Source: an uncultured Bacillales bacterium (GTDB lineage Bacteria > Bacillota_I > Bacilli_A > RF39 > UBA660). From it: a DNA stretch of 60,645 nucleotides. The notes below the pieces were generated by a model, which was not told the origin of the DNA, searched no databases, and was given only the letters and a program-made list of their open reading frames with translations. The translations under genes and the position numbers were made by a program. The stretch lies in the NCBI GenBank assembly GCA_946614095.1, contig CAMOGG010000002.1, positions 1 through 60,645 on the forward strand, read 5' to 3'. Below are positions 1 through 60,645 of this stretch, one piece after another; the first letter of the stretch is position 1, and every line of letters starts with the position of its first letter.

Positions 1-16
1 GTTAGTATTAAAGTGT

Positions 17-40
17 AAAGAAAGAATTCTTTCTTTTTTT
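17..40 (+). terminator. Intrinsic-terminator-like palindrome, probably ending an off-window upstream gene
   Basis: Perfect palindrome aaagaaagaa/ttctttcttt (17-36) followed by a T-run. The stem is almost all A/T, so support is only moderate. Confidence 0.35.
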
Positions 41-74
41 CTTTTATTGATATATAATATGTGGGAGGTGTAAC

Positions 75-923
75 ATGAAACTATTAGTGGAAGTCAATCA
101 TAAGGAACATTTACCTATTCAAAATGTAGATGGAATTATTTTACCTTTAGAGGGATATGCAGTTGAGTCTATTACTTATTTTTCTATGGAAGAGATTCAG
201 AATATTATTCAGAATTCTTCTTCGGAAGTATTTGTTAAGATGAATCGTAATTTTTTTAATGATGATATCAAAAAGCTTACTACTATTTTAAAAGATTTAG
301 ATCAGATGAATATTGCAGGAATTCTTTTTTATGACTTGGCTCTTTTAGAATTAAAACAAGAATTAAAGTTATCAGTGGATTTGGTTTGGAATCAGACTCA
401 TATGGTTCATAATTATAGAACTTGTGATTATTATTATTCTCGAGGAGTAAAGTATGCAGTTTTAGGGAAAGAACTTACATTAGAAGAGATTAAAGAAATT
501 TTAAAGAAGAGTAAAATTACTAGCATGGTAGAGGTTGTTAGTAGACCAAGTATTGCTTTTTCTAGAAGAAAATTACTTACAAATTATGGAAAAGATTTGG
601 GAGTAGATGTTTCTTCTTCCATGGATATAGAAGAAAAGGTTAGTAAAGAAAAGATTCATGTTATTGAAGGTTCAGATGGTACGAGCTTTTTCTTAGATAC
701 CATTATGAATGGTACTAGTATAATTCATGATTTATATGTGGAAGATTGCCCCTATATTATTATAAAAGAATATGGAATAGAAGATTGTTTTATGGAACTT
801 GTTACAGATACTATGGATTATATTCATGGTGGCTGTTGTGATAATCAATATATAGAGAAATATCGGAAATTGGGGGATTATACGAATTTCTTTTTCAAAA
901 AAACAATTTATAAGGTGAAATAA
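75..923 (+). CDS. Peptidase U32-family protein, YrrN/TrhP1-like partner
   Basis: GGGAGGTG RBS at 63-70. U32-like N-terminal barrel pattern, but the Cys-rich U32 signature is absent. A 1-nt gap separates it from the next U32 gene. The pairing and the proximity to greA match B. subtilis yrrN-yrrO. Confidence 0.7.
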   Translation: MKLLVEVNHKEHLPIQNVDGIILPLEGYAVESITYFSMEEIQNIIQNSSSEVFVKMNRNFFNDDIKKLTTILKDLDQMNIAGILFYDLALLELKQELKLSVDLVWNQTHMVHNYRTCDYYYSRGVKYAVLGKELTLEEIKEILKKSKITSMVEVVSRPSIAFSRRKLLTNYGKDLGVDVSSSMDIEEKVSKEKIHVIEGSDGTSFFLDTIMNGTSIIHDLYVEDCPYIIIKEYGIEDCFMELVTDTMDYIHGGCCDNQYIEKYRKLGDYTNFFFKKTIYKVK

Positions 924-924
924 A

Positions 925-2112
925 ATGAAAAAAATAGAATTATTATCTCCCGCTGGAGATTTGGAACGTTTAAAAGTAACTCTTTTATATGGGGCAGATG
1001 CTGTATATATTGGAGGAGAAAAATATAATTTAAGAGCGAATGCTCATAATTTTACATTTGATGAGATTCGTGAGGGATGTTGTTTTGCACATAAATTAGG
1101 GAAAAAGGTTCATTTAACTTTGAATATTGTTTTTCATAATGAAGATATGGATGGAGTAGAAGAATATATTCATAAGGTAGTTGAATGTGGAATTGATGCT
1201 TTTATTGTTAGTGATCCTTTCTTAATATCTTATATAAAAACCAATTTTCCTCATGTAGAAGTTCATTTATCTACACAGAATTCTACGAGTAATTATAAAG
1301 CAATAGAGTTTTTTGAAAAAGAAGGAATTGATCGAGTTGTTTTAGCTAGAGAATTATCAAAAAATGAGATTGAAGATATTATTAAACGTGTTTCCTGTGA
1401 TATAGAAGTATTTATTCATGGAGCTATGTGTACGTGTTTTTCTGGGCGTTGTGCATTATCCAATTATATTACGAATCGTGATGCGAATCGTGGGGGATGT
1501 GCTCAAGTTTGTCGCTTTTCATTCTCTTGCCCACATGAGAAAGATTTTACGATGGCTTTAAAAGATATGAATATGGCTGAATATATTGGTGATTTAATTG
1601 AGATTGGTGTTAGAAGTCTAAAAGTAGAAGGAAGAATGAGATCTTTATATTATTTAGCAACAGTGATTGGTACTTATCGTGAGATTATTGATTTATATTA
1701 TGAAAATCTTCTTACTTCAAAGAGAATGGAAGTATTACAAGAGAGACTTGATCGAGTTGCAAATCGAGAGACTTCTACCCATTATTTTATGAAGGAAGCT
1801 GATGATACTGATCAATATTATACAGGGAGAGTAGAAGTATCTAATCAAGATTATTTGGGACAAGTTATTGATTATCATGATCAATTAATTCAGTTTTATG
1901 AAAGAAATTATTTTGAAGTAGGAGATTTGATTGAAGTCTTTACTCCTGATGGAGAACATATTTCTTTTGTAGTAGAAGAATTGTTTAATGATAAAATGGA
2001 ATCTGTTTCTGTAGCGAGACATCCTGATTCTATTTATTATGTGAAATTAGAGGGTAATTATGAAATACCAGAGTACTCCATGATGAAAATTGTTTCTAGA
2101 AGGGAGAAATAA
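925..2112 (+). CDS. Peptidase U32-family protein (YrrO/TrhP2-like, tRNA/rRNA hydroxylation family)
   Basis: Contains the U32 signature EVFIHGAMCTCFSGRCALSNY and the downstream GGCAQVCR. N-terminus is MKKIELLSPAGD. Confidence 0.9.
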   Translation: MKKIELLSPAGDLERLKVTLLYGADAVYIGGEKYNLRANAHNFTFDEIREGCCFAHKLGKKVHLTLNIVFHNEDMDGVEEYIHKVVECGIDAFIVSDPFLISYIKTNFPHVEVHLSTQNSTSNYKAIEFFEKEGIDRVVLARELSKNEIEDIIKRVSCDIEVFIHGAMCTCFSGRCALSNYITNRDANRGGCAQVCRFSFSCPHEKDFTMALKDMNMAEYIGDLIEIGVRSLKVEGRMRSLYYLATVIGTYREIIDLYYENLLTSKRMEVLQERLDRVANRETSTHYFMKEADDTDQYYTGRVEVSNQDYLGQVIDYHDQLIQFYERNYFEVGDLIEVFTPDGEHISFVVEELFNDKMESVSVARHPDSIYYVKLEGNYEIPEYSMMKIVSRREK

Positions 2113-2113
2113 T

Positions 2114-3232
2114 ATGGATGTAATGAAAGTTGCAAGAGAACATTTTTTAAATAATGAAAAGAACTTATCTAAATATGCATGTAGAGATTGTGATGCAATT
2201 CGCTTTCAAGAGGAAGAATTTGATATTCGACCTAATTATTTTCATGATATTGACAGGATTATTCATTCTTTGTCTTATACTAGATATTTAGATAAAACAC
2301 AAGTTTTTAGTAGAAGTGATAATGATCATATTAGTAAGCGAATTACTCATGTACAATTAGTTAGTAAGATTGCTCGTACGATTGGAAGAGCACTTTCTTT
2401 AAATGAAGATTTAATAGAAGCAATTGCTTTAGGTCATGATATTGGTCATACTCCATTAGGGCATGTTGGAGAGTCTATTTTAAACGAAATATCTTTACGA
2501 GAATTAGGGGAATATTTTGCTCATAATATTCAGAGTGTTCGACATTTGATGATAGTAGAAAATCATGGCAAGGGATTTAATCTTTGTATGCAGGTATATG
2601 ATGGTATTATGTGTCATAATGGAGAGATGTTATCTTCTAAATATACTCCTGTTGTAAAGGATGAAGAAGAATTTTTTAGAGAATTTGCAGAGTCTTATCA
2701 TGATATTAAAAAGTCTAATCGTAATCATCCTATGACTTTAGAAGGATGTGTGGTTCGTATTAGTGATATCATAGGATATATTGGTAGAGATATAGAAGAT
2801 GCTATTATGATTGGAAAAATCAAACGAGAAGATTTACCAAAAGAAATTGTAGAAGTCTTAGGGAATACCAATCGGGATATTGTAAATACTATTATTTTAG
2901 ATATTATTGAACATAGTATGAATAAGTCCTATATAAAAATGAGTGATGATGTATATCATGCTTTATTTGCTTTAAAGAAGTTTAATTATGAAAATATTTA
3001 TCAATATAGTGTCACTTCTTCTGAATTAGAATATTATAAAAAGGGAATGAATAAAATATTTGATAGATATTTAAAAGATATTCAAAATAAAAATAAAGAT
3101 AGTATTATCTATCGTATCTTTTTAGATAATCAGTGTGAAAAATATTTACATAATACAAGTGATAAACGAATGGTTATTGATTTTATTGCTGGTATGACGG
3201 ATGAATTATTTTATAAAGAAATAGAGCAATAA
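2114..3232 (+). CDS. HD-domain dGTPase-like triphosphohydrolase
   Basis: HD motif region ALGHDIGHTPLGH, and FIAGMTDE near the C-terminus. Start moved to ATG 2114, after the AGGGAG RBS; the track start at 2090 overlaps the upstream gene. Confidence 0.8.
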   Translation: MDVMKVAREHFLNNEKNLSKYACRDCDAIRFQEEEFDIRPNYFHDIDRIIHSLSYTRYLDKTQVFSRSDNDHISKRITHVQLVSKIARTIGRALSLNEDLIEAIALGHDIGHTPLGHVGESILNEISLRELGEYFAHNIQSVRHLMIVENHGKGFNLCMQVYDGIMCHNGEMLSSKYTPVVKDEEEFFREFAESYHDIKKSNRNHPMTLEGCVVRISDIIGYIGRDIEDAIMIGKIKREDLPKEIVEVLGNTNRDIVNTIILDIIEHSMNKSYIKMSDDVYHALFALKKFNYENIYQYSVTSSELEYYKKGMNKIFDRYLKDIQNKNKDSIIYRIFLDNQCEKYLHNTSDKRMVIDFIAGMTDELFYKEIEQ

Positions 3233-3261
3233 TTGATTTTTTTATCATATTGTGTTATAAT
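3233..3261 (+). promoter_or_regulatory. SigA-type promoter for 3296 gene
   Basis: TTGATT (3233-3238), 17-nt spacer, then TGtTATAAT (extended -10; TATAAT at 3256-3261). Confidence 0.55.
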
Positions 3262-3295
3262 ATGTCCACTTTTTTAGAAAGGAATTTTTATTATT

Positions 3296-3922
3296 ATGAA
3301 AGATTATTCTTTAAGTAAAGAAGCAGAAAAAGATTATATTGTACATGTTTATCAACATGATAATAATACCTATACTGTTGTGTTTGCGGATGGTAGAGTA
3401 TTTGAAAATGTTGATGTTTGTGATGAAAATTTTGACAAGCTAACTTCTATCTTGGAAGAACAAGCAAAACATGGTGTTCAAAATATTGATACTTTTCGAC
3501 GTAGAGCAACTAAGTCTGGAGTTATGACAGCATGTGTTGGAGCACTTCTGACAGCGGCTAGTGTTGGAATATCTTCTATGCCTACGTTGCAAGGACAAGA
3601 TCCTATTTTTGTAGCGAGTACTTTAGGAATGATTACAATTCTAGGAACGATTCCTGCTTTTGCAAAGTTAAAGATGGATTGTGATAAGGTTCATGAATTA
3701 GAGAAGTTACAGTTTAGAAATCGTCATCTTGATGTATTGTCTAGTTATAAAGATTATCCTAACTCTTTAGCAGGTTTAAGTCGTGATCAAAAGTCCATGA
3801 TGGGTTATTATGAAAATCCATTTCATATCATGAATATGGACTCCTTTACGGAAGAAGATCTTAGAACTATTGTAACAAATATTCGTCAAGAAAAGGCATT
3901 ACAGTTTGTTTATCGTAAGTAG
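3296..3922 (+). CDS. Hypothetical membrane protein (two central hydrophobic helices)
   Basis: 208-aa ORF with an AGGAA-type RBS. Hydrophobic segments are GVMTACVGALLTAASVGI and VASTLGMITILGTIPAF. No family recognised. Confidence 0.55.
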   Translation: MKDYSLSKEAEKDYIVHVYQHDNNTYTVVFADGRVFENVDVCDENFDKLTSILEEQAKHGVQNIDTFRRRATKSGVMTACVGALLTAASVGISSMPTLQGQDPIFVASTLGMITILGTIPAFAKLKMDCDKVHELEKLQFRNRHLDVLSSYKDYPNSLAGLSRDQKSMMGYYENPFHIMNMDSFTEEDLRTIVTNIRQEKALQFVYRK

Positions 3923-3943
3923 TTATTATTCTAAAAAAGGAAC

Positions 3944-3972
3944 TTGAAAAAGGAAAAATAATATGCTATACT
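3944..3972 (+). promoter_or_regulatory. SigA-type promoter for greA
   Basis: TTGAAA (3944-3949), 17-nt spacer, then TGcTATACT (3964-3972). Confidence 0.6.
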
Positions 3973-4035
3973 ATGGCAAGTTGGGTCTATAAACTCAGAG
4001 TATGAAAAAATGTAAAAAATTATGAGGTGATGAAA

Positions 4036-4506
4036 ATGGCAAATAAAAATACAGTTTATCTAACTCAAGAAGGATTAGATGATTTAAAGAAGGAGTTAGA
4101 GGATTTAATTAACGTGAGAAGGCCTGAAAATATACAAGCTATTAAAGAAGCTAGAAGTTTAGGAGATTTATCTGAAAATGCAGAATATGATGCAGCAAGA
4201 AATGAGCAAGCTCAAATAGAAGGAAGAATTAAACAACTTGAAAAAATGTTAGAGAATGTTTCTATTATTACTGAGGTTACTACAGATAAAGTAGGTATCG
4301 GTAATACTGTTTCTATTAAATATGTTGATGATGATGAAGAAGATGAGTATAAGATTGTTGGTAGTCAGGAAGCTGACCCATTTGAAAGTAAAATTTCTAA
4401 TGAAAGTCCGATTGCTCAAGCATTATTTGATCATAAAGTAGGAGATATTGTTACTGTTGATAGTCCTAATGGAAATTATGAAGTAGAAATTATTGAAATA
4501 AAGTAA
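4036..4506 (+). CDS. greA: Transcription elongation factor GreA
   Basis: Typical GreA sequence: LTQEGLDDLKKELEDL, GDLSENAEYDAARNEQAQIEGRI, and a C-terminal ISNESPIAQAL..G. GAGG RBS at 4024-4027; the ATG at 4036 is preferred over the GTG at 4027. Confidence 0.93.
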   Translation: MANKNTVYLTQEGLDDLKKELEDLINVRRPENIQAIKEARSLGDLSENAEYDAARNEQAQIEGRIKQLEKMLENVSIITEVTTDKVGIGNTVSIKYVDDDEEDEYKIVGSQEADPFESKISNESPIAQALFDHKVGDIVTVDSPNGNYEVEIIEIK

Positions 4507-4530
4507 GATAATTCGACAAATTATTCTTTG

Positions 4531-4567
4531 AAAAAAACTTATTCTAGAAATAGAATAAGTTTTTTTT
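4531..4567 (+). terminator. Rho-independent terminator after greA
   Basis: 10-bp stem acttattcta/tagaataagt with a GAAA loop, an A-run upstream and a T8 run downstream. Confidence 0.8.
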
Positions 4568-4576
4568 GGAGGAAAT

Positions 4577-5014
4577 ATGAAAAAAGGGATTATTTTAATA
4601 ATATGTTGTGTTTTATTGACAGGGTGTGTACCAAAAACTAAGGCTCAATTTGATGATATTATAGAAGAGGCAGATCCTATTCGAAAGGAAGATAAAATTG
4701 TTGGAATGAATTATAAGATTACCATTCCTAAAAATTATTCTTTTTATCGAGTACTTTCTACTCATATTGTTGATTCTATTGCTCATTATAAAGATTTGAA
4801 TGATATTCAATCGTTTGTTGTATCGGTTACTTTGAAAAATGAAACAGAGAAAGATATTCGTTTAAAAGAAGTATTGGTTAAAAATGATGATATAGTGACG
4901 AATCGCTTTTCTAATGATATTATTTTTTATAAAGGTGGAGTTAATTCATTTTCTATTGTTATTGGTCAACCATTATCTTTTCAATCATTTATTGAATTTG
5001 TTTTTGATAAATGA
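4577..5014 (+). CDS. Lipoprotein, function unknown
   Basis: Signal peptide with lipobox: MKKGIILIICCVLLTG|C. GGAGG RBS precedes the start. Confidence 0.7.
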   Translation: MKKGIILIICCVLLTGCVPKTKAQFDDIIEEADPIRKEDKIVGMNYKITIPKNYSFYRVLSTHIVDSIAHYKDLNDIQSFVVSVTLKNETEKDIRLKEVLVKNDDIVTNRFSNDIIFYKGGVNSFSIVIGQPLSFQSFIEFVFDK

Positions 5015-5095
5015 TTTTTTATTTTTTCCTTTTTTTTTTTGAAATATTAGGTTATACTTAAGTAGAGAATAAGGTTTACTTTAGGAGGATGAGTT

Positions 5096-6865
5096 ATGAA
5101 AAAGAGAATTAAAGTTATTTTGACTTTAGTGATTTTGGGTTGTATGGTTTGGTTTTTAATTGTTTCTCCATTGATACAGTTTCATCGTAATGAGAAGAGT
5201 GTTGAAAAAGCAGGGAAAAGATATTTTGACTTGAATCAAAATGAGCTTCCAACTGGAGAGAGGGTTAAAACGTTGAGTTTAAAAAAACTTTATTTTGAAA
5301 AACTTTTGGAAAATGATATTTTTGCTCCTTATACTCGAAAAACTTGTTCTTTAGAAAAAAGTTGGGTTAAAGTCAAAAGAGAAGAAAATGATTATCAATA
5401 TTATGTATATTTGGATTGTGGTATCTTAAAATCTTCTGTTGATGCGAAGGGACCTGTTATTCGGTTAAAAGGTAAGGAGAAAATAACTCTAGGGGTTGGT
5501 GATCAATATGAAGATCCTGGTATTTCTAGTGTGGTTGATGATGTGGATGGAAAACTAAATACTTCCGATGTAAATATTAAAGGAAAAGTAGATACATCAA
5601 AAGTTGGGGTTTATGAAATTACTTATTCTGCTTATGATAAACTTAGTAATGCTGGAGTAGCTACTCGTACTGTTTCTGTTGTTAAAAAGGCTTATAATAC
5701 TTTTAAAAAGGATTTAGGCAAAGAAACAAATTATAAAGGTATGCCTACGAATAATTATGTAAGACTTTCTAATATGGTTTTTGCGGTTTATGGTATTGAT
5801 GAAAACAAGAATATAGTTTTAGTGGCAGATAAAGATGTTGCGAATGTCAGCTATAATAAGATTAATGATTGGTTGAAATATTACTATCAGCATTTTACTA
5901 AGAAATCAAAATCTATGATTGTTCCAAGTAAGTATTGTAATATGAAAGTTGATGAGAGTAACCTTAATACAACAGAGTGTACTTCTTATACCAAAGAGAG
6001 AAATGTTTATATTCCTTCTATTGTTGAAGTAAATAAAGCAGCGGGTGATTATGATAGCTTCATGAAACCAGTTACTATGTCTTGGCTTTCTACGAGTCAA
6101 GATTCCAAAAAAGCATATTTAACCCGTAATGTTTTTTATGGAAGTGATTATGAAAAAAGTTTTGTGGCTTATGATATAACAGAAAACTATGGTGTTCGAC
6201 CAATGCTTACTATAAAAGGTAGTACTTTAATTACTGGTGGTGATGGTAGTTATGCAAATCCATATACTTTTGGAGATTCTGAGCCTGCTAAAGGATCATC
6301 CTTATTGAATACAAGAGATACAGGAGAATATATTTCAGATGGTTCTTTCTTATGGAGAATTGTTGATGTTATGAAAGATGGTACTACGAAAGCTATTAGT
6401 GAAGAAGTTATTACTCTTGCAGAGGCAAAACAAGATTCTCTTTCTGAAAGAATTACCTATAATCCAAAAGATAAGACTAGTGTTGGTTATTATATTAATA
6501 ATAAAGTTAGTGAGTTTGTTGATACTTCTAAACTTGTTAATCATCAAATAGAAGTTCCAATTTATCAAAATAAGATTATTTATGGTGAAGAGTCTACAAC
6601 AAAAAAATATAACGTTGTTTTGTCAGCACCAAATATGTTTGAAATGTTTAGCGCAGCACCTTCTTCTACAAGTAGTTCTTATTGGTTTTTAAATACTTCT
6701 TTAGAAAATGGAGTGGGGGCGGCTTTAACTGAAATAGGTGTTCCTTATAATGATAAGATAGGTCCTTATACTACTTTATCGGTGCGTGTTGTTGGGTATT
6801 TTAAAGATAGTACAATTATTAGTACTGGAAAAGGTACTGAGAATTCTCCTTATGTTGTTAAGTAG
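5096..6865 (+). CDS. Type-A surface protein 1: TM anchor, pilin-head-like domain, DUF5011-type Ig domain, two beta-rich LWRI/GVRP-type domains
   Basis: AGGAGG RBS at 5083-5088. N-terminal TM helix. Head segment ending YYVYLDCG. GPVIRLKG...YEDPG...GVYEITYSAYD matches the DUF5011 pattern. Domain ends are GGDGSYANPYTFG and GKGTENSPYVVK. Confidence 0.75.
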   Translation: MKKRIKVILTLVILGCMVWFLIVSPLIQFHRNEKSVEKAGKRYFDLNQNELPTGERVKTLSLKKLYFEKLLENDIFAPYTRKTCSLEKSWVKVKREENDYQYYVYLDCGILKSSVDAKGPVIRLKGKEKITLGVGDQYEDPGISSVVDDVDGKLNTSDVNIKGKVDTSKVGVYEITYSAYDKLSNAGVATRTVSVVKKAYNTFKKDLGKETNYKGMPTNNYVRLSNMVFAVYGIDENKNIVLVADKDVANVSYNKINDWLKYYYQHFTKKSKSMIVPSKYCNMKVDESNLNTTECTSYTKERNVYIPSIVEVNKAAGDYDSFMKPVTMSWLSTSQDSKKAYLTRNVFYGSDYEKSFVAYDITENYGVRPMLTIKGSTLITGGDGSYANPYTFGDSEPAKGSSLLNTRDTGEYISDGSFLWRIVDVMKDGTTKAISEEVITLAEAKQDSLSERITYNPKDKTSVGYYINNKVSEFVDTSKLVNHQIEVPIYQNKIIYGEESTTKKYNVVLSAPNMFEMFSAAPSSTSSSYWFLNTSLENGVGAALTEIGVPYNDKIGPYTTLSVRVVGYFKDSTIISTGKGTENSPYVVK

Positions 6866-6873
6866 GTGTTGGT

Positions 6874-7671
6874 ATGCTTGTGAATAAAAAACATAAAGAA
6901 TTATTCGGTATTATTCTACTTCTTTTTATTGCTATTATTGCTGTTCTTTATGAAATATGTCGTCCATATTATAATAGTGTTAATCGTGTTTCTAATATTT
7001 TAGAAGAAAAGAAAAAAGATACGAAAGATTATCATACGATTGGGTGGCTTAAAGTGCAGGGAACAACTTTAGATTTACCGATTTTGACTATTAATCATAA
7101 AGATCCGCCTGTTAATAGAGAACATTTTTCTTGGGTATTAAATGAAGATGATCAATATCATAATGTTATGAATATACTAGGTCATAATATATTTAATTTA
7201 TCATCTTCTCCTAAATTACATTTGGAGCATTATCAAAGATTTGAAGATTTGTTATCTTTTGTTTATTATGATTTTGCAAAGGAGAATAAATATATTCAAT
7301 TAACTATTGATAATAAAAATTATATTTATAAAATATTTTCTGTTGGTTTTATTCCATCTTATGAAGTATCTCTTTTTCCAACTGGCGAATATTCTAGGGA
7401 GCAATTATCTAAACAAATTTCATGGTTGAAGGATATTTCCGTTTATGACTATGATTTGGATGTTCAGAATGATGATCATATTATTTCACTGGTTACTTGT
7501 ACAAGGCTATTTGGTTATAATGATATGTCGAAAGACTTTATTGTTAGTGGTAGATTGGTTCATTCTGGTGAACTTATTTCAGATTATAAAGTTACTAAAA
7601 ATAATCAATATAAAGAAATAAATAAAATATTGAAAGGTGATGGTGAGAATGAAGATGCTTCTTCAACATAA
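6874..7671 (+). CDS. Class-B-sortase-like transpeptidase 1
   Basis: N-terminal TM helix. IGWLKVQGTTLDLPIL, ILGHN (His), ISLVTCT (Cys) and SGRLV (Arg) are collinear with the S. aureus SrtB motifs. Confidence 0.75.
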   Translation: MLVNKKHKELFGIILLLFIAIIAVLYEICRPYYNSVNRVSNILEEKKKDTKDYHTIGWLKVQGTTLDLPILTINHKDPPVNREHFSWVLNEDDQYHNVMNILGHNIFNLSSSPKLHLEHYQRFEDLLSFVYYDFAKENKYIQLTIDNKNYIYKIFSVGFIPSYEVSLFPTGEYSREQLSKQISWLKDISVYDYDLDVQNDDHIISLVTCTRLFGYNDMSKDFIVSGRLVHSGELISDYKVTKNNQYKEINKILKGDGENEDASST

Positions 7672-10600
7672 AATAAAGATTTTGTTGATTGTACTTTTTG
7701 TTTTTTCAGTTTTCTTTGTTGCATCTCTTTCTTTTGACGGTAATTCTATTACTAAGAAGAAGAGTGAAAAATTAGAAGGAGAAACTGTAACAACAAGTAA
7801 AAAGGTAAAATGTGAAAATTATACTGTTCAAGAAGCAGAAGATAAGAAGAAAAGTGGTTTTGATTTTTTTGGTCGTTATGGTACGGAAGGTGAATTTTCT
7901 AAAAATGGTGATTTTACCATTTCAATTTCCCCAAGTACTTCAAAATCAAACAATCCAGTTGGTTCTGATTTTGAATTGTATGTTGAAAAAATTTCCATTG
8001 TTAGTTTGTTAGAACAAAATGATGATTTAGTAGACTCAATGGAGAAGTATACTGTATATAATTCTAAAGATTATGGACCAGATGATTATCGATTGTCTAA
8101 AAAGAAAAGTATCACGATTAGTAGATCTGAAGTAGAATCACTTGCATCTTCAGTAACAAGTGCTGATGCTGATACTGTTTTAATTACTTTGAAAGCAGTT
8201 AAGGCTAATTCTGATCCAATGTGTGAAGGAACTGTTTTTTATAATGTAGAGGTTGGTCTTGATTCTTTTTCTAGTGCTGTTTCTGAACCGATTGAAGGGG
8301 TTGAAACAGTAGGAGATTATTATATTGCTCCTGTTTCTATTGATTGTAATAATCCGAAAGATGACTTTGAACAAAGTTATTGTGTAGGAGAGAAAGGTTA
8401 CTTTAATCCTGGAACAAAAAAAACTGTAACAGTTAAAGATAAGAGTAGCGATTTAAAAAGAAATGGTGGTACTTTTAAGAATATTCGTTATGCTTTAAAA
8501 TGTGATGCTCATTCGATTGTACCAAGTAATAGTTCTATTGCGAAAGATAGTGCTAGTGAAAGTAAATACTATGTTAATGATGAAATATTAAAGGCTTCTC
8601 ATACAACTAGTGAGTCTTTTGGTAACTATACGTATCATTATGCACCAGGTTTGCCTACAGAAACGGTTCCAATTAAGGTTGATACCACCTGTACTGAAAC
8701 ATTGCATGTTCAGTATGGACCACCTGTATCTGTAAAAGCTGGAATTTGTTTTGAATATAATGTTAAAGTTACTAGTACAGTAGTTTGTAAAGCTTCTAAG
8801 GTACCTGCACCTAAGGCTGCCACTTATTGTAATCCTATTCCAAAATGTTATCATAAAACCGGTAATTGGACAGGAGCCAATGCTGGACCTAATGATTCTT
8901 TTGATATGTGTATTCAGCAATGTGATGGTGGAAAGTATTCTGACTATTGTAGTCAAAAATGTTATAGTTCTATTTATACTGTTGGAGAAAAGAGAACTTC
9001 TAGTATTCTTGATGATTATAGTGTTCAACAGATAAAATCTTATCGTAAAGATAAAAATGGTCGTCAAAGAATTACTACTAGCTCTAATGTTGATAAAGCT
9101 AATGCTTTAATTGATAGTATTAATAAATGTTTATCGTTGGAAGAGAAAAGTACTTTAAAAAATTCACATTATACAATGACTAATTATCCGAATGTTGGAA
9201 CTTCTGGTGGAATAAATTTCTATGGATGTTATTATTGGGATGAGTCTGCTAAAGAAATTAAGTGGGCTTCTGGTATTGAAGGTAATATTTTAGAAAATTC
9301 TCATGGTAAAGTTGGTAATGCAAGATATGCTCCTGGAAGATGGTATGGTGTTCATCGTAAAACTTCTAATTACGCTGGATATTCTTCAAATGATGGTTTC
9401 ATGCGTAAAGCTTTTTCATCTGGTTTATGTACTGCTTCCTGTAGATGGGATGGATGTTCTCAGACAGAATATTGGAATCCTGCTCAGGCTAAAGCAGATT
9501 ATGATGAGAATATGAAAGTCTTTAATGATGCAAAAACAGCGGCTGAGAAGGCAAGCACTTGTTCAGAGAAAACAACAGAATTTACTATGAAAGTTACGGA
9601 GTATGGTACTTATATGAAATCTGCTGATACGTTAACCTCAAAGCCTTCTGGACAAAATATTGACGAAAAAGAAAAATTATTAGGGAAAAGATATGTTAGA
9701 GATTATTCTAAGTGTTATCAAACCTCTGATATTAATAAAAATGAGATGTATCAAACGGTTTGGGGATTCCCTGGTGTTTGGCAAGATGCAAAGAGTATGA
9801 AAATTTCATTTGTACAAGTTCCTGATTCTGTTTTCATTTCTAATAAATTTTGTCTTCCGTTAGATGCTAAAACAGTTAATGAGAAATGGTGGACTTATTA
9901 CTATACTGCTCAATATGAGCATAGTACAACGAGTTTAACGTCTCAAACTTATCAAGATAAATGTATGAAAACTACAACGTGTACTAATTGGGTACATGAA
10001 AATGATATCGATTGGGATAAAGATATTACATATAATATTACAGGTTCTACTGATAATTTTGGTCATTTTGGATGGAACTTGGATGTTAGTTGTTTCTATG
10101 CATATTCTACGAATCCAACAACCGGTAAGGACTGTAAACCTTCTATTGAGTGTGATTCTTCTAGTGGATATACAGTGCGAAGTGTTGATTTATCCGATAT
10201 GTTTCCTAGTCCAGATGGTGAAACTCATTCTGCTGATACAACCGGAAGGGATACTGGATTTAACTGGACAAAGTATGCAACAAATGTTAAAAAAGATCCT
10301 AATTATGTTAGTGATCCTATTGCCTATTTGAAAGAAACTCAAAAAAATGAAATTTTATTGCGTAAACGAGGAAAATCTACTTATACGAATGAAGCAGAAT
10401 TGGATTATCGTATTTATTTATCTCGTGAGGATTTACGTAATATTAAAAAATATGTTACTAGTGATTCATTCTCTTATACGGATTATGGCTCTCGTGGTAA
10501 ATTTATTCCAAATGGAAGCGTTTTAAGCTATCAAAGTAACGTATTACGTTCTACTACTTCGAATGGACTTTCAGTATTTAATTCTGATAATATATTAGTA

Positions 10601-10675
10601 GATGAAAGTCTGTTGAAATGTAATAATGTAGATAATGGTAAGTGTGCACAATTTGTTAGTGAGGTGAAAGAATAA
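7649..10675 (+). CDS. Giant cysteine-rich secreted protein C1 (unknown family)
   Basis: Signal/TM segment KILLIVLFVFSVFFVASLS. I count 29 Cys. Paralogous to 15524-18238. The start overlaps the end of the sortase gene; ATG 7649 was chosen after the AAAGG RBS. Confidence 0.8.
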   Translation: MKMLLQHKIKILLIVLFVFSVFFVASLSFDGNSITKKKSEKLEGETVTTSKKVKCENYTVQEAEDKKKSGFDFFGRYGTEGEFSKNGDFTISISPSTSKSNNPVGSDFELYVEKISIVSLLEQNDDLVDSMEKYTVYNSKDYGPDDYRLSKKKSITISRSEVESLASSVTSADADTVLITLKAVKANSDPMCEGTVFYNVEVGLDSFSSAVSEPIEGVETVGDYYIAPVSIDCNNPKDDFEQSYCVGEKGYFNPGTKKTVTVKDKSSDLKRNGGTFKNIRYALKCDAHSIVPSNSSIAKDSASESKYYVNDEILKASHTTSESFGNYTYHYAPGLPTETVPIKVDTTCTETLHVQYGPPVSVKAGICFEYNVKVTSTVVCKASKVPAPKAATYCNPIPKCYHKTGNWTGANAGPNDSFDMCIQQCDGGKYSDYCSQKCYSSIYTVGEKRTSSILDDYSVQQIKSYRKDKNGRQRITTSSNVDKANALIDSINKCLSLEEKSTLKNSHYTMTNYPNVGTSGGINFYGCYYWDESAKEIKWASGIEGNILENSHGKVGNARYAPGRWYGVHRKTSNYAGYSSNDGFMRKAFSSGLCTASCRWDGCSQTEYWNPAQAKADYDENMKVFNDAKTAAEKASTCSEKTTEFTMKVTEYGTYMKSADTLTSKPSGQNIDEKEKLLGKRYVRDYSKCYQTSDINKNEMYQTVWGFPGVWQDAKSMKISFVQVPDSVFISNKFCLPLDAKTVNEKWWTYYYTAQYEHSTTSLTSQTYQDKCMKTTTCTNWVHENDIDWDKDITYNITGSTDNFGHFGWNLDVSCFYAYSTNPTTGKDCKPSIECDSSSGYTVRSVDLSDMFPSPDGETHSADTTGRDTGFNWTKYATNVKKDPNYVSDPIAYLKETQKNEILLRKRGKSTYTNEAELDYRIYLSREDLRNIKKYVTSDSFSYTDYGSRGKFIPNGSVLSYQSNVLRSTTSNGLSVFNSDNILVDESLLKCNNVDNGKCAQFVSEVKE

Positions 10676-10678
10676 TCT

Positions 10679-11206
10679 ATGAATAAAGGTATGTTAACAA
10701 TTGGGATTATTTTACTTTCTATTATTTCTTTGCTATTACTTAATGTTTTAAATAACTATATGACTGGTGGAGAGTTAGATTATTATCTTGTCAAAGAAAC
10801 TGCTGATGCTGCTATGTTAGATGCAGTTGATAATACATATTCTGCTGTAACTTGTGGATTGCCTCGAATTGATAAAGAAAAATTTGTGGAAAGTTTCGTT
10901 TTACGTTTTGGTAGTAGTATTGATGGCAGTAGAGGTTATGAATTGAGCTTCTATGATATTAATGAAGTACCTCCTAAAGTAAGTGTTCGAGTAGATTCAT
11001 TGACTGTCTTGTCATTTAATGTAACCGGTGGAGAGGAAAAGGATACAAAACAAGCGGCTGATATCACAACAGAATATAGTGCTATTTTAGAGAGTAATTA
11101 TATTTCAGATATTACAGTAGAAGAAGGATTAAGAAGTTCAAATCCTACTGATAAATCTTATGATATGTGTCGTCCTCTTGATGAGATTTCAAAAGAAAGT
11201 AAGTGA
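10679..11206 (+). CDS. Small N-terminally anchored protein D1 (pseudopilin-like?)
   Basis: Starts MNKGMLTIGIILLSIISLLL, identical over 20 residues to D2. GAGGTGA RBS lies inside the end of C1. Two Cys. Confidence 0.75.
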   Translation: MNKGMLTIGIILLSIISLLLLNVLNNYMTGGELDYYLVKETADAAMLDAVDNTYSAVTCGLPRIDKEKFVESFVLRFGSSIDGSRGYELSFYDINEVPPKVSVRVDSLTVLSFNVTGGEEKDTKQAADITTEYSAILESNYISDITVEEGLRSSNPTDKSYDMCRPLDEISKESK

Positions 11207-11228
11207 TGTTACTTTCTTTTTTTTGTTT
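11192..11228 (+). terminator. Rho-independent terminator closing cassette 1
   Basis: Stem gaaagtaa/ttactttc (extendable by A/T pairs), 6-nt loop containing the TGA stop, followed by a long T-run. Confidence 0.7.
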
Positions 11229-11313
11229 TTTTAATTATTTTTTATTTTATCTTTTAAAAAAATTGAAATTGTTGTATACTTAATAATAGTAATAATAGGG
11301 GAGTGTGATTTAT

Positions 11314-12867
11314 ATGATTTTTCGTAAACCATATGCATTCTTAATTAAAAATTTTAGAAAAATACATATTGTTTTGTTATTAATTAGTTTATATTGTGCT
11401 TATCAATTATTTGATGTTAGTCGCTTTGTAAGTGATTTTATGCAATATGGTACTTATGATATTTTTCAAAATCCTATTAGTAAACATATTACTTGGTTAT
11501 TAAGACTTTCTACACTTTTGTTGGCTGCAGGTAGTGCTGCGTTATTAATTTTATTACGATATAAAAAGAAACCTTGGAAAGTATATCTCATTCCAATTAT
11601 TGAATATTTGGTTTTATTCTTTGTGTTGGGAATGGTTAGTAGTTTCTTTAATGCTTATTCTAATACGGTAGAGACAACAGATTTACGATTGTCTAGGGAT
11701 TTATTGATGATTTTCATTATTGCTCAATTGCCTGCTATTGGAATTTTCATCATGCGTATTCTAAATCTAGATATTAAAAAGTTTAATTTTAACTCTGATG
11801 AAGAATTTTTACAGTTATCAGAGCAAGACCGTGAAGAATTTGAAGTTAATTTTAATTTTGATATTAATTCGGTTAAACGATTTTCTAGACGTGCTTTTCG
11901 TAATATTCGCTATTTCTATATTGAGCATAAATTAATTTGTAATACTTTAGTAATACTTCTTGTCGTTTTTACTAGTTTCCAAATTTATCGCTCTATTTTT
12001 ATTACCCATAAGAGTTATTCTGAGGGTGATGATTATATGATTAATGGATATACCTTTCAAGTTCATAATAGCTACTATACTGATAAGGATTATAGTGGTA
12101 CTGTGATTTCTAAGAAAAGTAATTTTGTTGTTGTAGATTTGGATGTTGTTAATCATGCTGCACGAAGAAGTTTACGAATTGATAATTTCCATTTGAAAAA
12201 TGGAGTAGAGGATTATACCACTACTAGAAAAACTTATGCAACAGAGTTTCAAGATTTAGGAGAAACTTATGATAGTGTAAAAGAATTACAGCAAAATGAA
12301 AAATTTCATTTTATTATTGTTTTTAAAGTAGATAAAGATTTGAAATATAATCGGTTTCAATTATATTATCAAGAAAAAGATTATTTAAGAAAGATTAAGT
12401 TGAATGTAAAAGATGTTAGTGAGATTCAAGATGAAAAAGTGATAACGATAGGAGATAGTATGAATTTTTCTCTTCGAGGAAAGAAAGAATCTATTTCTAT
12501 TGATGATTATGAGTTTCTTGATTCTGTTGATTATTTAAGTCGTATTTGTGGAGTTGTTAATTGTTTTACGGAACCACAAGTGTTTACTGCCCCAAGTGAT
12601 CAAAAAGTCTTAAAAATTGAATTTTCTTCTATTCTTTTTGAGGGGAAAGACATGGTTGACTTTTCAAATGAATATGGTAAAATTATTTATATAGATAATA
12701 GTAATGAGGATAATGAAGAGGTTGAACTTAACTTTAAGTATCCATTTTCTAAAGTAGCTACTGGTAAATACCTTTATACTTTGGTTCCACGTGAACTAGA
12801 AGAGTCTTCTAGTTTGAAATTAGTGTATGTTGTGCGAAATAAAAAATATGTTTATCAGTTAGTATAG
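11314..12867 (+). CDS. Polytopic membrane protein with extracellular DUF4352-like beta domain
   Basis: About 4 N-terminal TM helices, a charged loop and a further TM helix. These are followed by NFVVVDLDVVNHAARR...FHLKNG...FHFIIVFKVDKD, a DUF4352-type pattern. AGGGGAG RBS, ATG at 11314. Confidence 0.6.
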   Translation: MIFRKPYAFLIKNFRKIHIVLLLISLYCAYQLFDVSRFVSDFMQYGTYDIFQNPISKHITWLLRLSTLLLAAGSAALLILLRYKKKPWKVYLIPIIEYLVLFFVLGMVSSFFNAYSNTVETTDLRLSRDLLMIFIIAQLPAIGIFIMRILNLDIKKFNFNSDEEFLQLSEQDREEFEVNFNFDINSVKRFSRRAFRNIRYFYIEHKLICNTLVILLVVFTSFQIYRSIFITHKSYSEGDDYMINGYTFQVHNSYYTDKDYSGTVISKKSNFVVVDLDVVNHAARRSLRIDNFHLKNGVEDYTTTRKTYATEFQDLGETYDSVKELQQNEKFHFIIVFKVDKDLKYNRFQLYYQEKDYLRKIKLNVKDVSEIQDEKVITIGDSMNFSLRGKKESISIDDYEFLDSVDYLSRICGVVNCFTEPQVFTAPSDQKVLKIEFSSILFEGKDMVDFSNEYGKIIYIDNSNEDNEEVELNFKYPFSKVATGKYLYTLVPRELEESSSLKLVYVVRNKKYVYQLV

Positions 12868-12877
12868 GGAGATTAAT

Positions 12878-14683
12878 ATGATGAAGAAAGATAATAAGTT
12901 GAAGTTTATTGTTACAGTTTTAATATGTTTTGCATTTGCATATTTTTTGATTATTTATCCAATTCAGGTTTTTCGTGGAAATGAGAATAAATTAAAGGAT
13001 GCTGCTGCTCGTTATTTTGAATTAAATCCAAGCCAGTTGCCTACTGGTGAGCGGATTAAAACTGTTGCTTTAAAAGAGCTTTATCATGAAAAGTTTTTAG
13101 AAACGGATATTTATGCTCCGTATAGTAAGAAGACATGTTCTGTCGAAAATAGTTGGGTAAAGGTTCGTAAAGAAAATGAAGCTTATCGTTATTATGTTTA
13201 CTTAGATTGTGGTGGTGCACTTCATTCTTTTGTGGATCATAAGGGACCAGAAATTACCTTGAATGGAAAAAAATATATTTCAATTGGTTTGGGAGAGGAT
13301 TTTACGGATCCTGGTGTTAATCGAGTAGTAGATGCAAAAGATGGAAAAATTGATTTATCAAATGTCATTGTTAAAGGAAAGGTTGATAATCAAAAAGTCG
13401 GTACTTATGAAATTACTTATACAGCTTTTGATCAATTGAGTAATAAAACAGTTGTGACAAGAAAGGTAGAAGTTGTTCAAAAATTATATGATACAATTGC
13501 TACTAAACTAAATGGTACCCGTAATTTTGTGGGAAATCCAGATAATCACTATGTTCAATTATCTAATATGTTATTTAGAGTATTTGGTGTTAATGAGGAT
13601 AATGATGTAATTCTTGTTGCAGATGAAGATGTTGCAAATGTTAATTATTCAAAATTAGATAAATGGTTAGATTATTATTATCAACATCTTAATTCCAATG
13701 CTCAAAAAATGATTGTGGACTCTCAATTTTGTAATGTAAGACTTTCTGAAAATAATTTAGATACTACTCAGTGCAATGCTTATACAAAGAAGAGAAAGAT
13801 TTATATTCCTTCTGTTGTTGAGGTTAATAAAGCAGCTGCAGGGGATGAGAATTTTATGAAGCCTGCTACAATGTCTTGGATTGCTAATTCTAAAACAGAT
13901 AATCAAGCTTATGTGACTCGTGATATTTTCTTTGATCAAGACTATGGAAAAAGTTTTCTACCATATAGTGTGTATGATAATTATGGGGTTCGTCCTATGT
14001 TAGTTATTAAAGGATCTTCCTTAATTACTGATGGTGATGGTACTCGTACAAATCCTTATCTTTTTGGAGATTCTAAGAAAGGGGCAAGTGGTTCATTATT
14101 AAGTAAGAGAAATACTGGTGAGTATGTTACTTCTGGAGGTATGTTATGGAGAATTATTGATACCTTTGAAGATGGAACTGTAAAAGTTGTAAGTGTTTCA
14201 ACTTTATCTAGCCCAAGTTCTGTAGCTAGTTGCTATCCTGATCCTGATAATTCAAAAATTCTTTATAATCCAGAAGATAAAATGAGTATTGGTTATTATA
14301 TTAATAACAAAAGTTCTGATTATATTGATTCTAAGGATTTTGTTAACCATGTTATTGAAGTTCCTATTTATAAGAATAAAATAATATTTGGAGAAGAGGT
14401 CAAAACAGTTAAATATAATGTGATGTTTTCGGCTCCTAATATGTATGAGATGTTTAGTGCCCAGGTTCGTAACCTAGTGGGATATTACCCTCATTCTTAT
14501 TGGCTAGTAAATAGTTCTAATGGAAATCGAATTGCTGGAGCTATTACAGATATTGGGGTTCCAATTAATGAGAAAATTGAAGAATACTATGCTTCTAATG
14601 TTAGAGTGGTTGGTTTTATGAAAAAAGGTCTTACAATCAGTAGTGGAGATGGTACTGAGATTCTGCCTTATAAGGTAAAGTAG
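12878..14683 (+). CDS. Type-A surface protein 2 (paralog of 5096-6865)
   Basis: Collinear with A1 throughout: LPTGERIKT, YYVYLDCG, a DUF5011-type segment (GTYEITYTAFD), DGDGTRTNPYLFG and the end GDGTEILPYKVK. Confidence 0.75.
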   Translation: MMKKDNKLKFIVTVLICFAFAYFLIIYPIQVFRGNENKLKDAAARYFELNPSQLPTGERIKTVALKELYHEKFLETDIYAPYSKKTCSVENSWVKVRKENEAYRYYVYLDCGGALHSFVDHKGPEITLNGKKYISIGLGEDFTDPGVNRVVDAKDGKIDLSNVIVKGKVDNQKVGTYEITYTAFDQLSNKTVVTRKVEVVQKLYDTIATKLNGTRNFVGNPDNHYVQLSNMLFRVFGVNEDNDVILVADEDVANVNYSKLDKWLDYYYQHLNSNAQKMIVDSQFCNVRLSENNLDTTQCNAYTKKRKIYIPSVVEVNKAAAGDENFMKPATMSWIANSKTDNQAYVTRDIFFDQDYGKSFLPYSVYDNYGVRPMLVIKGSSLITDGDGTRTNPYLFGDSKKGASGSLLSKRNTGEYVTSGGMLWRIIDTFEDGTVKVVSVSTLSSPSSVASCYPDPDNSKILYNPEDKMSIGYYINNKSSDYIDSKDFVNHVIEVPIYKNKIIFGEEVKTVKYNVMFSAPNMYEMFSAQVRNLVGYYPHSYWLVNSSNGNRIAGAITDIGVPINEKIEEYYASNVRVVGFMKKGLTISSGDGTEILPYKVK

Positions 14684-14700
14684 TAAAGGAGTGATATGAG

Positions 14701-15546
14701 GTGAATGTTAAGGAAAAAAAGAAATCAATGAAAAGGCAAAGAAAACGGGATAGGACTGTTCTGTTATTAACTATTTCTATATTATGTATTGTTTTTTTAG
14801 GATTAGCATTGTGTAGGAGTCTCATTGCTCCTAAAGAGTATTATCAACTAGAGTCTAGAGTTTCTAATGTTGCTCTTTCTCAAGATAGTAATACTTCTGA
14901 TTACCAAACTGTAGGTTGGTTGAAGGTACAGGGTACTAATCTTGATTTGCCAATTTTAGCTGGAATTAGTGATGATATTAATTTTCCTGTAAAGAAGGAA
15001 AAATATGTTTGGACAGTAAGTAATGATGATAAATTTCATAATAAGATGAATATTATGGGACATAACATTTATAACTTATCTTCTAGTCCAAAAATAGAAT
15101 CTGAAGATTTTCATCGTTTTGAGGAATTGATGTCTTTCGTCTATTATGATTTTGCGAAAGAGAATAAATATATTCAATTGACAATTGATGGAAAAGATTA
15201 TCTTTATAAAATATTCTCTGTAGACTTTATTAATGCAGTTGATATTGATATGATTACAGGAGATGATAGCCTTAATGAAGATATTGGTTATCAAATTGAT
15301 TTATTTAAAGATAATACATTGTATGATTATGATGTAGATGTTAATGAAAATGATAAAATAATATCTTTGATTACTTGTACTAGGTTTTTTGGTACTGATA
15401 AATTTGTTGATTTTTTAGTAAATGGACGTTTGGTTCGTGAAGGAGAAAAGATTGATGATTATTCAGTGAAGAAAAATGATAATTATACAAAAGTTGAAAA
15501 TGTTATAAAAGGAGATGATAGCAATGAATCAAATAGTTCGATGTAG
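14701..15546 (+). CDS. Class-B-sortase-like transpeptidase 2
   Basis: VGWLKVQGTNLDLPIL, IMGHN, ISLITCT and NGRLV. GTG start 8 nt after the AAAGGAG RBS. Confidence 0.75.
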   Translation: MNVKEKKKSMKRQRKRDRTVLLLTISILCIVFLGLALCRSLIAPKEYYQLESRVSNVALSQDSNTSDYQTVGWLKVQGTNLDLPILAGISDDINFPVKKEKYVWTVSNDDKFHNKMNIMGHNIYNLSSSPKIESEDFHRFEELMSFVYYDFAKENKYIQLTIDGKDYLYKIFSVDFINAVDIDMITGDDSLNEDIGYQIDLFKDNTLYDYDVDVNENDKIISLITCTRFFGTDKFVDFLVNGRLVREGEKIDDYSVKKNDNYTKVENVIKGDDSNESNSSM

Positions 15547-18238
15547 AAGAATAATTGGGGTTTTTATTCTAATATTTGCTGTTTCTATCTTTGTTTTCTT
15601 ACCTAGTGAAGTATTTGCAGCTACGAAGAAAGAATGTAAGAATTATCTGACAAATACAAAGTTTATTTCTAGATATAATGCTAATATTACTACCACTGGT
15701 TCAAAAAATAAATATAAGATTTCTATTGAGCCTACTTCTTCTGATAAAAAGTTAGAAAAAGCTCTTAGAAAAGTTATTTTTAAAGTAATTAAAATTAATG
15801 ATAAAAATCAAGATGGAAGTAAAACTGTTTCTTATGGTAAACCTCTAACAATCAATGGTCAATATTTTACCAATGATCTTGGTGAAAAAGAGATGAGTAT
15901 TGTTTTAGAGTCTACTGAAAAAAGTGTCGATCCTAAATGTACTGGTACTGTAACATTTACTCTTGGAGTTACCACAGGTGGAGATGAGATTGTTTTAGAA
16001 GAGGATATTCCTACTATTGAAGATCAGTTTGGTGATGTTCAAGGAAAATTAATTGATTGTACAAAAACTCAGACTGAGGCTTTTGAAAAAGCTTTTTGTG
16101 AAACTAAAAATGCTGCTTTGAAAGCTGATCCTGATGGTACAAAAGGTTTGAATTATTCTGGAAAGTTTAATGGTCATAAGAATTTTAAAGATGTAGTTAA
16201 GGGAGAGAATGGAGAACTTGGTTATAAAAAGCTACAATGTAGTGCAACTAAGTTTGAAATTACTAATGATTATTATGTAAATAAGACACATCTTTATGGT
16301 TATGGTGAATATACTGAAAATTTTGGTAATTATACATATCATTATTCTCCAGGAGTTGTAACACAAGGTGAAAATATTAACTGTAAGGTTAGATGTGAGG
16401 AAGCTGTTGTTGTGGAATATGGTCCTCCGGTTGCTTCTAAAGCTGGTTTGTGTTTTGAATATAAAGTTAAAGTTACAAGTAGAGTTAGTTGTAATATGAT
16501 TGAAAAACCAAAAACTCCTAAAACAACGAAGCATTATTGTACTCCAACGCCTATTTGTTTAACTAGTGCGGGTACTTATACCAATCAAGGTGGTCCTAGT
16601 GAAGAGTTTGATTCTTGCGTTAAAACATGTGATGGTGGTAAATATACTGATAAATGTACGAAGAAATGTTATCAAAAAGTTTATGGTGATTCTGCTACAA
16701 AAACAACTACACGTGGAAAAGAATACTTAACAGAACAAATTAAGTATGGAGCAGATGCTTTTAGCCTTCAAGCGTGTAAAAATGAGAGTGGATTCCATGG
16801 ATGTTATTATCGTGCGGGTAATTCTATTCTTTGGGAAGGTGTTTCAAGTTCAACTCCTGGTAGATGGTACTTAGTTTCTCCTCATAAAGATTTATCAGCT
16901 TATGGAGTATTTGGTAATGGTATTTATCGTCATATTTATGGTGAAGGTAACTATTGTCATGATAATTGTTGGTGGTCTGGATGTTCTGATTCAAATGTTT
17001 ATTTAAATCCTGGTATATCAAAAAAAGATTATGAGAATAATAAGGAATTGTATGACACTGCTGTTGCACAATGTAAAGTTGAAGCATCTTGTACAACAAC
17101 TACAGCTGATTTTACAATTTCAGTAAACTATAAAAATGGTAAAAATGAAGTTAAGACTTTAGACTTCCCTTATACAACTAAGAAAGATAAAATGACATCT
17201 AAAGGATCTGATGAGAAAATAGAAGATACTAACAAAAATAATGATACAACCATCCTATGTGCAGATAGAGATCCTTTAACTGGTAAATGTAATGATGATA
17301 AAGGAAGAGGATGTTACTCTACAAAAGATGCTAAGAGAATTTATATGACAGAGTGGAGCTTCCCAGGTTCTTGGATTAATAATAAATCTGGAGAAATATC
17401 TTATGTTCCTAAAGATGATAAGAGTTGGCAAACTATGAAAAATAAATTCTGTATTCCATTAGATGCACAAGATGTTAATGTTAAATGGTGGAATTATCGT
17501 CAATTAAAAAATCCAAATTATAGTCAATCCTCAGCTTCATCAAGTGCTTATGTTGAAAAATGTGTACAGAATGGCTATGGTATTCAGAATATTAGTACAT
17601 TTAGTAATAGTGATGTAGAGGATTGGAATATTAATGCGAAAACTTCGAATTTTGGTTATTTCGGATGGAATATTCATGTATCATGTTTCTATGCATTAAA
17701 TACAGGAAAACGTACAACTACATCTACTAATACGAATTCTTCTGTTCCTAAAGAATGTTTATCTGATGCTTCTTATCGAATTCGTTCTGTAGATTTAGCT
17801 AATTTATTCCCAGCTACTGATGGATCTGTATCTGAATCAAGAGCTCCTGGATTTAACTGGAGTGAATATGCAACTAAGACAAAAGCTAATAAAGATCCGG
17901 CTAATGATTATTACGAAATTAATCCTGCTAAGTATGCTACATTTGTTGCTTCAAAAGCACAAGCAATTTATTCTGATGAGTACTTAGATTATTCAATTGA
18001 TTTAACTCGTGATATGATTGCTAAATTAAGAAAAGATAGTAAATCTAATAATTACTCTACGTATGCTAATGATGATGAGTATTTTACAAAAAATTATGTT
18101 ATTAATTATCGTAGTCCATTATTTAAAAATGGTGGAGCACTAAGTAGTAGTTCTAAGTATCCTACACTTGAGTCATTGAAATGTAATAATATGAAAAATT
18201 ATAATAGTGGTTGTGAAGAATTTGGAGGTAATGATTAA
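15524..18238 (+). CDS. Giant cysteine-rich secreted protein C2 (paralog of C1)
   Basis: Signal peptide ending SEVFA|ATKK. I count 32 Cys. Blocks shared with C1 include GNYTYHY, YGPPV..KAG.CFEY.VKVTS, CDGGKY, PGRWY, KFC.PLDA, NFG.FGWN..VSCFYA, RSVDL, GFNW and LKCNN. Confidence 0.8.
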   Translation: MNQIVRCRRIIGVFILIFAVSIFVFLPSEVFAATKKECKNYLTNTKFISRYNANITTTGSKNKYKISIEPTSSDKKLEKALRKVIFKVIKINDKNQDGSKTVSYGKPLTINGQYFTNDLGEKEMSIVLESTEKSVDPKCTGTVTFTLGVTTGGDEIVLEEDIPTIEDQFGDVQGKLIDCTKTQTEAFEKAFCETKNAALKADPDGTKGLNYSGKFNGHKNFKDVVKGENGELGYKKLQCSATKFEITNDYYVNKTHLYGYGEYTENFGNYTYHYSPGVVTQGENINCKVRCEEAVVVEYGPPVASKAGLCFEYKVKVTSRVSCNMIEKPKTPKTTKHYCTPTPICLTSAGTYTNQGGPSEEFDSCVKTCDGGKYTDKCTKKCYQKVYGDSATKTTTRGKEYLTEQIKYGADAFSLQACKNESGFHGCYYRAGNSILWEGVSSSTPGRWYLVSPHKDLSAYGVFGNGIYRHIYGEGNYCHDNCWWSGCSDSNVYLNPGISKKDYENNKELYDTAVAQCKVEASCTTTTADFTISVNYKNGKNEVKTLDFPYTTKKDKMTSKGSDEKIEDTNKNNDTTILCADRDPLTGKCNDDKGRGCYSTKDAKRIYMTEWSFPGSWINNKSGEISYVPKDDKSWQTMKNKFCIPLDAQDVNVKWWNYRQLKNPNYSQSSASSSAYVEKCVQNGYGIQNISTFSNSDVEDWNINAKTSNFGYFGWNIHVSCFYALNTGKRTTTSTNTNSSVPKECLSDASYRIRSVDLANLFPATDGSVSESRAPGFNWSEYATKTKANKDPANDYYEINPAKYATFVASKAQAIYSDEYLDYSIDLTRDMIAKLRKDSKSNNYSTYANDDEYFTKNYVINYRSPLFKNGGALSSSSKYPTLESLKCNNMKNYNSGCEEFGGND

Positions 18239-18762
18239 TGAATAAAGGTATGTTAACAATTGGAATTATTTTACTTAGTATCATTTCTTTGTTACTAATC
18301 AATGTATTAACAAATTATTCTACAGGAAGTGAGTTAGATTATTATCTTGTAAAAGAAACTACTGACGCTGCTATGGAAGACTCTATTGATAAAGTTTTCT
18401 TAAGAGAATGTGGATTACATAGAATTGATAAAGAAAGATTCGTTGAGAACTTTCTTTATCGGTTCGCTAATAGTGTGGATTCTACTCGTGATTATCATAT
18501 TAAATTTTATGATATTAATGAAGTTCCACCTAAAGTTAGTGTTAAAATTGATTCTTTGACTGTTTTATCTTTTAATGTAACAGGTGGAGATGAAAAAAAT
18601 ACTAAACAAGCTGCTGATATTACGACAAGTTATGATGCTATATTGGAAACAAATTCTTTGTCTGATTTATCAGTAGAGGAAGGACTTAAAGAGTCAAGTA
18701 AAAATTCAGTAACTTATGATCAATGTCGATCATTATTAGAATTAAAAGGGAAAGGAGAATAA
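18238..18762 (+). CDS. Small N-terminally anchored protein D2
   Basis: The ATG overlaps the C2 stop (TAATG). Roughly two-thirds identical to D1 by eye. Confidence 0.75.
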   Translation: MNKGMLTIGIILLSIISLLLINVLTNYSTGSELDYYLVKETTDAAMEDSIDKVFLRECGLHRIDKERFVENFLYRFANSVDSTRDYHIKFYDINEVPPKVSVKIDSLTVLSFNVTGGDEKNTKQAADITTSYDAILETNSLSDLSVEEGLKESSKNSVTYDQCRSLLELKGKGE

Positions 18763-18764
18763 AA

Positions 18765-19574
18765 ATGGGAAATTTGACGACTGGTCTTAAGAAGTTTATG
18801 CAAAATAAAAATACAGTAACAGTAGTTGGTGTTATTGCTGCTATTATTGTTTTATATTTTGCTTATACTATGCGTATTAGTTCAGCTATTAGTCCTGTAG
18901 TTGTTCCTTATGCTAAAGAACAAATTCCTGCTGGAACATTAATTTCTGAAGCAATGATAGGTACAATGGAAGTTCCCCCTTCTATGTTAGAGGGAGATGT
19001 TATTCGTAATACAGGTGAAATTATTGATAAATATTCTTCTGCTGATACAGTTATTCCTCAAGGAAGTTTGTTTTATAAACGTTCTGTAGTTGAAAAAGAA
19101 CAGTTACCTGCTAATATTATTTTAGATTATCCAAAAGGATATGTTTTATATAATTTATCAGTTTCTACGAATACTACTTATGGTAATTCTGTTTATCCTG
19201 GAAACTATATTGATATTTGGCTTAAAGCTGTCAATAAACTTACAGATGAACAAGTTCAAGCTGGAGCAAGCGGAGCTAATCAGATTATGTATAGTAAATT
19301 AATTTCTAATGTCAAAGTTTTGGCTGTTAAGGATGCTAATGGTCAACCTGTATTCCAGAATTTGGATGAGAATAGAGTTCCTGCAATGATAGTATTTGCT
19401 TTACCTGAAGAATATTACACTTTATTACGTAAAGCAAGTTATATGAGAACTTATGATACTACTATTGAATTGGTTCCTACTAATGAAAGTCTAAAAGATG
19501 AACCTGGAAATCTTGAGATTTCTAGTGAAGACCTAAAAGAGTGGATCAATCAAAATACTTATTGGACAAATTAA
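18765..19574 (+). CDS. cpaB: CpaB/RcpC-like pilus assembly protein (TM + SAF domain)
   Basis: AAAGGAG RBS at 18751-18757. TM helix VTVVGVIAAIIVLYFAY, then the SAF-like segment VVVPYAKEQIPAGTLISEAMIG...IPQGSLFYKRSV. Confidence 0.65.
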   Translation: MGNLTTGLKKFMQNKNTVTVVGVIAAIIVLYFAYTMRISSAISPVVVPYAKEQIPAGTLISEAMIGTMEVPPSMLEGDVIRNTGEIIDKYSSADTVIPQGSLFYKRSVVEKEQLPANIILDYPKGYVLYNLSVSTNTTYGNSVYPGNYIDIWLKAVNKLTDEQVQAGASGANQIMYSKLISNVKVLAVKDANGQPVFQNLDENRVPAMIVFALPEEYYTLLRKASYMRTYDTTIELVPTNESLKDEPGNLEISSEDLKEWINQNTYWTN

Positions 19575-19592
19575 TAAAAGGATGTGAGTTGA

Positions 19593-21263
19593 ATGAATGA
19601 AAATATTTTTGATAAGTTGGATTTTGGACCTTTTCGTTCGTTACTAGATAATGATGATATAACAGATATTTCTTATGATAATAACGGTCAAATTTGGATT
19701 CGTTCTTTGACTCAAGGTTCTTTAAGGGTTGAAGTTGAAGGAGCAACTCCTGAATTTGTTGAAAAATTAGCTTTCCAATGTTCTAATGTTATGGGAACTA
19801 CGTTTAATAATGCAAAGCCTTTCTTGGATGCAGAGTCAGCAGAGCTTCGTATGAACTTTGTTCATCAAAGTATTGCTACAAATGGAATTGCTTTAGTTAT
19901 TCGTAAAACTCCTGCTAAGATTCGTTTGGAGAAAGAAAAGCTAATACAAGAAGATTATTTTACTCCGGCTATTCATGATTTTTTAATTAAATGTGTTGAA
20001 GGGCACTGTAATATTATGGTTGCTGGAGAGACTGGTTCTGGTAAAACAGAGTTTGTTAAATACTTGGCTAGTCACACAAAAACGAATGAAAAAATTATTA
20101 CGATTGAGGATACTTTGGAGTTACACTTAGATAAGATTTTCCCTCAACGTGATATTGTTGCTATGAAGACGAATAATGTAGCTAGTTATTCTGATGTTTT
20201 AGTTACATGTATGCGTCAGAATCCAAAATGGATTTTGCTTTCAGAGGTTCGTTCAGCAGAAGCTGTTTCTGCTGTTCGTAACTCTATTTCATCAGGACAT
20301 AATATTTTATCTACTATCCATGCTGATAAAGCTTCTGCTATTCCTTATCGTTTGTATTCCTTGATGGAGACTGATTTGGATGTTCGTCAATTCCTAACAA
20401 CGATTTATCGTTATATTCAATTAGGTGTTCATATTAAAGCATTTTATAGTAAAGAATATGGAAAATTCCATCGTGAATTAGATGAAGTTGCAGAGTTTTA
20501 TGTTGATGATGAAAATGTTCCTCGTTCTAGAATTATTTATCAAAAGATCTTTGGTAAGCCGATGATGTGTAAACCTAGTGCGCATTTGATTGAGTATTTG
20601 GAAAATCAAAATATTGAGGTTCAAGATATTATACGTGACTTACCTGATAATCTTCCTATTCATGAATTTCAAGAAGAATCAAAAAATAATGAAAATGATG
20701 ATTCTGTTAAAGCAGAAGAAACTGCTACTAATCCAGTTTCAGATGAAAAACAACCTTCAGCAGTGGTTACTACTCCTGAAGTTGATAATTCCTCATCTGA
20801 AGTTGTACCTTCAAATGTAGAGACTGCGGTAGTTTCAGAAAATCAGGATGTTACTAAAGAAGTTTCAAATGAGAATGTAGGTAGTGTTTCATCTACTGTT
20901 CCTGTAATTGAGACTCCTACGTTACCTGTAATAGATGCGGTTACTAATGCTGTACCTTCGATCCAAGAAAGTGTACCGGTAACTACTGCTACAGAAGATT
21001 CTATTTCTTCTAAGATTCAAACAGCTCCAGAGGTAGTTGCTCCTCCGCCAGTAGAGGGTATACCTGATGTTGGTGCTGTTGCAAATGTTGAAAATGTACA
21101 GGCTGTTGAGAGTACTCCAGTACCTACTGTTGCTGGAATTGCACCTGTTGTAAGTCCTGTTGCTACGCAACAACAAGTTGTTATTCAAGCTAATGTTCCG
21201 CCTGTTGTTCCTCCTGTTCCTGGAGTGGCACCAGTTACGGCAGTTGCTAAGCTTGGTGAATAA
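19593..21263 (+). CDS. tadA: TadA/CpaF-family secretion ATPase with long Pro/Val-rich C-terminal tail
   Basis: Walker A is AGETGSGKT, Asp box ITIEDTLEL, Walker B ILLSEVRSAEA and His box LSTIHA. The last roughly 200 aa are low-complexity P/V/A/T/E. Confidence 0.85.
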   Translation: MNENIFDKLDFGPFRSLLDNDDITDISYDNNGQIWIRSLTQGSLRVEVEGATPEFVEKLAFQCSNVMGTTFNNAKPFLDAESAELRMNFVHQSIATNGIALVIRKTPAKIRLEKEKLIQEDYFTPAIHDFLIKCVEGHCNIMVAGETGSGKTEFVKYLASHTKTNEKIITIEDTLELHLDKIFPQRDIVAMKTNNVASYSDVLVTCMRQNPKWILLSEVRSAEAVSAVRNSISSGHNILSTIHADKASAIPYRLYSLMETDLDVRQFLTTIYRYIQLGVHIKAFYSKEYGKFHRELDEVAEFYVDDENVPRSRIIYQKIFGKPMMCKPSAHLIEYLENQNIEVQDIIRDLPDNLPIHEFQEESKNNENDDSVKAEETATNPVSDEKQPSAVVTTPEVDNSSSEVVPSNVETAVVSENQDVTKEVSNENVGSVSSTVPVIETPTLPVIDAVTNAVPSIQESVPVTTATEDSISSKIQTAPEVVAPPPVEGIPDVGAVANVENVQAVESTPVPTVAGIAPVVSPVATQQQVVIQANVPPVVPPVPGVAPVTAVAKLGE

Positions 21264-21278
21264 AAAAGGGGTGATGTT

Positions 21279-22181
21279 ATGTATATTGAAGAGTTATTTA
21301 TTATTATTGTCTTTGTAGTTGCTATTTATTTATATAGAAACTATCAAGGAGAGAATGTAGGTAAATATGTATTAACACAAGTGCAAGGTGTCTATGATCG
21401 TTTTGCTCCATATTCCTTTAAAGTTGTTCGTGAAAAAACGAAACAATTAGGAGAGGAGTATACACCAAGACAATATGCTATTCAAGTTTCGTTATTTGCC
21501 TCTTTTGCAGCAGTAGTTACTTATTTATATTTTTATAATTTAATTATTAGTATTATTTATGCTTTAATTGCTGTATCGTTTGTACCATATTTAACCTATT
21601 TAAGGTGTAAAAAGACTTATTCGGAGTTCTTATTTGAACAAGTGCAAGTTTATACTTCTAATACGATTATGGAATTTGCTACGACACAATCGTTTGTTAA
21701 AGCTTTGGAGGGTGTAGCGAACTCTGGTATTTTAGAGGACCCTGTACTTAGTGATGTTAGACAAATGATTACAATGTCTTATGATAATGGTACCATTGAC
21801 GAGGCTTTAGAGTATATGAGTAAGTTATATCCATATTATATTGTAAAAAACATGCATCAATTGTTTTTACAAATTACTAAAGAAGGTGCTCAAAACTCTG
21901 CTGATTCTCTTGAAAACATGCAACTAGATATTGATATGCTTGTTGAGAGTGTTTATCGAGATCGTATTGAGCGTGCTACTTTCCATAAATCTTTTTTACA
22001 GTTTGGTATTATGCTTTATTTACTAGTTATGTTAGTTCAGTATTTGCTTGGTAGAGAAACTTATTTGGTTTTGCTCGAAAGATGGTATATTCAGTTTTTG
22101 ATGCATGGTGTCTTAATTGTTAATACTTATTTCCTTTTAAAAGGAGAAAAATACTATAATGAGAATGTAGGTGCTGAATAA
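21279..22181 (+). CDS. tadB: TadB-like platform protein (T2SS-F domain)
   Basis: N-terminal TM helix, a cytoplasmic helical domain and C-terminal TM helices. Sits directly after the ATPase, and its stop overlaps the next gene (ATGA-type junction at 22181). Confidence 0.65.
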   Translation: MYIEELFIIIVFVVAIYLYRNYQGENVGKYVLTQVQGVYDRFAPYSFKVVREKTKQLGEEYTPRQYAIQVSLFASFAAVVTYLYFYNLIISIIYALIAVSFVPYLTYLRCKKTYSEFLFEQVQVYTSNTIMEFATTQSFVKALEGVANSGILEDPVLSDVRQMITMSYDNGTIDEALEYMSKLYPYYIVKNMHQLFLQITKEGAQNSADSLENMQLDIDMLVESVYRDRIERATFHKSFLQFGIMLYLLVMLVQYLLGRETYLVLLERWYIQFLMHGVLIVNTYFLLKGEKYYNENVGAE

Positions 22182-22984
22182 TGGAGATACTTATTGTAGG
22201 AGCAATTATTATCTTTGTATTAATCTATAATAATACGATTGATAAAGATAAATTTTTTGCTGATAATCAAAAATATTTGGAAGCGTTAAAAGAAGATGAT
22301 TATCAATTCTTGGTTTATGCTCGTTATGGTGAAGACGTAGATGTTGACCAATTATTTTCTCAAAGAATTACATATGCTTTTGTTGCTTTTCTGGTTGTTC
22401 TTGTCTTAACTATTTCTGGCAATAATAGTGCTGAAATATTTAATTCTCAATTCTTTTTAAATATGGTTTTAGCTGCTGTCATAGCAGTGGTTATGTTTAA
22501 GGTTCCATATACTCAGTTAAAAAGTTATTATAAACAGCATCTACATGAGATAGACGTTATGTTACCTTATTATTTAAAGAGTTTGGAGATTTTAATTCAG
22601 CATTATACGGTTCCAGTAGCAATTGGTAAATCGATTGAAGATGCACCTGAAATCTTCAAGCCTGGACTTCGTAGAATGATTGATCGAATTAATTCTGGTG
22701 ATGCTACTGTTGATCCTTATATGGAATTTGCGAATACTTATCCGGTTCGGGATTCGATGAGAATGATGCGTTTGTTGTATCGTTTGGGAATTGGATCACA
22801 AGAGCGTAAACAAGAGCGATTGATGATGTTTTCAAAAACTGTTTCTTCTCTTCAAAATAAAGCAAGAGAGACAAAATATAAGGAACGTTTAAATCATATG
22901 GAAAGTCAAACAATGGTTATGTTAGTTGTTACTGGTATTGGTGTTATGCTTGTTATTTTGATTTCTATGATGATGATGTTCTAG
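22181..22984 (+). CDS. tadC: TadC-like platform protein (T2SS-F domain)
   Basis: Same architecture as TadB: LPYYLKSLEILIQHYTVPVAIGKSIEDAP...RMIDRINSGD, then a terminal TM helix VMLVVTGIGVMLVILISMM. Confidence 0.65.
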   Translation: MEILIVGAIIIFVLIYNNTIDKDKFFADNQKYLEALKEDDYQFLVYARYGEDVDVDQLFSQRITYAFVAFLVVLVLTISGNNSAEIFNSQFFLNMVLAAVIAVVMFKVPYTQLKSYYKQHLHEIDVMLPYYLKSLEILIQHYTVPVAIGKSIEDAPEIFKPGLRRMIDRINSGDATVDPYMEFANTYPVRDSMRMMRLLYRLGIGSQERKQERLMMFSKTVSSLQNKARETKYKERLNHMESQTMVMLVVTGIGVMLVILISMMMMF

Positions 22985-22991
22985 AAAATGA

Positions 22992-23020
22992 TTGATATTT
23001 TGTAATGTATTTGGTATAAT
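22992..23020 (+). promoter_or_regulatory. Near-consensus SigA promoter for the pilin gene
   Basis: TTGATA (22992-22997), 17-nt spacer, then TGgTATAAT (TATAAT at 23015-23020). Confidence 0.7.
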
Positions 23021-23055
23021 AATTTTGTATATATTAGAAAGGATGGGATGAATGA

Positions 23056-23217
23056 ATGAAAGCTGCTACAGGTGAATTAAACTTAACTGTTATTACTTTA
23101 ATTGCTATTGCTGCAGTTGTTGGTTTCTTTTTGTCAGTTATGTGGCCAAAGATTCAAGAAAGTATCAATACTCAATGGGATGATATTTCAACTCAAGATG
23201 GAAGACCTGGAAATTAA
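23056..23217 (+). CDS. 53-aa Flp/Tad-type major pilin candidate (absent from the ORF track, <60 aa)
   Basis: My translation is MKAATGELNLTVITLIAIAAVVGFFLSVMWPKIQESINTQWDDISTQDGRPGN. It has a short polar leader ending in Gly, a 22-aa hydrophobic helix and a short tail. GAAAGGATGGG RBS and its own strong promoter. Confidence 0.7.
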   Translation: MKAATGELNLTVITLIAIAAVVGFFLSVMWPKIQESINTQWDDISTQDGRPGN

Positions 23218-23268
23218 TAATTTTATTTTGAATTAAAAATTATTTTATAAAAGGTGGGAGGATTTGCT

Positions 23269-23721
23269 ATGCAAGATGCTTTAGGTGGTACTTTTAATCT
23301 TGTTTTAATTGCTGTTTTTTTAGTTATTATATCAGGAGTTTTAGGCTTTACAGTTAACTATACGAAAGCTTTTAAAATGAAAAACATTGTTATTTCTGCA
23401 ATGGAAGAATACGAAGCTGCTAGATGTGTTGGAGAGGGTAGTGAAGGTTCTGCTTGTAGAGAGAAGATTAAAGAAGAAGCAAGACGCATAGGGTATTCTC
23501 CTTCTGCTTTGTCGTGTTCTGATCAATATACTGCATATGATGGATTATTTTGTGCTACTGAGAATAAAATTAAATCTTCTAAAGATAGTAGTCGGTACGT
23601 TTCTTATCGTATTATTACACAAGTCGATGCTGATTTTCCGATTATACGCAACATTATGAGTTTTAGTTTTTTTCAAGTTTCTGGTGACACAAGAGTTATA
23701 CAAAAACCAAGTACAAGGTAA
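23269..23721 (+). CDS. Pseudopilin-like protein 1 (TadE/TadF analogue?)
   Basis: Starts MQDALGGTFNLVLIAVFLVIISGVLGF. Shares NYTKAF(K/R)MKN with the next gene. 4 Cys. GGTGGGAGG RBS; ATG 23269 preferred over GTG 23254. Confidence 0.65.
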   Translation: MQDALGGTFNLVLIAVFLVIISGVLGFTVNYTKAFKMKNIVISAMEEYEAARCVGEGSEGSACREKIKEEARRIGYSPSALSCSDQYTAYDGLFCATENKIKSSKDSSRYVSYRIITQVDADFPIIRNIMSFSFFQVSGDTRVIQKPSTR

Positions 23722-23731
23722 GGTGATTTAG

Positions 23732-24217
23732 ATGCGTGATGCGTTAGGTGGAACAGTAAATTTAGTTATTGTTATAGTTTTTATCGTTATTGTTTTTGGC
23801 TATCTTGCATTTAATGTAAACTATACGAAGGCTTTTCGTATGAAAAATAAAATTATTTCAACTTATGAAGATTATAATGGTGACTGTGATTCTGATTGTC
23901 AGAAAATTATCCAAGATTATGCAAAACAAGTTGGGTATCGTCCTGATATTCCAAGTTGTCCAGAAGGTATGCATGAAGCTAATAATGTTATTTTATCAGA
24001 AGGTTATAGTGGAAAATATTGTTTTAAGGAAATTAGTGTTAATTCTAGTGCTTCCACTAGTGGTAATGACTATATTCCGATGGATTCTTCAAGTAGAAAA
24101 TATTATCGAATAGCGACTAAAATTACTGTCGATATTCCTATTATTAAAAATGTTATTGGTGACTTACGCGTATTTTGGGTTTATGGTGATACAAAGGTAT
24201 TTAAAAAAGAAAACTAA
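23732..24217 (+). CDS. Pseudopilin-like protein 2
   Basis: Starts MRDALGGTVNLVIVIVFIVIVFGYLAF. Paralog of 23269-23721, including the shared C-terminal GDT(R/K)V. 4 Cys. Confidence 0.65.
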   Translation: MRDALGGTVNLVIVIVFIVIVFGYLAFNVNYTKAFRMKNKIISTYEDYNGDCDSDCQKIIQDYAKQVGYRPDIPSCPEGMHEANNVILSEGYSGKYCFKEISVNSSASTSGNDYIPMDSSSRKYYRIATKITVDIPIIKNVIGDLRVFWVYGDTKVFKKEN

Positions 24218-24237
24218 TAGAAAGGTGTTGAGATTCC

Positions 24238-25254
24238 GTGAATGTTATTGTTTCTAATGATCAACAGAATCAATTATCTAATTTAGATGTTGACATTATT
24301 AAAAGTTTAACTGGTGTTTATGATGCTTCTGAAATTGTTGAAATGTTCAAGAGCTTTTTTTATAGTAAAATGATATTGGATGTTTCTGCCCTTAAGAATT
24401 ATTCTGATTTAAAAACATATGAATTATTAGTATCAGGATTAGATGCTGATAAAATTATTTTTTTGTTGCCAGAAGGAAGTCAGTTATGTACACCTAATTT
24501 TTTATCTCAGTTAATTTCTATTGGAATTTATAATTTTACAACGAATTTAAATGGAGTTAAATATTTGTTGAAAAAACCTAATACTTTACAGGATGTGGAA
24601 CACATTCGTAAAATGGCTAATGTACAAAATTCTAATGAGACAGGTGCTGCTGTTGCGACGGTTGTTTCTACATCTAAAGTTCAAAATGGTTCGACAATTA
24701 TAGGAGTTAAAAATGTTACTGAACATGCCGGAGCAACTACCTTTATTTATTTATTAAAAAAAGAATTAGCTTTTACTTATGGTGCAGATAATGTTATAGC
24801 TATTGAAATTGATAAAAATGATTTTCAATTATTTCGCGATAAAAATATGGTTTCTGTTAAACAAGCTGAAATTAAGAATGCAATTCAAAAATATTCTTCT
24901 GCTACTTTTATTTTAGTAGATTTAAATACTTGTACAGATGATAGTTTTTGTGGGGATACTTTATTTTTAATGGAACCAAGTACTATTAAATTGAATCGTT
25001 TAGTTACTAGAAATAAATATGTTTTTAGTAAGCTTGTAAATAAAAAAGTTATTTTAAATCAAAGTTTATTAATGAATAATGATGTTTTTGATTTTGAAAG
25101 AGAAGCTGGTATTAAAGTATTTTATAATATGCCTCCATTGGATGAAAGAAAGAGAAATGGTGTTGTAAATGATTTCTTATCTAAGTTAGGTTTATTAAAT
25201 GAACAAGTAAGAAATACTGGTTCTGGTAAAATATTTGGATTATTTCGACGTTAA
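24238..25254 (+). CDS. tadZ: TadZ/CpaE-like protein (pseudo-receiver + ParA/MinD-like domain with degenerate P-loop)
   Basis: TIIGVKNVTEHAGATTFIYLL occupies the position of the deviant Walker A, and FILVDLN resembles a Walker B. Its position at the end of the tad module fits. GTG start. Confidence 0.45.
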   Translation: MNVIVSNDQQNQLSNLDVDIIKSLTGVYDASEIVEMFKSFFYSKMILDVSALKNYSDLKTYELLVSGLDADKIIFLLPEGSQLCTPNFLSQLISIGIYNFTTNLNGVKYLLKKPNTLQDVEHIRKMANVQNSNETGAAVATVVSTSKVQNGSTIIGVKNVTEHAGATTFIYLLKKELAFTYGADNVIAIEIDKNDFQLFRDKNMVSVKQAEIKNAIQKYSSATFILVDLNTCTDDSFCGDTLFLMEPSTIKLNRLVTRNKYVFSKLVNKKVILNQSLLMNNDVFDFEREAGIKVFYNMPPLDERKRNGVVNDFLSKLGLLNEQVRNTGSGKIFGLFRR

Positions 25255-25258
25255 TGAA

Positions 25259-25288
25259 TTGACAAATAATAATAATTAATATTATAAT
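25259..25288 (+). promoter_or_regulatory. Consensus SigA promoter at the head of the T4SS module
   Basis: TTGACA (25259-25264), 18-nt spacer, TATAAT (25283-25288). Confidence 0.7.
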
Positions 25289-25313
25289 GTATTTATGAAA
25301 GAGAGGTTGTATT

Positions 25314-25619
25314 ATGGATGAATGTGGAGGATTAAAACCAATTGTTAGACTTGTTAAAAGAGGACTTTTCCCAATTGTGCAATTAGGAATTCCTATTTTA
25401 TTAATTGTGTTTGGTACTATAGATTTAGGTAAGGCCGTTATTGCGAGTGACGAAAAGGAAGTTAAATCTGCGCAAAGTCGTTTGATTAAGAGATTTATTT
25501 ATGCTGCTCTTGTTTTCTTTGTTGTTGCTATGGTTAATGCACTTATGGGTATTGTTGCTACAGGACAAGCAGAAGATGCAAATACTGGTAGTTGGGCTGT
25601 ATGTTGGAAAAATGTTTAA
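25314..25619 (+). CDS. Small two-TM protein, VirB2/TrbC- or Maff2-like (candidate T4SS subunit)
   Basis: 101 aa. TM1 is FPIVQLGIPILLIVFGTIDLGKAV, followed by a charged loop and TM2 FIYAALVFFVVAMVNALMGIV. GAGAGG RBS. Confidence 0.5.
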   Translation: MDECGGLKPIVRLVKRGLFPIVQLGIPILLIVFGTIDLGKAVIASDEKEVKSAQSRLIKRFIYAALVFFVVAMVNALMGIVATGQAEDANTGSWAVCWKNV

Positions 25620-25631
25620 TAGAAAAATTAA

Positions 25632-25660
25632 AATAGTAATTTCATTGCTATTTTTTTTTT
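25632..25660 (+). terminator. Intrinsic terminator/attenuator after the first VirB2-like gene
   Basis: Stem aatagtaa/ttgctatt (one G-U pair), 5-nt loop, then a T-run at 25653-25660. Confidence 0.55.
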
Positions 25661-25704
25661 GTTCTGTTATACTTATTATGATAAAATATAATTGGAGTGG
25701 TTTT

Positions 25705-26217
25705 ATGAAAAAAGTGTTTATTATTTTATTATTATTGATTGGTATTTTTATTTATTTTACTCCAGTGGATAGTTATGCTATAAATATTCATTCTTTTGAA
25801 GATTATTTTTCAAATTCTTTTTCCATTTTGGATGAAAAAAAAGATAATGAAAAGACGAAAGAAAATAGTGGAATTGGATCTGTTGAAGATGCTGGAATAG
25901 ATATGGATCAATATAATCAAGATCAAAGCTGTGAGACTCTTTTAGGAGATCCAAATAAAGAAGACTCTGTTGCTTGGTTGTTACAAAAAGTTTTAGATAT
26001 TGTTAAAATTGTAGGGCCTTTATTGGTTGTTGTATTGAGTAGTGTTGATTTTGCTAAAGTAATTGTTAATAGTGATGATGATGCTATGGCAAAAGCAGCT
26101 AAAAAATTAGCTATTCGTTTAGTTTTAGCAGCTGCCTTATTTTTTATTCCTGTCTTGACAACTGCATTACTAGATGTTTTTGGAATCATGGGAGAACCTA
26201 CTTGTAATATACAATAA
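25705..26217 (+). CDS. Secreted paralog with C-terminal VirB2/Maff2-like two-TM module
   Basis: Signal peptide MKKVFIILLLLIGIFIYFTPVDSYA. The C-terminal half (IVKIVGPLLVVVLSSVDFAKVIV...AIRLVLAAALFFIPVL) aligns with 25314-25619. GGAGTGG RBS before ATG 25705. Confidence 0.55.
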   Translation: MKKVFIILLLLIGIFIYFTPVDSYAINIHSFEDYFSNSFSILDEKKDNEKTKENSGIGSVEDAGIDMDQYNQDQSCETLLGDPNKEDSVAWLLQKVLDIVKIVGPLLVVVLSSVDFAKVIVNSDDDAMAKAAKKLAIRLVLAAALFFIPVLTTALLDVFGIMGEPTCNIQ

Positions 26218-26241
26218 TTATTAATAGTTTAGAGGTGATAG

Positions 26242-28497
26242 ATGATGGGAGAGACTGATTTAACAGAAGCTAATGTAGTAACAAATGGTATCCGATATGC
26301 TTTATCGTTACTTGATTTACCTTTTTTTGGATTATTAGCGATACTTTATCAATTATTCTTTAATGTTGCATCTGTTGAACTATTTAGTAAATCCATTATG
26401 AAATTTTTTGAAAGAGTTCAAATTATTATTGGGATTTATATGATGTTTCAACTTGCAGTTACTATCTTAAGAGGAATTGTAGATCCGGATAGTTTTATGA
26501 AGAATCAAGGAGGGTCAAAAGGACTTGTTCCTAGAATTATTATTTCTCTTACTATGTTAGCTCTTATTGTACCGGTGAAAACTTCTGGTGGAGAATCTAG
26601 TGAGTTTGCTGCACAGATTAATAATCAGGGATTATTGTTCGGTACATTAAGTTCTTTACAATATCGAATTATTAATAATAATACGATTGGAAAATTAGTA
26701 TTAGGAGTAAATGATACAAGTTCTAATTTTATTAATTCTGAAGATGATGAAGATTCTGAACAGTTAGAAACATCCGCTCGTATTTTTGCTTCTACTGTTT
26801 TAAAGGGTTTTTATCGGATTAATTTAATTCCTGAGGCTGACCGTGATGAAAGTGATAATCCTGATGGTAAGGCGGATGATCAAGTAAATGCATATCGTAT
26901 GTGTAAATCTATTAGTACAGATATTATTAATGATGATCCTCCTGGAAAGTATAATCGAATTGATGCTGATCCAAGTGAAATTATTGGGATGATCAATGAA
27001 ACCTGTACTTCTACCTATGAGCCTTCTGATGCGTCGTCTGGTGGACTTCTTGAAACTGTTGGAGGAATGTTTTCTACTGGTACAAAGCGATATGTTTTTG
27101 TTCATATTCCTATTCTTTCAGCAATTGTTGCTGGAATTTTCTGTGTTATTTTATTAAGTTTTACGATTGATATTGCGGTACGTATGATTAAGCTTGCAAT
27201 GTTACGTTTAATTGCTCCAATTCCTATTATTAGTTATATGGATCCGAATGGAAGTAAAGATGGTGCTTTTAGTTCTTGGTGGAAGACATTACTGTCTACT
27301 TATTTAGATTTATTTGTTCGATTAGCATCTGTTTATTTTGTTATTTTCTTAATTCAAGATATGATTACCTATGGTATTATTGTTAATAAGATGGAAGGAC
27401 CACTTGGTGCTTTTACCACAATAGCAGTATTCATTGGATTATTTGCTTTTGCAAAACAAGCTCCTAAATTCTTTAGAGAAATCTTAGGATTAAAGGGAGA
27501 AGGAAGTGGCTTCTTCAGTGGATTTGGTGCTATTGGTGCTGCTGCTGGTTTGATTAGTGCTGGTGCCGGAGTTGCTGCTGCTATTCCTGGGGCTATTGGT
27601 TCTGGACTTGCTCATGCAAGGGCAAGTCGTATGGCAGATGAGACTAGGGCAAATCTTGGTGAAAAAACAGTTTTTGGAAATGATGTTGATCCTGATGGTA
27701 TCTTTAATCGAGGAAAACATGTCGTAGCTGGTATTGCTGGAGCACTTACTGGTGGAGTTGCAGGAGCACATGCTGCTGCAACAGCAAAAGATCATGCCTT
27801 TGATGCAAGTGTAAATGCAATGAGGCAGAGAAATGCTTCTGCTATTAGTAGAGGAAATGATGGCTCTACTTTATTAGGTACTTGGGGTTCTACTGCTAGT
27901 AACATATTTACCGGTGAGGGAAGAGCTGCTGCTGTAGATAGAGATATTAACTCTAATAAAAATCGCTTAGATGCCTTAAAAGCTATCAAATCTCGTGTTT
28001 CTGGTGAAATGGTTAAAGCTGATTGGACTTCTGGTAGTTTAGGCTTAAAGGATTCCTCTGGAAATGATATTGCTACAAATTATAAGAGATTTATGGCTAC
28101 GTATGAAGCTGCAAAATCTAGTGGTGCTACATCAATGGTTGTGCATAATGATATAACAGGTCGGGATGAAACAATCTCTATGGAAGCTGCAGAATATCAA
28201 AAAGGATATTTACTTAAAACAAATGAAAATGATTATGTTGTTAGAAATGTAAATGGAACGGCAACAAAAATTGATGATAGATTATTGACATTAGTTCATA
28301 ATGCTGAAGTATTAGGAGGTTCTGCTAATTTTGTTAGAAATGCTGATGGAACGATTGAAAAAGGTGATAATATTCATATTACGAATCGTGATGCAATTAC
28401 TAATGGTATTGATGGATTTGAGGATTATAATACTCAATTGGCAAGAGAAAATTCTATTAATAAGGCTAATGACCGACATAGTGGAGATAAGAAATAG
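26242..28497 (+). CDS. VirB6/TrbL-like polytopic T4SS channel protein with Gly/Ala-rich segment and soluble C-terminal domain
   Basis: Multiple TM helices. IDIAVRMIKLAMLRLIAPIPIISY is a TrbL/ICE-membrane-protein-type motif. It sits directly upstream of the VirB3/VirB4 genes. Confidence 0.6.
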   Translation: MMGETDLTEANVVTNGIRYALSLLDLPFFGLLAILYQLFFNVASVELFSKSIMKFFERVQIIIGIYMMFQLAVTILRGIVDPDSFMKNQGGSKGLVPRIIISLTMLALIVPVKTSGGESSEFAAQINNQGLLFGTLSSLQYRIINNNTIGKLVLGVNDTSSNFINSEDDEDSEQLETSARIFASTVLKGFYRINLIPEADRDESDNPDGKADDQVNAYRMCKSISTDIINDDPPGKYNRIDADPSEIIGMINETCTSTYEPSDASSGGLLETVGGMFSTGTKRYVFVHIPILSAIVAGIFCVILLSFTIDIAVRMIKLAMLRLIAPIPIISYMDPNGSKDGAFSSWWKTLLSTYLDLFVRLASVYFVIFLIQDMITYGIIVNKMEGPLGAFTTIAVFIGLFAFAKQAPKFFREILGLKGEGSGFFSGFGAIGAAAGLISAGAGVAAAIPGAIGSGLAHARASRMADETRANLGEKTVFGNDVDPDGIFNRGKHVVAGIAGALTGGVAGAHAAATAKDHAFDASVNAMRQRNASAISRGNDGSTLLGTWGSTASNIFTGEGRAAAVDRDINSNKNRLDALKAIKSRVSGEMVKADWTSGSLGLKDSSGNDIATNYKRFMATYEAAKSSGATSMVVHNDITGRDETISMEAAEYQKGYLLKTNENDYVVRNVNGTATKIDDRLLTLVHNAEVLGGSANFVRNADGTIEKGDNIHITNRDAITNGIDGFEDYNTQLARENSINKANDRHSGDKK

Positions 28498-28513
28498 AGG
28501 GAGTGTGATATAA

Positions 28514-28834
28514 GTGAATAATTATTTGATACCGGCTAATACGAAGAGGGGTAAATTAATTTTAGGATGGTTTCGGCCTTTTGATTTAGCTTTGTTTGGA
28601 ACCGGGGTTTTTCTTACGATTGTATTACTTGCATTTCTTCCTGTTGGAGAAATTTGGGTTACTTTATTAATCTTAAGTCCAGCTCTTATTACAGGATTCT
28701 TAGTTTTACCAGTTCCTTATTATCATAATATGATGAATATTATTGTGGAAGCATTTGAGTTTTATACTCATGATCAAACATATAAATGGAAAGGTTGGTG
28801 TTATAGAGATGGCAGCATCAAAGGAAAAAAGTAG
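28514..28834 (+). CDS. PrgI/VirB3-like small membrane protein
   Basis: 106 aa. Starts IPANTKRGKLILGWFRPFDLALFGTG, then two TM helices. Sits immediately before VirB4. GTG start after a GAGGGAG RBS. Confidence 0.6.
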   Translation: MNNYLIPANTKRGKLILGWFRPFDLALFGTGVFLTIVLLAFLPVGEIWVTLLILSPALITGFLVLPVPYYHNMMNIIVEAFEFYTHDQTYKWKGWCYRDGSIKGKK

Positions 28835-29411
28835 TAATGTAAAGACAAAGAGTAAAAGTAGTTCTACTAGTCGTACTAGTGGTCCTTTTACAGAAAACTG
28901 GTTACCAGTTCGTTCTATTCAAAATAATATGATTATTACTCGTAATAATTATAAAGTAGGTGGAGTTAAGATTGCTCCTCGTAATATCTTTATCTTAGAC
29001 ACAGATACTCAAAATAATATTTTACTTGGTCTTCGAAATTTCTATAATACTATTGATTATGAGTTTTGGTTAGTGGTTGCGGATCGTCCTGTTGATATTT
29101 CTGTTTATATGTCACAGATGCAATTATTACTTAATGAGACAAATTCTCCTGCTATTCGTAAATTGATTATGCAAGATATTGAAAAGGGAGAGACGTTTAT
29201 TCGTAATAATGTTGTTGATACGGAATATTATTTCTTATTTAAGACAAAAGATGTTGATTTGTTTCAGAAAAGAGTTCGTCAGATGATTAATGGACTTGCT
29301 ACTTGTGGTTTGAATGCATCTATGATTAGTAATTCTGATTTAAGATTAATTCTTGAAAACTTCCTTAATGGAGGAAATACGACAGAGTTTGGAACGGTGA
29401 TGCCTGTATGA
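28809..29411 (+). CDS. virB4: VirB4 N-terminal domain encoded as a separate ORF
   Basis: ENWLPVRSIQNNMIITRNNYKVGGVKIAPRNIFILDTDTQNNILLGLRNFYNTIDYEFWLVV matches the N-terminal segment of monoderm VirB4 (TcpF/Orf16-type). Its stop overlaps the next ATG (ATGA at 29408-29411). Confidence 0.6.
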   Translation: MAASKEKSSNVKTKSKSSSTSRTSGPFTENWLPVRSIQNNMIITRNNYKVGGVKIAPRNIFILDTDTQNNILLGLRNFYNTIDYEFWLVVADRPVDISVYMSQMQLLLNETNSPAIRKLIMQDIEKGETFIRNNVVDTEYYFLFKTKDVDLFQKRVRQMINGLATCGLNASMISNSDLRLILENFLNGGNTTEFGTVMPV

Positions 29412-31198
29412 GTACAAGTTTAAGAAGTCAAATTGCTCCTAAGGGGTTACATTTTAATCCGAGCGATTTTATGATTAGTGATAAGTATGCTACTATTTTA
29501 TCAGTTGTTTCTTATCCAAAATATATTTCTCCTGGTTATTTATCTTCTCTTACGAATATGAGTGGAATTAAGGTTGTTGTAAAACATATACCTGTTCCTT
29601 GGGCTGAAATGAGTAAGATGTTAAATAAGCAGGTTGCTGATTTGAAACAAAGATATCAAGATGAGAGAGACCAAACTTTAAGAGAAAGAATTAGACAAGA
29701 TGCTGAAAGTTTGGAATACTTTACTTCTATGCTTGCCGGTAGTCAAGCTCGTATCTTTGATTTTCAAATGCATATTATGATTACTGCTGATACAAAGGAA
29801 CAATTGGAATTAAAAAAATTAAATGTAAAGAATTATTTGGATGCTATGGAGTTAAAGGCAATTTCTTTGCGTTTTGAGCAAGAAAAAGTATTGAAATCTA
29901 TTATTCCAGTTTTTCCTAAACAAGATGTTGAAGATAGAATTGGTACACCAATTCCATCTGTTACTATTTCTGCTATGTATCCATTTATTTTTGATAGTTT
30001 AAAAGATCCAGGACTTGCTACTTTGCTTGGAGTAGATTTCTCTGGAGGAGTTATTTTATTTAATCAGTTTTTATATAAAATACGTAAAGAAAATAATAGA
30101 AATAATGCTAATATGATTATTCTTGGTACTTCTGGTTCTGGTAAGAGTACAGCTGCAAAGTTACTTTTAAGAACTCATATACGTAATGGATGTCAAATTG
30201 TTATTATTGATCCTGAAGATGAATTTCGTGAAATTACTCAGGCTTTTGGAGGAGATACTGTTGATATTGGTAAAGGTGGAGAGTTTGGACTTATTAATCC
30301 ACTTGAAATTGTAATTGATGCAGATGAAGAAGAGATTCGTCAGGGTCTTGGTTATACAGTACTTACTCGTACTTTGCAATTTTTAAAGGCCTTTATGAAG
30401 TATTATGATCCATCTATTCCAGAAGATGTTTTGACGATGTTTTCTGAGGTTGTTCAAGATACTTATAAACGTTTTGGTATTGATTTTAATACGGATTTTT
30501 CAAGATATACTTCAGCTGATTATCCTACTTTTAGTGATGTTTATGCAACTATTAAAGGTAGATTGATGTCTATGACAGATCAGACTCAAGAGAGAGATAT
30601 CATGGAACGATTAGAATTAAAGATTCGACCAATTGTTAAAGAATTAAAGTTTTATTTTGATGGTCATACTACTATTCGTAAAGGTAGTGACTTTATGGTC
30701 TTTAATATTAAAGAATTAATGAATAGTGATTCTACTGTTAAAAATGCTTTATTCTTTAATGTATTAAAGTATGCTTGGGGATTGTGTTTGGACTTTAATG
30801 TTGATACTATACTAATGGTAGATGAAGCACATGTATTGTTAGGTGATAATAATGCACTTGGAGCTGACTTCTTAGCTCAAGTTCAAAGACGTGCTCGTAA
30901 GTATAATACTGGAACGATTATTATTACTCAACAACCTAGTGATTTTTCTGATCCTTCTGTTATTACGCAAGGTAAAGCTATTTTTGATAACTCTTCTTAT
31001 TATTTAGTTATGGGGCTTCGTAAACAAGCTGTTGAAGATTTATCATTATTAATTGATTTAAATGAAAGTGAAAAAGAAAGTATTAAACATTATTCTCAAG
31101 GTGAAGCGTTGTTTGTTTGTGGTAGCCGAAGAATGAGAATTAATGTTGCGGTTACACAAGAAGAACTGGATTCCTTTGGTACAGGAGGGGGATTCTAG
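29408..31198 (+). CDS. virB4: VirB4-like T4SS ATPase (central and ATPase domains)
   Basis: IAPKGLHFNPSDFMISDKYATILSVVSYPKYI, Walker A GTSGSGKST, Walker B ILMVDEAH and IIITQQPSDF. Confidence 0.85.
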   Translation: MSTSLRSQIAPKGLHFNPSDFMISDKYATILSVVSYPKYISPGYLSSLTNMSGIKVVVKHIPVPWAEMSKMLNKQVADLKQRYQDERDQTLRERIRQDAESLEYFTSMLAGSQARIFDFQMHIMITADTKEQLELKKLNVKNYLDAMELKAISLRFEQEKVLKSIIPVFPKQDVEDRIGTPIPSVTISAMYPFIFDSLKDPGLATLLGVDFSGGVILFNQFLYKIRKENNRNNANMIILGTSGSGKSTAAKLLLRTHIRNGCQIVIIDPEDEFREITQAFGGDTVDIGKGGEFGLINPLEIVIDADEEEIRQGLGYTVLTRTLQFLKAFMKYYDPSIPEDVLTMFSEVVQDTYKRFGIDFNTDFSRYTSADYPTFSDVYATIKGRLMSMTDQTQERDIMERLELKIRPIVKELKFYFDGHTTIRKGSDFMVFNIKELMNSDSTVKNALFFNVLKYAWGLCLDFNVDTILMVDEAHVLLGDNNALGADFLAQVQRRARKYNTGTIIITQQPSDFSDPSVITQGKAIFDNSSYYLVMGLRKQAVEDLSLLIDLNESEKESIKHYSQGEALFVCGSRRMRINVAVTQEELDSFGTGGGF

Positions 31199-31214
31199 AA
31201 TTTAATGAAGTTAG

Positions 31215-33590
31215 GTGGTGGTATCGGTGGCATATCAAGCGAATGGTTCTAGGAATCAAGATGCTGAAAAGGCAAGAAATGATGCGAATAATGCAAGAAA
31301 TGTGAGTAATGCTGCTGATGTTGCCATTGCATCTAAAAATCCATATGGTGTTGCGGCTGGTTTGGCTGTTAAAGGCGCTGATGCTGCTACTGGTGGTAAG
31401 GCTTCTGAAGCTTTAGGAAAAGGTTTAACTGCTGCTAATAAAGTTTCTCCTTTGGGGAATCATGCGCAAAATTTTTCCAATCGAGCTGCTGAAAGTGGAT
31501 TAAGTGACACTGTTGGAGCAGGTAGTAGATTAGTATCGAATATGCATAATGGAAGTATTCATGACAATACTGGTGCCGGTATCTCTCCTGATAAAATGCC
31601 AAATCAAGTCAAAAATAAACAATCAGGAGGAGAACAAGAGAATAGTTCTCTTCCTTCTTCTGATGGAAAAAATCAAGTTCCTCCTAGAACTGATTCTACG
31701 GAACCTCAAAAAAAGCGTGGTGTTTTAGGAGAAAACCATGAAAGTGAAGATTCTACTTATCAGGAGGAAGAGAAAGAAACAAAAAGTAAAGGGCTTTTTG
31801 GAATTTTTTCAATTCGTTCTTTTATTGTAATGGTTACTATCATATTTCTTCCTATTTTTTTATTCTTTTTTATCATATTGTTTGTTCTCGTAAGCTCTAG
31901 TACTGTTTTGTCTGGATTTGAGGATGCATTGGGAGCTAGTGAGGCTTCTGGAGAGGAACATGGAAATGTTAATTTTAATGTTGGTTCTGCAGAGCAAAGA
32001 GAGTTTTATAATCGTGTTAATTCTGTGAAATTAAGATTACAAGCACAGGGAAAATCAGTAGATGCTTATAAAGTAGCAGCTGTTTATTATGTTATTAATG
32101 ATAATAACTCTACTATTAGTTATAATAGTATGACGGAAGATGCAATTACGGATATTGCTAATGCGATGTTTTCTGGAAATACTTATGATGAGTCTACGTT
32201 TAAAAATAATTTAGTTTCTAATATCTTTCCAACCTATGTTTCTAATCCGTCTTCATCTTATCAAACTATGGCTGATGATGTGTTTGACTATATTGAAAAA
32301 TATGAGAGTATCATTGATAAAAAGGCTATCAATAGTTATCGTACTTCTTGTTCTTCTACGGGAAGTTGTACTTATGATATTAAGGGCTATTATATTCATG
32401 GAAAAGGTAATGTTTCCGAGGCTTTACAAGTTAAAGACTTATATGTTCGCTTAATGCAATGTGGGGTTGGAAATGGTCATGATTATGGTGGAACATTTGG
32501 AAAACCAATGGATGGAGAATCTTTAGTTCCTTTTGAAAAATATGTTTTAGGAGTTGCTTATCAAGAAATTGGTCCAGATGCTCCAGCGGAAGCTATAAAA
32601 GCTCAAATGATTGCGGCTAGAAGTTATATTTTAGCAAGACATGCTGATATGGGTGGTTGGAGAACGTTGAAAGAAGAATCTGGACGTTGGGTTATTCAAG
32701 TTGCTTCTTGCACGCAAGATCAGGTGTATTGTGATCCTGATCAAGGTTGTTCTTCTAATGATGGTCAGTGGGGACAGATTCATAGTGGACAAGCTCATAA
32801 TACAGGTTTTAGCCGGGCTGCAATGGCGGAAAATTCACCATTGCGTACCTATGCTAGCCAAACTTCTGGAGAAGTATTGATTAATCAATCAGGGTATATT
32901 GTTTATACTGGTTATTTGCAAAACGAGCAAAATCAATTTATTTCTTTAGCTAAAAAAGGATTTAATTATAAACAAATATTATTACAAGTTTATAATCAGG
33001 GTAATCGTAATTATGGCGCTAGTGATATTTTAAGAACAACTTGTAATAGTAGTGGTTCAGCTTCTTGTGGAGGTGCAGTTGGGGACTTTATCAACTGGAA
33101 ACAAAAGGGAGAAACTTGGTCTAATACTCCAATGGGTAATAGCGGTCGTACAATTGGAAATATTGGTTGTTTAGTAACATCTGTTGCTATTCAAATTGCT
33201 CGTAGTGGAGTTCCTGTTAATGTAAGTGATTTCAATCCAGGAACGTTTGTGGAACAGTTGAATGCAAATGGTGGATTTGATGGATATGGTAACTTTACTT
33301 GGGCTGCTGCATCTAGAGTTGCTCCTTCGTTCCAATACCAAGATAAAATTTATGTTGCTGGAATGAGTCGAGAACAAAAACTAGCCACTATAACTGATTT
33401 GGTTAATCAGCCAAATACCTATGTTGTTGCAGAAGTAAAAGGTAATACTGGTCAACATTGGGTTGCAATTAATTCCGTTAATGGAAATTCTGTTACTATG
33501 ATGGATCCTGGTTCATCAGCAACTGATTTATGGTCAGAATATAATTGGGCTAATACCTCGACTTTGGCATATTATAAAGTAAGTTCATAA
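31215..33590 (+). CDS. Membrane-anchored cell-wall hydrolase: SpoIID-type domain + papain-like (C39-like/CHAP-type) Cys peptidase (VirB1 analogue)
   Basis: TM helix FIVMVTIIFLPIFLFFFIILFVLV. SpoIID pattern EKYVLGVAYQEIGPDAPAEAIKAQMIAARSYILARH. C-terminal IGNIGCLVTSVAI ... GQHWVAINSV provides a Cys/His pair. GTG start is uncertain by a few codons. Confidence 0.7.
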   Translation: MVVSVAYQANGSRNQDAEKARNDANNARNVSNAADVAIASKNPYGVAAGLAVKGADAATGGKASEALGKGLTAANKVSPLGNHAQNFSNRAAESGLSDTVGAGSRLVSNMHNGSIHDNTGAGISPDKMPNQVKNKQSGGEQENSSLPSSDGKNQVPPRTDSTEPQKKRGVLGENHESEDSTYQEEEKETKSKGLFGIFSIRSFIVMVTIIFLPIFLFFFIILFVLVSSSTVLSGFEDALGASEASGEEHGNVNFNVGSAEQREFYNRVNSVKLRLQAQGKSVDAYKVAAVYYVINDNNSTISYNSMTEDAITDIANAMFSGNTYDESTFKNNLVSNIFPTYVSNPSSSYQTMADDVFDYIEKYESIIDKKAINSYRTSCSSTGSCTYDIKGYYIHGKGNVSEALQVKDLYVRLMQCGVGNGHDYGGTFGKPMDGESLVPFEKYVLGVAYQEIGPDAPAEAIKAQMIAARSYILARHADMGGWRTLKEESGRWVIQVASCTQDQVYCDPDQGCSSNDGQWGQIHSGQAHNTGFSRAAMAENSPLRTYASQTSGEVLINQSGYIVYTGYLQNEQNQFISLAKKGFNYKQILLQVYNQGNRNYGASDILRTTCNSSGSASCGGAVGDFINWKQKGETWSNTPMGNSGRTIGNIGCLVTSVAIQIARSGVPVNVSDFNPGTFVEQLNANGGFDGYGNFTWAAASRVAPSFQYQDKIYVAGMSREQKLATITDLVNQPNTYVVAEVKGNTGQHWVAINSVNGNSVTMMDPGSSATDLWSEYNWANTSTLAYYKVSS

Positions 33591-33603
33591 AAGGAGATTC
33601 TAT

Positions 33604-34383
33604 ATGGGAAATAAGAAAAAGTATATTATAGCGTTTATTATTCTTGTTCTTTTTGGTGTTATTATGTTTCTCCTTTTAGGAGTAAATAATATACGAGAAA
33701 ACCAAATGAGTACTACACTGATTGTTGGTGATAATACCATTTGGCATTATTCTGAAAAAAAATGGGTACATCTTACCTCAGCAAAATCTTTTCATAATTT
33801 AGAATGGAAGCAGTATCATATTTATTTGGATAATAAAAAATATGGTGATTATTATTTATGGCATGACGATAAGTGGTATGCTTTTGATTCTCGAAAAAAT
33901 GCTGTTCCGTTAAAGGGAGAATTATTGGCTATTAAATCAAACTATGATATTCCTGTTGAGAAAGGATTGGAAGAGAATGTAGATGATAGTGAATATATTA
34001 ATCAAGTGTTAAGTGATTATAATCTTTCCTTATCTAGTCATTTTACTTCTAAATATAAAGTTCTTTTTGATTTTGATTCTGATGGAGTAGAAGAAGAGTT
34101 TTATGTGATTAGTAATGTATTTGCTTTAGATTTTCAACCTGATACGCTTTTTTCTATTGTTTTTATGGTAAAAGACGATACAATATATCCCATTTATCAA
34201 GATATTAGCTCTAACCAGTCTATGAATGGATGTAAGCCATTTTTTAAATCTTTCTTAGATTTGAATGAAGATCAGAAGTATGAATTTATTTTAAGTTGTG
34301 GTTATTATGCTAATGAAAAGCAAATCGATATGTTATATCATTTTGATCAGGAAGAGTTTAAAATTATCATTTCTAGTTCATAA
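33604..34383 (+). CDS. N-terminally anchored protein of unknown function (positional candidate for VirB8/TcpC/PrgL role)
   Basis: AAGGAG RBS. A single TM helix (YIIAFIILVLFGVIMFLLLGV) is followed by a roughly 220-aa extracytoplasmic domain. The functional assignment rests on position only. Confidence 0.35.
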   Translation: MGNKKKYIIAFIILVLFGVIMFLLLGVNNIRENQMSTTLIVGDNTIWHYSEKKWVHLTSAKSFHNLEWKQYHIYLDNKKYGDYYLWHDDKWYAFDSRKNAVPLKGELLAIKSNYDIPVEKGLEENVDDSEYINQVLSDYNLSLSSHFTSKYKVLFDFDSDGVEEEFYVISNVFALDFQPDTLFSIVFMVKDDTIYPIYQDISSNQSMNGCKPFFKSFLDLNEDQKYEFILSCGYYANEKQIDMLYHFDQEEFKIIISSS

Positions 34384-34388
34384 AAGTA

Positions 34389-34417
34389 ATGACAGTTTTT
34401 AAAAGATAAGTTATAAT
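34389..34417 (+). promoter_or_regulatory. SigA-type promoter upstream of virD4
   Basis: aTGACA (34389-34394), 17-nt spacer, TATAAT (34412-34417). Confidence 0.55.
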
Positions 34418-34440
34418 AAAGAGAGAGAGAAGGGAATCCT

Positions 34441-36756
34441 ATGAAGTTTAAATTTCGAGCAGATGCAGAAGATTTATTAATTTTTATCATGTTTGCAATA
34501 TTTCTTTTATTTATTGTTGCATTAGCAATTGCTAATATTCATACTTTTGCTGTTACTGGGCATTTTTCTGGATTAAATTTTCTTCCTGCTTTTGCTCCTG
34601 ATTGTATTTTTTCAACTATAGTATTTTATTTTGTTTCTTTGTTGGGATTATTTGCTAGTGTTAGTTCTATGTTTTTTGAACGTGAAAAAGGGTTTGGAAT
34701 TACAACAGATAAAAACGATAAAGGTTATTCTAGATGGGCAAAGGATAAAGAGATTCAAGCAGAGTTGAGTCAGATTCCTATTACAGCTGTTAATGCGAAA
34801 GAGGCGGGTGTACCACTTCTTTTAAATGATAAAGAGATGTGGGTAGATAATGGGGAATATCATTCTTTGGTTATTGGTGCTACTGGTTCTGGAAAAACTC
34901 AAACGGTTATTTTTCCAATGGTTCATAGTTTAGCAAAAGCAAAAGAGTCTATGATTATTACAGACCCTAAAGGTGAAATTTATGAAGAGACTTCTAATAT
35001 GCTTCGTGCTCGTGGATATCAAATATTACTTCTTAATTTCCGTGATCCTCAAAATGGTAATGCATGGAATCCTATGTCTTTGCCTTATAAATTATATCAA
35101 GCAGGAAATCATGACAAAGCCATTGAGTTATTAGATGACTTGGCTCTTAATATCTTATATGATGATACTAATAAAAATAATGATCCATTCTGGGAAAAGA
35201 CTTCTGCAGATTATTTTTCAGGTGTTGCTTTAGGATTATTTGAAGATGCTAAAGAAGACGAAGTTAATATTAATAGTATCTCTTTAGCAACAACTGTTGG
35301 AGAAGAAAAGTTTGGTGGTTCTACTTATATTAAAGAATACTTTGCAGCGAAGGATCCTGCTAGTGCTGCTGCTATTAATGCTTCTAGTACTATTATGGCT
35401 CCTAATGAGACAAAGGGAAGTATTTTATCTGTTTTTAAACAAAAAGTTAAATTATTTGCGTCTCGTGATAATTTGTCTGAAATGCTATCTCATTCTGATA
35501 TTGATTTAGAGAGTATTGGTGAAAAACCTACTGCGGTATTTATCGTTATTCAAGATGAGAAGAAGACATATCATTCTTTAGTTACTATTTTATTGAAACA
35601 GATTTATGAAACATTAATTAGTGTTGCTCAAAAACATGGTGGAAAGTTACCTATTCGTACAAATTTCTTATTGGATGAGTTTGCGAATATGCCACCATTA
35701 AAAGATGTTACTACTATGATAACAGCTGCTCGTTCTCGTAAAATTCGTTTTACGATGATTATTCAAAACTTTGCCCAGTTAGATGATGTATATGGTAAAG
35801 AAGAAGCGGAAACAATTCGTGGTAACTGTGGAAATATTATTTATTTGATTACAACTGAGTTAAAAGCTCTAGAAGAAATTTCTAAGATGTGTGGGGAAGT
35901 TAAATCTAAAAAGGATGATAAAACGGCTTCTACTCCTCTTGTTACTGTATCTGATTTACAGCGTATGAAGCAGTTTGAAGTTATTATTCTTCGTATGAGA
36001 AAACAACCTTTTAAGACAAAATTTACTCCTAATTATAAATTGAATTGGGGGAAGAAATATCCTCCTGCTAAATATCCAACTCGTGAAAAACAACAAGTAC
36101 ATACTTTTGATATTAAGGAGTTTGTTAAGTCTCAGAAGAAGAAAAAATTATTAGAAATGATGAATGCGGCTGATGCAAGAGATAGTGAAAATATGAGTTT
36201 ACCAATGGGTGGAAGAGGTCGTCCTTCCAATCCTTTTGCAAGTCAATTACCTCCTGAATTGGATAGTGTACGTACAGGTCGTCCTTCTTCTGCTACTTCT
36301 GATATACCTGATTTTTTAAGAAGAAAGCCTGTACAAGAAGAGAAAGATATTATTCGTACGAAACCTAGAAGTTCTATACCTGATTTTGATACCTTTAAAC
36401 GTCAGATGGAAGATGATGATTTTTCTCCAGTTCCTTCTTCTCCTGTTAAAACTTCGCCATCTAATGTGGATGATGATTTAGGATTTGATGTTGATGAATT
36501 AGTGAAGAAGATTGATGCTAAAATTGCTGAATTAGAAGCAGAGGAAAAGAAAAATCAAGCTGAAATTGAATCTAAAAATAAAAAACAAGAAGAGAGAGCT
36601 CTTCCTACTACTCCAGTGCCTGTACATAGTATTCATGATGATGTTACATCATCTCACTCACAATCAACAACTCAAAAAACAGATGTTGATATTAATTTAG
36701 AAGATGATGGGGATGACGATGATGATGACTTCTTTGATGATTTTTTTGATAATTAG
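34441..36756 (+). CDS. virD4: VirD4/TraG-family type IV coupling protein with long disordered acidic tail
   Basis: Two N-terminal TM helices. Walker A GATGSGKT, Walker B FLLDEFANMP, and IIQNFAQL. The tail ends DDGDDDDDDFFDDFFDN. Confidence 0.85.
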   Translation: MKFKFRADAEDLLIFIMFAIFLLFIVALAIANIHTFAVTGHFSGLNFLPAFAPDCIFSTIVFYFVSLLGLFASVSSMFFEREKGFGITTDKNDKGYSRWAKDKEIQAELSQIPITAVNAKEAGVPLLLNDKEMWVDNGEYHSLVIGATGSGKTQTVIFPMVHSLAKAKESMIITDPKGEIYEETSNMLRARGYQILLLNFRDPQNGNAWNPMSLPYKLYQAGNHDKAIELLDDLALNILYDDTNKNNDPFWEKTSADYFSGVALGLFEDAKEDEVNINSISLATTVGEEKFGGSTYIKEYFAAKDPASAAAINASSTIMAPNETKGSILSVFKQKVKLFASRDNLSEMLSHSDIDLESIGEKPTAVFIVIQDEKKTYHSLVTILLKQIYETLISVAQKHGGKLPIRTNFLLDEFANMPPLKDVTTMITAARSRKIRFTMIIQNFAQLDDVYGKEEAETIRGNCGNIIYLITTELKALEEISKMCGEVKSKKDDKTASTPLVTVSDLQRMKQFEVIILRMRKQPFKTKFTPNYKLNWGKKYPPAKYPTREKQQVHTFDIKEFVKSQKKKKLLEMMNAADARDSENMSLPMGGRGRPSNPFASQLPPELDSVRTGRPSSATSDIPDFLRRKPVQEEKDIIRTKPRSSIPDFDTFKRQMEDDDFSPVPSSPVKTSPSNVDDDLGFDVDELVKKIDAKIAELEAEEKKNQAEIESKNKKQEERALPTTPVPVHSIHDDVTSSHSQSTTQKTDVDINLEDDGDDDDDDFFDDFFDN

Positions 36757-36771
36757 AAAGGATGTATAGTT

Positions 36772-37998
36772 ATGAGTACAAATTTTAATATAGTAAAAAA
36801 GAAGAAAGATGATGATGAAGAAGATTTCATGGATGAAGATGAAATAGAAGAAAGTGAAAGTAAAAGTAGTGGTACTTTTAATCAAGATGCAAAAAAAAGA
36901 ATGATTCTTTTTATGGGAATATTATTAGGTGGTTTACTTTTATTATTCTTAGTCCTTTATATTGTATCATTATTTTCTCATTCTACTTATCAGTATGAAG
37001 ATATCGAAAATGTTTTAAAGAATGCAGCAATTGCTTATTTTAAAGAAAACGATAGTTATCTACCTGTTAATGATGGAGATATTGTAGAAGTAGATTCTTC
37101 TAATTTAGTTGCAACTGGTAAAATGCGTGATTTATCCGAATATACTCCTGATGGTGTATTATGTTCTGCTACTGTTCAAGTAGAAAAATCTGGTACACAA
37201 TATTTATATACTCCATATTTAAATTGTGGTGATCAGTATACGACAATGGATTTTTCTAAAAAACTTACTCAGGATAGCAATAGTATCGTTACTGAAGGAT
37301 ATGGTCTTTATTCTATGAATGGTGAATATGTTTTTCGGGGAGAGAATGTTAATAATTATGTTCAATTAGGAGATCAATTGTGGCGTATTGTCAAAATTAG
37401 TTCTAATAATAATGTTGTTTTGATTCATAATACAGGAATAACATATGAAATACAGCCATGGGATGATCGTTGGAATGAAAGTACTAAGTATTCTAGTGGA
37501 TTTAATCAATATAAAAATAGTAGAATCTACGAGTATTTATTGAATGCTTATCAATCTCCATCTGAAAATGCATCAAAATTATTACTTTCAGATGAAGATA
37601 AGGCCAAAATTGTTTCTTATAATCTTTGCATTGGTAAACGTTCTGCAAATAGTGAAGGATTTCAAAATAAGGAAGAGTGTGCTGAAGTATTACCAGACCA
37701 AAAGTATGGATTATTGACATTATCTGACTATATGGCTGCTAGTGTTGATCCTAATTGTAAAAATGCAAATAGTCCATCTTGTCTAAACTATAACTATTTA
37801 GTTACAAAATTTGATTGGTGGTTAGCTACTGCTAGTAAAGATGATAATACGAAAGCTTTTTTGGTTGATTATGGAGGAAAGGTTTCTTTAACAGAGGCTA
37901 ATCATTTCTCTATTGTTCGTCCTGTTGTTTATTTAAATAGTAGAATATTGTATAAGAGTGGAAGTGGAACATTAGAAGATCCTTATATATTAAAATAG
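36772..37998 (+). CDS. Type-A surface protein 3 (short paralog: acidic N-tail, TM, pilin-head-like domain, one LWRI/VRP-type domain)
   Basis: Head segment ...YLYTPYLNCG, then NNYVQLGDQLWRIVK, FSIVRPVVYLN and the end GSGTLEDPYILK. These are the same modules as in A1/A2. Confidence 0.7.
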   Translation: MSTNFNIVKKKKDDDEEDFMDEDEIEESESKSSGTFNQDAKKRMILFMGILLGGLLLLFLVLYIVSLFSHSTYQYEDIENVLKNAAIAYFKENDSYLPVNDGDIVEVDSSNLVATGKMRDLSEYTPDGVLCSATVQVEKSGTQYLYTPYLNCGDQYTTMDFSKKLTQDSNSIVTEGYGLYSMNGEYVFRGENVNNYVQLGDQLWRIVKISSNNNVVLIHNTGITYEIQPWDDRWNESTKYSSGFNQYKNSRIYEYLLNAYQSPSENASKLLLSDEDKAKIVSYNLCIGKRSANSEGFQNKEECAEVLPDQKYGLLTLSDYMAASVDPNCKNANSPSCLNYNYLVTKFDWWLATASKDDNTKAFLVDYGGKVSLTEANHFSIVRPVVYLNSRILYKSGSGTLEDPYILK

Positions 37999-38029
37999 GA
38001 ATCTATTATGATATAGATTCTTTTTTTTT
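37999..38029 (+). terminator. Rho-independent terminator closing the 33-kb locus
   Basis: Stem gaatctat/atagattc, 6-nt loop, T9 run. Confidence 0.75.
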
Positions 38030-38040
38030 CATTTAATATT

Positions 38041-38337
38041 ATGGGAGGTGTTTTTTTGAATTCTATTTCAATTTCTCAATTGTTAAAGAAAAAGAATGTT
38101 ACTATTATTGATATAAGGAGCCATAATCTTTACTTACAAGGACATATACCTGGAGCTATTTCTATTGAAGAGAAGGAATTATTATTTTATCCTAAAAAGT
38201 ATTTAAATCATCAAAATATTTATTATTTATATTGTAGTTCTGGAAATAGAAGTTTTCGTTTATCTACTATGTTAAATCGTATGGGGTATCATACCGTTAA
38301 TGTTGTTGGTGGATATCAGAATTACTTGTTAAACTAG
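38041..38337 (+). CDS. Single-domain rhodanese-like sulfurtransferase
   Basis: Active-site loop YCSSGNRS and a GHIPGAI motif. The start may instead be the TTG at 38056, after the GGGAGGTG RBS. Confidence 0.8.
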   Translation: MGGVFLNSISISQLLKKKNVTIIDIRSHNLYLQGHIPGAISIEEKELLFYPKKYLNHQNIYYLYCSSGNRSFRLSTMLNRMGYHTVNVVGGYQNYLLN

Positions 38338-38373
38338 TCGAAATATATTATAATGGATAGGAGGGTGGATACG

Positions 38374-38940
38374 ATGGAGACACTACAATCTTTTATTGAT
38401 TTTTGTATAGAATTATTAGTTCGTGGTGGTCTATTTTGGGGCTTTTTTCTTGTGTTTTTAGAAAGCTTTATTCCTATGTTACCTCTTAGTGTATTTGTTG
38501 CTTTTAATGTAGAAGCTTTTGGTTTTTCTATTGGAACTTTTATTTCTTGGATAGCAACTTGTATGGGAAGCTTTTTCTGTTATGTATTATTTTATTTTTT
38601 AGGAGAACGTGTCCGAGATTGGAGTTTATTTTCTAAGATATATCAGAAGGTACAGTTTTTTCAAAAGATTTCTTTTTCTCAGCTAGTATTAATTCTTACT
38701 TTACCTTTTACTCCTTCCTTTGCCATTAATATATTATCTGGTATTACTTATATTTCTAAAGAAAAGTTTATTTTATCTTTATTAATTGGAAAGATGTTTA
38801 CTATTATTTTTTGGGGATATATTGGTAAAAGTATATTAGATAGTTTGACTGATATAAAGACACTTCTTTATATCGGGTTTACGTTAATTATTGCTTATGT
38901 TATTTCAAAAATGATTGGAAAACGGATGAATATAGAATAG
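38374..38940 (+). CDS. TVP38/TMEM64 (DedA-related) family membrane protein
   Basis: FLESFIPMLPLSVF and the multi-TM pattern are typical of the family. AGGAGGGTGG RBS before ATG 38374. Confidence 0.7.
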   Translation: METLQSFIDFCIELLVRGGLFWGFFLVFLESFIPMLPLSVFVAFNVEAFGFSIGTFISWIATCMGSFFCYVLFYFLGERVRDWSLFSKIYQKVQFFQKISFSQLVLILTLPFTPSFAINILSGITYISKEKFILSLLIGKMFTIIFWGYIGKSILDSLTDIKTLLYIGFTLIIAYVISKMIGKRMNIE

Positions 38941-38952
38941 AAGGTGTTTTTT

Positions 38953-40038
38953 ATGAATATTGTTATTATTGTATTATTAGTTATTTTGATTATATTAACG
39001 ACGATTTCTTTGTTTAAAAATATTAATGAATCAAATATTACAGAACGATTAGGAAAACTAGAAGTTAGTATGATGAAGGAAATGGGAGATTTTAAAACTG
39101 ATTTGAATCGTAATATGAATGAAGATTTTACGAAGTTAAATGAGCAAGTTGAGAAAAGGTTAATGATGATTAATGAAAAAGTTAATGAACGATTAGATCA
39201 GAATTTTGAAAAGACCAATAAGACATTTATGAATGTAATTGAACGGTTATCTAAGATTGATGAGGCTCAGAAGAAAATTGAAACTTTATCTACTGATATT
39301 GTTAGTTTGCAAAGTATTCTAACGGATAAAAAGACGAGAGGAATTTTTGGAGAAGTTAATTTAAAACATATTTTAACTAGTGTTTTTGGAGAGAAAAATG
39401 ATTCTATTTTTCAACTTCAATATACTTTGTCTACCGGAGTAATTGCTGATTCTGTTTTATTTGCTCCAGAACCTTTGGGAACAATTTGTATAGATTCTAA
39501 GTTTCCTTTGGAACACTATCAGATGATGGTAGATCGAAAAATTTCACCTGAGGCGAGAAGTAATTATGAGAAAATGTTTAAGCAAGATATGAAAAAACAT
39601 ATTGATGCTATTAGTAATAAATATATTATTCCAGGTGAAACCACTGATCAAGCTATTTTATTTTTACCTGCAGAAGCAATATTTGCTGAGGTAAATGCAT
39701 ATCATCCAGATTTGATAGATTATGCATATAAAAAAAGAGTTTGGATAACTAGTCCAACTACATTAATATCAACTTTAACAGTAATTGAAATGATTATAAA
39801 GAACATGGAAAGAGATCAATATACTTCTATCATTCATGATGAATTAAATAAGTTAGGATTAGAATTTGCTAGATATCGTGAAAGATGGAATAAACTAGCA
39901 CGAAGTATTCAAACTGTTAATAAAGATGTAGAAAGTGTCTCTATCACAACAGAGAAAATTACAAAAAAATTTGAAACGATTAATCAAGTAGATGTTGTTG
40001 CGTTAGAAAAAGATCAAAATATGAAAGAACTTCCATAG
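38953..40038 (+). CDS. rmuC: DNA recombination protein RmuC
   Basis: N-terminal TM helix, a coiled coil, then KKTRGIFGEVNLKHIL ... ICIDSKFPLEHY ... ILFLPAEAIF, which are typical RmuC blocks. Confidence 0.85.
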   Translation: MNIVIIVLLVILIILTTISLFKNINESNITERLGKLEVSMMKEMGDFKTDLNRNMNEDFTKLNEQVEKRLMMINEKVNERLDQNFEKTNKTFMNVIERLSKIDEAQKKIETLSTDIVSLQSILTDKKTRGIFGEVNLKHILTSVFGEKNDSIFQLQYTLSTGVIADSVLFAPEPLGTICIDSKFPLEHYQMMVDRKISPEARSNYEKMFKQDMKKHIDAISNKYIIPGETTDQAILFLPAEAIFAEVNAYHPDLIDYAYKKRVWITSPTTLISTLTVIEMIIKNMERDQYTSIIHDELNKLGLEFARYRERWNKLARSIQTVNKDVESVSITTEKITKKFETINQVDVVALEKDQNMKELP

Positions 40039-40071
40039 TTCTTTTTTTCTTGTTTATACATATTTTTTATT

Positions 40072-40269
40072 ATGAAAAGAAGCATTTTATTATTGATTAG
40101 TTATGGGTTTATGGTATTTGGACTTAGTTTTATTGTTATGTACATAAATTTATTTTCTTTTGGATATACTATTTTTGAGTATTTAGAATATGTTTTAAAG
40201 AGTTTTGAATGTGATCTTTTTTTGATTGGTTTTTTATTATTTTTGATTTATCTTTGGAGGAGAAATTGA
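40072..40269 (+). CDS. Small two-TM membrane protein, unknown
   Basis: 65-aa hydrophobic ORF separated by 1 nt from the next gene. Weak support. Confidence 0.4.
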   Translation: MKRSILLLISYGFMVFGLSFIVMYINLFSFGYTIFEYLEYVLKSFECDLFLIGFLLFLIYLWRRN

Positions 40270-40270
40270 T

Positions 40271-40930
40271 ATGAGTTATATTTATGATTTACTATGTAAT
40301 TTTTCTAAAGTGGGAGAGTTTAGGGATTCTTATGAGTGGGAAAAAAATGATTCTATTATTATGATTTCTAAGATACTAATTTATTTTGTAGATGAAAAGG
40401 GAATGATAGATATTATGAAGAATCAAATTCAAGTATCAAATAGTTTTCTCAACCAAATAAAGGATTCTACAGAAACAGATTTTGGTGTGATTTCTTATGC
40501 TTGTTTGGTTACTGATTTTTCTAGAGTTATTGCTTTGAAATTTTCTTCTGATGGTTTATTGATCGAAAGAAGTAGTTTATTATTGGATGAAGAAGATGCT
40601 GTAATTGAGGAGATTAAAGATTTTTCTTTACCATCTTTTTCTTTTCAAAAGACAAAAGAAGATTATTATATCTCTTTTTTAACAAGAAGAGAAAAGAAAA
40701 TTCAAAATTATTTATTAACTGAAATACAAAAAATATATGATTTTGGTCTTTATGATGAGCTTGATTATTTATATCATGAATTTTTTTCAGAGAAAAAGAC
40801 AAATCAAGAAATGTATTTTACCTTAATGGATCAAATAGAAAACCATTATAAAAATTATTTTCAAGACTTATATGATATTATTCAAATGATATCTTTTCCT
40901 GAATCATTTTCTTTATCAATCCCATTTTAG
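40271..40930 (+). CDS. Hypothetical cytoplasmic protein
   Basis: 219-aa ORF with a GGAGGAG RBS inside the end of the upstream ORF. No family recognised. Confidence 0.55.
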   Translation: MSYIYDLLCNFSKVGEFRDSYEWEKNDSIIMISKILIYFVDEKGMIDIMKNQIQVSNSFLNQIKDSTETDFGVISYACLVTDFSRVIALKFSSDGLLIERSSLLLDEEDAVIEEIKDFSLPSFSFQKTKEDYYISFLTRREKKIQNYLLTEIQKIYDFGLYDELDYLYHEFFSEKKTNQEMYFTLMDQIENHYKNYFQDLYDIIQMISFPESFSLSIPF

Positions 40931-40941
40931 GGATTTTTTTT
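40919..40941 (+). terminator. Weak intrinsic terminator
   Basis: 5-bp stem atccc/gggat, 6-nt loop, T-run at 40935-40941. Confidence 0.4.
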
Positions 40942-40942
40942 G

Positions 40943-40971
40943 TTGAAATTTTTTTCTTTTTGTGTTATAAT
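40943..40971 (+). promoter_or_regulatory. Consensus-like extended -10 promoter for the sigma factor gene
   Basis: TTGAAA (40943-40948), 17-nt spacer, TGtTATAAT (TATAAT at 40966-40971). Confidence 0.65.
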
Positions 40972-41009
40972 ACAGTGGCAAAAACGGGGGATAGTGTGGT
41001 GAATGAATT

Positions 41010-43670
41010 ATGTCAAGAGCTAAAACATTATTTGATCGATTAAGGATTGATGATAGAGCACTTGTATTATATAGTTTTTCACATTTAAAATTGAAACATC
41101 GTCAAGTTTTAAAAAGAGCGTATGGTGAAGATTTAATGGGAGAGTTTCAATCTCAGTATCTAAGTGAAGAAGAAAAGAAGAATGTTGTTTTTTCTGCTAT
41201 ACGTTCTTTAAAAAATATTATTGATAATACAGAAATACTTACTGTTACTATTTATCCTGATCAGGTTGGTGAAGATTCTAAAGTTTTTTATGAGCGATTT
41301 GGAGAATATAATCCTTGTGATGTTTTAACTATATTTGATACTTTAGGTGATGAATATAAAGAAGTATTTCATAAAGTGTATGGTTCCCATTTATTGCATG
41401 AAGGTGATATTTATTCACTTACTGATTCGGAAAAAATACTTTTTTTTGAAGGAATTTCTATTCTTAAAAAAACTTTAAGTTCTTTTCACAAAGTATCTCA
41501 TTCTCAACCTGATACTTATGTTTTAGGTTATCAATATATTGCTAAGAAAAGAGGAACTAAATCAAAAAATATCTTTGAATTAAATCCAAATTATTCTTCA
41601 AAAGAAGTTTTGAGTGCTATTGAGAAGCTTGAAGATGAAGAAAGAAAAGATTTAATTTGTGGTTATGGCAATTCATTTGATAATTTAATAGGATATAATC
41701 AAATGAATGAGAAACAGAAAAAACACTTAATGTGGATTATTCGTGGCCCTTTAAAATACTTTTTAGAACATCCTGAAGAAAAGATTATTAAAAAGAATCC
41801 TGTTGAATCATTGATTCATCCATATGATTTTTTTTCTGATTATTCTTCGGAAGAGATAGATGAGGCAATTATGAGGTTACCAGAATCTGATAGAAAAATT
41901 GTTATGAAAGTATTTGATAGTGCTCAATTCATTACTAATCGTAAAATGTCTCATAATGATTATTTGAAATTAAAGAATATTTTTGAATTTCAACTTCCAA
42001 AATTATTGCTTTATGTAAGGAAAACTCAGACAATAATAGGGTATTTTCAAGAGTATTCTATTGAAGAAATTCTTAATGATATTTCACAAATGTCAAATAA
42101 TCATATCCATTTTTTGAGGAATCTTTATGGAACTAATTTTGATGAGAAAAGAAAGTATTTATCTACAATGGAAGAAATTTGTAAATTAGATTTTTTATTA
42201 AAAACATTAAAAATGCATATTCAAAATGAGGAGGTTTATCGTATGAATATAGGGGAAAGAAAAATAAGAAAAAGAAAGCAAAATACTGTTACAAGTGATT
42301 TTGTTCATGATCGATTGTCTGATCTTCCATATCAGAAACTTAGTCGACAAGAAGAAGTTGATTTTATTAAAAAGACTAGACTATCTTATTATCATTCTGT
42401 GGATGATGAAACAAAACAATTATATCTTGATTATTATATGGAGATGTTTCCTAGATTTCGTAAGTCATGGGAGGAAGCTGATGAGAAGAAAAAAGAGCGC
42501 TTGTTAGAGAAAGCCATTCAAAATTCGCTTTATTATCGTAATAAATTTATTGAAAATAATCTTCGCTTAGTTTTATCTGTTGCGAAGCATTATGTAGGTG
42601 CTGATGAAATAGAACCTCTTTATCAAGAAGGAGTTCTAGGAATGATGAGAGCTTTAGAAAAATTTGATCTTACGAAAGGATTTCGTTTTTCTACTTATGC
42701 TACTTTATGGATAAGGCAAGCAATTACAAGATATATTTCTGATTATTCTTCTACGATTCGTGTACCTGTTCATCGTAGGGATCAAATTTCTCGTATGGAG
42801 AGATTTGAAAATATTTTAACTACTAAATTTGGAAGAGCGCCTACGAAAGAAGAATTAGCAGAAGTATTAGAGATTGATTCTGATCAATTATATGAAATTC
42901 AAAAATCTCAATCTTTTTTACGTCCTACTAGTTTAAGTAGTCCTATCGGGGAGGATGAAGATACTACTTTAGAAGACTTTGTACCAAACGGAGAGGAAGA
43001 AATTGCCTTAAATGTGGAAAGTAATATGATGAGAAAAGCTTTTCGTGATGTCATTGAAAATGATTTAAAACTTAGTGAAAGAGAAAAGAAAGTTCTTTTT
43101 ATGCGATTTGGTTTTTATGACGGACATCCTTATACATTAGATGAAATTGGAAAATGTTTTATGGTTACTAGAGAGCGTATTCGTCAAATTGAAGCGAAAT
43201 GTTTAAAGACTTTGAGAATGCATTTAAAGGAGAGTTCTTTTAGAGATACTGATTTTTCATTGGGATCTGCTTCTGAAGATGATTTTATACCATTAGATTA
43301 TACTTTTCCAAGAAAACGAATTGCTCAACCAGATGTCGTTCAATCTACTAGCAGAGATTTCAATGGAAATGTTCATACTCATAAACGATTAGCTTTCAAT
43401 TTAGATTCTAATCAAATTAATGATATTCTTTTAGAAGTTCTATCTAGAACAGATATGAATCAATTTGATCAAGATACAAGGGATATTCTTAATTTGAGAT
43501 ATGGTTTATGTGGGGTTAAAGTATCAGTGACAGATACTGCTAGGATTTTAAATTTAAGTGATTTAGTTGTTCAAGAGAAAGAAGATACTGCTTTAAAAAT
43601 TATTTTTAGTCAGCTTACTGATTTGGAACCTGAGATAGAACAAGTAAAAAGAATGATTATGAAAAAATAA
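41010..43670 (+). CDS. Sigma-70 family (group 1/2, RpoD-like) factor with ~510-aa repeat-containing N-terminal extension and ~145-aa C-terminal extension
   Basis: Region 2 is LYQEGVLGMMRALEKFDLTKGFRFSTYATLWIRQAITRYI, the RpoD box is IRVPVH, and region 4.2 is TLDEIGKCFMVTRERIRQIEAKCLKTLR. Confidence 0.85.
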   Translation: MSRAKTLFDRLRIDDRALVLYSFSHLKLKHRQVLKRAYGEDLMGEFQSQYLSEEEKKNVVFSAIRSLKNIIDNTEILTVTIYPDQVGEDSKVFYERFGEYNPCDVLTIFDTLGDEYKEVFHKVYGSHLLHEGDIYSLTDSEKILFFEGISILKKTLSSFHKVSHSQPDTYVLGYQYIAKKRGTKSKNIFELNPNYSSKEVLSAIEKLEDEERKDLICGYGNSFDNLIGYNQMNEKQKKHLMWIIRGPLKYFLEHPEEKIIKKNPVESLIHPYDFFSDYSSEEIDEAIMRLPESDRKIVMKVFDSAQFITNRKMSHNDYLKLKNIFEFQLPKLLLYVRKTQTIIGYFQEYSIEEILNDISQMSNNHIHFLRNLYGTNFDEKRKYLSTMEEICKLDFLLKTLKMHIQNEEVYRMNIGERKIRKRKQNTVTSDFVHDRLSDLPYQKLSRQEEVDFIKKTRLSYYHSVDDETKQLYLDYYMEMFPRFRKSWEEADEKKKERLLEKAIQNSLYYRNKFIENNLRLVLSVAKHYVGADEIEPLYQEGVLGMMRALEKFDLTKGFRFSTYATLWIRQAITRYISDYSSTIRVPVHRRDQISRMERFENILTTKFGRAPTKEELAEVLEIDSDQLYEIQKSQSFLRPTSLSSPIGEDEDTTLEDFVPNGEEEIALNVESNMMRKAFRDVIENDLKLSEREKKVLFMRFGFYDGHPYTLDEIGKCFMVTRERIRQIEAKCLKTLRMHLKESSFRDTDFSLGSASEDDFIPLDYTFPRKRIAQPDVVQSTSRDFNGNVHTHKRLAFNLDSNQINDILLEVLSRTDMNQFDQDTRDILNLRYGLCGVKVSVTDTARILNLSDLVVQEKEDTALKIIFSQLTDLEPEIEQVKRMIMKK

Positions 43671-43690
43671 AAACAGGATTTCCTGTTTTT
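43670..43690. terminator. Bidirectional terminator between convergent sigma and rhomboid genes
   Basis: 8-bp stem aaaacagg/cctgtttt with a 4-nt loop (attt). An A-run lies on one side and a T-run on the other. Confidence 0.7.
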
Positions 43691-44294
43691 ATTTTGGTAT
43701 GAAGGTAATAATTCCATGTGGATATTTTAATAATAAGAATCCAAATAATAGTCCACATAAAGCTCCTATTAAGTGACCATCATGATATACTTTTTTATTT
43801 CCTTCTAAAAATGTATCTTTTATTTCTGTTGTTATGTAAAATAAGAATATTAAAACTAAGGTGATTGGTATTTTTCCTTCTGATAGATTTGAGAAAGAAC
43901 TTAAAACAATTAGCATATAGACATTACCACTTGCTCCTGTAATGCAATAATTATGAAAGATTAGGTTTATTATTGAAATGATTAATGATGTTAAAAGTAA
44001 TATACAAAGTAAGTTGATGCTACCATATTTTTCTTCAATCATAGGACCAATTAATAATATGTAGAGAAAATTGCTTACTAGATGATCCCAATCTTTATGA
44101 CCGATACTATGAGTAAATAGGCGGATATATGTAAACGGATTAAAAGGGGAGCTTCGATAATTTGTGAATAACAATCTATTACTTTTTCCATGAGTTATGG
44201 TGTTTAATAACCAAGCAATTAAAGATAGTCCTAAATAACTAATAATAACTGGTGAATTATAGTCGAATTTTAAATTTACATTCATGATATGCAT
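43689..44294 (-). CDS. Rhomboid-family intramembrane serine protease
   Basis: GASGNVYMLIV (GxSG catalytic Ser) and HLIGALCGLLFG (catalytic His) within a 6-TM pattern. This is the only minus-strand gene I call. Confidence 0.85.
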   Translation of the reverse strand: MHIMNVNLKFDYNSPVIISYLGLSLIAWLLNTITHGKSNRLLFTNYRSSPFNPFTYIRLFTHSIGHKDWDHLVSNFLYILLIGPMIEEKYGSINLLCILLLTSLIISIINLIFHNYCITGASGNVYMLIVLSSFSNLSEGKIPITLVLIFLFYITTEIKDTFLEGNKKVYHDGHLIGALCGLLFGFLLLKYPHGIITFIPK

Positions 44295-44387
44295 GTGAAA
44301 CCTTCTTTCTATGATACTTATTATAACATTTTTTTCTTTTTTCTTCTATCTTATGATATACTTAGATTAATAATAGGTGGTAGTGAT

Positions 44388-45293
44388 ATGACGTTAGAAG
44401 AGTATTTAGAAGCAATGTCTTTTCAAAATGATATTATGAATTCTAATGAAAAGAAAAATCGAATAAAGGATTCCTTTTACCAATTAGAAAAAATTGGATT
44501 TTTAGAAAGGAAAGATCATCACGACATTGTGGTAGAAGAGATGAGGGATGGTAGTAAGAGAAAAATTACTAATCCTTTAGAAGTATCTTTAGCTATGAGA
44601 GAGATTGGACAACGAAGTAGTTATTATCAGAATGCAAATCGCTTTTTGTATGCTATTTTAAATACACAAGGAAGATTTGATGAATTTCAAGAATTATTAC
44701 CACATACAGTAGATATGTTGTATTCTTTGTGTCATCTTCGTTTTCAATTTTTTCCATTCTTTGAGTTACCAAAGGGAAATAAAGATGTTCGGGAATTAGC
44801 TTCTTATGTATTACCATATGAAATTGCGATGAGACATGTTTCTTCTAAGGATTTTTATACTAGACTAAGAGCAAGAATTGAAGGATATGCTATACTGAAT
44901 CACTATTATTCAGCAGGTAAGTTACTATCTCAAGAGAAGCATTTTTCTCCTAAGAAGGCAGAAGATTATTTAATACCTTTATTGGTTGGTGGAGATTTAG
45001 AAAAACCAATGATGGAGTCTATTATAGAACAAGTTTATCAGAATGCTGAGGACATTATTCATTGTGATGATGATCAGTTTATTTCAGCTATTTATCCTCT
45101 TTCCTTGTCATATGTAATGGATGAGAATGAAAAGAATCATTATATGATTTTTCCGGAAGTATCTATGATTTATGCGTGTGCGATGATGGGAGAAGAGGAT
45201 ATTGTTCCTTTATTTGATTTAGATTTAAGTTTTCTAAAAAAATATACATTAAAAGTGTATCATGATTATCATCAGTTAATGAAAAATAAATAG
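44388..45293 (+). CDS. Hypothetical protein
   Basis: ORF with an AGGTGG RBS before ATG 44388. The track start at 44289 runs through the divergent promoter region. No family recognised. Confidence 0.55.
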   Translation: MTLEEYLEAMSFQNDIMNSNEKKNRIKDSFYQLEKIGFLERKDHHDIVVEEMRDGSKRKITNPLEVSLAMREIGQRSSYYQNANRFLYAILNTQGRFDEFQELLPHTVDMLYSLCHLRFQFFPFFELPKGNKDVRELASYVLPYEIAMRHVSSKDFYTRLRARIEGYAILNHYYSAGKLLSQEKHFSPKKAEDYLIPLLVGGDLEKPMMESIIEQVYQNAEDIIHCDDDQFISAIYPLSLSYVMDENEKNHYMIFPEVSMIYACAMMGEEDIVPLFDLDLSFLKKYTLKVYHDYHQLMKNK

Positions 45294-45400
45294 TAATAAA
45301 GTCTTTTGTAAAAAACATGTAAAGTGCCAAGAATAGTTCTTCTTTTTTGTTTTGTTATGTATAATTTGTGTTAGAATATGGATTTCAAAGGAGTGATTAT

Positions 45401-46276
45401 ATGAAATTATTTGATTCTTTTTGTGAATATTTAAGTACTATTACATTAATTAATAAAAAAGTTATTTCTGTAACTTTATTGAGTATATTTTGTTTAGCAT
45501 TTTTTTCTTTACTTAAGAATATTGCTTCTTTCTTTATTAGTAGAAGAAATAAAAATGCTAGAGGAGAATACTTTTTTAATCAGTTTTTAAAAGTATTTTT
45601 GAATGTTATTGAAGTATTAACTTTACTAGTTATTTGGAATGATCATATTAAAAATTTTGTTACACTAATTTCTGTTATCTCTGCTGCGATGACGATTGCT
45701 TTGCGTGAAGTAATTTTGAATTTCTTTGCGGGATTGTATATTAAAGTAAAACGTCCATTTAAAGTAGAAGATAGAATCCAAATTGGAGATATCAAGGGAG
45801 ATGTTATGAACATATCGACATTTGGTTTTGATATTTTAGAAGTTTCTAATGAAATTAAAAATGGACAATCTACTGGAATTGTTGTATCATTTCCACATTC
45901 TGTTATCATGACTACTCCTGTTAAAAATATTAGTAAAGGATTTAAATATATTTGGAATGAATTGGTTGTGAAAATAGACTTTAACTGTAATCTTGTAAAA
46001 AATAAACAAGAAATATACAGAATCGTGAATAGTATTGAAACGATTAAGAGTATTCCTCGTAAGATGAAGGAACAGATTCGTGAAATAGGGGCTGATAGTA
46101 GAGTTTATTTTAATAAATATGATCCTATTATCTATACGAAGATTGTAGATGATCATATTGAACTTAGTATTCGTTATTTGATGCATCCTAAGAAAGCAAG
46201 ATATGTAGAAAGTGTTATTTGGAATAAAATTTATGAAGCTTATCAAGATAAAAAAATTCAATTATATACAAAATAG
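45401..46276 (+). CDS. MscS-family mechanosensitive channel
   Basis: TM3/beta-domain junction ALREVILNFFAGLYIKVKRPFKVEDRIQIGDIKGDVMNIS. AAAGGAG RBS before ATG 45401. Confidence 0.85.
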   Translation: MKLFDSFCEYLSTITLINKKVISVTLLSIFCLAFFSLLKNIASFFISRRNKNARGEYFFNQFLKVFLNVIEVLTLLVIWNDHIKNFVTLISVISAAMTIALREVILNFFAGLYIKVKRPFKVEDRIQIGDIKGDVMNISTFGFDILEVSNEIKNGQSTGIVVSFPHSVIMTTPVKNISKGFKYIWNELVVKIDFNCNLVKNKQEIYRIVNSIETIKSIPRKMKEQIREIGADSRVYFNKYDPIIYTKIVDDHIELSIRYLMHPKKARYVESVIWNKIYEAYQDKKIQLYTK

Positions 46277-46296
46277 ACTTTTGTCTATTTTTTTTT
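46271..46296 (+). terminator. Rho-independent terminator
   Basis: Stem aaatagac/gtctattt, tttt loop, T-run. Confidence 0.7.
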
Positions 46297-46351
46297 GACT
46301 TTTTCTTTGTTTTGTGGTATTTCATATATTATAAAAATAGGGGGTGTAGTG

Positions 46352-46759
46352 ATGGATAGTCAAATATATTTATCTTTACTACTTTATAAAGATATTGTCT
46401 CTGATGAGAATTCTTCTATTAGACAACTTCATTATCGGGTTTTAGGTCCAATGATGGGAACTTTAGATGGAAATGTTTTTTGGAATACTTCTGATAGGAA
46501 GTATCATAGTATTGAAAAAAGTACTACTAATATGAATGATAATCTACGTTATGCATATTATTCTCTTCTTTCTTTAAAAGATGCAAAGAGGAAGTATCAA
46601 ACAGATTCTATAGAAAAAATTGTTTCTTCTTTTTTTAAAGAACATGAGAGGGACACTTATTATGTAATTTCTAAAGAAGAGGGAGCTCCTATTATTATTA
46701 AATATGATGAGGAGAAAATGAAGAGGAAGATGGATACTAATCTTGTGAGGCCTTTGTAG
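46352..46759 (+). CDS. Hypothetical protein
   Basis: AGGGGGTG RBS before ATG 46352. 135 aa. No family recognised. Confidence 0.5.
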   Translation: MDSQIYLSLLLYKDIVSDENSSIRQLHYRVLGPMMGTLDGNVFWNTSDRKYHSIEKSTTNMNDNLRYAYYSLLSLKDAKRKYQTDSIEKIVSSFFKEHERDTYYVISKEEGAPIIIKYDEEKMKRKMDTNLVRPL

Positions 46760-46786
46760 AATAGAACTGGTGGTTCTATTCTTTTT
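46758..46786 (+). terminator. Rho-independent terminator
   Basis: 10-bp stem agaatagaac/gttctattct, 5-nt loop, T-run. Confidence 0.75.
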
Positions 46787-46820
46787 GATATTTTCATATG
46801 TTTTATAAAGGAGATTTATT

Positions 46821-47225
46821 ATGGATTATATTCTTTTTGATGATTTTAAAAATATGGATATTTACGAGGACTTTAAGAAAAAAAATCCACTTTTGGGGAT
46901 GATTAAAGTACAAGTGACTACGGCCTCTAGTTCTCTTCCTTTAGAAGATGTTTCTATCGAAATCTATAAAGATATTGGGGAATATGATGTTTTGTTTTTC
47001 CAAGGAAAAACTAATTCTAGTGGAATTATTGACTCAATTTTATTACCAGCACCTGGAAAAGTACCAATTGGTTCTTTAGAAATACCAGAATATGCAGTAT
47101 ATACTATGAATGTTTTCAAAGAAGGTTTTGATTCTTTGAAAAAATACTCTTTTGCGGTATATGGTGGAGTAGAGGTATTACAAAATATTGTGATGAATGC
47201 TGATGTGAATATTGAAAAAAATTGA
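46821..47225 (+). CDS. Small protein with carboxypeptidase-regulatory-like beta-sandwich pattern
   Basis: IKVQVTTASSSLPLEDVSIEIYK...GKTNSSGIIDSILLP...YTMNVFKEGF resembles the CarboxypepD_reg fold pattern. Weak assignment. Confidence 0.4.
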   Translation: MDYILFDDFKNMDIYEDFKKKNPLLGMIKVQVTTASSSLPLEDVSIEIYKDIGEYDVLFFQGKTNSSGIIDSILLPAPGKVPIGSLEIPEYAVYTMNVFKEGFDSLKKYSFAVYGGVEVLQNIVMNADVNIEKN

Positions 47226-47240
47226 TTTTTATGGTATAAT
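47212..47240 (+). promoter_or_regulatory. Consensus-like promoter for 47268 gene
   Basis: TTGAAA (47212-47217), 17-nt spacer, TGgTATAAT (TATAAT at 47235-47240). The -35 element lies in the end of the upstream CDS. Confidence 0.6.
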
Positions 47241-47267
47241 TTACACACATTTGAGGGGGTGTAGGAA

Positions 47268-48047
47268 ATGGAATTGTTAAAGGATTACTTGGCTTCTAGA
47301 GTTATAGCAGATGGGAAAAGATTAGATGACTATACAAGAATCTATTTTAAGACAAATGAAGACTTAGTAACGAGTTATCAAGATTTTGATTTTAAGGATA
47401 AAGAAGTACTTAGTGTACTTGCTAGTTCTGATCAAGTATTTACGGCAAGACTTTTAGGAGCAAAAAAGGTGGATAGTTTTGATAAAAATTCATTAGCACT
47501 TTATTATTACTATTTAAGAAGTTGGACGATTACCTATATGCATCAGATGTATCCAATTCCAGTTTTGGATAATAATTATCGTTTTCTATTTGAATTATTA
47601 GAGAAAGTTGAACCAAGTAGTGAAGAAGAAATTCAAGCTCTTCTTTTTTGGAAGGAACATTTGAAACATCATACTGATTTATCAAAATTATTCTTTGAAG
47701 ATACTAGAGAAGGAAAAACTTCTTTTTCTGATATTAGAGATTTAGAAAATGTTGCTGATGGGGATATGAACTTTTATCATCTAAACTTCTTTCAAGATTT
47801 TCATTTAGATTCTTCTTATGATATTATTTTACTATCTAATATTATAGAATGGGCTAGAGGAAGTGATACTAAAATAACTTGTATTCGTGATAATCTAAAT
47901 CAATTATTACATTCTAATGGAATTGTTTTATGTACAGGATTAATCAACCGATATCCGGAAAAAATACAAAGAGAAAGAGAAATCTTTGATTCTAATTTTG
48001 AATTTATTGATTATGGAAGGGAAGGATATGCTTATCAAAAAAGGTAG
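47268..48047 (+). CDS. Hypothetical protein, possibly degenerate class-I methyltransferase/DUF3419-like
   Basis: VLSVLASSDQVF sits at the motif-I position, and YDIILLSNIIEW resembles the DUF3419/BtaA-like LSNI.DW motif. Low certainty. Confidence 0.35.
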   Translation: MELLKDYLASRVIADGKRLDDYTRIYFKTNEDLVTSYQDFDFKDKEVLSVLASSDQVFTARLLGAKKVDSFDKNSLALYYYYLRSWTITYMHQMYPIPVLDNNYRFLFELLEKVEPSSEEEIQALLFWKEHLKHHTDLSKLFFEDTREGKTSFSDIRDLENVADGDMNFYHLNFFQDFHLDSSYDIILLSNIIEWARGSDTKITCIRDNLNQLLHSNGIVLCTGLINRYPEKIQREREIFDSNFEFIDYGREGYAYQKR

Positions 48048-48053
48048 TTAAAG

Positions 48054-48077
48054 CTAGTTTATTGAACTAGTTTTTTT
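48054..48077 (+). terminator. Rho-independent terminator
   Basis: Stem ctagtt/aactag, 5-nt loop, T7 run. Confidence 0.55.
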
Positions 48078-48080
48078 GTA

Positions 48081-48108
48081 TTGATTTAAAGATGAAAAAT
48101 GTTATAAT
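48081..48108 (+). promoter_or_regulatory. Extended -10 promoter for the giant pilin gene
   Basis: TTGATT (48081-48086), 16-nt spacer, TGtTATAAT (TATAAT at 48103-48108). Confidence 0.6.
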
Positions 48109-48140
48109 TTTAACATATAGTAATAATAGGATGTGTTGTT

Positions 48141-51100
48141 ATGAAAAGGATAAGAAACTCTAAGGGATTTACTTTAGTAGAATTATTGGTTGCGGTTGCG
48201 ATACTAGGAATCATTACAGGAATGAGTATTCCTTTGATTCGTAATATTCAGCTTCGTAATAATAATAAGAAATTTGAGCAATATGGAAAAGCAATGCTTT
48301 CTAGTGCTAAATTATATCGAGATAGTTATGATGAAGATTTATTTGGTAGAAAATCATCTGGATGTGCCTTAGTTTCTTTATCTCAATTGATTGAGAAAGG
48401 TTTAATCAAAGATTATCCAGATGAAAATATTACTTGTGATTATTCGGGGACTATGGTTCGTATTGTAAAAATTAATAAGCAATATGGATATAGTTATCAG
48501 TTATTTTGTGGTACTGATTTAGAACATCCTAGTTTTACTTATTCTACTTTTTCTAAGAGAGAAGGTCTTTTTCAAAAAAATGATACAACACCTACCGAGG
48601 GAATAGATGGAGAATTGGAAGAAGGAGATGATACACCTGATTATGGTTCTTTTGGAGGTTTTGACTTATCTTCTTGTAATATGAAAAATAGTATGAAAAT
48701 AGAAGCAAATCCAGATAGTGGAATTGATAAAGCAGAATCCTATTCTGTAAAAGTATCTTTATCAAGTACTACAGGGATTAGTACTAGTAGTCCTGTTCAT
48801 ATTCAGTATGCTTGGGTAGAAGTTCCAGAATTAGAAGAAACGGTAGATGATACTCCTATTGATACTAGTGAAGAAGATGATGATCCAGATGCAGAAGCTA
48901 GTGATGAGATTGAAACAGTTGATGTAGAGGATGTTGAAATAGATTATTCCTCTATTACAGATTGGAAATCATTACAATTTTCTAAAATAGAAAGTGAAGA
49001 TTCTCAACAAAGTAAAATTGTATCATCTGCAGTGGATTATATTACAGCAGATTCTCATAAAATTTCTCCACCTACGGATACTGCTAATCAATGGTATCTT
49101 GTGTTAAAGATTAATAATTTTAAAGACTTAACAGGAGAAGAATATCCAAATGAATACGAAACTTTTGGAATTTATAACATTGCGAAGAAATATACTTTAA
49201 CTTATGATGATAACGGGGGAAATGGATGCAGTTCTAATAAAAAAGAATTCTTGCTTGGAAGAGGAGAAAGTGAAGACTGGGGTGAATTATGTACACCAGA
49301 GAGAGAAAATTATGTTTTTGCTGGATGGAATACAAAATCTGATGGAACTGGAACAACTATTACAGAGAATACCCCAGTAACCTCTAATTTAAAAATATAT
49401 GCAAAATGGTCAACGGCTAGAGTTATTATTCGGTATAAATTGATGAGTAATGAGACGATAGCAGCTAATACTTCATCTACTGCAACTCCACCTGTTAATT
49501 ATAAATGGAGACGTGGAAGTGGAGATTTGGTAGAGAGAAGTACAAATGGAGGAAGTTCGTACTCAGTGCTTGCTTCTACATTAGCATCTGGGAAAAATCG
49601 TGAACTTGATTTAGCTAACTATAACAATTCTCATTTTTTAAAAATTACGAGTAAGGCTGGTTATACAAATGCAAGGAGTGGAGCTGAGTGGATTTGTGAA
49701 AGTGGATGTAAAAAAGCTAATCAAACGTTCTCTCATAGTAAAATAACGATTTCTGATACAGATAATCTTTGTGATACATCTCATGGAGATTGTACAATAA
49801 ACATAAAGGTAAATTGGGATTCATCAAGTATTACTGCTATTCCAGTTTCTTTAGATCAACAAGGAGGTAGTGGGGGTACTGCAGCCATTTATTCTAAGAA
49901 TAGTAAATGGTACAATACGGGTAATCCAACTACTAGTACATCAAACATTACTACGATAACGAAACCAAGTAAAACAGGAAATACTTTTGGAGGCTATTAT
50001 TCGGATAAGAATGGTAAAGGTACTCAAAAAATAAAGGCAGATGGAAAAATTTATGCAGCTGCGAGTGGTGTTACTTCTTCTAGTACTTGGTTTGCAAAAT
50101 GGACATTAAATACTTGTACGATTAAATTTTCACCAAATGGAGGAACATTTAATAATAATGCAAACAAAACAACACAGATATTACAGTATGGAAAAAGTGT
50201 TAGTGATTTTTGGAATGCAAATGGAGGAACTTATAAGGCTACAAGAACTGGTTATACGATTACTAGTAGTAAAGCATGGTTATTATCAGGAACTACTAAA
50301 ACTTTTGATGAAACAAAAGGATATAAAGCAACCCAAATATGTACTTCTTTAGCAAGTAAAAATCAAACAGTAATATTAAAGGTTAATTGGCAAGCTAAGA
50401 AAGTAGCAGTAACCTTAGATCAACAAGGAGGAAGTGATGGAACGTCACGGATATATGAATATTATGGTATTGGATGGTATAAATCTTCTTCTGCAACATC
50501 ATCAATTTCCAAAGTAACAATTCCAACAAGGACTGGATATACATTTGAAGGGTACTATACCAAAAAAAATGGAGCTGGAATACAAGTAGTGTCTGCTAAC
50601 GGAACAATTTTGTCTGGGAAGACAACACAATTTAGTTCCGCAGGTACATTATATGCAAAATGGAGAATAAATGTTTTAACAATAAGATATAAGATTAAAT
50701 CCGGTGAAACAATTAGAACTGATACTGGAGTGAATTTTAAAAAAGGAACAGACAATTATGTGTATAAAGATAACAAACTATATACTGTAACACTAAGCTA
50801 TAATGAAAAATTAGGAAAAACAGGGCTTACAAACTGGCATAATGATAAATATTTGTACATTAATAAGGTAGATTATAATGCAGTAGATAATAATGAATGG
50901 ACTGACGGAACAAATTTTTTTGATCAAGATAAATCATATAAATCTCAAGAGCTTTGTTCTAATTTATCAAAAGGAGATTGTACAGTAACATTATTTGTAA
51001 ACTGGAGAATTGCTTATGCTAAAGTTTCATATCATGCGAATGGAGGAACAGTTTATAAAAAATATAGTCAACCATATATTTCAATTGTTGATGGATATAT

Positions 51101-51377
51101 TGCAGCATATGGAAAAAAGAGAGTAGATAAAATAGGATCAAAAGCAACATTGAGTAATGCAGGTTGGGGATTAATTGATGTTTGGAATACTAACTATGCT
51201 TATATAGTAAAAGATGGTAAAAGAATTGATCATACTGGAGGAAATACATGGAATACCAAAGCAGATGGTACAGGAAAAACATATAATCAATATAAAACAG
51301 ATTACTTTGGTGGAGATTTTTGTGATACTTCCCATGGTGATTGTGAAGTCATATTATATATTAGATGGCTAAGTTAA
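48141..51377 (+). CDS. 1078-aa modular type IV pilin: prepilin leader/methylation motif, pilin head, acidic linker, Listeria-Bacteroides (flg_new) repeats alternating with a Cys-pair domain
   Basis: MKRIRNSKG|FTLVELLVAVAILGI is the canonical class III signal (G-1, F+1, E+5). flg_new-type units are present (YTLTYDDNGG...FAGWNTKSDGTGTTI...IYAKW; TGNTFGGYYSDKNGKG; TGYTFEGYYTKKNGAG). Four domains end ..GDC.....(N/R)W. Confidence 0.85.
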   Translation: MKRIRNSKGFTLVELLVAVAILGIITGMSIPLIRNIQLRNNNKKFEQYGKAMLSSAKLYRDSYDEDLFGRKSSGCALVSLSQLIEKGLIKDYPDENITCDYSGTMVRIVKINKQYGYSYQLFCGTDLEHPSFTYSTFSKREGLFQKNDTTPTEGIDGELEEGDDTPDYGSFGGFDLSSCNMKNSMKIEANPDSGIDKAESYSVKVSLSSTTGISTSSPVHIQYAWVEVPELEETVDDTPIDTSEEDDDPDAEASDEIETVDVEDVEIDYSSITDWKSLQFSKIESEDSQQSKIVSSAVDYITADSHKISPPTDTANQWYLVLKINNFKDLTGEEYPNEYETFGIYNIAKKYTLTYDDNGGNGCSSNKKEFLLGRGESEDWGELCTPERENYVFAGWNTKSDGTGTTITENTPVTSNLKIYAKWSTARVIIRYKLMSNETIAANTSSTATPPVNYKWRRGSGDLVERSTNGGSSYSVLASTLASGKNRELDLANYNNSHFLKITSKAGYTNARSGAEWICESGCKKANQTFSHSKITISDTDNLCDTSHGDCTINIKVNWDSSSITAIPVSLDQQGGSGGTAAIYSKNSKWYNTGNPTTSTSNITTITKPSKTGNTFGGYYSDKNGKGTQKIKADGKIYAAASGVTSSSTWFAKWTLNTCTIKFSPNGGTFNNNANKTTQILQYGKSVSDFWNANGGTYKATRTGYTITSSKAWLLSGTTKTFDETKGYKATQICTSLASKNQTVILKVNWQAKKVAVTLDQQGGSDGTSRIYEYYGIGWYKSSSATSSISKVTIPTRTGYTFEGYYTKKNGAGIQVVSANGTILSGKTTQFSSAGTLYAKWRINVLTIRYKIKSGETIRTDTGVNFKKGTDNYVYKDNKLYTVTLSYNEKLGKTGLTNWHNDKYLYINKVDYNAVDNNEWTDGTNFFDQDKSYKSQELCSNLSKGDCTVTLFVNWRIAYAKVSYHANGGTVYKKYSQPYISIVDGYIAAYGKKRVDKIGSKATLSNAGWGLIDVWNTNYAYIVKDGKRIDHTGGNTWNTKADGTGKTYNQYKTDYFGGDFCDTSHGDCEVILYIRWLS

Positions 51378-51442
51378 AAAAGATAAGACTGTTTTGATAA
51401 TGAAGTGATCAAAGTATTTCCTTTTAGATAAAAGAAAAAACG

Positions 51443-51469
51443 TTAGCACTCTCCCTTGACAACTGCTAA
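51443..51469 (+). promoter_or_regulatory. CIRCE-like HrcA operator
   Basis: TTAGCACTC-N9-aAcTGCTAA compared with the consensus TTAGCACTC-N9-GAGTGCTAA. The left arm is perfect and the right arm matches 7/9. Confidence 0.55.
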
Positions 51470-51484
51470 GAAAGGTGCTATATA
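51456..51484 (+). promoter_or_regulatory. SigA promoter of htpG overlapping the CIRCE-like element
   Basis: TTGACA (51456-51461), 17-nt spacer, TGcTATATA (-10 at 51479-51484). Confidence 0.6.
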
Positions 51485-51505
51485 TAGTTATGGGAGATGA
51501 TTATT

Positions 51506-53389
51506 ATGGCAAAAAAGAAATTTAAATCAGAATCTAAAAGATTATTAGACTTAATGATTAATTCTATTTATACAAATAAAGATATATTTTTAAGAGAATT
51601 AATTAGTAATGCTAGTGATGCTTTAGATAAATTATATTATAGAAGTTTAACGGATAAGAAAGTAAAAGTAGATCGAGATGATTTAAAAATTGAAATTGCT
51701 TTTGATAAGGAAGCTCGTACTTTAACGATTACAGATAATGGTTGTGGTATGACAAAAGAAGAATTAGAAGAGAATCTTGGTACTATTGCGAAGAGTGGAT
51801 CTTTAGCTTTTAAAGAGAATATGACTAAAGAAGAGAAAATTGATATTATAGGTCAATTTGGTGTTGGTTTTTATTCTGCTTTTATGGTTAGTGATAAGAT
51901 TACCGTTACTTCTTTAAGTGTTGATAGTAAGGATGCTTATCAATGGACTAGTGAAGGGGCAGATGGTTATACGATAGAAGAAGCTTCTAAAAAGGATATT
52001 GGTACAGAGATTGTTTTAAGTATTAAAGAAGATAGCGATGAATTTGAATATAGTAAGTATTTAGATGAGTATGAACTAAAAACATTAATTAAAAAGTATT
52101 CTGATTATATTGCTTATCCTATTCGTATGGAAGTTACGCATCATGAATTAGTAGATGAAGAAAAGAAAAAATATGAAGACCATAAAGAAGTAGAAACAAT
52201 GAACAGTATGGTTCCTATTTGGAAGAAAGCTAAAAGTGAAGTAACTGACGAAGATTATGACAATTTCTATATGGATAAGTTTAGTGATTATGATAAACCA
52301 TTAAAAGTAATATCTTCTTCAGTAGAGGGAATGACTTCTTATAAATCATTATTATTTATACCAAGTCATGCTCCATATGATTATTATACTCAAGAGTATG
52401 AAAAGGGACTTGCTTTGTATTCTAATGGAGTATTAATCATGGAAAAATGTGCAGATTTATTACCAGACTATTTTAGTTTTGTAAAAGGTGTAGTTGACTC
52501 AGAAGATTTGAGTTTAAATATTTCACGTGAATTATTACAAGAATCTCAAAGTTTAAAATTAATTGCGAAAAATATTGAAAGCAAAATTCGTAAAGAATTA
52601 GAAAACTTAATGAAAGATGATCGTGATACTTATATTTCTTTCTTTAAAACTTTTGGTGTTCAATTAAAATATGGTGTTTATAATAATTTTGGACAAGATA
52701 AAGATAAATTAAAAGACTTAGTAATGTTTTATTCTTCTAAACATGAAAGACTTATTACTTTATCAGAATATGTAGCTGAAATGAAAGAAGGACAAGATGC
52801 AATTTACTATGCAAGTGGATCTTCTATTGAGAAAATTAATTCATTACCACAAGTGGAACAAGTAAAAGATAAAGAGTATGATATTTTATACTTAACTGAT
52901 TATGTAGATGAATTCTGTATTACAGCAATTCAAGAGTATGATAGTAAGAAGTTTGTTAATGTAAGTGATGGAAGTTTAGATTTAGAGAGTGAAGAAGAGA
53001 AAAAAGAAGTTGAAAAAGTTAATAAGAAAAATTCAGATTTATTAAAAGATATGGCTGAAGAGATTAAAGAAGTTAGTGAAGTACGTTTCAGTAATAAACT
53101 TAAAAGTCATCCTGTATGTTTAACTACAAAAGGTGATGTTTCTATTGAAATGCAGAAGGTGTTTGATGCAATGCCAAATGAAATGGGTATTAAAGCAGAG
53201 ACTGTACTTGAAATTAATGAGAAACATCCAATTAGTGATAAATTAAAAGAATTATATAAGAAGAAAGATAAAGAAGAATTCTTAAATTATACAAAGATTT
53301 TATATAGTGAAGCTAAAATGATTGCTGGTCTTCCTATTGATAATCCTACTGAGATTAGTAAATTAATTTGTGATGTAATTTCTAAATAA
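51506..53389 (+). CDS. htpG: Molecular chaperone HtpG (Hsp90)
   Basis: FKSESKRLLDLMINSIYTNKDIFLRELISNASDALDKLYY, ITDNGCGMTKEEL and GQFGVGFYSAFMV. GGGAG RBS; ATG 51506 preferred. Confidence 0.95.
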   Translation: MAKKKFKSESKRLLDLMINSIYTNKDIFLRELISNASDALDKLYYRSLTDKKVKVDRDDLKIEIAFDKEARTLTITDNGCGMTKEELEENLGTIAKSGSLAFKENMTKEEKIDIIGQFGVGFYSAFMVSDKITVTSLSVDSKDAYQWTSEGADGYTIEEASKKDIGTEIVLSIKEDSDEFEYSKYLDEYELKTLIKKYSDYIAYPIRMEVTHHELVDEEKKKYEDHKEVETMNSMVPIWKKAKSEVTDEDYDNFYMDKFSDYDKPLKVISSSVEGMTSYKSLLFIPSHAPYDYYTQEYEKGLALYSNGVLIMEKCADLLPDYFSFVKGVVDSEDLSLNISRELLQESQSLKLIAKNIESKIRKELENLMKDDRDTYISFFKTFGVQLKYGVYNNFGQDKDKLKDLVMFYSSKHERLITLSEYVAEMKEGQDAIYYASGSSIEKINSLPQVEQVKDKEYDILYLTDYVDEFCITAIQEYDSKKFVNVSDGSLDLESEEEKKEVEKVNKKNSDLLKDMAEEIKEVSEVRFSNKLKSHPVCLTTKGDVSIEMQKVFDAMPNEMGIKAETVLEINEKHPISDKLKELYKKKDKEEFLNYTKILYSEAKMIAGLPIDNPTEISKLICDVISK

Positions 53390-53408
53390 GGACTTTGGTC
53401 CTTTTTTA
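53388..53408 (+). terminator. Rho-independent terminator after htpG
   Basis: Stem aaggac/gtcctt, tttg loop, T-run. Confidence 0.6.
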
Positions 53409-53602
53409 TCAAACTATTTGATTTTATAACAGGATACTTATTGAATGATACTATTTTAAATATATAGGTATATAGGAAATAAGAATGATATTATGATTAA
53501 AAGATTGAAAACCTTAATTTTCAGTCTTTTTTTTTGTTTTTTTCTATTGTATAATTATAATAGGAAGGTTTATTCAGATTAGAAAAGAATGGGGAGGGTA
53601 TT

Positions 53603-55951
53603 ATGGCAGTTTTATCAAGGAATGAATTAAAATTAATGGATGAATACTTTCGAGTATTAAATTATTTAAGTGTTGCTCAATTATATTTATTGGATAATCC
53701 ATTACTTCGAAGAAAATTAACTATTGATGATATCAAACCTAATGTAGTTGGTCATTGGGGAACTGCTCCAGGACAAAATTTTATTTATATGCATTTAAAT
53801 CGTATCATTAGAAAAAATAATTTAAAGATGATTTATATTTCTGGTCCTGGACATGGTGGGCAAGCTATGATTGCAAATCATTATGTTGAAGGAGTTTATA
53901 CAAAATTTTATCCTGAAATTACTGAGGATGAAGAGGGATTAAAAAAACTTTGCAAGCAGTTTAGTTTTCCAGGTGGAGTATCTTCTCATGTTGCACCTGA
54001 AACTCCAGGTTCTATTCATGAAGGTGGAGAGCTTGGTTATAGTTTGGCTCATGCAGCAGGTGCAGTTCTAGATAATAAGGATTTAATTGCTGCTTGTGTT
54101 GTTGGAGATGGAGAAGCAGAAACTGGTCCACTCGCAACTTCTTGGCATATAAACAAATTTTTAAATAAGAAAACAGATGGAGTTGTTTTACCAATTCTAC
54201 ATCGTAATGGATATAAAATTTCAAATCCAACCATTTTTGGTAGAATGAGTAATGAAGAGTTGCGTTCTTTCTTTGAAGGATATGGATGGAAACCATTCTT
54301 TGTTACTGGTAGTAATTCTATTCGTCTTCATGAAGAAATGGCAAAAACATTAGATAGGATTGTTAAAGAAATTAAAAGAGTAAGAGAACGTGGAGAAGGA
54401 GCTTATCCAGTACTAATTCTTACTACTCCAAAGGGATGGACAGGACCTAAAGAAGTAGATCATAAAAGAATAGAAGGTTCTTTTCGAGCACATCAAGTAC
54501 CTATTCCAATTTCTCATGAACATCCAGAAAATCTAGAATTGTTAGAGAAATGGTTAAAAAGTTATCATGTGGAGCAATTATTTGATGAGAAAGGACATTT
54601 AAGTAAAGAATTGAAATCTTTATGTCCTCCTTTATCTAAGTGTATGGGTTGTAGTAGTTTTGCGAATGGTGGATTATTACTTCGGGAAATTCGGACACCA
54701 AACTGGGAAGATTATTGTTTAGATATTAAGAGACCAGGAGCTATTATTGCACAAGATACAGAAGAATTAGGAAGATTCATTCGTGATATTTTTGCATTAA
54801 ATCAAGAAAATAAAAATTTCCGCATCTTTGGTCCGGATGAGGCATTGTCTAATCGACTTCATCATGTCTTTGAAGTCACAAATCGTACTTGGAATACGAA
54901 GCTATTAAAAACAGATGAATATTTGAGTGGTGTAGGAAGAGTTATGGATTCTTATCTTTCGGAACATTTATGTGAAGGAATGTTAGAAGGATATTTGTTA
55001 ACTGGTAGACATGGATTTATCCATAGTTATGAAGCATTCATTCGAATTATAGATTCTATGGCTAGTCAACACGCAAAATGGTTGAAAGTATGTCATGATA
55101 TTCCTTGGAGACAGTCCATTGCTTCTTTAAACTTCTTACTTGTTAGTCATGTTTTTCAACAAGATCATAACGGGTATACTCATCAAGATCCAGGATTCTT
55201 AAACCATTTGGTTACGAAAAAAGCTGATGTTGTTAGAATGTATTTGCCACCGGATACCAACTGTTTATTGTCTTGTTTTGATCATTGTATTAAAACAAAG
55301 GATTATATTAATGTCATTATTGCTTCTAAGCATCCTCGTCCACAATGGCTTACGAAAGCACAGGCTAGAGCTCATTGTCGAAAAGGACTAGGTGTTTGGG
55401 AATTTGCGAGTAATGATGATGGTAATCCAGATGTTGTTTTAGCTTGTTGTGGGGAAACTCCTACATTAGAAGTACTTGCTGCTGTTGATATATTAAGACA
55501 AAGTGTTCAAGGAATACGTATTCGTGTAGTTAATGTAGTGGATTTAATGAAATTACAATCTCCAGATACTCATCCACATGGAATGAGTGATGAAGAGTAT
55601 GATGAGATATTTACTCGTAATAAACCAATTATCTTTAATTTCCATGGTTATCCATCTTTGATTCATCAATTAACTTATAAACGATTTAATCGTAATTTGC
55701 ATGTGCATGGGTATAAAGAAGAAGGGACTATTACTACTACCTTTGATATACGTGTACAAAATGAAATTGATCGTTTCCATATTGTACAGGCCGTACTACG
55801 AGAAATTCCACGCTATAAGAATTCTAGCTCTGTATTATTGAATTGGTGTGATGATATGTTAAATCGTCATAAAAACTATATTTGTGAATATGGAGAAGAT
55901 ATGCCATTTGTTAAAGATTGGGAATGGAATGGATTTTCAAAAGAGAAGTAG
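53603..55951 (+). CDS. xfp: Xylulose-5-P/fructose-6-P phosphoketolase
   Basis: VVGHWGTAPGQNFIYMHLNR, ISGPGHGG, GGELGYSL, GDGEAETGPLATSWH and QDHNGYTHQDPGF are hallmark phosphoketolase blocks. Confidence 0.95.
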   Translation: MAVLSRNELKLMDEYFRVLNYLSVAQLYLLDNPLLRRKLTIDDIKPNVVGHWGTAPGQNFIYMHLNRIIRKNNLKMIYISGPGHGGQAMIANHYVEGVYTKFYPEITEDEEGLKKLCKQFSFPGGVSSHVAPETPGSIHEGGELGYSLAHAAGAVLDNKDLIAACVVGDGEAETGPLATSWHINKFLNKKTDGVVLPILHRNGYKISNPTIFGRMSNEELRSFFEGYGWKPFFVTGSNSIRLHEEMAKTLDRIVKEIKRVRERGEGAYPVLILTTPKGWTGPKEVDHKRIEGSFRAHQVPIPISHEHPENLELLEKWLKSYHVEQLFDEKGHLSKELKSLCPPLSKCMGCSSFANGGLLLREIRTPNWEDYCLDIKRPGAIIAQDTEELGRFIRDIFALNQENKNFRIFGPDEALSNRLHHVFEVTNRTWNTKLLKTDEYLSGVGRVMDSYLSEHLCEGMLEGYLLTGRHGFIHSYEAFIRIIDSMASQHAKWLKVCHDIPWRQSIASLNFLLVSHVFQQDHNGYTHQDPGFLNHLVTKKADVVRMYLPPDTNCLLSCFDHCIKTKDYINVIIASKHPRPQWLTKAQARAHCRKGLGVWEFASNDDGNPDVVLACCGETPTLEVLAAVDILRQSVQGIRIRVVNVVDLMKLQSPDTHPHGMSDEEYDEIFTRNKPIIFNFHGYPSLIHQLTYKRFNRNLHVHGYKEEGTITTTFDIRVQNEIDRFHIVQAVLREIPRYKNSSSVLLNWCDDMLNRHKNYICEYGEDMPFVKDWEWNGFSKEK

Positions 55952-56002
55952 TATATCTATTTCTCTTTTTATGTTATAATAGAAAATGAAGAGGTGAAGA
56001 AT

Positions 56003-56524
56003 ATGTCTACTCGTAAAAGTATGAAATTACCGATTGTTTTGGCTTTTTTATTTATCATTATTATTGTCTATTTGTTTGCAACGATTAAACAAAGTCATGT
56101 TACTTGTGATAAGACAAATACATTTGATTCCAATATTCGATTGCAAGAACATATTGATACTACATTTGATGGAAAGAAAATTACTAGTATGGATGTTACT
56201 AAGACAATTATTTTACCAGAGAAGTATACGAGAGATAATAGTCGATTAAATAGTATTCAGTTTGCTTTAGAAAAAACATTAAATTATTTAGGAAAACATG
56301 TTACTTATTCTGTAAGAGATGATCGAATTATTACTCGAATACAGGTTGATAAGAATCAATTGATTTTATTAGATAATATTGAATTTATTGTAAATGATGA
56401 TATAGAGATTAAAATTAATTCTAATACAAAAAGTAGTGATGTTATCTTATTAAAAGTTGGAGATAATTATACGGATGGAGAATTCATGAAACGATTAAAA
56501 AATAATGGATATACTTGTAAGTAG
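56003..56524 (+). CDS. N-terminally anchored hypothetical protein
   Basis: TM helix LPIVLAFLFIIIIVYLFATI. The ATG at 56003 follows a GAAGAGGTGA RBS. No family recognised. Confidence 0.5.
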   Translation: MSTRKSMKLPIVLAFLFIIIIVYLFATIKQSHVTCDKTNTFDSNIRLQEHIDTTFDGKKITSMDVTKTIILPEKYTRDNSRLNSIQFALEKTLNYLGKHVTYSVRDDRIITRIQVDKNQLILLDNIEFIVNDDIEIKINSNTKSSDVILLKVGDNYTDGEFMKRLKNNGYTCK

Positions 56525-56532
56525 GGGATAAC

Positions 56533-56796
56533 ATGGAAGAGTATCCAGTAAATCAAATCATAGACGAGATGAATTTTTCTGATTATCAATATCAAACTCT
56601 AAAAAGTGGAGTTATGCTTACTAATTGGGAGATATCTGTATTAGAACAGTATCATGTTCCTTATCAAAAATGTCTTTCTTTAAAAGAGATTCTTTATGAA
56701 ATAGAAGAAGTATTATCACAAGAAGATTTAGAAGAACTTGAGAAAGTATCTTCTAGTATATCTGAGAGAGATTATTATCAAAATACTCCTTTTTAA
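56533..56796 (+). CDS. Small acidic hypothetical protein
   Basis: 87-aa ORF, with a terminator directly downstream. Confidence 0.45.
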   Translation: MEEYPVNQIIDEMNFSDYQYQTLKSGVMLTNWEISVLEQYHVPYQKCLSLKEILYEIEEVLSQEDLEELEKVSSSISERDYYQNTPF

Positions 56797-56809
56797 GATA
56801 GGTAAACTT

Positions 56810-56836
56810 GAAGTTGAGTGATTCAACTTCTTTTTT
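56810..56836 (+). terminator. Rho-independent terminator
   Basis: Stem gaagttga/tcaacttc, 5-nt loop, T6 run. Confidence 0.75.
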
Positions 56837-56837
56837 A

Positions 56838-56866
56838 TTGTTCTTTTTTGTTAATTTATTTATAAT
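56838..56866 (+). promoter_or_regulatory. SigA-type promoter for cysteine desulfurase operon
   Basis: TTGTTC (56838-56843), 17-nt spacer, TATAAT (56861-56866). Confidence 0.5.
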
Positions 56867-56887
56867 GAATATGAAAGAAGTGATTAG

Positions 56888-58015
56888 ATGATTTATTTGG
56901 ATTATAGTGCAACTACTCCTGTAAATGAAGAAGTAATTGATACCTATAGTAAAGTATGTAGAGAGTTTATTGGAAATCCGAATTCTTTGCATTCTTTAGG
57001 AGTAAAAGCAAAGAAATTAATTGATGCGAGTACAGAACAAATTGCAGAAATTTTAGGTGTTAAAACTAGTGAGATAATTTATACTAGTGGATCTAGTGAG
57101 TCTAATAATATGGCTATTAAAGGAGTTTGTTTCAAATATCAAAATCGTGGAAAACATATTATTACTACAGAACTTGAACATTCTTCTGTAATTGCTCCGA
57201 TTCAGTATTTACAAAAACAAGGTTTTGAAGTTGACTTTGTGAAATTAGATGAAAATGGATTAGTAGATTTAGAGGATTTAGGTTCTTTGTTACGAGATGA
57301 TACAATTCTTGTTAGTATTGCTGCTGTAAATAGTGAGGTTGGTGTTAAACAAGATTTGAAAGCTATTTCAGAAGTTATTCGAAAATATCCTAAAGTTATT
57401 TTTCATAGTGATGTGACACAAAGTATTGGAAAAGACAGAATTGATTTTTCTTTATTAGATTTAGCTAGTATTTCCTGTCAGAAGTTTTATGGAATGAAAG
57501 GAATTGGAGCTTTAATTAAACGAGATAAATTAATTATCGAACCATTAATTCATGGTGGAAAATCAACTACTGTATTTCGTAGTGGTACACCTGCTACTCC
57601 ATTGATAGCATCTTTTGCTAAAGCATTACGTTTGGCATATGAAAATTTTGATTTGAAATATCAACATGTTGTTGAAATTAGAGATTATTTACTATCTAAA
57701 TTAGAAGAATTACCAGTTTCTATTAATAGTAATTCCTATTGTTTACCTCATATGGTTAATATTAGTTTGAATCATATTAAGAGTGAAGTTATGCTACATG
57801 CATTAGAGGAAGAAGATATTTTTATTTCAACACAGACGGCTTGCTCTACGGGGGATTATTCTAAAGCAGTATATGCTATTACTCATGATAAGGAACGTTC
57901 TACTAGCAGTTTGAGAATTAGTTTATCTTATTTAACGACAAAAGATGAAATTGATACGTTTATTTCTGTTTTTGAAAAAAAGTTAAAGGCATTAGATTTT
58001 AGGAGAGATGTATGA
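56888..58015 (+). CDS. Cysteine desulfurase (NifS/IscS-type class V aminotransferase)
   Basis: MIYLDYSATTPV, GNPNSLHSLG, IIYTSGSSESNN, and SCQKFYGMKGIGAL carrying the PLP Lys. A C-terminal Cys region is present. Confidence 0.88.
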   Translation: MIYLDYSATTPVNEEVIDTYSKVCREFIGNPNSLHSLGVKAKKLIDASTEQIAEILGVKTSEIIYTSGSSESNNMAIKGVCFKYQNRGKHIITTELEHSSVIAPIQYLQKQGFEVDFVKLDENGLVDLEDLGSLLRDDTILVSIAAVNSEVGVKQDLKAISEVIRKYPKVIFHSDVTQSIGKDRIDFSLLDLASISCQKFYGMKGIGALIKRDKLIIEPLIHGGKSTTVFRSGTPATPLIASFAKALRLAYENFDLKYQHVVEIRDYLLSKLEELPVSINSNSYCLPHMVNISLNHIKSEVMLHALEEEDIFISTQTACSTGDYSKAVYAITHDKERSTSSLRISLSYLTTKDEIDTFISVFEKKLKALDFRRDV

Positions 58016-58272
58016 AAATTATTAAAATAGGAGCTATTTGGTGTGGGGGCTGTTTGGTTATGAATAAAGTTTGGAATCAGTTAAAAAAGAATTATGAATT
58101 TGAAGCTGTAGAATTAGATTATGATATGGATGAAGATGAAGTGAAAAAATATTCTCCTGGAGATGTATTACCTGTTTTTATCTTTTATGATGATGATAGT
58201 CAAGAAATACTACGAGTAGTAGGAGAACATTCTTATCAAGAGATGGAAGAGAAAATAAAAGAGGTGTTATAG
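58012..58272 (+). CDS. Small thioredoxin-like protein (WCGGC motif)
   Basis: GAIWCGGCLVMNKVW. The 86-aa size fits a thioredoxin fold. ATGA overlap with the upstream gene. Confidence 0.7.
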   Translation: MKIIKIGAIWCGGCLVMNKVWNQLKKNYEFEAVELDYDMDEDEVKKYSPGDVLPVFIFYDDDSQEILRVVGEHSYQEMEEKIKEVL

Positions 58273-58273
58273 A

Positions 58274-59491
58274 ATGAAAAGATGGTCTAAAATTGTTTTT
58301 CTTTTCCTTCTTTTTTTCATGCCTTTATGGGTATGGGGAAAAGAAGATAAAGAAATTACTTTGTATTTATTTCATGGAGATGGATGCCCTCATTGTGCAG
58401 AAGAATTAAACTATTTGGATTCTATTCAAGACAAGTATCCATCTTTAAACATACAAAAATATGAAGTTTGGTATGATGAAGAAAATGCAGAATTGTTAAG
58501 TAAAGTAGAAGATGCATTTTCTATTACTCGTTCAGGGGTTCCTACTACTGTTATTGGAGATACTACTATTACTGGTTTTGGTAGTAATACAGGTGCGAAG
58601 ATAGAAAGAGCGATTGAACATTATTTGGAAGAAGATTATGTTGATCAAGTTGCAAAGATACAAGATGGTACTTTTCAAAAAGAAGAACTTCATCAAGAAG
58701 AATTTGAAAAAGAAGAAAAAAAGAGTGATGAAGAAATGTCCTTGGAAGTACCAGTGATTGGAAAGATTAATTTAAAAAATGTTTCTTTGATGAGTGCAGC
58801 TGTTATTATAGGGTTAATTGATGGATTTAATCCTTGTGCTATGTGGATATTATTATTTTTAATTAGTGTGTTAATTGGAATGAAAGATAAAAAAAGAATG
58901 TTGCTTATTGGGTTTACTTTTTTATTTACCTCAGCTCTTGTTTATCTATTAATTATGTTATCTTGGATACAAATAGCTATTAAAATTACAGCTATTATTT
59001 GGATTCGGAATTTAATTGCTATTGTCGCTCTTATCGGAGGTTTTATTAATTTAAGAAGTTTTGTTCGTAGTAGGGATAATGGTGGATGTGAAGTAGTAGA
59101 TGATAAGAAGAGGAAAACAATTTTTAAGAAAATTCGTCGTTTTACACATGAAAAAAGTCTTTTTTTAGCCTTGATTGGAGCAATTATTTTAGCTGTTTCT
59201 GTTAATATTGTAGAGCTTGCTTGTTCTGCTGGATTACCACTTGTTTTTACTGAATTATTGGTCTTAAATCATACTAGTTCTATTATGAAATTTTTGTATA
59301 CTTTAGTTTATATCTTATTTTTCTTATTAGATGATTTAGTTGTATTTTTAATTGCTGTTTTTACTATGCAAGTGACTGGTATTTCTACTAAGTATAATAA
59401 GTATTCTCATTTGTTAGGAGGAATTATTATGCTACTTGTAGGAATCTTATTATTAGTTAAGCCAGAATGGTTAATGTTTCAATTTAAGTAG
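58274..59491 (+). CDS. Fusion of an exported thioredoxin/glutaredoxin-like domain (CPHC) with a DsbD/CcdA-like polytopic membrane domain
   Basis: Signal peptide, GDGCPHCAEEL, then TM helices with membrane-embedded Cys residues (GFNPCAMW and VELACSAGLP). Confidence 0.65.
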   Translation: MKRWSKIVFLFLLFFMPLWVWGKEDKEITLYLFHGDGCPHCAEELNYLDSIQDKYPSLNIQKYEVWYDEENAELLSKVEDAFSITRSGVPTTVIGDTTITGFGSNTGAKIERAIEHYLEEDYVDQVAKIQDGTFQKEELHQEEFEKEEKKSDEEMSLEVPVIGKINLKNVSLMSAAVIIGLIDGFNPCAMWILLFLISVLIGMKDKKRMLLIGFTFLFTSALVYLLIMLSWIQIAIKITAIIWIRNLIAIVALIGGFINLRSFVRSRDNGGCEVVDDKKRKTIFKKIRRFTHEKSLFLALIGAIILAVSVNIVELACSAGLPLVFTELLVLNHTSSIMKFLYTLVYILFFLLDDLVVFLIAVFTMQVTGISTKYNKYSHLLGGIIMLLVGILLLVKPEWLMFQFK

Positions 59492-59549
59492 TTTACTTAT
59501 TCTAAAAAATTTTGTATAATGTATTTTAGAGTAGAAGGAGTTTTACTAT

Positions 59550-59813
59550 ATGGAAGATAAAAAAATGGTTGTTATACAAGAATTAGATGGAACTACAAGT
59601 AATGTAGAACTTATTACTTATTTAATCCGTGAAGATCATATGGGTTCCTATTTGGTTTACTCAAAAGGAGAAAAAACGGGTGAAGAAGAGGATGAAGTTA
59701 TTTATATTTCTAAAATAGTATCAAATGGTCCTATTCTTCAATTAAGTGAAATTACAGATGACGGTGAATGGTCTGAGGTTCAGGCTTTATTAAAGAAAAT
59801 AGCGAATGCATAA
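59550..59813 (+). CDS. DUF1292-family small acidic protein
   Basis: The pattern ...ELDGTTSNVELITYL...YLVY...EEEDEVIYISKIV...EWSEVQALL is typical of DUF1292/UPF0473. Confidence 0.6.
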   Translation: MEDKKMVVIQELDGTTSNVELITYLIREDHMGSYLVYSKGEKTGEEEDEVIYISKIVSNGPILQLSEITDDGEWSEVQALLKKIANA

Positions 59814-59827
59814 TAGGTGGTGATTTA

Positions 59828-60645
59828 ATGTTTACGGAGTATATTTTTAATAATAAAAAATATGAATTTGTAGTACGTGACTTAAAAGCCACTTTATTTG
59901 ATATTGTAGTTAGTGAAGAAGAAAAAATCAGTGAAGTAGAAAATAGGGCTGATTCAGAGAGTAATACTGATCGAAAGAGTGAGTTACGTAATTTATGCTC
60001 TAAAGAGAGTCTTTGTTTAAAAAGGGTTGTAGAGATGGCAAATGAGTTATCAGAAACTTTGAAAATATTAGATTCTTATTCTCGTGATTTGGAGAATTTA
60101 AATAATCAAATTATTTCTGAACTTCTTTCTAATGCTAGTAAACAACCTGTTTCAGAAGAAGTTAATTTTGAGACTCCTGTTCAAGATTTTGTTAGTGAAA
60201 AAGTTGTAGATTCTCCTGTAGAAGAGATTTCTTCTGAAAATGTTACGAATCGTGAATCTGGTATACCAAATGGTTTGGTTGAAGTTCCTGATTTTGGTGC
60301 AGACGAAGAAGTAACAACATACTCTTCTGATGATGTGGTTGAAGAACAAGTTGAAAGGGGAGCAAACTTTTCTCCTGTAGAGAATGTCTCAATAGAGACA
60401 GAAGGCGAATCAGAACCAGTAACAGTAGATGAGGAATCAGTCGAAGAAAGTATTCCAGAAGATATGGAAATTGAAAAAAATGATGTAGAAGAAAGTCAGA
60501 CTACTCCTAATCCAGATATACCTACAGATGTAGAAGAAACTGTAGATGAAAGTAAAGAAGAGAGTTCTGATATTGCAGAAGGAGACACTTTGGTAGATAC
60601 TGGAATTGAATCAAGTGTTGAAGATAATTCGGTAGAAGAACCTGT
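59828..60645 (+). CDS. Partial ORF (3' end beyond window): N-terminal globular part then highly acidic Glu/Asp/Val/Ser-rich region
   Basis: Not in the ORF track because it has no stop in the window. AGGTGG RBS at 59814-59819 and ATG at 59828. I read the frame as open through 60645. Confidence 0.6.
   Translation, partial: MFTEYIFNNKKYEFVVRDLKATLFDIVVSEEEKISEVENRADSESNTDRKSELRNLCSKESLCLKRVVEMANELSETLKILDSYSRDLENLNNQIISELLSNASKQPVSEEVNFETPVQDFVSEKVVDSPVEEISSENVTNRESGIPNGLVEVPDFGADEEVTTYSSDDVVEEQVERGANFSPVENVSIETEGESEPVTVDEESVEESIPEDMEIEKNDVEESQTTPNPDIPTDVEETVDESKEESSDIAEGDTLVDTGIESSVEDNSVEEP

Follow-up and report, generated by a model that had tools for sequence, protein, structure and literature searches.

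The locus at positions 5096-37998 of the 60,645-nucleotide stretch analysed here (the window) raises the question of whether a pilus-like module joined to a relaxase-less T4SS is a mobile element, the wreck of one, or a resident machine of its host. On the best reading of our results it is neither a mobile element nor the wreck of one, but a core trait shared by the uncultured gut order RF39 and the lineages close to it.

Layout of the locus

The ORF check returned 27 ORFs at 5096-37998, every one on the + strand, where neighbours overlap by up to 40 bases or lie up to 98 bases apart; a preliminary description had placed 27 co-oriented ORFs between two terminators, and both its coordinates and the hairpin folds were confirmed. 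The two bracketing hairpins (4531-4567 and 37999-38029) escaped a simple terminator scan because their stems are AT-rich. Family calls, graded against the Pfam gathering score (NCBIfam models were also run), identified U32 peptidases, dGTPase and GreA on the left and rhodanese, DedA/VTT, RmuC, sigma-70, HtpG, phosphoketolase and IscS on the right, so that both flanks, as described before, consist of core genes. Boundaries and predicted promoters are:

4531-4567, +: intrinsic terminator after greA, upstream boundary (fold -23.3 kcal/mol, z -7.8, then a T-run)
22992-23020, +: predicted promoter-like site TTGATA-17-TATAAT with TG, before the pilin gene (consensus scan)
25259-25288, +: predicted promoter with perfect sigma-70-type consensus TTGACA-18-TATAAT (12/12 matches), before the T4SS half
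37999-38029, +: intrinsic terminator, downstream boundary (hairpin and T9, -11.3 kcal/mol, z -2.6)

Surface-protein and sortase cassettes

4577-5014, +: 145-aa lipoprotein (lipobox LLTGC, from sequence)
5096-6865, +: A1 (cassette 1), N-terminally anchored surface protein (Pfam Bact_surface_Ig-like, 67 bits)
6874-7671, +: class-B-sortase-like protein 1 (cassette 1; Pfam Sortase 25.3 bits, just below the cut-off of 26.6)
7637-10675, +: C1 (cassette 1), 1012-aa Cys-rich protein, secreted or anchored (29 Cys)
10679-11206, +: D1 (cassette 1), DUF5411 protein with pilin-like N-terminal hydrophobic helix (Pfam DUF5411, 130 bits)
11305-12867, +: 520-aa polytopic membrane protein with extracellular DUF4352-like domain (weak DUF4352 match)
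12878-14683, +: A2 (cassette 2), surface protein, Ig-like and DUF6273 (Pfam, synteny)
14701-15546, +: class-B-sortase-like protein 2 (cassette 2; Pfam Sortase 30.6 bits against 26.6, above the cut-off)
15515-18238, +: C2 (cassette 2), 907-aa Cys-rich surface protein (30% identity to C1, conserved cysteines)
18238-18762, +: D2 (cassette 2), DUF5411 protein (Pfam, 145 bits)
36772-37998, +: A3, variable surface protein with DUF6273-like domain (weak, 20.4 bits against a cut-off of 23.5)

The two cassettes are old paralogues, with identities of 53% (A), 50% (Srt), 30% (C) and 69% (D); 21 cysteines are conserved across the family of C proteins. Synteny identifies cassette 2 as the one common to all relatives and the 520-aa polytopic protein, in which six hydrophobic peaks, two of them overlapping, indicate about 5-6 TM segments, as the product of the gene that opens the locus in most of them; the 145-aa lipoprotein heads the locus in some, with homologues before the polytopic protein in L005 and L090. 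Bact_surface_Ig-like reaches the gathering score in both A1 and A2, as does DUF5411 in D1 and D2, and DUF6273 scores 31.7 bits in A2 (cut-off 23.5). C1 matched nothing in Pfam or NCBIfam and has no known domain, and no homologue of D1 was found on plasmids. The earlier sortase calls stand for the second copy and fall just short for the first, which keeps His, Cys (VTCTR) and Arg and reaches 41.5 bits, far under the cut-off, with NCBIfam srtB.

Pilus-like half

18723-19574, +: CpaB/RcpC-like SAF-domain protein with N-terminal anchor (Pfam, NCBIfam, hhalign)
19593-21263, +: secretion-superfamily ATPase, FlaI/CpaF type (T2SSE, 96 bits)
21279-22181, +: platform-like polytopic protein 1, 'TadB-like' (hhalign 92% to a pBMB67 305-aa protein)
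22181-22984, +: platform-like polytopic protein 2, 'TadC-like' (hhalign 92% to a pBMB67 244-aa protein, 75% to a Peribacillus homologue)
23056-23217, +: 53-aa pilin-like protein (invariant N-terminus MKAATGELNLTVITL in an alignment of 25 homologues)
23254-23721, +: pseudopilin-like protein 1, N-terminal helix and globular domain (paralogue of 2)
23732-24217, +: pseudopilin-like protein 2 (paralogue of 1)
24238-25254, +: 338-aa cytoplasmic two-domain protein, 'TadZ-like' (AF2 model, pLDDT 76.9)

Calling this half a canonical Tad gene set proved an overstatement: the ATPase and, below threshold, the CpaB-like protein stood, while TadB/TadC (T2SSF), the 53-aa 'Flp' pilin, the two pseudopilins and TadZ received no profile support in the window proteins themselves. 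The putative Tad assignment draws its support from the ATPase, from the CpaB-like protein and from the context of the genes. The ATPase translation holds all four motifs quoted previously (AGETGSGKT, ITIEDTLEL, ILLSEVR and STIHA), ends in a variable, low-complexity tail of about 200 aa, and scores 73 bits with FlaI, 69.5 with CpaF and 56.7 with VirB11 among PDB proteins. The CpaB-like protein remains below the gathering score for RcpC/CpaB (26.9 vs 28.8 bits) and SAF (18.5 vs 21), and below the NCBIfam CpaB cut-off (33 vs 71 bits); hhalign relates it to the pBMB67 SAF protein at 99.6% and to Ralstonia CpaB at 64%.

Platform-like protein 1, which is 76-94% identical in most relatives and 63-73% in the most distant contigs, has no T2SSF match of its own, whereas a distant relative (P0378) reaches 24.8 bits with T2SSF; both platform-like proteins are tied to that family only by a transitive, near-threshold link. 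Protein 2 has the TM topology of protein 1. The 53-aa protein matched no Pfam or NCBIfam family and lacks the Flp G/XXXXEY motif. The pseudopilin-like proteins share 40% identity (hhalign 100%) and a conserved N-terminus, GG-x-VN...NYTKAF(R/K)MKN. The model of the 338-aa protein combines a flavodoxin/receiver-like N-domain with a SIMIBI (ParA/MinD/HypB-like) P-loop fold with degenerate Walker A (EHAGATT); Foldseek matched HypB, UreG, ParA, FlhF and BcsQ, with TadZ absent from the top 50, a match to the general SIMIBI P-loop fold alone.

T4SS half

25314-25619, +: VirB2-like T4SS pilin 1, two-TM hairpin (T4SS_pilin PF18895 at family level)
25705-26217, +: VirB2-like T4SS pilin 2, paralogue of pilin 1 (family sequences, PF18895)
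26242-28497, +: extended VirB6/TrbL-like channel protein (TrbL_4 36 bits, reaching the gathering score)
28514-28834, +: small two-TM protein in PrgI/VirB3 position (hhalign 46%, E 2e-4, to pBMB67 PrgI)
28743-29411, +: separate 222-aa N-terminal (TraC-like) part of VirB4 (NCBIfam Mbov_0397 VirB4 model positions 92-276)
29408-31198, +: VirB4 ATPase (AAA_10, P-loop_TraG and DUF87 at gathering score)
31215-33590, +: predicted membrane-anchored cell-wall hydrolase, SpoIID and C-terminal Cys/His peptidase-like region (SpoIID 43 bits)
33604-34383, +: 259-aa N-terminally anchored protein in VirB8 position (position alone)
34441-36756, +: VirD4-type coupling protein with acidic C-terminal tail (T4SS-DNA_transf 192 bits)

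Here the profile searches bore out most of the proposed families: T2SSE (in the ATPase above), TrbL_4, the VirB4 families, SpoIID and T4SS-DNA_transf were recovered, T2SSF was not, and CpaB/SAF stayed sub-threshold. The two VirB2-like genes hold at the family level, T4SS_pilin PF18895 being matched by 41 of 46 family members (best E 1.3e-6); pilin 1 by itself gave no match at E<=0.01, and pilin 2, for which we adopted the start at 25705 in place of the mechanical ORF start at 25501, runs from a signal peptide through a variable region to a conserved hairpin. The VirB6/TrbL-like protein also matches Mbov_0396 weakly, and the VirB4-adjacent place of the PrgI/VirB3-position protein is conserved. 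The reported split of VirB4 is genuine and not a pseudogene, because it is conserved in all relatives and plasmids; its N-part is PF26593 TraC-like in relatives (hhalign 97% to a pBMB67 227-aa protein). In a distant clade the peptidase of the hydrolase is encoded separately as an NlpC/P60 gene. The 259-aa protein resembles pLS20 gene 53 weakly (hhalign 10.8%, E 0.003).

The locus is chromosomally fixed

Profile searches found no relaxase or integrase family among the scanned ORFs of the window, tblastn with MobP2 and MobP3 relaxase queries found nothing, and, as had been stated, neither a tRNA nor flanking direct or att repeats (except the cassette duplication) occur in the 60 kb; Rfam gave no match either. 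In none of the relatives examined is a relaxase or integrase encoded within 10 kb of VirD4.

Among genomes of uncultured gut Bacilli, at least 282 at species level have the locus, and 80 species-representative ones were kept. It also occurs on about 45 metagenome contigs; the metagenomes bearing it are many and come from different hosts. L038 is Ca. Faecimonas intestinavium, of the GTDB genus CAG-877 in order RF39 (PMC8035907). The shared order is greA, the locus, then rhodanese-dedA-rmuC: dGTPase-GreA lies to the left in relatives with ATPases 72-94% identical, and rhodanese-DedA-RmuC-DUF3603 to the right in most of the 80 genomes, while in a deeper clade the locus is followed by NAD-salvage genes and rlmN, likewise core genes. 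The chromosomally fixed apparatus proposed earlier is hence strongly supported.

The conjugative-element gene set would also fit an ICE, ordinary or decayed, that had its relaxase, integrase and att sites just beyond the window or had recently lost them; moreover, the window is approximately an entire contig (the longest has 60,937 bases), so that one contig of the genome was seen, and a tyrosine recombinase directly follows VirD4 in three IMG/VR contigs. However, insertion context and gene order are shared across those at least 282 genomes, all genes are intact, core genes stand on both sides, and GC content (0.27 to 0.35 within the locus, 0.25 to 0.34 in the flanks) shows no step at either boundary. 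The recombinase was rejected as the locus's own, since it belongs to an adjacent prophage with a CI/LexA-like repressor, replication genes and an HNH endonuclease. We therefore regard a decayed ICE, the alternative named previously, as effectively excluded, and an ordinary one as very unlikely.

Motors are conserved and adhesins diverge

VirB4 is conserved above the neighbouring rmuC and the adhesins are hypervariable: mean pairwise protein distances are 0.139 for VirB4, 0.199 for RmuC, 0.268 for VirD4 and 0.54-0.65 for A3, VirB6 and the hydrolase. Identities are 75-93% for VirB4 in relatives, 64-87% for VirD4 across the 80 genomes and 35-57% for A3. The motors, at least as conserved as neighbouring housekeeping genes, thus show strong purifying selection, and the surface proteins fast divergence. 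In favour of vertical descent, the distances of VirD4 and RmuC correlate (r = 0.65) about as well as those of two flanking core genes (0.60). The correlations are only moderate, however (VirB4 vs RmuC, r = 0.47), which, like the separability of the halves described below, runs counter to our best explanation.

It is improbable that two independent machines merely adjoin, a Tad-like adhesive pilus with its cassettes for gut attachment and a separate T4SS. The predicted promoters before the pilin gene and the T4SS half would suit such an arrangement, and three more distant contigs carry the T4SS half with no pilus-like half directly upstream, so the two halves can separate. Nevertheless, every RF39-type locus seen has the two halves side by side in one orientation, the terminator scan found no strong terminator between them, and their homologues are linked in the transfer regions of two Bacillus conjugative plasmid families.

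Relation to known systems

The combination had been presented as lacking a described monoderm parallel; in fact, conjugative plasmids of Bacillus, both of the pBMB67/pAW63/pXO2 type and of the pLS20 type, group the same gene set in their transfer regions, namely genes for a CpaB-like protein, a FlaI/CpaF-like ATPase and two polytopic proteins, for small pilins, VirB6 and PrgI, and for VirB4 in two parts, a hydrolase and VirD4, and so already join a FlaI/CpaF-type ATPase module to an MPF_FATA T4SS. Unlike the RF39 locus, they additionally carry MobP2 or MobP3 relaxases. Pairwise and profile matches make eight locus proteins detectably homologous to pBMB67 counterparts (the CpaB-like protein, the ATPase, both polytopic proteins, the VirB4 N-part, VirB4, VirD4 and PrgI). 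By tblastn, the ATPase matches pLS20-family plasmids at 36% identity (pLS20 gene 37) and VirB4 aligns along 98% of its length with pBMB67-type plasmids of B. thuringiensis; the CpaB-like protein was matched on 362 plasmids, 355 of them from Bacillus. Published work already describes the 'VirB11' homologue that pLS20 and pAW63 carry (PMC8557374, PMC9673590). The closest precedent for the RF39 locus is that of Patescibacteria, whose chromosomal MPF_FATA T4SS are mostly relaxase-less, have VirB2-like pilins and are essential for epibiotic growth (PMC12102498, PMC12857230).

Possible function

Taken together, the locus probably descends from a Gram-positive conjugative mating-pair-formation (Mpf) region and is probably still functional, inherited vertically at a fixed chromosomal site and exapted for contact-dependent transfer. 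The variable Ig-like/DUF6273 and Cys-rich proteins, which the sortase-like enzyme may process or anchor, would bind a partner cell; the ATPase and both platform-like proteins, together with the 53-aa pilin and the pseudopilin-like pair, would form a short fibre or piston across the wall; the SpoIID/peptidase hydrolase would open the peptidoglycan; and VirB4, VirB6, PrgI and the two VirB2-like pilins would form a channel, through which a cytoplasmic substrate recruited by VirD4 would be fed outwards.

A less likely alternative is a dedicated chromosomal DNA-exchange system, in which the fixed T4SS and VirD4 export (or with a partner import) chromosomal or mobilisable DNA between RF39 cells, set off by a relaxase from another locus or by some unconventional initiator; Mycoplasma chromosomal transfer via ICE-encoded channels and the archaeal Ced/Ted systems are parallels. 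Each characterised homologue is a DNA conjugation system, and VirD4 keeps TrwB_AAD_bind (88 bits) beside T4SS-DNA_transf and TraG-D_C (89 bits); both points run counter to exaptation. The Mycoplasma-ICE VirB4 model gives VirB4 its best score (351 bits; CD1110 family, 178 bits), most genomes have rmuC 1 kb downstream, and recombination could benefit small-genome lineages. However, in the 80 genomes neither the operon nor the 10 kb around it contain an oriT-like feature, relaxase or DNA-processing gene, rmuC is a common housekeeping gene past the terminator, DNA importers such as ComB and Ced have no VirD4, and no obvious donor benefit would explain order-wide purifying selection.

Whatever its cargo, the machine does not transfer itself. 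For the exapted machine we tentatively prefer a role in exchanging macromolecules with a partner cell, as has been suggested for the T4SS of Patescibacteria, although no candidate effector was identified, which again counts against this explanation; relaxase-in-trans or unconventional chromosomal DNA exchange comes second. RF39, an order of uncultured, small-genome gut bacteria, thus carries a conserved chromosomal form of the Bacillus plasmid mating machine, which, being kept without local DNA-processing genes, has probably taken on a new role in contact with other cells.

Results

Layout and gene content of the locus

The window has a G+C content of about 29% and carries nearly all of its genes on the + strand. 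ORF coordinates and hairpin folds confirmed the arrangement proposed in the preliminary description, 27 co-oriented ORFs between strong terminators; together with a small lipoprotein gene these ORFs make up the content between the two hairpins, and their junctions range from a 40-base overlap to a 98-base gap. A consensus terminator scan overlooked both bracketing terminators. Both flanks consist of housekeeping genes.

Features of the window
4531-4567, terminator of greA (fold -23.3 kcal/mol, z -7.8)
5096-37998, + strand, the 27 ORFs: a pilus-like half, a T4SS half and the surface protein A3
5096-11206 and 12878-18762, + strand, cassettes 1 and 2, each with genes for a surface protein (A), a sortase-like protein, a Cys-rich protein (C) and a DUF5411 protein (D)
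20670-21263, + strand, tail of the ATPase
21279-22181 and 22181-22984, + strand, polytopic, platform-like proteins 1 ('TadB-like') and 2 ('TadC-like')
24238-25254, + strand, Z338, a 338-aa 'TadZ-like' protein
33604-34383, + strand, h259, a 259-aa anchored protein in the VirB8 position
36400-36756, + strand, C-terminus of VirD4
37999-38029, second bracketing terminator (fold -11.3 kcal/mol, z -2.6)

Promoter-like sites precede the pilin gene, the T4SS half (a 12/12 consensus match) and the VirD4 gene, which suggests sub-operons. The ATPase motifs cited earlier were all found in the translation, and most of the earlier family calls reached the curated cut-offs when the ORFs were run against Pfam: Bact_surface_Ig-like (A1, A2), DUF6273 (A2), Sortase (second copy), DUF5411 (D1, D2), T2SSE, TrbL_4, AAA_10 / P-loop_TraG (VirB4), SpoIID, and T4SS-DNA_transf with TraG-D_C. 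Four calls fell below cut-off, namely DUF6273 in A3, Sortase in its first copy, RcpC/CpaB and SAF.

The T4SS half

VirB4 matches AAA_10, P-loop_TraG and DUF87 in Pfam, and VirB4_plasma (351 bits) and a CD1110 family (178 bits) in NCBIfam; a 222-aa ORF encodes its TraC-like N-terminal part. VirD4 matches T4SS-DNA_transf (192 bits), TraG-D_C and TrwB_AAD_bind in Pfam, while the VirB6/TrbL protein (TrbL_4, 36 bits) and the hydrolase (SpoIID, 43 bits) both exceed the cut-offs. For the PrgI/VirB3-like protein the evidence consists solely of an hhalign match at 46%, and h259 reaches just 10.8% in hhalign against pLS20 gene 53. The two small hairpin proteins have two TM helices each; Pfam T4SS_pilin (PF18895) is matched by 41 of 46 homologues (best E 1.3e-6), and the window's first copy, taken alone, does not match it at E<=0.01. 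By these matches the two genes belong, at the family level, to the VirB2-like T4SS pilins, and the locus has the VirB4, VirD4 and VirB6/PrgI/hydrolase components by which an MPF_FATA-type conjugative T4SS is recognized.

The VirD4 C-terminus forms a strongly acidic tail, DDGDDDDDDFFDDFFDN, from which DDDDDDFF served as one of six peptide patterns in a genome scan. A substrate or a partner protein may dock there.

Relation of the pilus-like half to Tad pili

The first half had been described as the canonical Tad/Flp pilus gene set. This description is overstated: the ATPase and the CpaB-like protein have direct support, at sub-threshold scores, and neither the Flp motif, a peptidase within the window nor a direct T2SSF match was found.

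Of the solved structures, archaeal FlaI (73 bits) and that of Caulobacter CpaF (69.5 bits) score highest with the ATPase, which aligns with both over a longer stretch than with VirB11 (56.7 bits); in NCBIfam its matches to VirB11 (111 bits), the TadA-family conjugal-transfer-associated model (103 bits) and FlaI (96 bits) all lie far under the cut-offs. Its catalytic part is 85-97% identical across the metagenome loci kept. The tail, about 200 aa of low-complexity sequence rich in Pro, Val, Ala and Ser, varies widely in length, and relatives total 449 to 593 aa. The CpaB-like protein scores 26.9 bits against 28.8 for RcpC and 33 bits against 71 for TIGR03177, and matches Ralstonia CpaB at 64% in hhalign; in that unannotated, high-GC tad locus only the CpaB comparison is usable, the 'TadB' ORF evidently being in the wrong frame.

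The two polytopic proteins have the topology expected for half-size platform proteins. T2SSF was unmatched in Pfam by 19 TadB/TadC-like proteins, plasmid homologues included, even at E<=10, the profiles of platform-like proteins 1 and 2 did not match each other significantly (E 0.026), and those of platform-like protein 1 and Z338 gave chance matches only against PDB sequences. A search of 1.84 billion representative proteins returned only 240 clusters of the platform family, mostly fragments; one distant full-length relative, P0378 (profile E 1.9e-8), matches T2SSF with an E of 2.3e-5 and 24.8 bits against a cut-off of 25.2. No bona fide TadB/TadC was found in the Rhizobium, Acidovorax and Peribacillus plasmid regions. 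An AF2 model of platform-like protein 1 (pLDDT 48.7), built on an alignment limited to 89-95% identical sequences, was discarded as unusable.

The 53-aa pilin is highly conserved and has an invariant N-terminus, MKAATGELNLTVITL. The Flp processing motif is absent from it: in place of G/XXXXEY its N-terminus reads MKAATG-ELNLTV, with no EY. The two pseudopilin-like proteins are paralogues sharing a conserved N-terminus. The AF2 model of Z338 (pLDDT 76.9) combines an alpha/beta N-domain with a SIMIBI P-loop fold and a degenerate Walker A; it matches HypB, UreG, ParA, FlhF and BcsQ, no TadZ structure is among its top 50 matches, and profile comparisons gave no TadZ sequence match. None of the scanned window ORFs encodes an A24 prepilin peptidase. 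At 48141-51377 lies the gene for an unusually large, 1078-aa pilin-like protein with a canonical type IV pilin N-terminus (MKRIRNSKG/FTLVELL) and a Listeria/Bacteroides repeat. Because a GFTLVE-type pilin is encoded there, a PilD/ComC-type prepilin peptidase is likely to be encoded elsewhere in the genome.

Taken as a whole, this half resembles a Tad/Flp system in its ATPase nearest to FlaI and CpaF, CpaB/RcpC-like protein, two half-size polytopic proteins, pilin of about 50 aa, two pseudopilin-like proteins and ParA-fold protein, and in a gene order like cpaB-tadA-tadB-tadC-flp-tadE-tadF-tadZ. It differs in that its platform proteins lack a T2SSF match, its pilin has another N-terminus, the window holds no prepilin peptidase and every score in this comparison lies under the family cut-off. 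Several family assignments in this half come from gene context alone. Hence, on the basis of the ATPase, the CpaB-like protein and the gene context, we refer to a putative 'Tad/archaeal-type pilus-like' module, and not to a member of the Tad family.

Surface cassettes

The two cassettes are old paralogues whose proteins are 30-69% identical. They lie in tandem about 7.6-7.9 kb apart, with 71-81% nucleotide identity in conserved stretches; most relatives have a single cassette, and a second one upstream of the polytopic gene also occurs in two further loci (L121, L122). The sortase domain is weak, with the catalytic His, Cys and Arg residues present, and the C proteins share 21 conserved cysteines. 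In no window protein does a C-terminal LPXTG-type sorting motif precede a TM segment and a charged tail, and by this measure the cassettes do not appear to form a sortase-assembled pilus or a sortase-anchored adhesin system. Kinship of the C proteins to plasmid adhesins was rejected, as comparison with the 851-aa protein of pBMB67, the thioester adhesin of pLS20 and the isopeptide protein of Peribacillus revealed no similarity. DUF5411 has no homologue on plasmids.

Kinship with conjugative plasmids of Bacillus

A tblastn search of 72,556 plasmids with the ATPase and VirB4 placed the former nearest to the B. subtilis pLS20 family (36% identity, annotated 'CpaF/VirB11 family') and the latter nearest to B. 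thuringiensis plasmids of the pBMB67/pAW63/pXO2 type. The CpaB-like protein matched 362 plasmids, 355 of them from Bacillus. In pBMB67 the annotated region comprises a MobP3 relaxase, VirD4, a small protein, TrbL, PrgI, a 227-aa protein and VirB4, and beyond VirB4 a SAF-domain protein, an AAA ATPase, a T2SS/T4P/T4SS ATPase, two hypothetical membrane proteins and small proteins. That of pLS20 starts with an adhesin, a small protein, the CpaF/VirB11 ATPase, two membrane proteins and several small proteins, and continues with VirD4, VirB6, DUF5592, a 192-aa protein, VirB4, the hydrolase and a MobP2 relaxase. The whole combination thus lies inside the transfer regions of both plasmid families, and eight window proteins could be matched to pBMB67 counterparts by BLAST or profile comparison.

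Window proteins matched to pBMB67
CpaB-like protein: hhalign 99.6%
ATPase: BLAST
Polytopic protein 1: hhalign 92%
Polytopic protein 2: hhalign 92%
VirB4 N-part: hhalign 97%
VirB4: BLAST
VirD4: BLAST
PrgI: hhalign 46%

The locus therefore is not a hybrid of two unrelated machines, since both plasmid families carry the whole combination, and the earlier claim of a hybrid new to monoderms has to be abandoned. Its predicted proteins include the linked SAF/CpaB-like protein, ATPase, two polytopic proteins and split-VirB4 T4SS of the pBMB67/pAW63/pXO2-type Mpf region, and mark it as kin to a type of mating-pair-formation region that is known, if little described. A 'VirB11' homologue has already been noted in pLS20 and pAW63 (PMC8557374, PMC9673590), the unusual one of pLS20 in PMC8557374.

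With pBMB67, pAW63, pXO2 and pHT73 the locus shares the SAF/CpaB-like protein, ATPase, two polytopic and pilin-like proteins, VirD4, TrbL/VirB6, PrgI, a separate VirB4 N-part of about 225 aa and VirB4. In contrast, the pBMB67-type plasmid encodes a MobP3 relaxase, functions for replication and partition, and a ParA-like AAA ATPase whose P-loop is better preserved, its T4SS half lies upstream of the ATPase half, and it lacks the A/sortase/Cys-rich/DUF5411 cassettes, whereas the window locus is chromosomal, without a relaxase and fixed across its lineage. With pLS20 the shared order runs from the adhesin, small anchored protein, 'VirB11' ATPase (gene 37, 36% identical) and two membrane proteins to the small proteins, VirB6, DUF5592/PrgI-like protein, VirB4 N-part, VirB4 and hydrolase. 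This plasmid differs in its MobP2 relaxase with auxiliary proteins, quorum-sensing control and thioester adhesin, and in having VirD4 before VirB6; the similarity of its platform-like and small proteins to those of the window is at or below detection.

Fixation in RF39 and absence of linked mobility genes

Gut metagenomes contain more than 7,000 close homologues of the ATPase, the named ones labelled 'MAG: ... [Bacilli bacterium]'. Around two homologues (94% and 72% identical) the genes from the polytopic 520-aa protein through VirB4 keep the same order, with a single A/Srt/C/D cassette in each case and dGTPase-GreA directly upstream in one. When genomes representing the GTDB species, one for each, were scanned for VirD4, at least 282 relatives emerged, and the 80 loci kept are all from MAGs of uncultured gut bacteria, variously labelled Bacilli, Mollicutes, Tenericutes or Erysipelotrichaceae. 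Nearly all of these loci have, in order, Z338, two pilins, VirB6, PrgI, VirB4 N-part, VirB4, hydrolase, h259, VirD4 and A3, followed in most by rhodanese, DedA, RmuC and two small genes; in a deeper clade including Ca. Onthousia the genes downstream are nicotinamidase, NAPRTase, NUDIX, NadE and RlmN, that is, core genes. An ATPase scan of metagenomes added about 45 long contigs, sampled from the rumen and from the guts of humans, sloths and rodents, that carry a complete left half in the same order, about half with GreA directly upstream. One of the loci (L038) belongs to Ca. Faecimonas intestinavium (genus GTDB CAG-877, family CAG-611, order RF39); a sister species in this genus has a 1.4-Mb genome with 28% G+C (PMC8035907).

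Identity of the platform-like proteins to those of the window is 76-94% for most relatives and falls to 63-73% for the most distant contigs. Pairwise protein distances differed between components, and those of VirD4 and RmuC correlated (r = 0.65) to a degree similar to that seen for two flanking core genes (r = 0.60).

Mean pairwise protein distances across about 70 species
VirB4: 0.139
RmuC: 0.199
VirD4: 0.268
A3: 0.54
Hydrolase: 0.63
VirB6: 0.65

This pattern is one of vertical inheritance, in which the motor is under strong purifying selection and the cell-surface proteins diversify. The view of a chromosomally fixed apparatus is upheld by the same site in at least 282 species-level genomes and about 45 metagenome contigs. 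Its alternative, a decayed ICE, is excluded for practical purposes by the shared site, the distance correlation and this signature of vertical inheritance and purifying selection.

Profile, tblastn and repeat scans bore out the reported lack of relaxase, integrase, tRNA and att repeats in the 60 kb. No relaxase family was found in the locus or flank ORFs with Pfam and NCBIfam, MobP2 and MobP3 relaxases were unmatched by tblastn in the window and 86 loci, and the 60 kb contain no integrase, tRNA, att-like flanking repeat or Rfam family. The features of a conjugative element, a linked relaxase and an integrase, att site, tRNA target or variable presence, were not observed.

Three IMG/VR contigs encode a VirB4 67-69% identical to that of the window and a tyrosine recombinase after VirD4. 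We considered these viral contigs as candidates for an integrase-linked mobile relative and rejected them, the recombinases belonging to prophages integrated next to VirD4. In the IMG/VR loci L171-L175 the prophage follows VirD4 directly and carries, besides its tyrosine integrase, genes for a CI/LexA-like repressor, replication and an HNH endonuclease; an unrelated gene precedes the T4SS half, and the ATPase/pilin module is not directly upstream. Hence, the two halves are separable in more distant lineages.

Several relatives show local variation. In the deeper clade the hydrolase is split into SpoIID and a separate NlpC/P60 protein (5078-9920 in L079; also L080, L082 and L086), and two extra small genes lie between VirB4 and VirD4. 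A rumen contig (L095, 13230-14702, minus strand) has a 491-aa membrane-protein-like ORF between the second platform-like and the pilin genes; no transposase or integrase family was found in a Pfam scan including this ORF. Four loci (L007, L058, L065, L067) are titled 'uncultured Muribaculaceae bacterium' or 'Acidaminococcus fermentans' despite a low-GC Bacilli locus and are probably mislabelled or contaminated bins. A mixed Pfam scan yielded a serpin (E 1.4e-34) among the unmatched flanking ORFs, tentatively traced to a 408-aa ORF upstream of the locus (L101, 18-1241). Positions 41010-43670 of the window encode an 886-aa sigma-70 protein (regions 2-4 at residues 514-736) with an N-terminal extension of roughly 400-500 aa and a C-terminal one of about 140 aa; relatives keep 2.5-3.5 kb at this position, and all alignments cover less than 40%.

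Discussion

Among curated models, the window VirB4 scores best with that of the Mycoplasma ICE T4SS (Mbov_0396/Mbov_0397), at 351 bits against an equivalog cut-off of 590, and VirB6 matches it weakly. The Mycoplasma system stems from a relative whose genome is likewise low in GC and reduced, and is not known to have a classical relaxase; these ICEs are mobile elements with a DDE recombinase and are not known to have an ATPase/pilin module. The archaeal Ced/Ted systems are chromosomally fixed, relaxase-less conjugation derivatives with VirB2-like pilins that serve their host. NCBIfam CedD is a weak match of the window VirB4, but the similarity is at the superfamily level only, and as far as we know Ced/Ted systems lack VirD4 and import DNA rather than export it.

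The closest parallel in biology is the T4SS of Patescibacteria (Saccharibacteria), a monoderm MPF_FATA-type system that is chromosomal, lineage-wide in reduced genomes and mostly relaxase-less, encodes PF18895/VirB2-like pilin paralogues and has presumably been co-opted for a role other than conjugation (PMC12102498, PMC12857230). The RF39 locus fits the definition of such a host-encoded T4SS (PMC12102498), being chromosomal, lineage-wide and mostly relaxase-less. The two differ in phylum, in that no CpaB/ATPase/platform module or sortase-adhesin cassette is reported from the Patescibacteria locus, and in that the essentiality of the latter has been shown experimentally. Thus, the nearest relatives are the Bacillus plasmid Mpf regions by sequence and the chromosomal T4SS of Patescibacteria by biology. 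A literature search found no paper joining RF39 with T4SS, VirB4, pilus or conjugation.

Since the machine does not mobilise itself, its benefit must fall to the organism. We propose that contact would be made via the variable Ig-like/DUF6273 and Cys-rich proteins, which the sortase-like enzymes may process, though the window holds no LPXTG-type substrate. The ATPase, platform-like, pilin and pseudopilin-like proteins would assemble a fibre across the wall, in which the SpoIID/peptidase hydrolase would open a hole; VirB4, VirB6, PrgI and the two VirB2-like pilins would form the channel, and VirD4 would pick a cytoplasmic substrate for export. By analogy with the proposal for the Patescibacteria T4SS (PMC12102498, PMC12857230), the cargo might be protein or another macromolecule exchanged with a partner cell, a reading in which our confidence is just short of even. 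A host-controlled exchange of DNA, with a relaxase in trans or an unconventional initiator, comes second and is somewhat less likely. Other roles make up the rest of our expectation.

Going further than partner-cell exchange, we speculate, while thinking it rather unlikely, that RF39 depends on physical contact with a bacterial or host cell, with the machine as its essential conduit and a second, independent Saccharibacteria-like case; that one monoderm apparatus joins an archaeal/Tad-type fibre motor to a VirB2-pilin T4SS; and that the pLS20/pXO2-type 'VirB11' modules are pilus-assembly modules. If true, this last role would contradict the textbook view of Gram-positive T4SSs without VirB11 and pili.

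According to a 2025 T4SS review (PMC12857230), nearly all Gram-positive systems move DNA only, these systems 'universally lack VirB11 homologs', and Patescibacteria are the sole known source of VirB2-like pilins. The locus touches all three of these points: it is a monoderm T4SS without a relaxase that belongs to its host throughout an order of ordinary Bacillota, it is linked both physically and in evolution to a FlaI/CpaF-type ATPase module, and it is equipped with two PF18895 pilins. What is new is a conjugative apparatus domesticated by its host across a whole order of such bacteria, with a FlaI/CpaF-type module and VirB2-like pilins, the parts that current reviews deny to Gram-positive systems. 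The role of the homologous ATPase, platform-like and pilin genes of pLS20 and pAW63 in mating is approachable now in cultured Bacillus. The locus offers a concrete molecular handle on the lifestyle of RF39, an order with a reduced genome that is prevalent in the gut of humans and animals and has resisted cultivation.

Follow-up and report, generated by a model that had tools for sequence, protein, structure and literature searches.

Two intact paralogous copies of a gene cassette encoding a sortase-like protein at the head of a Tad-like pilus and type IV secretion locus in an uncultured Bacillales bacterium

Introduction

The Tad (tight-adherence, type IVc) loci known from Aggregatibacter, Caulobacter (Cpa) and Bifidobacterium include TadE/TadF pseudopilins and a large TadG-type protein. 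[quoted passage not shown] Class B sortases are represented by the SrtB-IsdC pair of S. aureus, SrtB of C. difficile and C. perfringens, and the class-B-type, pilus-polymerising enzymes of S. pyogenes. The pilE/pilS type of Neisseria is an antigenic variation system that works by gene conversion.

The family DUF5411 has been reported with CpaF/PilC-type genes in Clostridia (PMC9523054). A CpaF-PilC-DUF5411-internalin-like operon of 8-9 genes was predicted in Roseburia, Ruminococcus and Eubacterium (PMC9523054).

The DNA analysed here, referred to as the window, is a stretch of 60,645 nucleotides from an uncultured Bacillales bacterium. It contains a locus of about 33 kb in which Tad-like pilus genes are joined to a Gram-positive-type T4SS, and the first part of this locus is a module of five genes, X-A-B-C-D. 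A literature search found no description of this module. The locus is vertically inherited, and it keeps its place beside greA across a large clade of gut Bacilli, all of them uncultured. In the window, the A-B-C-D genes are present in two copies. On balance, we favor the reading that the two cassettes give a single machine alternative modules for its surface or its contact with targets and that cassette 1 is a functional, fast-diversifying alternative specificity module.

Results and Discussion

Arrangement of the two cassettes

The positions and products of the cassette genes and of their boundary elements are as follows.

4983-5040, forward strand: hairpin (stems 4983-4992 and 5007-5016) and T-rich run, downstream of a lipoprotein-like gene and 5' of cassette 1
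5096-6865, forward strand: A1, 589 residues, predicted bitopic surface protein
6874-7671, forward strand: B1, 265 residues, sortase-family protein, class-B-like, with an N-terminal transmembrane (TM) segment
7637-10675, forward strand: C1, 1012 residues, secreted, Cys-rich (29 Cys); the start given is that of the open reading frame, and the database start is 7655
10679-11206, forward strand: D1, 175 residues, DUF5411, single N-terminal TM segment
11191-11242, forward strand: terminator-like element closing cassette 1
11305-12867, forward strand: X, 520 residues, five TM segments, between the cassettes
12878-14683, forward strand: A2, 601 residues, adhesin-like, in the ancestral position
14701-15546, forward strand: B2, 281 residues, sortase-family enzyme
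15515-18238, forward strand: C2, 907 residues, secreted, Cys-rich (32 Cys)
18238-18762, forward strand: D2, 174 residues, DUF5411

The segments 5096-11206 and 12878-18762 are confirmed as true paralogous A-B-C-D cassettes, both intact. The gene coordinates of the initial annotation agree exactly with the open reading frames. In BLASTP the paralogues align end to end, with amino acid identities of 53% for A1 and A2 (E=0), 50% for B1 and B2 (E=4e-93), 29% for C1 and C2 (E=6e-102) and 69% for D1 and D2 (E=2e-78). Since all four pairs align over their full lengths, the similarity is not limited to TM or low-complexity segments, the point that this alignment had been proposed to settle.

The gene junctions described earlier were also found in both cassettes. 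The stop codon of the sortase gene lies 32 nt within the C gene in each of them, while D1 starts 3 nt past the C1 stop and D2 shares 1 nt with the C2 stop. In the BLASTP alignment D1 and D2 agree at every one of their first 20 residues, and the nearly identical stretch noticed in the sortase genes comprises 38 nt (7264-7301 and 15142-15179) with 36 of the 38 positions identical, where zero matches are expected by chance. The reported divergence at the N-terminus of C covers about 300 residues with 20-33% identity, compared with 43-63% in the core. Each of the A, B, C and D proteins has one N-terminal hydrophobic segment. A PHROGs search with the cassette proteins gave no match, so that a phage origin of the cassettes is not supported.

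The boundaries of the two cassettes are different. The hairpin and T-rich run at 4983-5040, in front of A1, set cassette 1 apart as a transcription unit of its own. The A1 gene has a ribosome-binding site AGGAGGA 8 nt 5' of its ATG, and the terminator seen after cassette 1 is formed by a perfect 12-bp stem (11191-11202 and 11209-11220) with a 6-nt loop followed by a T-run. No terminator-like site is located between D2 and the next gene, as had been noted for cassette 2. An Rfam scan of the whole window gave no match, and therefore no riboswitch or leader was found.

The module in related genomes and the age of the duplication

Uncultured gut Bacilli related to the source of the window, with about 73 genomes, typically have a single X-A-B-C-D module, located between greA and the conserved chromosomal block of Tad-like pilus and Gram-positive T4SS genes. 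The order GreA-X-A-B-C-D-CpaB-TadA-...-TrbL-VirB4 occurs in single copy in most of the 77 loci. The survey of copy number that had been suggested thus gives one copy as typical, with an extra cassette in some genomes. The earlier description of a four-gene cassette is correct for the part that is duplicated here, but the unit conserved in relatives has five genes. Its first gene, X, had been omitted from that description, although it is a module member in relatives; it is present once in the window and codes for a C-terminal beta-rich region with a weak DUF4352 match, in addition to the five TM segments.

Cassette 2 occupies the ancestral position and has clear orthologues in relatives, while cassette 1 is an additional transcription unit inserted upstream of X. 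The same ABCD-X-ABCD layout is found in three other species, represented by loci L001, L079 and L080. Unlinked X-ABCD copies exist in L028, L043 and L013, and the copy of L028 adjoins genes for a Mur ligase and Ddl. Across the four species (the window, L001, L079 and L080) A1 and A2, and likewise D1 and D2, form separate orthologous groups, which means that the copies have been independent since an old duplication. This duplication predates the split of the four species. The A1 gene of L001 is broken into three open reading frames, which hints that extra copies can decay. It is important to note that the tandem duplication in itself is ordinary gene-family evolution.

Pilus-type and T4SS blocks

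The genes that follow the cassettes are arranged in two blocks, and a further A-like gene closes the pilus/secretion locus.

18723-24217, forward strand: pilus-type block, directly downstream of cassette 2
within 18723-24217, forward strand: CpaB/RcpC-like gene, below family cutoffs
within 18723-24217, forward strand: TadA/VirB11-family ATPase (T2SSE 95.9 bits)
within 18723-24217, forward strand: two polytopic membrane proteins of about 270-300 residues, very conserved, no T2SSF match
within 18723-24217, forward strand: Flp-like pilin of 53 residues, MKAATG/ELNLTVI...
within 18723-24217, forward strand: two small pseudopilin-like proteins
24238-36756, forward strand: Gram-positive-type T4SS block, with the six genes given below
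within 24238-36756, forward strand: weak T4SS_pilin-like gene
within 24238-36756, forward strand: TrbL/VirB6-like gene (TrbL_4 36 bits)
within 24238-36756, forward strand: weak TcpE/VirB3-like gene
within 24238-36756, forward strand: VirB4-like ATPase (T4SS-DNA_transf 192 bits)
within 24238-36756, forward strand: wall hydrolase with a SpoIID domain
within 24238-36756, forward strand: VirD4 coupling protein (AAA_10/TraG P-loop)
36772-37998, forward strand: third A-like paralogue, 408 residues, same TM and head module with one DUF6273 domain

The names given to the pilus genes in the initial annotation have to be used with more caution. The labels tadB and tadC are weak, as neither the window proteins nor ten orthologues gave a T2SSF match at E<=1, and the two candidates resemble each other weakly (hhalign probability 31%). 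The product of the presumed cpaB gene is RcpC/CpaB-like, but its scores are below the family cutoffs (RcpC 26.9 bits, cutoff 28.8; TIGR03177 33 bits, cutoff 71). The TadA-like ATPase matches the NCBIfam VirB11 and TadA families below their equivalog cutoffs. The leaders MKAATG/ELNLTVI... and ALGG/T(F/V)NLV... are conserved in relatives, with no Pfam Flp or TadE match. No Peptidase_A24 match, as expected for a prepilin peptidase, was found among the locus proteins scanned; the gene for such an enzyme may lie elsewhere. The 60-kb window has no relaxase, integrase or tRNA.

Proteins A, C and D

The A1 protein has a TM segment with a long helix at its N-terminus. It also contains a Bact_surface_Ig-like domain, and its DUF6273-type domains are rich in beta structure. 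The model of A2 (pLDDT 89) has a continuous helix of residues 2-49, in which residues 8-26 form the TM segment, and its structural matches are Ig-like and adhesin-like, including the C-terminal domain of Legionella Lcl. The protein had been described as a pilin-head adhesin. The 48-residue N-terminal helix of the A2 model is indeed pilin-like, but a prepilin cleavage motif is absent: neither A1 nor A2 has a Gly in front of the hydrophobic segment, the consensus of the family has none either, and a class III signal peptide was not found. The fragment LPTG(E/T)R was considered as an internal sortase motif and rejected. It is located where the modelled helix ends, and some orthologues have I, L, V or S in place of its Thr; this position and this variability indicate a structural role.

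The C protein is Sec-secreted, Cys-rich and about 100 kDa in size. It belongs to a closed family of 682 clusters at 50% identity, with no Pfam match. The sequence of C2 gave zero matches in the PDB. Its model (pLDDT 78) has an N-terminal beta-sandwich, and no fold in the PDB or in BFVD matched this model at E<1e-3. An Ig-like subdomain of the C model resembles the Ig domains of glucuronidases, the sole resemblance in the fold search.

The D proteins match DUF5411 (Pfam PF17424) with 130 and 145 bits (cutoff 30). Comparison of the D profile with PDB sequences gave nothing meaningful. The possibility that D is a TadE-like pseudopilin was rejected, as hhalign aligned 2 columns and there is no detectable homology to the pseudopilin-like genes.

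Sortase-like protein B

The residues His, Cys and Arg of B1 are found in the motifs GHN, TCTR and GRL. The three motifs are retained in 76 homologues, and each of the eight B sequences from the four-species clade has them too. The scores for Pfam PF04203 are 30.6 bits for B2 and 25.3 bits for B1 (cutoff 26.6). The best PDB sequence matches of B are SrtB structures (5b23, 6kyc, 4ux7 and 1ng5; E from 2.5e-10 to 3e-6). The protein is therefore sortase-B-like, as had been proposed, but it reaches 41.5 bits for TIGR03064, whose equivalog cutoff is 153.75, and the search found no substrate for it. In particular, a C-terminal sorting signal (motif, TM segment and basic tail) is present neither in the window nor in 1219 open reading frames of 78 loci. 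Two internal fragments were tried as sortase motifs and discarded, NY(S)TG in D and NPTTG in C1; C2 does not conserve the latter, which lies in a linker modelled with low confidence.

These properties could be understood in another way, which we consider unlikely. The X-A-B-C-D module would then be a structural sub-assembly that spans or anchors to the wall, a monoderm substitute for the secretin/alignment complex fixed to peptidoglycan by the sortase, and its two copies would serve the pilus and T4SS halves or two envelope sites. A single-copy module directly 5' of the CpaB-like gene in nearly every relative, the membrane-anchored or secreted nature of every module member, the cell-wall linkage implied by a sortase, the peptidoglycan genes in relatives and the occurrence of the D family with CpaF/PilC-type genes elsewhere are all consistent with such a role. 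However, core structural parts are normally conserved, and the median identity to relatives is 78-79% for the TadA/B/C-like proteins but 45% for A, 42% for B and 30-36% for C (58-62% for D). In addition, A has Ig-like and adhesin-like domains, and the genomes with a single copy carry both the pilus and the T4SS halves.

Evolutionary rates of the two copies

The cassette genes are the fastest-evolving of the pilus/secretion locus, and D is the most conserved of the four cassette proteins. Between the window and L001, the dN values are 0.011 for GreA, 0.067 for HD, 0.15 for TadA, approximately 0.26-0.27 for A2, B2 and C2, 0.48 for B1 and 0.74 for C1. Within the four-species clade B1 has 46-55% identity between species, compared with 64-80% for B2, and C1 has 34-49%, compared with 58-73% for C2. 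The B1 and C1 genes thus form a hypervariable block, with 34-55% identity between species as against 58-80% in cassette 2. The A1 and D1 genes evolve slightly faster than A2 and D2. C1 diverges most within the C family, and a search of 5.8 billion proteins gave it no relative with more than 31% identity. One copy of the cassette evolves unusually fast and so has the look of a spare 'contact surface' of this machine, one that changes rapidly.

The speed of cassette 1 might instead reflect decay rather than adaptation, if it is a redundant duplicate under relaxed constraint and heading for loss; we regard this as quite unlikely. The dN/dS values are 0.47-0.66 for B1 and C1 and 0.30-0.34 for B2 and C2, and with dS near saturation the former cannot separate positive from relaxed selection. 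The broken A1 gene of L001, the isolation of C1 among known proteins and the fact that one copy is enough for most related species also speak for decay. However, the four open reading frames of cassette 1 in the window are of full length, and cassette 1 has its own ribosome-binding site and terminator. The extra copy has been kept since before the divergence of the four species, and the rates of A1 and D1 are raised only slightly. The catalytic triad of B1 is retained, and in the alignment of the C family none of the 59 invariant columns is changed in C1, conserved Cys included. On the basis of the intact reading frames, the retained His-Cys-Arg of B and these invariant columns, both cassettes look functional.

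Proposed gene conversion between the copies

The initial annotation had suggested that the segments conserved between the cassettes could allow gene conversion, and with it antigenic or specificity variation in the lineage. For this window such an exchange is improbable. The synonymous profile recommended along the cassettes shows saturated sites, with pS of approximately 0.5-0.6 in every 30-codon window and 0.49 even in the identical N-terminus of D, and conversion is not supported. The longest similar tract between the A-B-C-D copies has 81% identity over 163 nt, and no identical stretch exists beyond the 36/38 match. Two 30-codon windows in A with low pS (0.24-0.32) have no rise in nucleotide identity and were set aside as noise. 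The D1-D2 and A1-A2 identity within genomes of the four-species clade is not above that between genomes, and both copies, in contrast to silent donor cassettes, are complete and carry signals of their own.

The observations in favor of conversion come from relatives. Two distant relatives each have a pair of D genes with 100% identity along about 450 nt, in flanks with 70-85% identity, and the orthologous D genes of these two relatives are about 84% identical to each other. This higher identity within the genome is a signature of concerted evolution. However, conversion in these relatives is confined to D; it evens out D, and the variable parts are not shuffled. In the comparison of L001 with L079, the nucleotide similarity breaks down over B1-C1 and returns abruptly where D1 begins, which is compatible with allelic replacement via conserved flanks.

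Proposed function of the cassettes

The preferred reading, that of alternative surface or target-contact modules, agrees with the fact that the cassettes head one conserved pilus/secretion locus and evolve fastest in it. The earlier idea of alternative or complementary adhesin sets for one machine is thus upheld as far as intact paralogues, a single conserved locus and the fastest-evolving genes are concerned, while their use by the same machine, together with a surface or adhesive function and an action of B on C, is what we infer. An old duplication gave rise to a second A-B-C-D set upstream of X, which has a start and a terminator of its own. The proximal cassette 2 would keep the ancestral role, while in the distal cassette 1 the B-C core may be altered or replaced between species. 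The A protein is predicted to be a membrane-anchored multidomain adhesin-like protein with a long stalk helix, Ig-like and lectin/adhesin-like DUF6273 domains, and B a dedicated sortase-family cysteine transpeptidase. A, C and D might form the exposed, target-contacting end of the apparatus. B could process or covalently attach its cognate C (or A), and the two would be translationally coupled and co-diversify. D could be the adaptor to the conserved machine, a role suggested by its conservation and by the fact that it is what conversion evens out in relatives.

It can be proposed further, as a tentative idea that is still on the unlikely side, that B is integral to a hybrid type-IV-filament/T4SS machine and acts on non-canonical substrates without a sorting signal (e.g. 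C), the B-C pairs being interchangeable, co-evolving specificity cartridges. If so, these cartridges would retarget a contact-dependent apparatus to different partner cells or host surfaces, and this apparatus would serve DNA/protein exchange or attachment in genome-reduced, uncultured gut Bacilli. A locus of this size in genomes thought to be small, kept at one chromosomal place across the clade, probably underlies contact with the host or with other microbes. The C family is without recognisable fold or annotation and the sortase without visible substrate, and the two would make up an enzyme-partner pair, one that is hypervariable when close species are compared. This provides a testable handle on target specificity in monoderm pilus/T4SS hybrids and on sortase roles beyond C-terminal anchoring.

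Comparison with described systems

As in class B sortases, B has the His-Cys-Arg residues, an N-terminal membrane anchor and large surface-protein genes adjacent to it. However, its TIGR03064 score is below the cutoff, the Pfam Sortase scores lie near the gathering score (above it for B2, below it for B1), and no protein with a sorting signal accompanies it in the window or in the 78 related loci. The tandem homologous surface-protein genes with conserved and variable segments are reminiscent of Neisseria pilE/pilS. They differ in that both copies are complete with their own signals and form old orthologous groups, and the window has no high-identity tracts.

The operon predicted in Roseburia, Ruminococcus and Eubacterium is likewise one of gut Firmicutes in which a DUF5411 protein is encoded along with surface proteins and an ATPase of the CpaF family, but no sortase, C-family protein or T4SS block was reported there (PMC9523054). 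D is found here in a different module.

The VirB4, VirD4, VirB6/TrbL, wall hydrolase and weak TcpE-like genes beside large surface proteins and a sortase correspond to the arrangement in pCF10 and pCW3. In contrast to these, the present locus is chromosomal and syntenic at greA in about 73 species, the window is without relaxase, integrase or tRNA, and the surface proteins are without LPXTG anchors.

The likeness to Tad loci lies in the CpaB/RcpC-like gene, the TadA/CpaF ATPase, and the two polytopic, the Flp-like and the two pseudopilin-like genes, all in one direction, and in A, a large accessory protein that begins with a hydrophobic helix. The platform candidates, however, lack T2SSF, the CpaB-like score is sub-cutoff, no prepilin peptidase was seen in the window and A is without a G/E processing motif. 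The module described here also includes a sortase and a Cys-rich protein of 900-1000 residues, and the locus is fused to T4SS genes.

Organization of the two cassettes

Each of the two cassettes encodes an adhesin-like surface protein (A), a sortase-like protein (B), a giant Cys-rich protein (C) and a small transmembrane (TM) protein (D). Cassette 2 adjoins a CpaB-like gene and cassette 1 is the distal copy. The coordinates in the initial annotation were reproduced by ORF listing; gene X, between the cassettes, was absent from it.

Genes of the two cassettes and gene X (coordinates from ORF listing, identities of protein pairs from BLASTP)
5096-6865, A1; 53% identical to A2, E = 0
6874-7671, B1; 50% identical to B2, E = 4e-93
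7637-10675, C1; 29% identical to C2, E = 6e-102
10679-11206, D1; 69% identical to D2, E = 2e-78
11305-12867, X, 520-aa protein with five TM segments
12878-14683, A2
14701-15546, B2
15515-18238, C2
18238-18762, D2

All four protein pairs can be aligned end to end by BLASTP, as had been proposed, and related observations of the initial annotation also held. The D proteins share residues 1-20 in the BLASTP alignment, a windowed comparison places the greatest divergence of C in its N-terminal third, and a 38-nt string described as shared occurs at 7264 and 15142 with 36/38 identity, where chance would give none. In both cassettes the 3' end of B extends about 32 nt into C, and D lies immediately next to the stop of C. 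The expected terminator of cassette 1 is a perfect 12-bp hairpin with a T-run 3' of D1, and no terminator-like element was found at the junction of D2 with the next gene. Before A1, a lipoprotein-like gene is followed by a hairpin and T-run, and A1 is preceded by a strong RBS; cassette 1 is therefore taken as its own unit. An 11-T homopolymer (window 5030-5040) immediately adjoins a TTGAAA hexamer upstream of A1, and may be a terminator tail, an UP element or a slippage-prone tract.

Distribution among relatives

The D alignment, scanned against one genome per species, gave 77 loci, all from uncultured gut 'Bacilli', 'Mollicutes' or 'Erysipelotrichaceae' MAGs, including Mycoplasma sp. CAG:877 and Candidatus Faecimonas. 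These relatives probably belong to RF39/RFN20-type orders. Most of the loci have one cassette, in the usual order GreA-(lipoprotein)-X-A-B-C-D-CpaB-TadA-...-TrbL-...-VirB4. This indicates that X-A-B-C-D is conserved as a module of five genes, that the locus is inherited vertically on the chromosome, and that cassette 2 is the ancestral copy.

Tandem cassette pairs were found in loci L001, L014 and L068 and in CAG:877 (L061/L065), and three MAGs (L028, L043, L013) have an unlinked second X-A-B-C-D on other contigs. The extra module of L028 adjoins genes for Mur ligase and Ddl, suggesting that these organisms have peptidoglycan. Two metagenomic contigs, L079 and L080, have the layout ABCD-X-ABCD-CpaB exactly as in the window, which corresponds to scaffold_536 of ENA ERZ28612951. 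An additional CpaB-like gene lies between X and A in L024 (1916-2692) and L071, and L024 has a CpaB-like tandem pair after D.

Age and tempo of the duplication

Protein identities in the four-genome clade (window, L001, L079, L080): copy 1 between species; copy 2 between species; copy 1 versus copy 2
A: 57-76%; 60-79%; 50-64%
B: 46-55%; 64-80%; 41-53%
C: 34-49%; 58-73%; 37-45%
D: 64-76%; 75-85%; 60-70%

The copy-1 and copy-2 orthologous groups are distinct for A and D, so the duplication is older than the four species. B1 and C1 are no nearer to one another across species than to the cassette-2 copies. In the closest pair, L001 and L079 (CpaB 91% identical), the identities are A 79%, B 80%, C 73% and D 85% in cassette 2 and A 76%, B 51%, C 46% and D 76% in cassette 1. 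Their nucleotide similarity collapses over the distal B1-C1 (L001 7293-9994, L079 2471-5177) and returns sharply with the first base of D1, from which the two are colinear at 80% through TadA, over 10 kb. The sharp boundary at D1 suggests that the B-C segment was replaced.

Between the window and L001, dN is 0.011 for GreA, 0.067 for HD, 0.15 for TadA, 0.26-0.27 for A2, B2 and C2, 0.12 for D2, 0.30 for A1, 0.48 for B1, 0.74 for C1 and 0.23 for D1. As dS is near saturation (0.6-1.2), the dN/dS values of 0.47-0.66 for B1 and C1 are indicative only. Across all relatives, no genes of the locus evolve faster than A, B and C: their median identities are 45%, 42% and 30-36%, respectively, against 78-79% for the ATPase and two polytopic proteins. 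A rival reading is that cassette 1, whose B1 and C1 have the highest dN values here, is decaying. None of its ORFs is broken, the catalytic triad is present in B1, and C1 retains all invariant columns of its family alignment; for these reasons cassette 1 looks functional. In L001, the closest relative in the genome collection, A1 (4738-6454) is split into three ORFs and C2 (14779-17457) into two, which could reflect pseudogenisation or MAG sequencing errors.

Possible sequence exchange between cassettes

Gene conversion between the cassettes, a further rival reading, had been suggested as a source of variation, but in the window the proportion of synonymous differences (pS) is 0.5-0.6 in essentially all 30-codon windows. 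The D N-termini are 90% identical as protein, yet their pS is 0.49, and the longest similar DNA tract is 163 nt at 81%. The high pS and the lack of a long similar tract indicate that the conserved stretches reflect protein-level constraint in an AT-rich genome and not recent exchange.

On the other side, L068 has a tract of ~450 nt that is 100% identical between 2537-2990 and 9990-10440, and CAG:877 independently has a ~450-nt 100% tract (L061 ~860-1330, L065 ~10000-10470). Both cover almost exactly D, with flanks 70-85% identical, and between the two species the D orthologues share only about 84% identity. This points to recurrent conversion and concerted evolution of D only, unless it is an assembly artefact. 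Unless the tracts are artefactual, conversion in these relatives homogenises the conserved, adaptor-like D and does not diversify the variable genes.

Cassette proteins

Protein A has a single N-terminal TM segment, a Bact_surface_Ig-like domain and DUF6273. Its model, built from 64 homologues (pLDDT 89, pTM 0.77), has a continuous helix (residues 2-49), a small beta head, an Ig-like domain and further beta-rich domains. In fold searches the model matched surface-protein Ig-like domains and the adhesin domain at the C-terminus of Legionella Lcl. Its long N-terminal helix resembles that of pilins, but no Gly-containing prepilin leader was seen in A1, A2 or the family consensus. A third, shorter A-like paralogue (408 aa, window 36772-37998) at the end of the T4SS block shares the TM and head module, which is 34% identical to that of A2 over 79 aa, and has one DUF6273 domain, which ends in SGSGTLEDPYILK; the locus thus encodes three proteins of A architecture.

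Protein B is sortase-B-like. Its top PDB matches are SrtB structures, and its score is far under the SrtB equivalog cutoff. The His (GHN), Cys (TCTR) and Arg (GRL) residues are kept across 76 homologues, as well as in every one of the eight copies from the four-species clade. No C-terminal sorting signal was found in any window protein or in 1219 ORFs from 78 related loci. B has an intact active site, yet is without a canonical substrate among the loci scanned.

Protein C carries a Sec-type signal peptide, whose V-x-A site is near-invariant in the family alignment, and contains 29-32 Cys, many of them invariant. It has no match in Pfam, NCBIfam, PHROG or PDB sequences. Its model (pLDDT 78, pTM 0.65) consists of an N-terminal beta-sandwich and a large body, for which no PDB or BFVD fold match was found at E<1e-3. 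Among 1.84 billion proteins the family has 682 representatives at 50% identity, of which 470 reach E<1e-30; it is closed, and its annotations give nothing beyond 'hypothetical'. No relative of C1 above 31% identity was found among 5.8 billion proteins.

Protein D is DUF5411 (130-145 bits), a family reported beside CpaF/PilC-type genes in gut Clostridia (PMC9523054).

The downstream locus

Genes following D2, in order
(+) CpaB/RcpC-like gene, sub-threshold
19593-21263 (+) TadA/VirB11-family ATPase
21279-22984 (+) two polytopic proteins
(+) Flp-like pilin, 53 aa
(+) two pseudopilin-like proteins
(+) weak T4SS_pilin-like protein
(+) TrbL/VirB6-like protein
(+) weak TcpE-like protein
(+) VirB4-like ATPase
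31215-33590 (+) SpoIID-domain hydrolase, 791 aa
(+) VirD4 coupling protein
(+) third, shorter A-like protein

The polytopic pair had been labelled tadB/tadC, but neither the window proteins nor ten orthologues gave a T2SSF match. The pair, at the TadB/TadC position, is 72-91% identical across species and the cassette proteins only 30-60%; it may be very divergent or a different platform. The TadA/VirB11-family ATPase has a ~200-aa low-complexity C-terminal tail rich in Pro/Val/Ala/Ser/Glu, which is unusual in its family. The SpoIID-domain protein, in place of the usual lysozyme/CHAP-type domains, is likely the T4SS cell-wall hydrolase.

Housekeeping genes border the locus, with U32 peptidases, an HD hydrolase and GreA at one end and DedA, RmuC, a sigma-70, HtpG and phosphoketolase at the other. 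The 60 kb of the window gave no relaxase, integrase, tRNA or Rfam match. The sigma-70 family protein (886 aa, window 41010-43670) has regions 2-4 within its C-terminal 370 residues and an unannotated N-terminal extension of ~500 aa. Outside the locus, a giant pilin-like protein (1078 aa, window 48141-51377) combines an N-terminal prepilin methylation motif (N_methyl) with Listeria-Bacteroides repeats. Its presence implies that the genome has a second type IV filament system, with a prepilin peptidase encoded somewhere.

Interpretation and comparison with known systems

The cassettes fit two alternative surface modules of one putative envelope machine. This reading draws on four observations: every product is predicted to lie in the envelope, A carries adhesin-like domains, A, B and C evolve at extreme rates beside a very conserved core, and a complete second copy has long been retained in several lineages. 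D would act as a conserved adaptor, with B and C as enzyme and partner evolving together. An envelope location would also suit a rival reading, in which the module is a structural, wall-spanning part; the adhesin-like domains and the evolutionary rates speak against it.

No published description of the X-A-B-C-D module was found in the literature searched. The locus is like Tad pili in parts, but is without the T2SSF signature and a prepilin peptidase gene. It is also like Gram-positive T4SSs in parts, but has no relaxase, and its lack of sorting signals is a further departure. From sequence, X-A-B-C-D is classified as a probable accessory surface/specificity module of a pilus/secretion machine, with a divergent sortase embedded in it and an unrecognised protein family. 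The duplication in itself is ordinary. Of more interest is that a sortase and a giant protein form a hypervariable pair within a machine that is conserved in an uncultured gut clade and so far uncharacterised.

What the first reader, a model, noticed from the sequence alone, without database searches (positions are those of the whole stretch)
7649..10675. Giant cysteine-rich secreted proteins with no family I can recognise (paralog at 15524-18238)
Seen in sequence: C1 is about 1008 aa from ATG 7649 and has 29 Cys by my count. C2 is about 904 aa and has 32 Cys. Both have an N-terminal signal/anchor. Neither has an LPXTG motif or a C-terminal TM helix.

They share sharply conserved blocks separated by variable stretches: GNYTYHY, YGPPV(S/A)xKAG(I/L)CFEY(N/K)VKVTS, CDGGKY(S/T)D, PGRWY, KFC(L/I)PLDA...KWW, NFG(H/Y)FGWN..VSCFYA, RSVDL..(M/L)FP, GFNW..YAT and a C-terminal LKCNN.

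Established knowledge: exported proteins of Bacillota are generally Cys-poor, so about 30 Cys implies an extensive disulfide framework.

Inference: a new fold family that could serve as a pilus-tip or T4SS-associated adhesin, a receptor-binding protein or a delivered effector.
Basis: partly seen in the sequence, partly recalled or inferred. Interest (0 to 1): 0.72.

Follow-up and report, generated by a model that had tools for sequence, protein, structure and literature searches.

The report
Cysteine-rich pilus-operon exoprotein, unknown family
Two real, very large, cysteine-rich exported proteins belong to an uncharacterised family with no recognisable domain or fold; in hundreds of uncultured gut bacteria (order RF39 where the taxonomy could be checked) it always sits beside a sortase-like enzyme at the head of a pilus and DNA/protein-transfer gene cluster, so it is most likely the variable surface or adhesin part of that machine.

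Summary
C1 (7649-10675) is 1008 aa with 29 Cys. C2 (15524-18238) is 904 aa with 32 Cys. They are 30% identical (E 5e-102) and share every quoted motif.

Each has one N-terminal Sec signal peptide, no later TM segment and no LPXTG. Pfam, NCBIfam and PDB sequence and profile searches gave nothing. Foldseek with an AlphaFold model (pLDDT 74.5) against PDB and BFVD gave nothing either.

The family is large: 723 clusters at 50% identity and 171 loci in species-representative genomes. All are gut or rumen MAGs; Ca. Faecimonas (genus CAG-877) is assigned to order RF39. About 22 Cys positions are conserved.

The context is invariant: membrane protein, ~600-aa Ig-like protein, class-B-sortase-like enzyme whose stop overlaps the Cys-rich gene's start, Cys-rich protein, DUF5411, then a Tad/Flp-type pilus cluster fused to a mycoplasma-ICE-like T4SS. 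It lies next to greA, with no relaxase.

The Cys-rich gene evolves fastest in the operon, with median identity 36% against 79-84% for TadA, TadB and TadC. It duplicates as a cassette with its Ig-like partner.

Best reading, inferred and not shown: the variable, disulfide-stabilised target-recognition or adhesin subunit of this apparatus. This is a new family of a known kind. Function is untested.

The parts
7649..10675 (+). C1: extra, divergent paralogue of the Cys-rich exoprotein. 1008 aa, 29 Cys, Sec signal peptide at about aa 1-27.
   Evidence: No Pfam, NCBIfam or PDB hit.
15524..18238 (+). C2: canonical copy of the Cys-rich exoprotein, in the position next to DUF5411 and RcpC seen in nearly all species. 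904 aa, 32 Cys.
   Evidence: AF2 model. No hit.
15524..15622 (+). C2 signal peptide, aa 1-33, ending VFA|AT. The family consensus has a near-invariant Ala at the -1 position.
15623..16243 (+). C2 variable N-terminal region, aa 34-240. It includes a predicted Ig-like beta-sandwich at about aa 53-151. Column conservation is about 0.2-0.3.
   Evidence: Foldseek gave only about 100-column Ig-like sandwich matches, with which part of the model they cover not reported.
16244..17863 (+). C2 conserved Cys-rich core, aa 241-780. It contains GNYTYHY, YGPPV..CFEYKVKVTS, CDGGKY, PGRWY, KFCxPLDA..WW, NFGYFGWN..CFYA, RSVDL and GFNW. Predicted 23-residue beta-hairpin strands run aa 253-299.
16616..16669 (+). 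Twin CX3C element in C2: C365-x3-C369 and C378-x3-C382, lying in two predicted helices. All four Cys are conserved at 94% or above.
   Evidence: Disulfide pairing is an inference.
18182..18190 (+). C-terminal CNN motif in C2, aa 887-889. The two Asn are conserved at 90% or above. Across the family the motif lies 1-38 aa from the C-terminus and is followed by a variable, often acidic tail.
6874..7671 (+). Class-B-sortase-like enzyme 1, 265 aa, N-terminal TM anchor. Its stop overlaps the C1 start.
   Evidence: Pfam Sortase 1.3e-5. TIGR03064 9e-11. Family keeps GHN, TCTR and R.
14701..15546 (+). Class-B-sortase-like enzyme 2, 281 aa. Its stop overlaps the C2 start.
   Evidence: PDB SrtB 5b23, 6kyc and 1ng5, E 2.5e-10, with GHN and LITC aligned.
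5096..6865 (+). Ig-like/DUF6273 ~600-aa protein 1. N-terminal TM anchor plus a pilin-head-like domain. Cassette partner of C1.
12878..14683 (+). Ig-like/DUF6273 ~600-aa protein 2. Cassette partner of C2.
10679..11206 (+). DUF5411 protein 1, 175 aa.
   Evidence: PF17424 5.8e-38.
18238..18762 (+). DUF5411 protein 2, 174 aa. Leader MNKG followed by a hydrophobic helix. AF2 gives a 46-residue N-terminal helix plus a 3-stranded sheet, a pilin-like topology.
   Evidence: Foldseek was not significant.
11305..12867 (+). Conserved 520-aa polytopic membrane protein with a DUF4352-like ectodomain. It is the first gene of the canonical module.
18723..24217 (+). Tad/Flp-type pilus genes. CpaB/RcpC-like 18723-19574; CpaF/FlaI/VirB11-type ATPase 19593-21263; two TadB/C-sized membrane proteins 21279-22984; 53-aa Flp-like pilin 23056-23217; two TadE-like proteins 23254-24217.
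25314..37998 (+). Adjacent T4SS genes. VirB6/TrbL_4-like 26242-28497; VirB4 29408-31198 (mycoplasma ICE Mbov_0397 family, 1e-104); SpoIID-domain wall hydrolase 31215-33590; VirD4/TraG 34441-36756; DUF6273 protein 36772-37998.

Best explanation
C1 and C2 are Sec-exported, signal-peptidase-cleaved, non-pilin extracellular proteins with a probable multi-disulfide framework. I propose they form the variable, target-recognising (adhesin or receptor-binding) part of a composite Tad/Flp-type pilus plus type IV secretion apparatus. That apparatus is a conserved chromosomal feature of an uncultured gut Bacilli lineage, order RF39 where the taxonomy could be checked.

Proposed mechanism:
1. The protein crosses the membrane by the Sec pathway and folds outside the cell around about 11 conserved disulfides.
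2. Its conserved C-terminal two-thirds docks onto its cassette partners. These are the N-terminally anchored ~600-aa Ig-like protein and the pilin-like DUF5411 protein, and through them the pilus or the cell surface.
3. The hypervariable N-terminal ~240 aa, with an Ig-like sandwich, contacts the target, which could be a host surface or glycan or a partner cell.
4. The translationally coupled class-B-sortase-like enzyme processes or attaches it, possibly at the conserved C-terminal CNN motif.

What is shown: export signals, family conservation, conserved cysteines, invariant operon context, fastest evolutionary rate in the operon, and cassette duplication. What is inferred: disulfides, docking partners, pilus or tip location, adhesin role and the role of the sortase.
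For: - Export: the family shows classical signal peptides with an AxA-type site and no other TM segment.
- Context: in 83 related loci the gene has a sortase-like gene upstream in 81-82, DUF5411 downstream in 80, the Ig-like ~600-aa protein in 78, and RcpC and the ATPase in 69-70. Shortfalls are limited by contig ends. The most divergent relatives found keep the same context.
- The downstream genes are Tad-like. There is a CpaB hit. The ATPase is nearest to FlaI and CpaF. There is a 53-aa Flp-like pilin and there are TadE-like proteins with G-ended leaders.
- Evolutionary rate: median identity to the window protein is 36% for C2 and 30% for C1. For comparison it is 43% for the sortase-like enzyme, 47% for the Ig-like protein, 63% for DUF5411, 73% for Flp and 79-84% for TadA, TadB and TadC. 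The in-window paralogue pairs give 30% for C against 50, 53 and 69% for the others.
- The variability is concentrated in the N-terminal 240 aa.
- Cassette behaviour: the extra copies seen always come with an Ig-like ~600-aa gene, and usually with the sortase-like and DUF5411 genes.
- The invariant non-Cys residues are mostly Tyr, Trp, Phe, Gly, Pro and Asn, with no His. This looks structural and not catalytic.
- Translational coupling: the sortase stop overlaps the Cys-rich gene's start in the window and in L001 and L003.
- Analogy: DUF5411 was independently noted in CpaF/PilC-type operons of gut Clostridia that also carry an internalin-like protein (PMC9523054).
- No match in plasmid or phage collections.
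Against: - There is no experimental or structural evidence for pilus association. Only gene context supports it.
- There is no detectable similarity to any adhesin domain, to PilY1 or to TadG.
- The pilin-like nature of DUF5411 rests on topology only; Foldseek was not significant.
- No recognisable sortase sorting signal is present, so the sortase link is speculative.
- A universally present gene with a strongly conserved 500-aa core could equally be a structural machine part.
- Fast evolution is also expected for any surface-exposed antigen.
Confidence: 0.45

Rival explanations
1. A structural envelope component of the machine and not an adhesin. It would be a rigid, disulfide-braced extracellular scaffold that guides the Tad-like pilus or the T4SS channel through the peptidoglycan layer of a monoderm cell. 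In that sense it would substitute functionally for the secretin or outer-membrane complex.
For: The gene is present, usually in single copy, in essentially every locus, at a fixed position at the head of the operon. It has a large conserved core with about 22 conserved Cys and long predicted beta-ribbons. RF39 is mostly predicted to keep a peptidoglycan wall (PMC10868615). The T4SS carries its own SpoIID-domain wall hydrolase.
Against: It is the fastest-evolving gene of the operon, whereas the machine parts TadA, TadB, TadC and RcpC are 70-84% conserved. It has a hypervariable N-terminus. It is duplicated as an interchangeable cassette. It has no membrane anchor or wall-binding domain.
Confidence: 0.17
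2. A free-standing surface protein that the adjacent class-B-like sortase attaches covalently to the cell wall through a non-canonical C-terminal signal (CNN or G[VI]NN plus a short tail). It would act as a general adhesin or antigenic coat, independent of the pilus and T4SS, and would merely be co-transcribed with them.
For: The sortase-like enzyme keeps His, Cys and Arg and aligns to SrtB structures. Its gene overlaps the start of the Cys-rich gene. There is a near-invariant NN motif 1-38 aa from the C-terminus with a variable tail. No canonical sortase substrate exists anywhere in the window or in 85 loci.
Against: There is no LPXTG- or NPQTN-type motif, no hydrophobic stop-transfer segment and no positively charged tail, which known sortase substrates need. 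The strict linkage to DUF5411, RcpC and the ATPase in all lineages argues for a shared function.
Confidence: 0.15
3. A secreted toxin or effector: a soluble disulfide-rich exoprotein released to act on host or competitor cells.
For: It has a cleavable signal peptide and no anchor. It is Cys-rich like many secreted toxins. It has long beta-hairpins. The family diverges rapidly.
Against: There is no similarity to any toxin family or fold. The variable part is N-terminal and the C-terminal part is conserved, which is the opposite of polymorphic toxins. The downstream gene is highly conserved and not immunity-like. A Sec signal is not what T4SS substrates recruited through a coupling protein carry. 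The invariant residues look structural.
Confidence: 0.08

Closest known systems
PilY1/PilC-type non-pilin tip adhesins of type IV pili (comparison from my own knowledge of the family)
   Same: Large protein of about 1000 aa. Ordinary Sec signal peptide and not a prepilin leader. Encoded inside the pilus cluster next to pilin-like genes. Variable N-terminal part and conserved C-terminal part.
   Different: No PilY1/Neisseria_PilC beta-propeller or vWA domain was detected by Pfam or NCBIfam. No Foldseek match. About 30 Cys. Coupled to a sortase-like gene. The host system is Tad-like in a monoderm.
TadG/CpaL-type large accessory proteins of Tad pili (from my own knowledge)
   Same: A large accessory protein encoded with a Tad/Flp cluster and thought to link the pilus to a surface or anchor.
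   Different: TadG has a TadE-like N-terminal hydrophobic pseudopilin segment, with or without a vWA domain. C1 and C2 have a cleavable AxA signal peptide and give no Tad or TadE Pfam hit. In architecture the neighbouring ~600-aa Ig-like protein, with its N-terminal anchor, resembles TadG more than C1 or C2 do.
LPXTG surface adhesins of Gram-positive conjugation systems and sortase-assembled pili, for example PrgB-type proteins or tip pilins (from my own knowledge)
   Same: An exported large protein encoded with a T4SS and next to a sortase homologue. A plausible role in cell-cell contact.
   Different: No LPXTG-like motif, no C-terminal hydrophobic segment and no charged tail. No Cna-B, Ig-isopeptide or adhesin Pfam domains.
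CpaF/PilC/DUF5411 'predicted secretion-related operon' of Roseburia, Ruminococcus and Eubacterium (PMC9523054)
   Same: It shares DUF5411, a CpaF-type ATPase and GspF-like membrane proteins. It also carries a large putative adhesin (internalin-like), in a gut Gram-positive organism.
   Different: That operon was described in Clostridia. No Cys-rich family member, sortase-like gene or fused T4SS was reported there. I could not inspect those loci directly.
Twin CX3C / CHCH-type disulfide-stapled helical hairpins (from my own knowledge)
   Same: C365-x3-C369 and C378-x3-C382 lie in two consecutive predicted helices.
   Different: This is a resemblance of pattern only. There is no sequence or fold match, it covers about 25 residues of a 900-aa protein, and the pairing is untested.

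Membership tests
Sortase-anchored LPXTG (cell-wall sorting signal) proteins | C-terminal LPXTG, NPQTN or SPXTG-type motif | tested here: not met
   The regex scan found only a non-conserved NPTTG at aa 822 of C1, which C2 lacks at the aligned site. The family consensus shows no such motif.
Sortase-anchored LPXTG (cell-wall sorting signal) proteins | Hydrophobic segment plus a positively charged tail after the motif | tested here: not met
   There is no hydrophobic segment beyond the signal peptide in 63 of 63 members. The sorting-signal scan of the window and 85 loci was negative.
Sortase-anchored LPXTG (cell-wall sorting signal) proteins | N-terminal Sec signal peptide | tested here: met
PilY1/PilC tip adhesins | C-terminal PilY1/Neisseria_PilC beta-propeller domain | tested here: not met
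   No Pfam or NCBIfam hit in C1, C2 or 45 homologues. No propeller appears among the Foldseek hits.
PilY1/PilC tip adhesins | Physical association with minor pilins at the pilus tip | not testable with these tools
   Only gene adjacency to DUF5411 and the TadE-like genes is available.
TadE/TadF/TadG pseudopilin-like proteins | N-terminal TadE-like hydrophobic segment with a G-ended prepilin leader | tested here: not met
   The N-termini are classical Sec signal peptides with AxA sites. There is no Pfam TadE or Tad hit.
Type IV pilins | Class III signal peptide (G|FxxxE) and a pilin fold | tested here: not met
   There is no N_methyl motif. For contrast, the 1078-aa protein at 48141-51377 has one.
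T4SS-translocated effectors | Cytoplasmic substrate recruited by the VirD4 coupling protein, with no Sec signal | tested here: not met
   A cleavable Sec signal peptide is present in 62 of 63 members. Translocation itself is not testable here.
Polymorphic toxins | Conserved N-terminal part, variable C-terminal toxin domain and a variable immunity gene downstream | tested here: not met
   The variable part is N-terminal. The downstream DUF5411 protein is 63-82% conserved.
Any Pfam-A, NCBIfam or PDB family | Significant profile or structure match | tested here: not met
   The best match was an Ig-like sandwich of about 100 columns at E 0.07.
The Cys-rich exoprotein family defined here (unnamed) | Length 820-1250 aa, signal peptide, about 22 conserved Cys, core motifs, and position between the sortase-like gene and DUF5411 | tested here: met
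   Both C1 and C2 meet these.

The most novel reading that the evidence does not exclude
The module would be a hybrid of the two Gram-positive pilus paradigms. A class-B-like sortase would use a non-canonical C-terminal signal (CNN plus a short tail, with no membrane segment) to join a disulfide-knotted, hypervariable recognition protein covalently to a Tad/Flp-type (type IVc) filament or its pilin-like partners.

That tip complex would select the partner cell for a domesticated, relaxase-less, mycoplasma-ICE-like T4SS. This would give the genome-reduced, auxotrophic RF39 bacteria a dedicated cell-to-cell contact and transfer organelle, for DNA or nutrient acquisition or for an epibiotic lifestyle.
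Probability: 0.08. Interest if true: 0.88.

Novelty: new variant of a known kind. Interest (0 to 1): 0.6.

Why it matters
RF39 is a prevalent, never-cultured order of gut bacteria with reduced genomes and many auxotrophies (PMC12306168, PMC7301438). How its members attach to or depend on hosts or other microbes is unknown.

This family marks the most variable part of a conserved, chromosomally fixed pilus-plus-T4SS locus that no paper in the searched library was found to describe. The family has at least 723 clusters at 50% identity, no annotation and no recognisable fold.

If it is the specificity determinant, it would offer:
- a handle for predicting partner or host range;
- an antigen or marker for enrichment and cultivation;
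- a test case for oxidative folding of a protein with about 30 Cys in an anaerobic Firmicute;
- a candidate non-canonical sortase substrate.

If it turns out to be only a structural part, it still fills a gap in how Tad-type and T4SS machines cross a Gram-positive wall.

Tried and rejected
Searches that found nothing:
- Pfam, NCBIfam, PDB sequence and PDB profile searches on C1, C2 and the family.
- Foldseek of the C2 model against PDB and BFVD. There was no hit at E <= 0.001, only Ig-like sandwich fragments.
- Foldseek of the DUF5411 model, run to prove a pilin fold. It was not significant, so the question stays inconclusive.
- Plasmid and phage collections.
- A scan for canonical sorting signals in all ORFs of the window and 85 loci.
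- A promoter and terminator scan of 3.9-23.4 kb. Counts were at the chance level, apart from a good TTGATA-17-TATAAT site before the Flp-like gene.
- Literature searches for RF39 with Tad, T4SS or pili. I found no description of this locus or family.

Linkage test that failed: I tested for a thioredoxin or Dsb-like gene as a general neighbour. One lies beside the locus only in one sub-lineage (L084, L085, L087) and not generally.

Readings considered and rejected:
- Spore-coat or exosporium Cys-rich protein: the Sec signal and the pilus operon argue against it.
- S-layer protein: there is no wall-binding domain.
- Polymorphic toxin: the variability has the wrong polarity.
- Internal duplication of the core: motif pairs such as CFEY/CFYA and PGRWY/PGSWI occur in a different order, and I did not pursue this further.

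Full report
**1. The observation**

The two ORFs are as described. From ATG 7649 the product is 1008 aa with 29 Cys. From ATG 15524 it is 904 aa with 32 Cys. The two proteins align end to end apart from the N-terminal ~180 aa, at 30.5% identity over 880 aa, E 4.6e-102.

Each has a single hydrophobic segment at the N-terminus and none elsewhere. The same holds for 62 of 63 homologues. There is no LPXTG-type motif conserved between them. An AGGTGA ribosome-binding site lies 8 nt upstream of ATG 7649. A public gene call begins two codons later (P0001, 1006 aa).

The window is about 29% G+C and nearly all genes are on the + strand.

**2. No recognisable family or fold**

All of these searches were negative:
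- Pfam-A on both proteins and on 45 family members scanned individually
- NCBIfam
- PDB sequences searched with each protein
- PDB searched with a 63-sequence profile; the best hit was plectin at E 0.64

An AlphaFold2 model of C2 built on the 63-sequence alignment has mean pLDDT 74.5 and pTM 0.58. It predicts, in order:
- a signal helix;
- an N-terminal beta-sandwich at about aa 53-151;
- unusually long beta-hairpin strands at aa 253-275 and 278-299 (pLDDT above 90);
- two short helices at aa 360-387 that carry a twin CX3C pattern;
- a disordered variable insert at aa 389-410;
- a long helix at aa 496-519;
- further beta-rich regions up to about aa 725;
- a less confident C-terminal part.

Foldseek against the PDB and BFVD gave no hit at E <= 0.001. 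The best were Ig-like sandwich pieces of about 100 columns. 'No family recognised' therefore stands. 'New fold' is plausible but not proven, because model confidence is moderate and AlphaFold DB was not available.

**3. The family**

A word-indexed search with the C1/C2 alignment found 65 clusters at 90% identity. All were unnamed or 'hypothetical', without Pfam domains, and 824-1103 aa long. An exhaustive HMMER search of 1.84 billion cluster representatives found 723 proteins at E <= 1e-3 and 518 at E <= 1e-30. Nearly all of the best 150 matched the profile from end to end.

Thirteen Cys are invariant and about nine more are conserved at 90% or above. Of C2's 32 Cys, 22-23 are conserved in at least 87% of members.

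The other invariant residues are mainly Tyr, Trp, Phe, Gly, Pro and Asn, with no invariant His. That pattern suggests structure more than catalysis.

Conservation is low (about 0.2-0.3) over the first 240 aa and high (0.5-0.7) in the blocks at aa 270-390, 480-540, 600-660 and 750-780.

Near the C-terminus a CNN motif, replaced by G[VI]NN in some members, is conserved at 90% or above for the two Asn. It lies 1-38 aa from the end and is followed by a variable, often acidic tail.

**4. Where it occurs**

A scan of one genome per species found 171 loci. All 80 retrieved come from gut, rumen or faecal MAGs. Their labels include Bacilli, Mollicutes, Tenericutes, 'Mycoplasma sp. CAG:877', Ca. Faecimonas and rumen 'Erysipelotrichaceae', plus a few evidently mislabelled bins.

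Ca. Faecimonas is the GTDB genus CAG-877, order RF39, family CAG-611 (PMC8035907). I infer that the family is essentially confined to RF39 or close relatives. I could verify this only for those genomes.

RF39 is described as uncultured, genome-reduced and auxotrophic (PMC12306168). It is mostly predicted to retain a peptidoglycan wall and srtA/B-type sortases (PMC10868615; PMC7301438). There is no match in the plasmid or phage collections.

**5. Genomic context**

The canonical gene order across the related loci is:
- two U32 peptidase genes, an HD protein and GreA (the housekeeping flank);
- a 520-aa polytopic membrane protein;
- a ~600-aa protein with an N-terminal anchor, a Bact_surface_Ig-like domain and DUF6273;
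- a sortase-like gene;
- the Cys-rich protein;
- DUF5411;
- CpaB/RcpC-like protein;
- a T2SSE-family ATPase;
- two TadB/C-sized membrane proteins;
- a 53-aa Flp-like pilin;
- one or two TadE-like proteins;
- a 338-aa protein and two small membrane proteins;
- VirB6/TrbL_4-like and VirB3-like proteins, and onward.

Of 83 loci, 81-82 have the sortase-like gene, 80 have DUF5411, 78 have the Ig-like protein, and 69-70 have RcpC and the ATPase. The shortfalls are at contig ends. The most divergent relatives I could find keep the same Ig, sortase, Cys-rich, DUF5411, RcpC, ATPase context (P0061, P0321, P0351). P0063 in L084 is an extra copy that keeps only its Ig-like partner, and it lies just upstream of a complete module.

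In the window the four-gene module is duplicated. C2 occupies the canonical position. C1 belongs to an extra module inserted between greA and the 520-aa membrane protein. In L084 the extra copy has only its Ig-like partner, so the Ig-like protein and the Cys-rich protein behave as a cassette pair.

The ATPase is closest to the solved FlaI and CpaF structures, then VirB11. NCBIfam gives VirB11 and the 'TadA family conjugal transfer-associated ATPase'.

The T4SS genes downstream are:
- VirB4, in the mycoplasma ICE Mbov_0397 family (1e-104);
- VirB6, Mbov_0396-like;
- a SpoIID-domain hydrolase;
- VirD4/TraG.

No relaxase or integrase was found in the 60-kb window. The conserved housekeeping flank shows that the whole locus is vertically inherited.

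**6. The partner genes**

The sortase-like proteins carry an N-terminal membrane anchor. They match Pfam Sortase (1e-5 and 3e-7) and TIGR03064 class B sortase (9e-11 and 4e-13, both below the curated cut-offs). They align to SrtB structures from C. perfringens, C. difficile and S. aureus at E down to 2.5e-10, with GHN and (L)ITC aligned. Across 86 homologues the His, the TCTR Cys and a downstream Arg are conserved.

The sortase stop codon overlaps the start of the Cys-rich gene in the window (7649 before 7671; 15524 before 15546) and in L001 and L003. This implies translational coupling. No ORF in the window or in 85 loci has a canonical sorting signal.

DUF5411 is highly conserved. There are 1218 clusters, and the best 120 are 66-82% identical to the window copy. 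It starts MNKG followed by a hydrophobic helix, resembling the G-ended leaders of the Flp-like pilin (MKAATG|ELNLTV) and the TadE-like proteins (DALGG|T.NLV). Its AF2 model (pLDDT 67) is a 46-residue N-terminal helix followed by a three-stranded sheet, which is a pilin-like topology. Foldseek gave nothing significant, so this remains inconclusive.

DUF5411 has been noted before in CpaF/PilC-type operons of gut Clostridia that also carry an internalin-like protein (PMC9523054).

**7. Evolutionary rate**

Median identity of the orthologues in the related loci to the window proteins:

| Protein | Median identity (%) |
|---|---|
| GreA | 89 |
| TadB | 84 |
| TadC | 82 |
| TadA | 79 |
| Flp-like pilin | 73 |
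| RcpC | 70 |
| DUF5411 | 63 |
| Ig-like ~600-aa protein | 47 |
| 520-aa membrane protein | 47 |
| TadE-like proteins | about 43 |
| Sortase-like enzyme | 43 |
| C2 | 36 |
| C1 | 30 |

The in-window paralogue pairs give the same ranking: DUF5411 69%, Ig-like protein 53%, sortase-like enzyme 50%, Cys-rich protein 30%. The Cys-rich protein is the fastest-evolving component of the operon.

**8. Interpretation**

The features are: Sec export with a cleavable signal; no anchor; a conserved Cys-braced core plus a hypervariable N-terminal domain; obligate placement between a sortase-like enzyme and a pilin-like protein at the head of a Tad-like/T4SS operon; cassette duplication with an Ig-like partner; and the highest divergence rate in the operon. 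Together these are best explained by an extracellular recognition or adhesin subunit of this apparatus. Functionally it would be analogous to, but not homologous with, PilY1/TadG-type accessory proteins or the surface adhesins of Gram-positive conjugation systems. I put this at about 0.45.

The alternatives are:
- a wall-spanning structural scaffold (0.17);
- a sortase-attached, pilus-independent surface protein using a non-canonical CNN signal (0.15);
- a secreted toxin or effector (0.08).

The rest is left for something unforeseen. Disulfide bonding is inferred from Cys conservation and the CX3C patterns. It has not been shown. The 'Cys-poor exoproteome' rule was demonstrated for aerobic Firmicutes (PMC2823432).

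**9. Novelty and verdict**

The family is real, large, unannotated and unrecognisable by current profile and structure libraries. I found no paper describing it or the RF39 Tad-plus-T4SS locus. In kind, a large accessory exoprotein of a pilus or secretion machine, it is not unprecedented. I therefore rate it a new variant of a known kind, with interest 0.6.

The most novel reading still open is a sortase-coupled, disulfide-knotted tip adhesin on a Tad-type filament that directs a domesticated T4SS in a genome-reduced gut lineage. I give that a probability of about 0.08.

Noticed in passing
window 18723-37998: A Tad/Flp-type pilus gene set is fused head-to-tail with a T4SS. The T4SS has a VirB4 of the mycoplasma ICE Mbov_0397 family (1e-104), an Mbov_0396-like VirB6, a SpoIID-domain hydrolase and VirD4. 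No relaxase or integrase was found in 60 kb, and the locus is syntenic next to greA in dozens of species. It looks like a domesticated chromosomal apparatus of RF39.
   Followed up: partly
window 23056-23217 (promoter-like site 22992-23020): A 53-aa Flp-like pilin ORF (MKAATG|ELNLTVITLIAIAAV...) that is very conserved across 59 loci (median identity 73%). It is preceded by the best promoter-like site of the region, TTGATA-17-TATAAT with an extended TG. No prepilin peptidase gene was seen in the window.
   Followed up: partly
window 6874-7671 and 14701-15546: Class-B-sortase-like enzymes with conserved His, Cys and Arg. No canonical substrate (LPXTG or NPQTN with a TM segment and charged tail) exists anywhere in the window or in 85 related loci. 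Their stop codons overlap the start of the Cys-rich genes.
   Followed up: partly
window 5096-6865, 12878-14683, 36772-37998, 48141-51377: The ~600-aa Ig-like proteins, the 408-aa DUF6273 protein at the end of the T4SS cluster and the 1078-aa type IV pilin-like protein share a weakly similar N-terminal domain after the hydrophobic helix. It has the pattern ...LP..L...G...C..V.V...Y.Y..YL.CG and pairwise E values of 1e-5 to 0.08. This could be a pilin-head-like domain without a canonical prepilin leader in the first three.
   Followed up: partly
window 48141-51377: A giant type IV pilin-like protein of 1078 aa and 16 Cys. It has a canonical N-methylation motif (KGFTLVELLVA) and Listeria-Bacteroides repeats, and it stands alone among housekeeping genes.
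   Followed up: no
window 58274-59491; also L084 7046-7576, L085 928-1326, L087 3526-4053: A 405-aa protein with a signal peptide, a glutaredoxin/thioredoxin-like CPHC domain and a polytopic membrane domain with Cys in two TM segments. It is a candidate extracytoplasmic thiol-disulfide system for the many Cys-containing exoproteins. In one sub-lineage a PedC-like or thioredoxin gene lies directly upstream of the module, but this is not general.
   Followed up: partly
window 19593-21263: The pilus/T4SS ATPase carries a low-complexity C-terminal tail of about 200 aa, rich in P, V, A, S and T (from about aa 350). Orthologues range from 428 to 584 aa, so this tail is variable or absent elsewhere.
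   Followed up: no
window 10679-11206 and 18238-18762: DUF5411 (PF17424) is predicted by AF2 to be a 46-residue N-terminal helix plus a three-stranded sheet with a short MNKG leader. That is pilin-like in topology although Foldseek finds no match. It may be an unrecognised minor pilin family of Gram-positive Tad-like systems.
   Followed up: partly
window 41010-43670: A sigma-70 family protein of 886 aa. Regions 2-4 lie only in the C-terminal ~380 aa, and the N-terminal extension is about 500 aa, repetitive-looking and without any Pfam match.
   Followed up: no
window 34441-36756: The VirD4/TraG coupling protein has a long C-terminal extension of about 270 aa that ends in an extremely acidic tail (DDGDDDDDDFFDDFFDN).
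   Followed up: no
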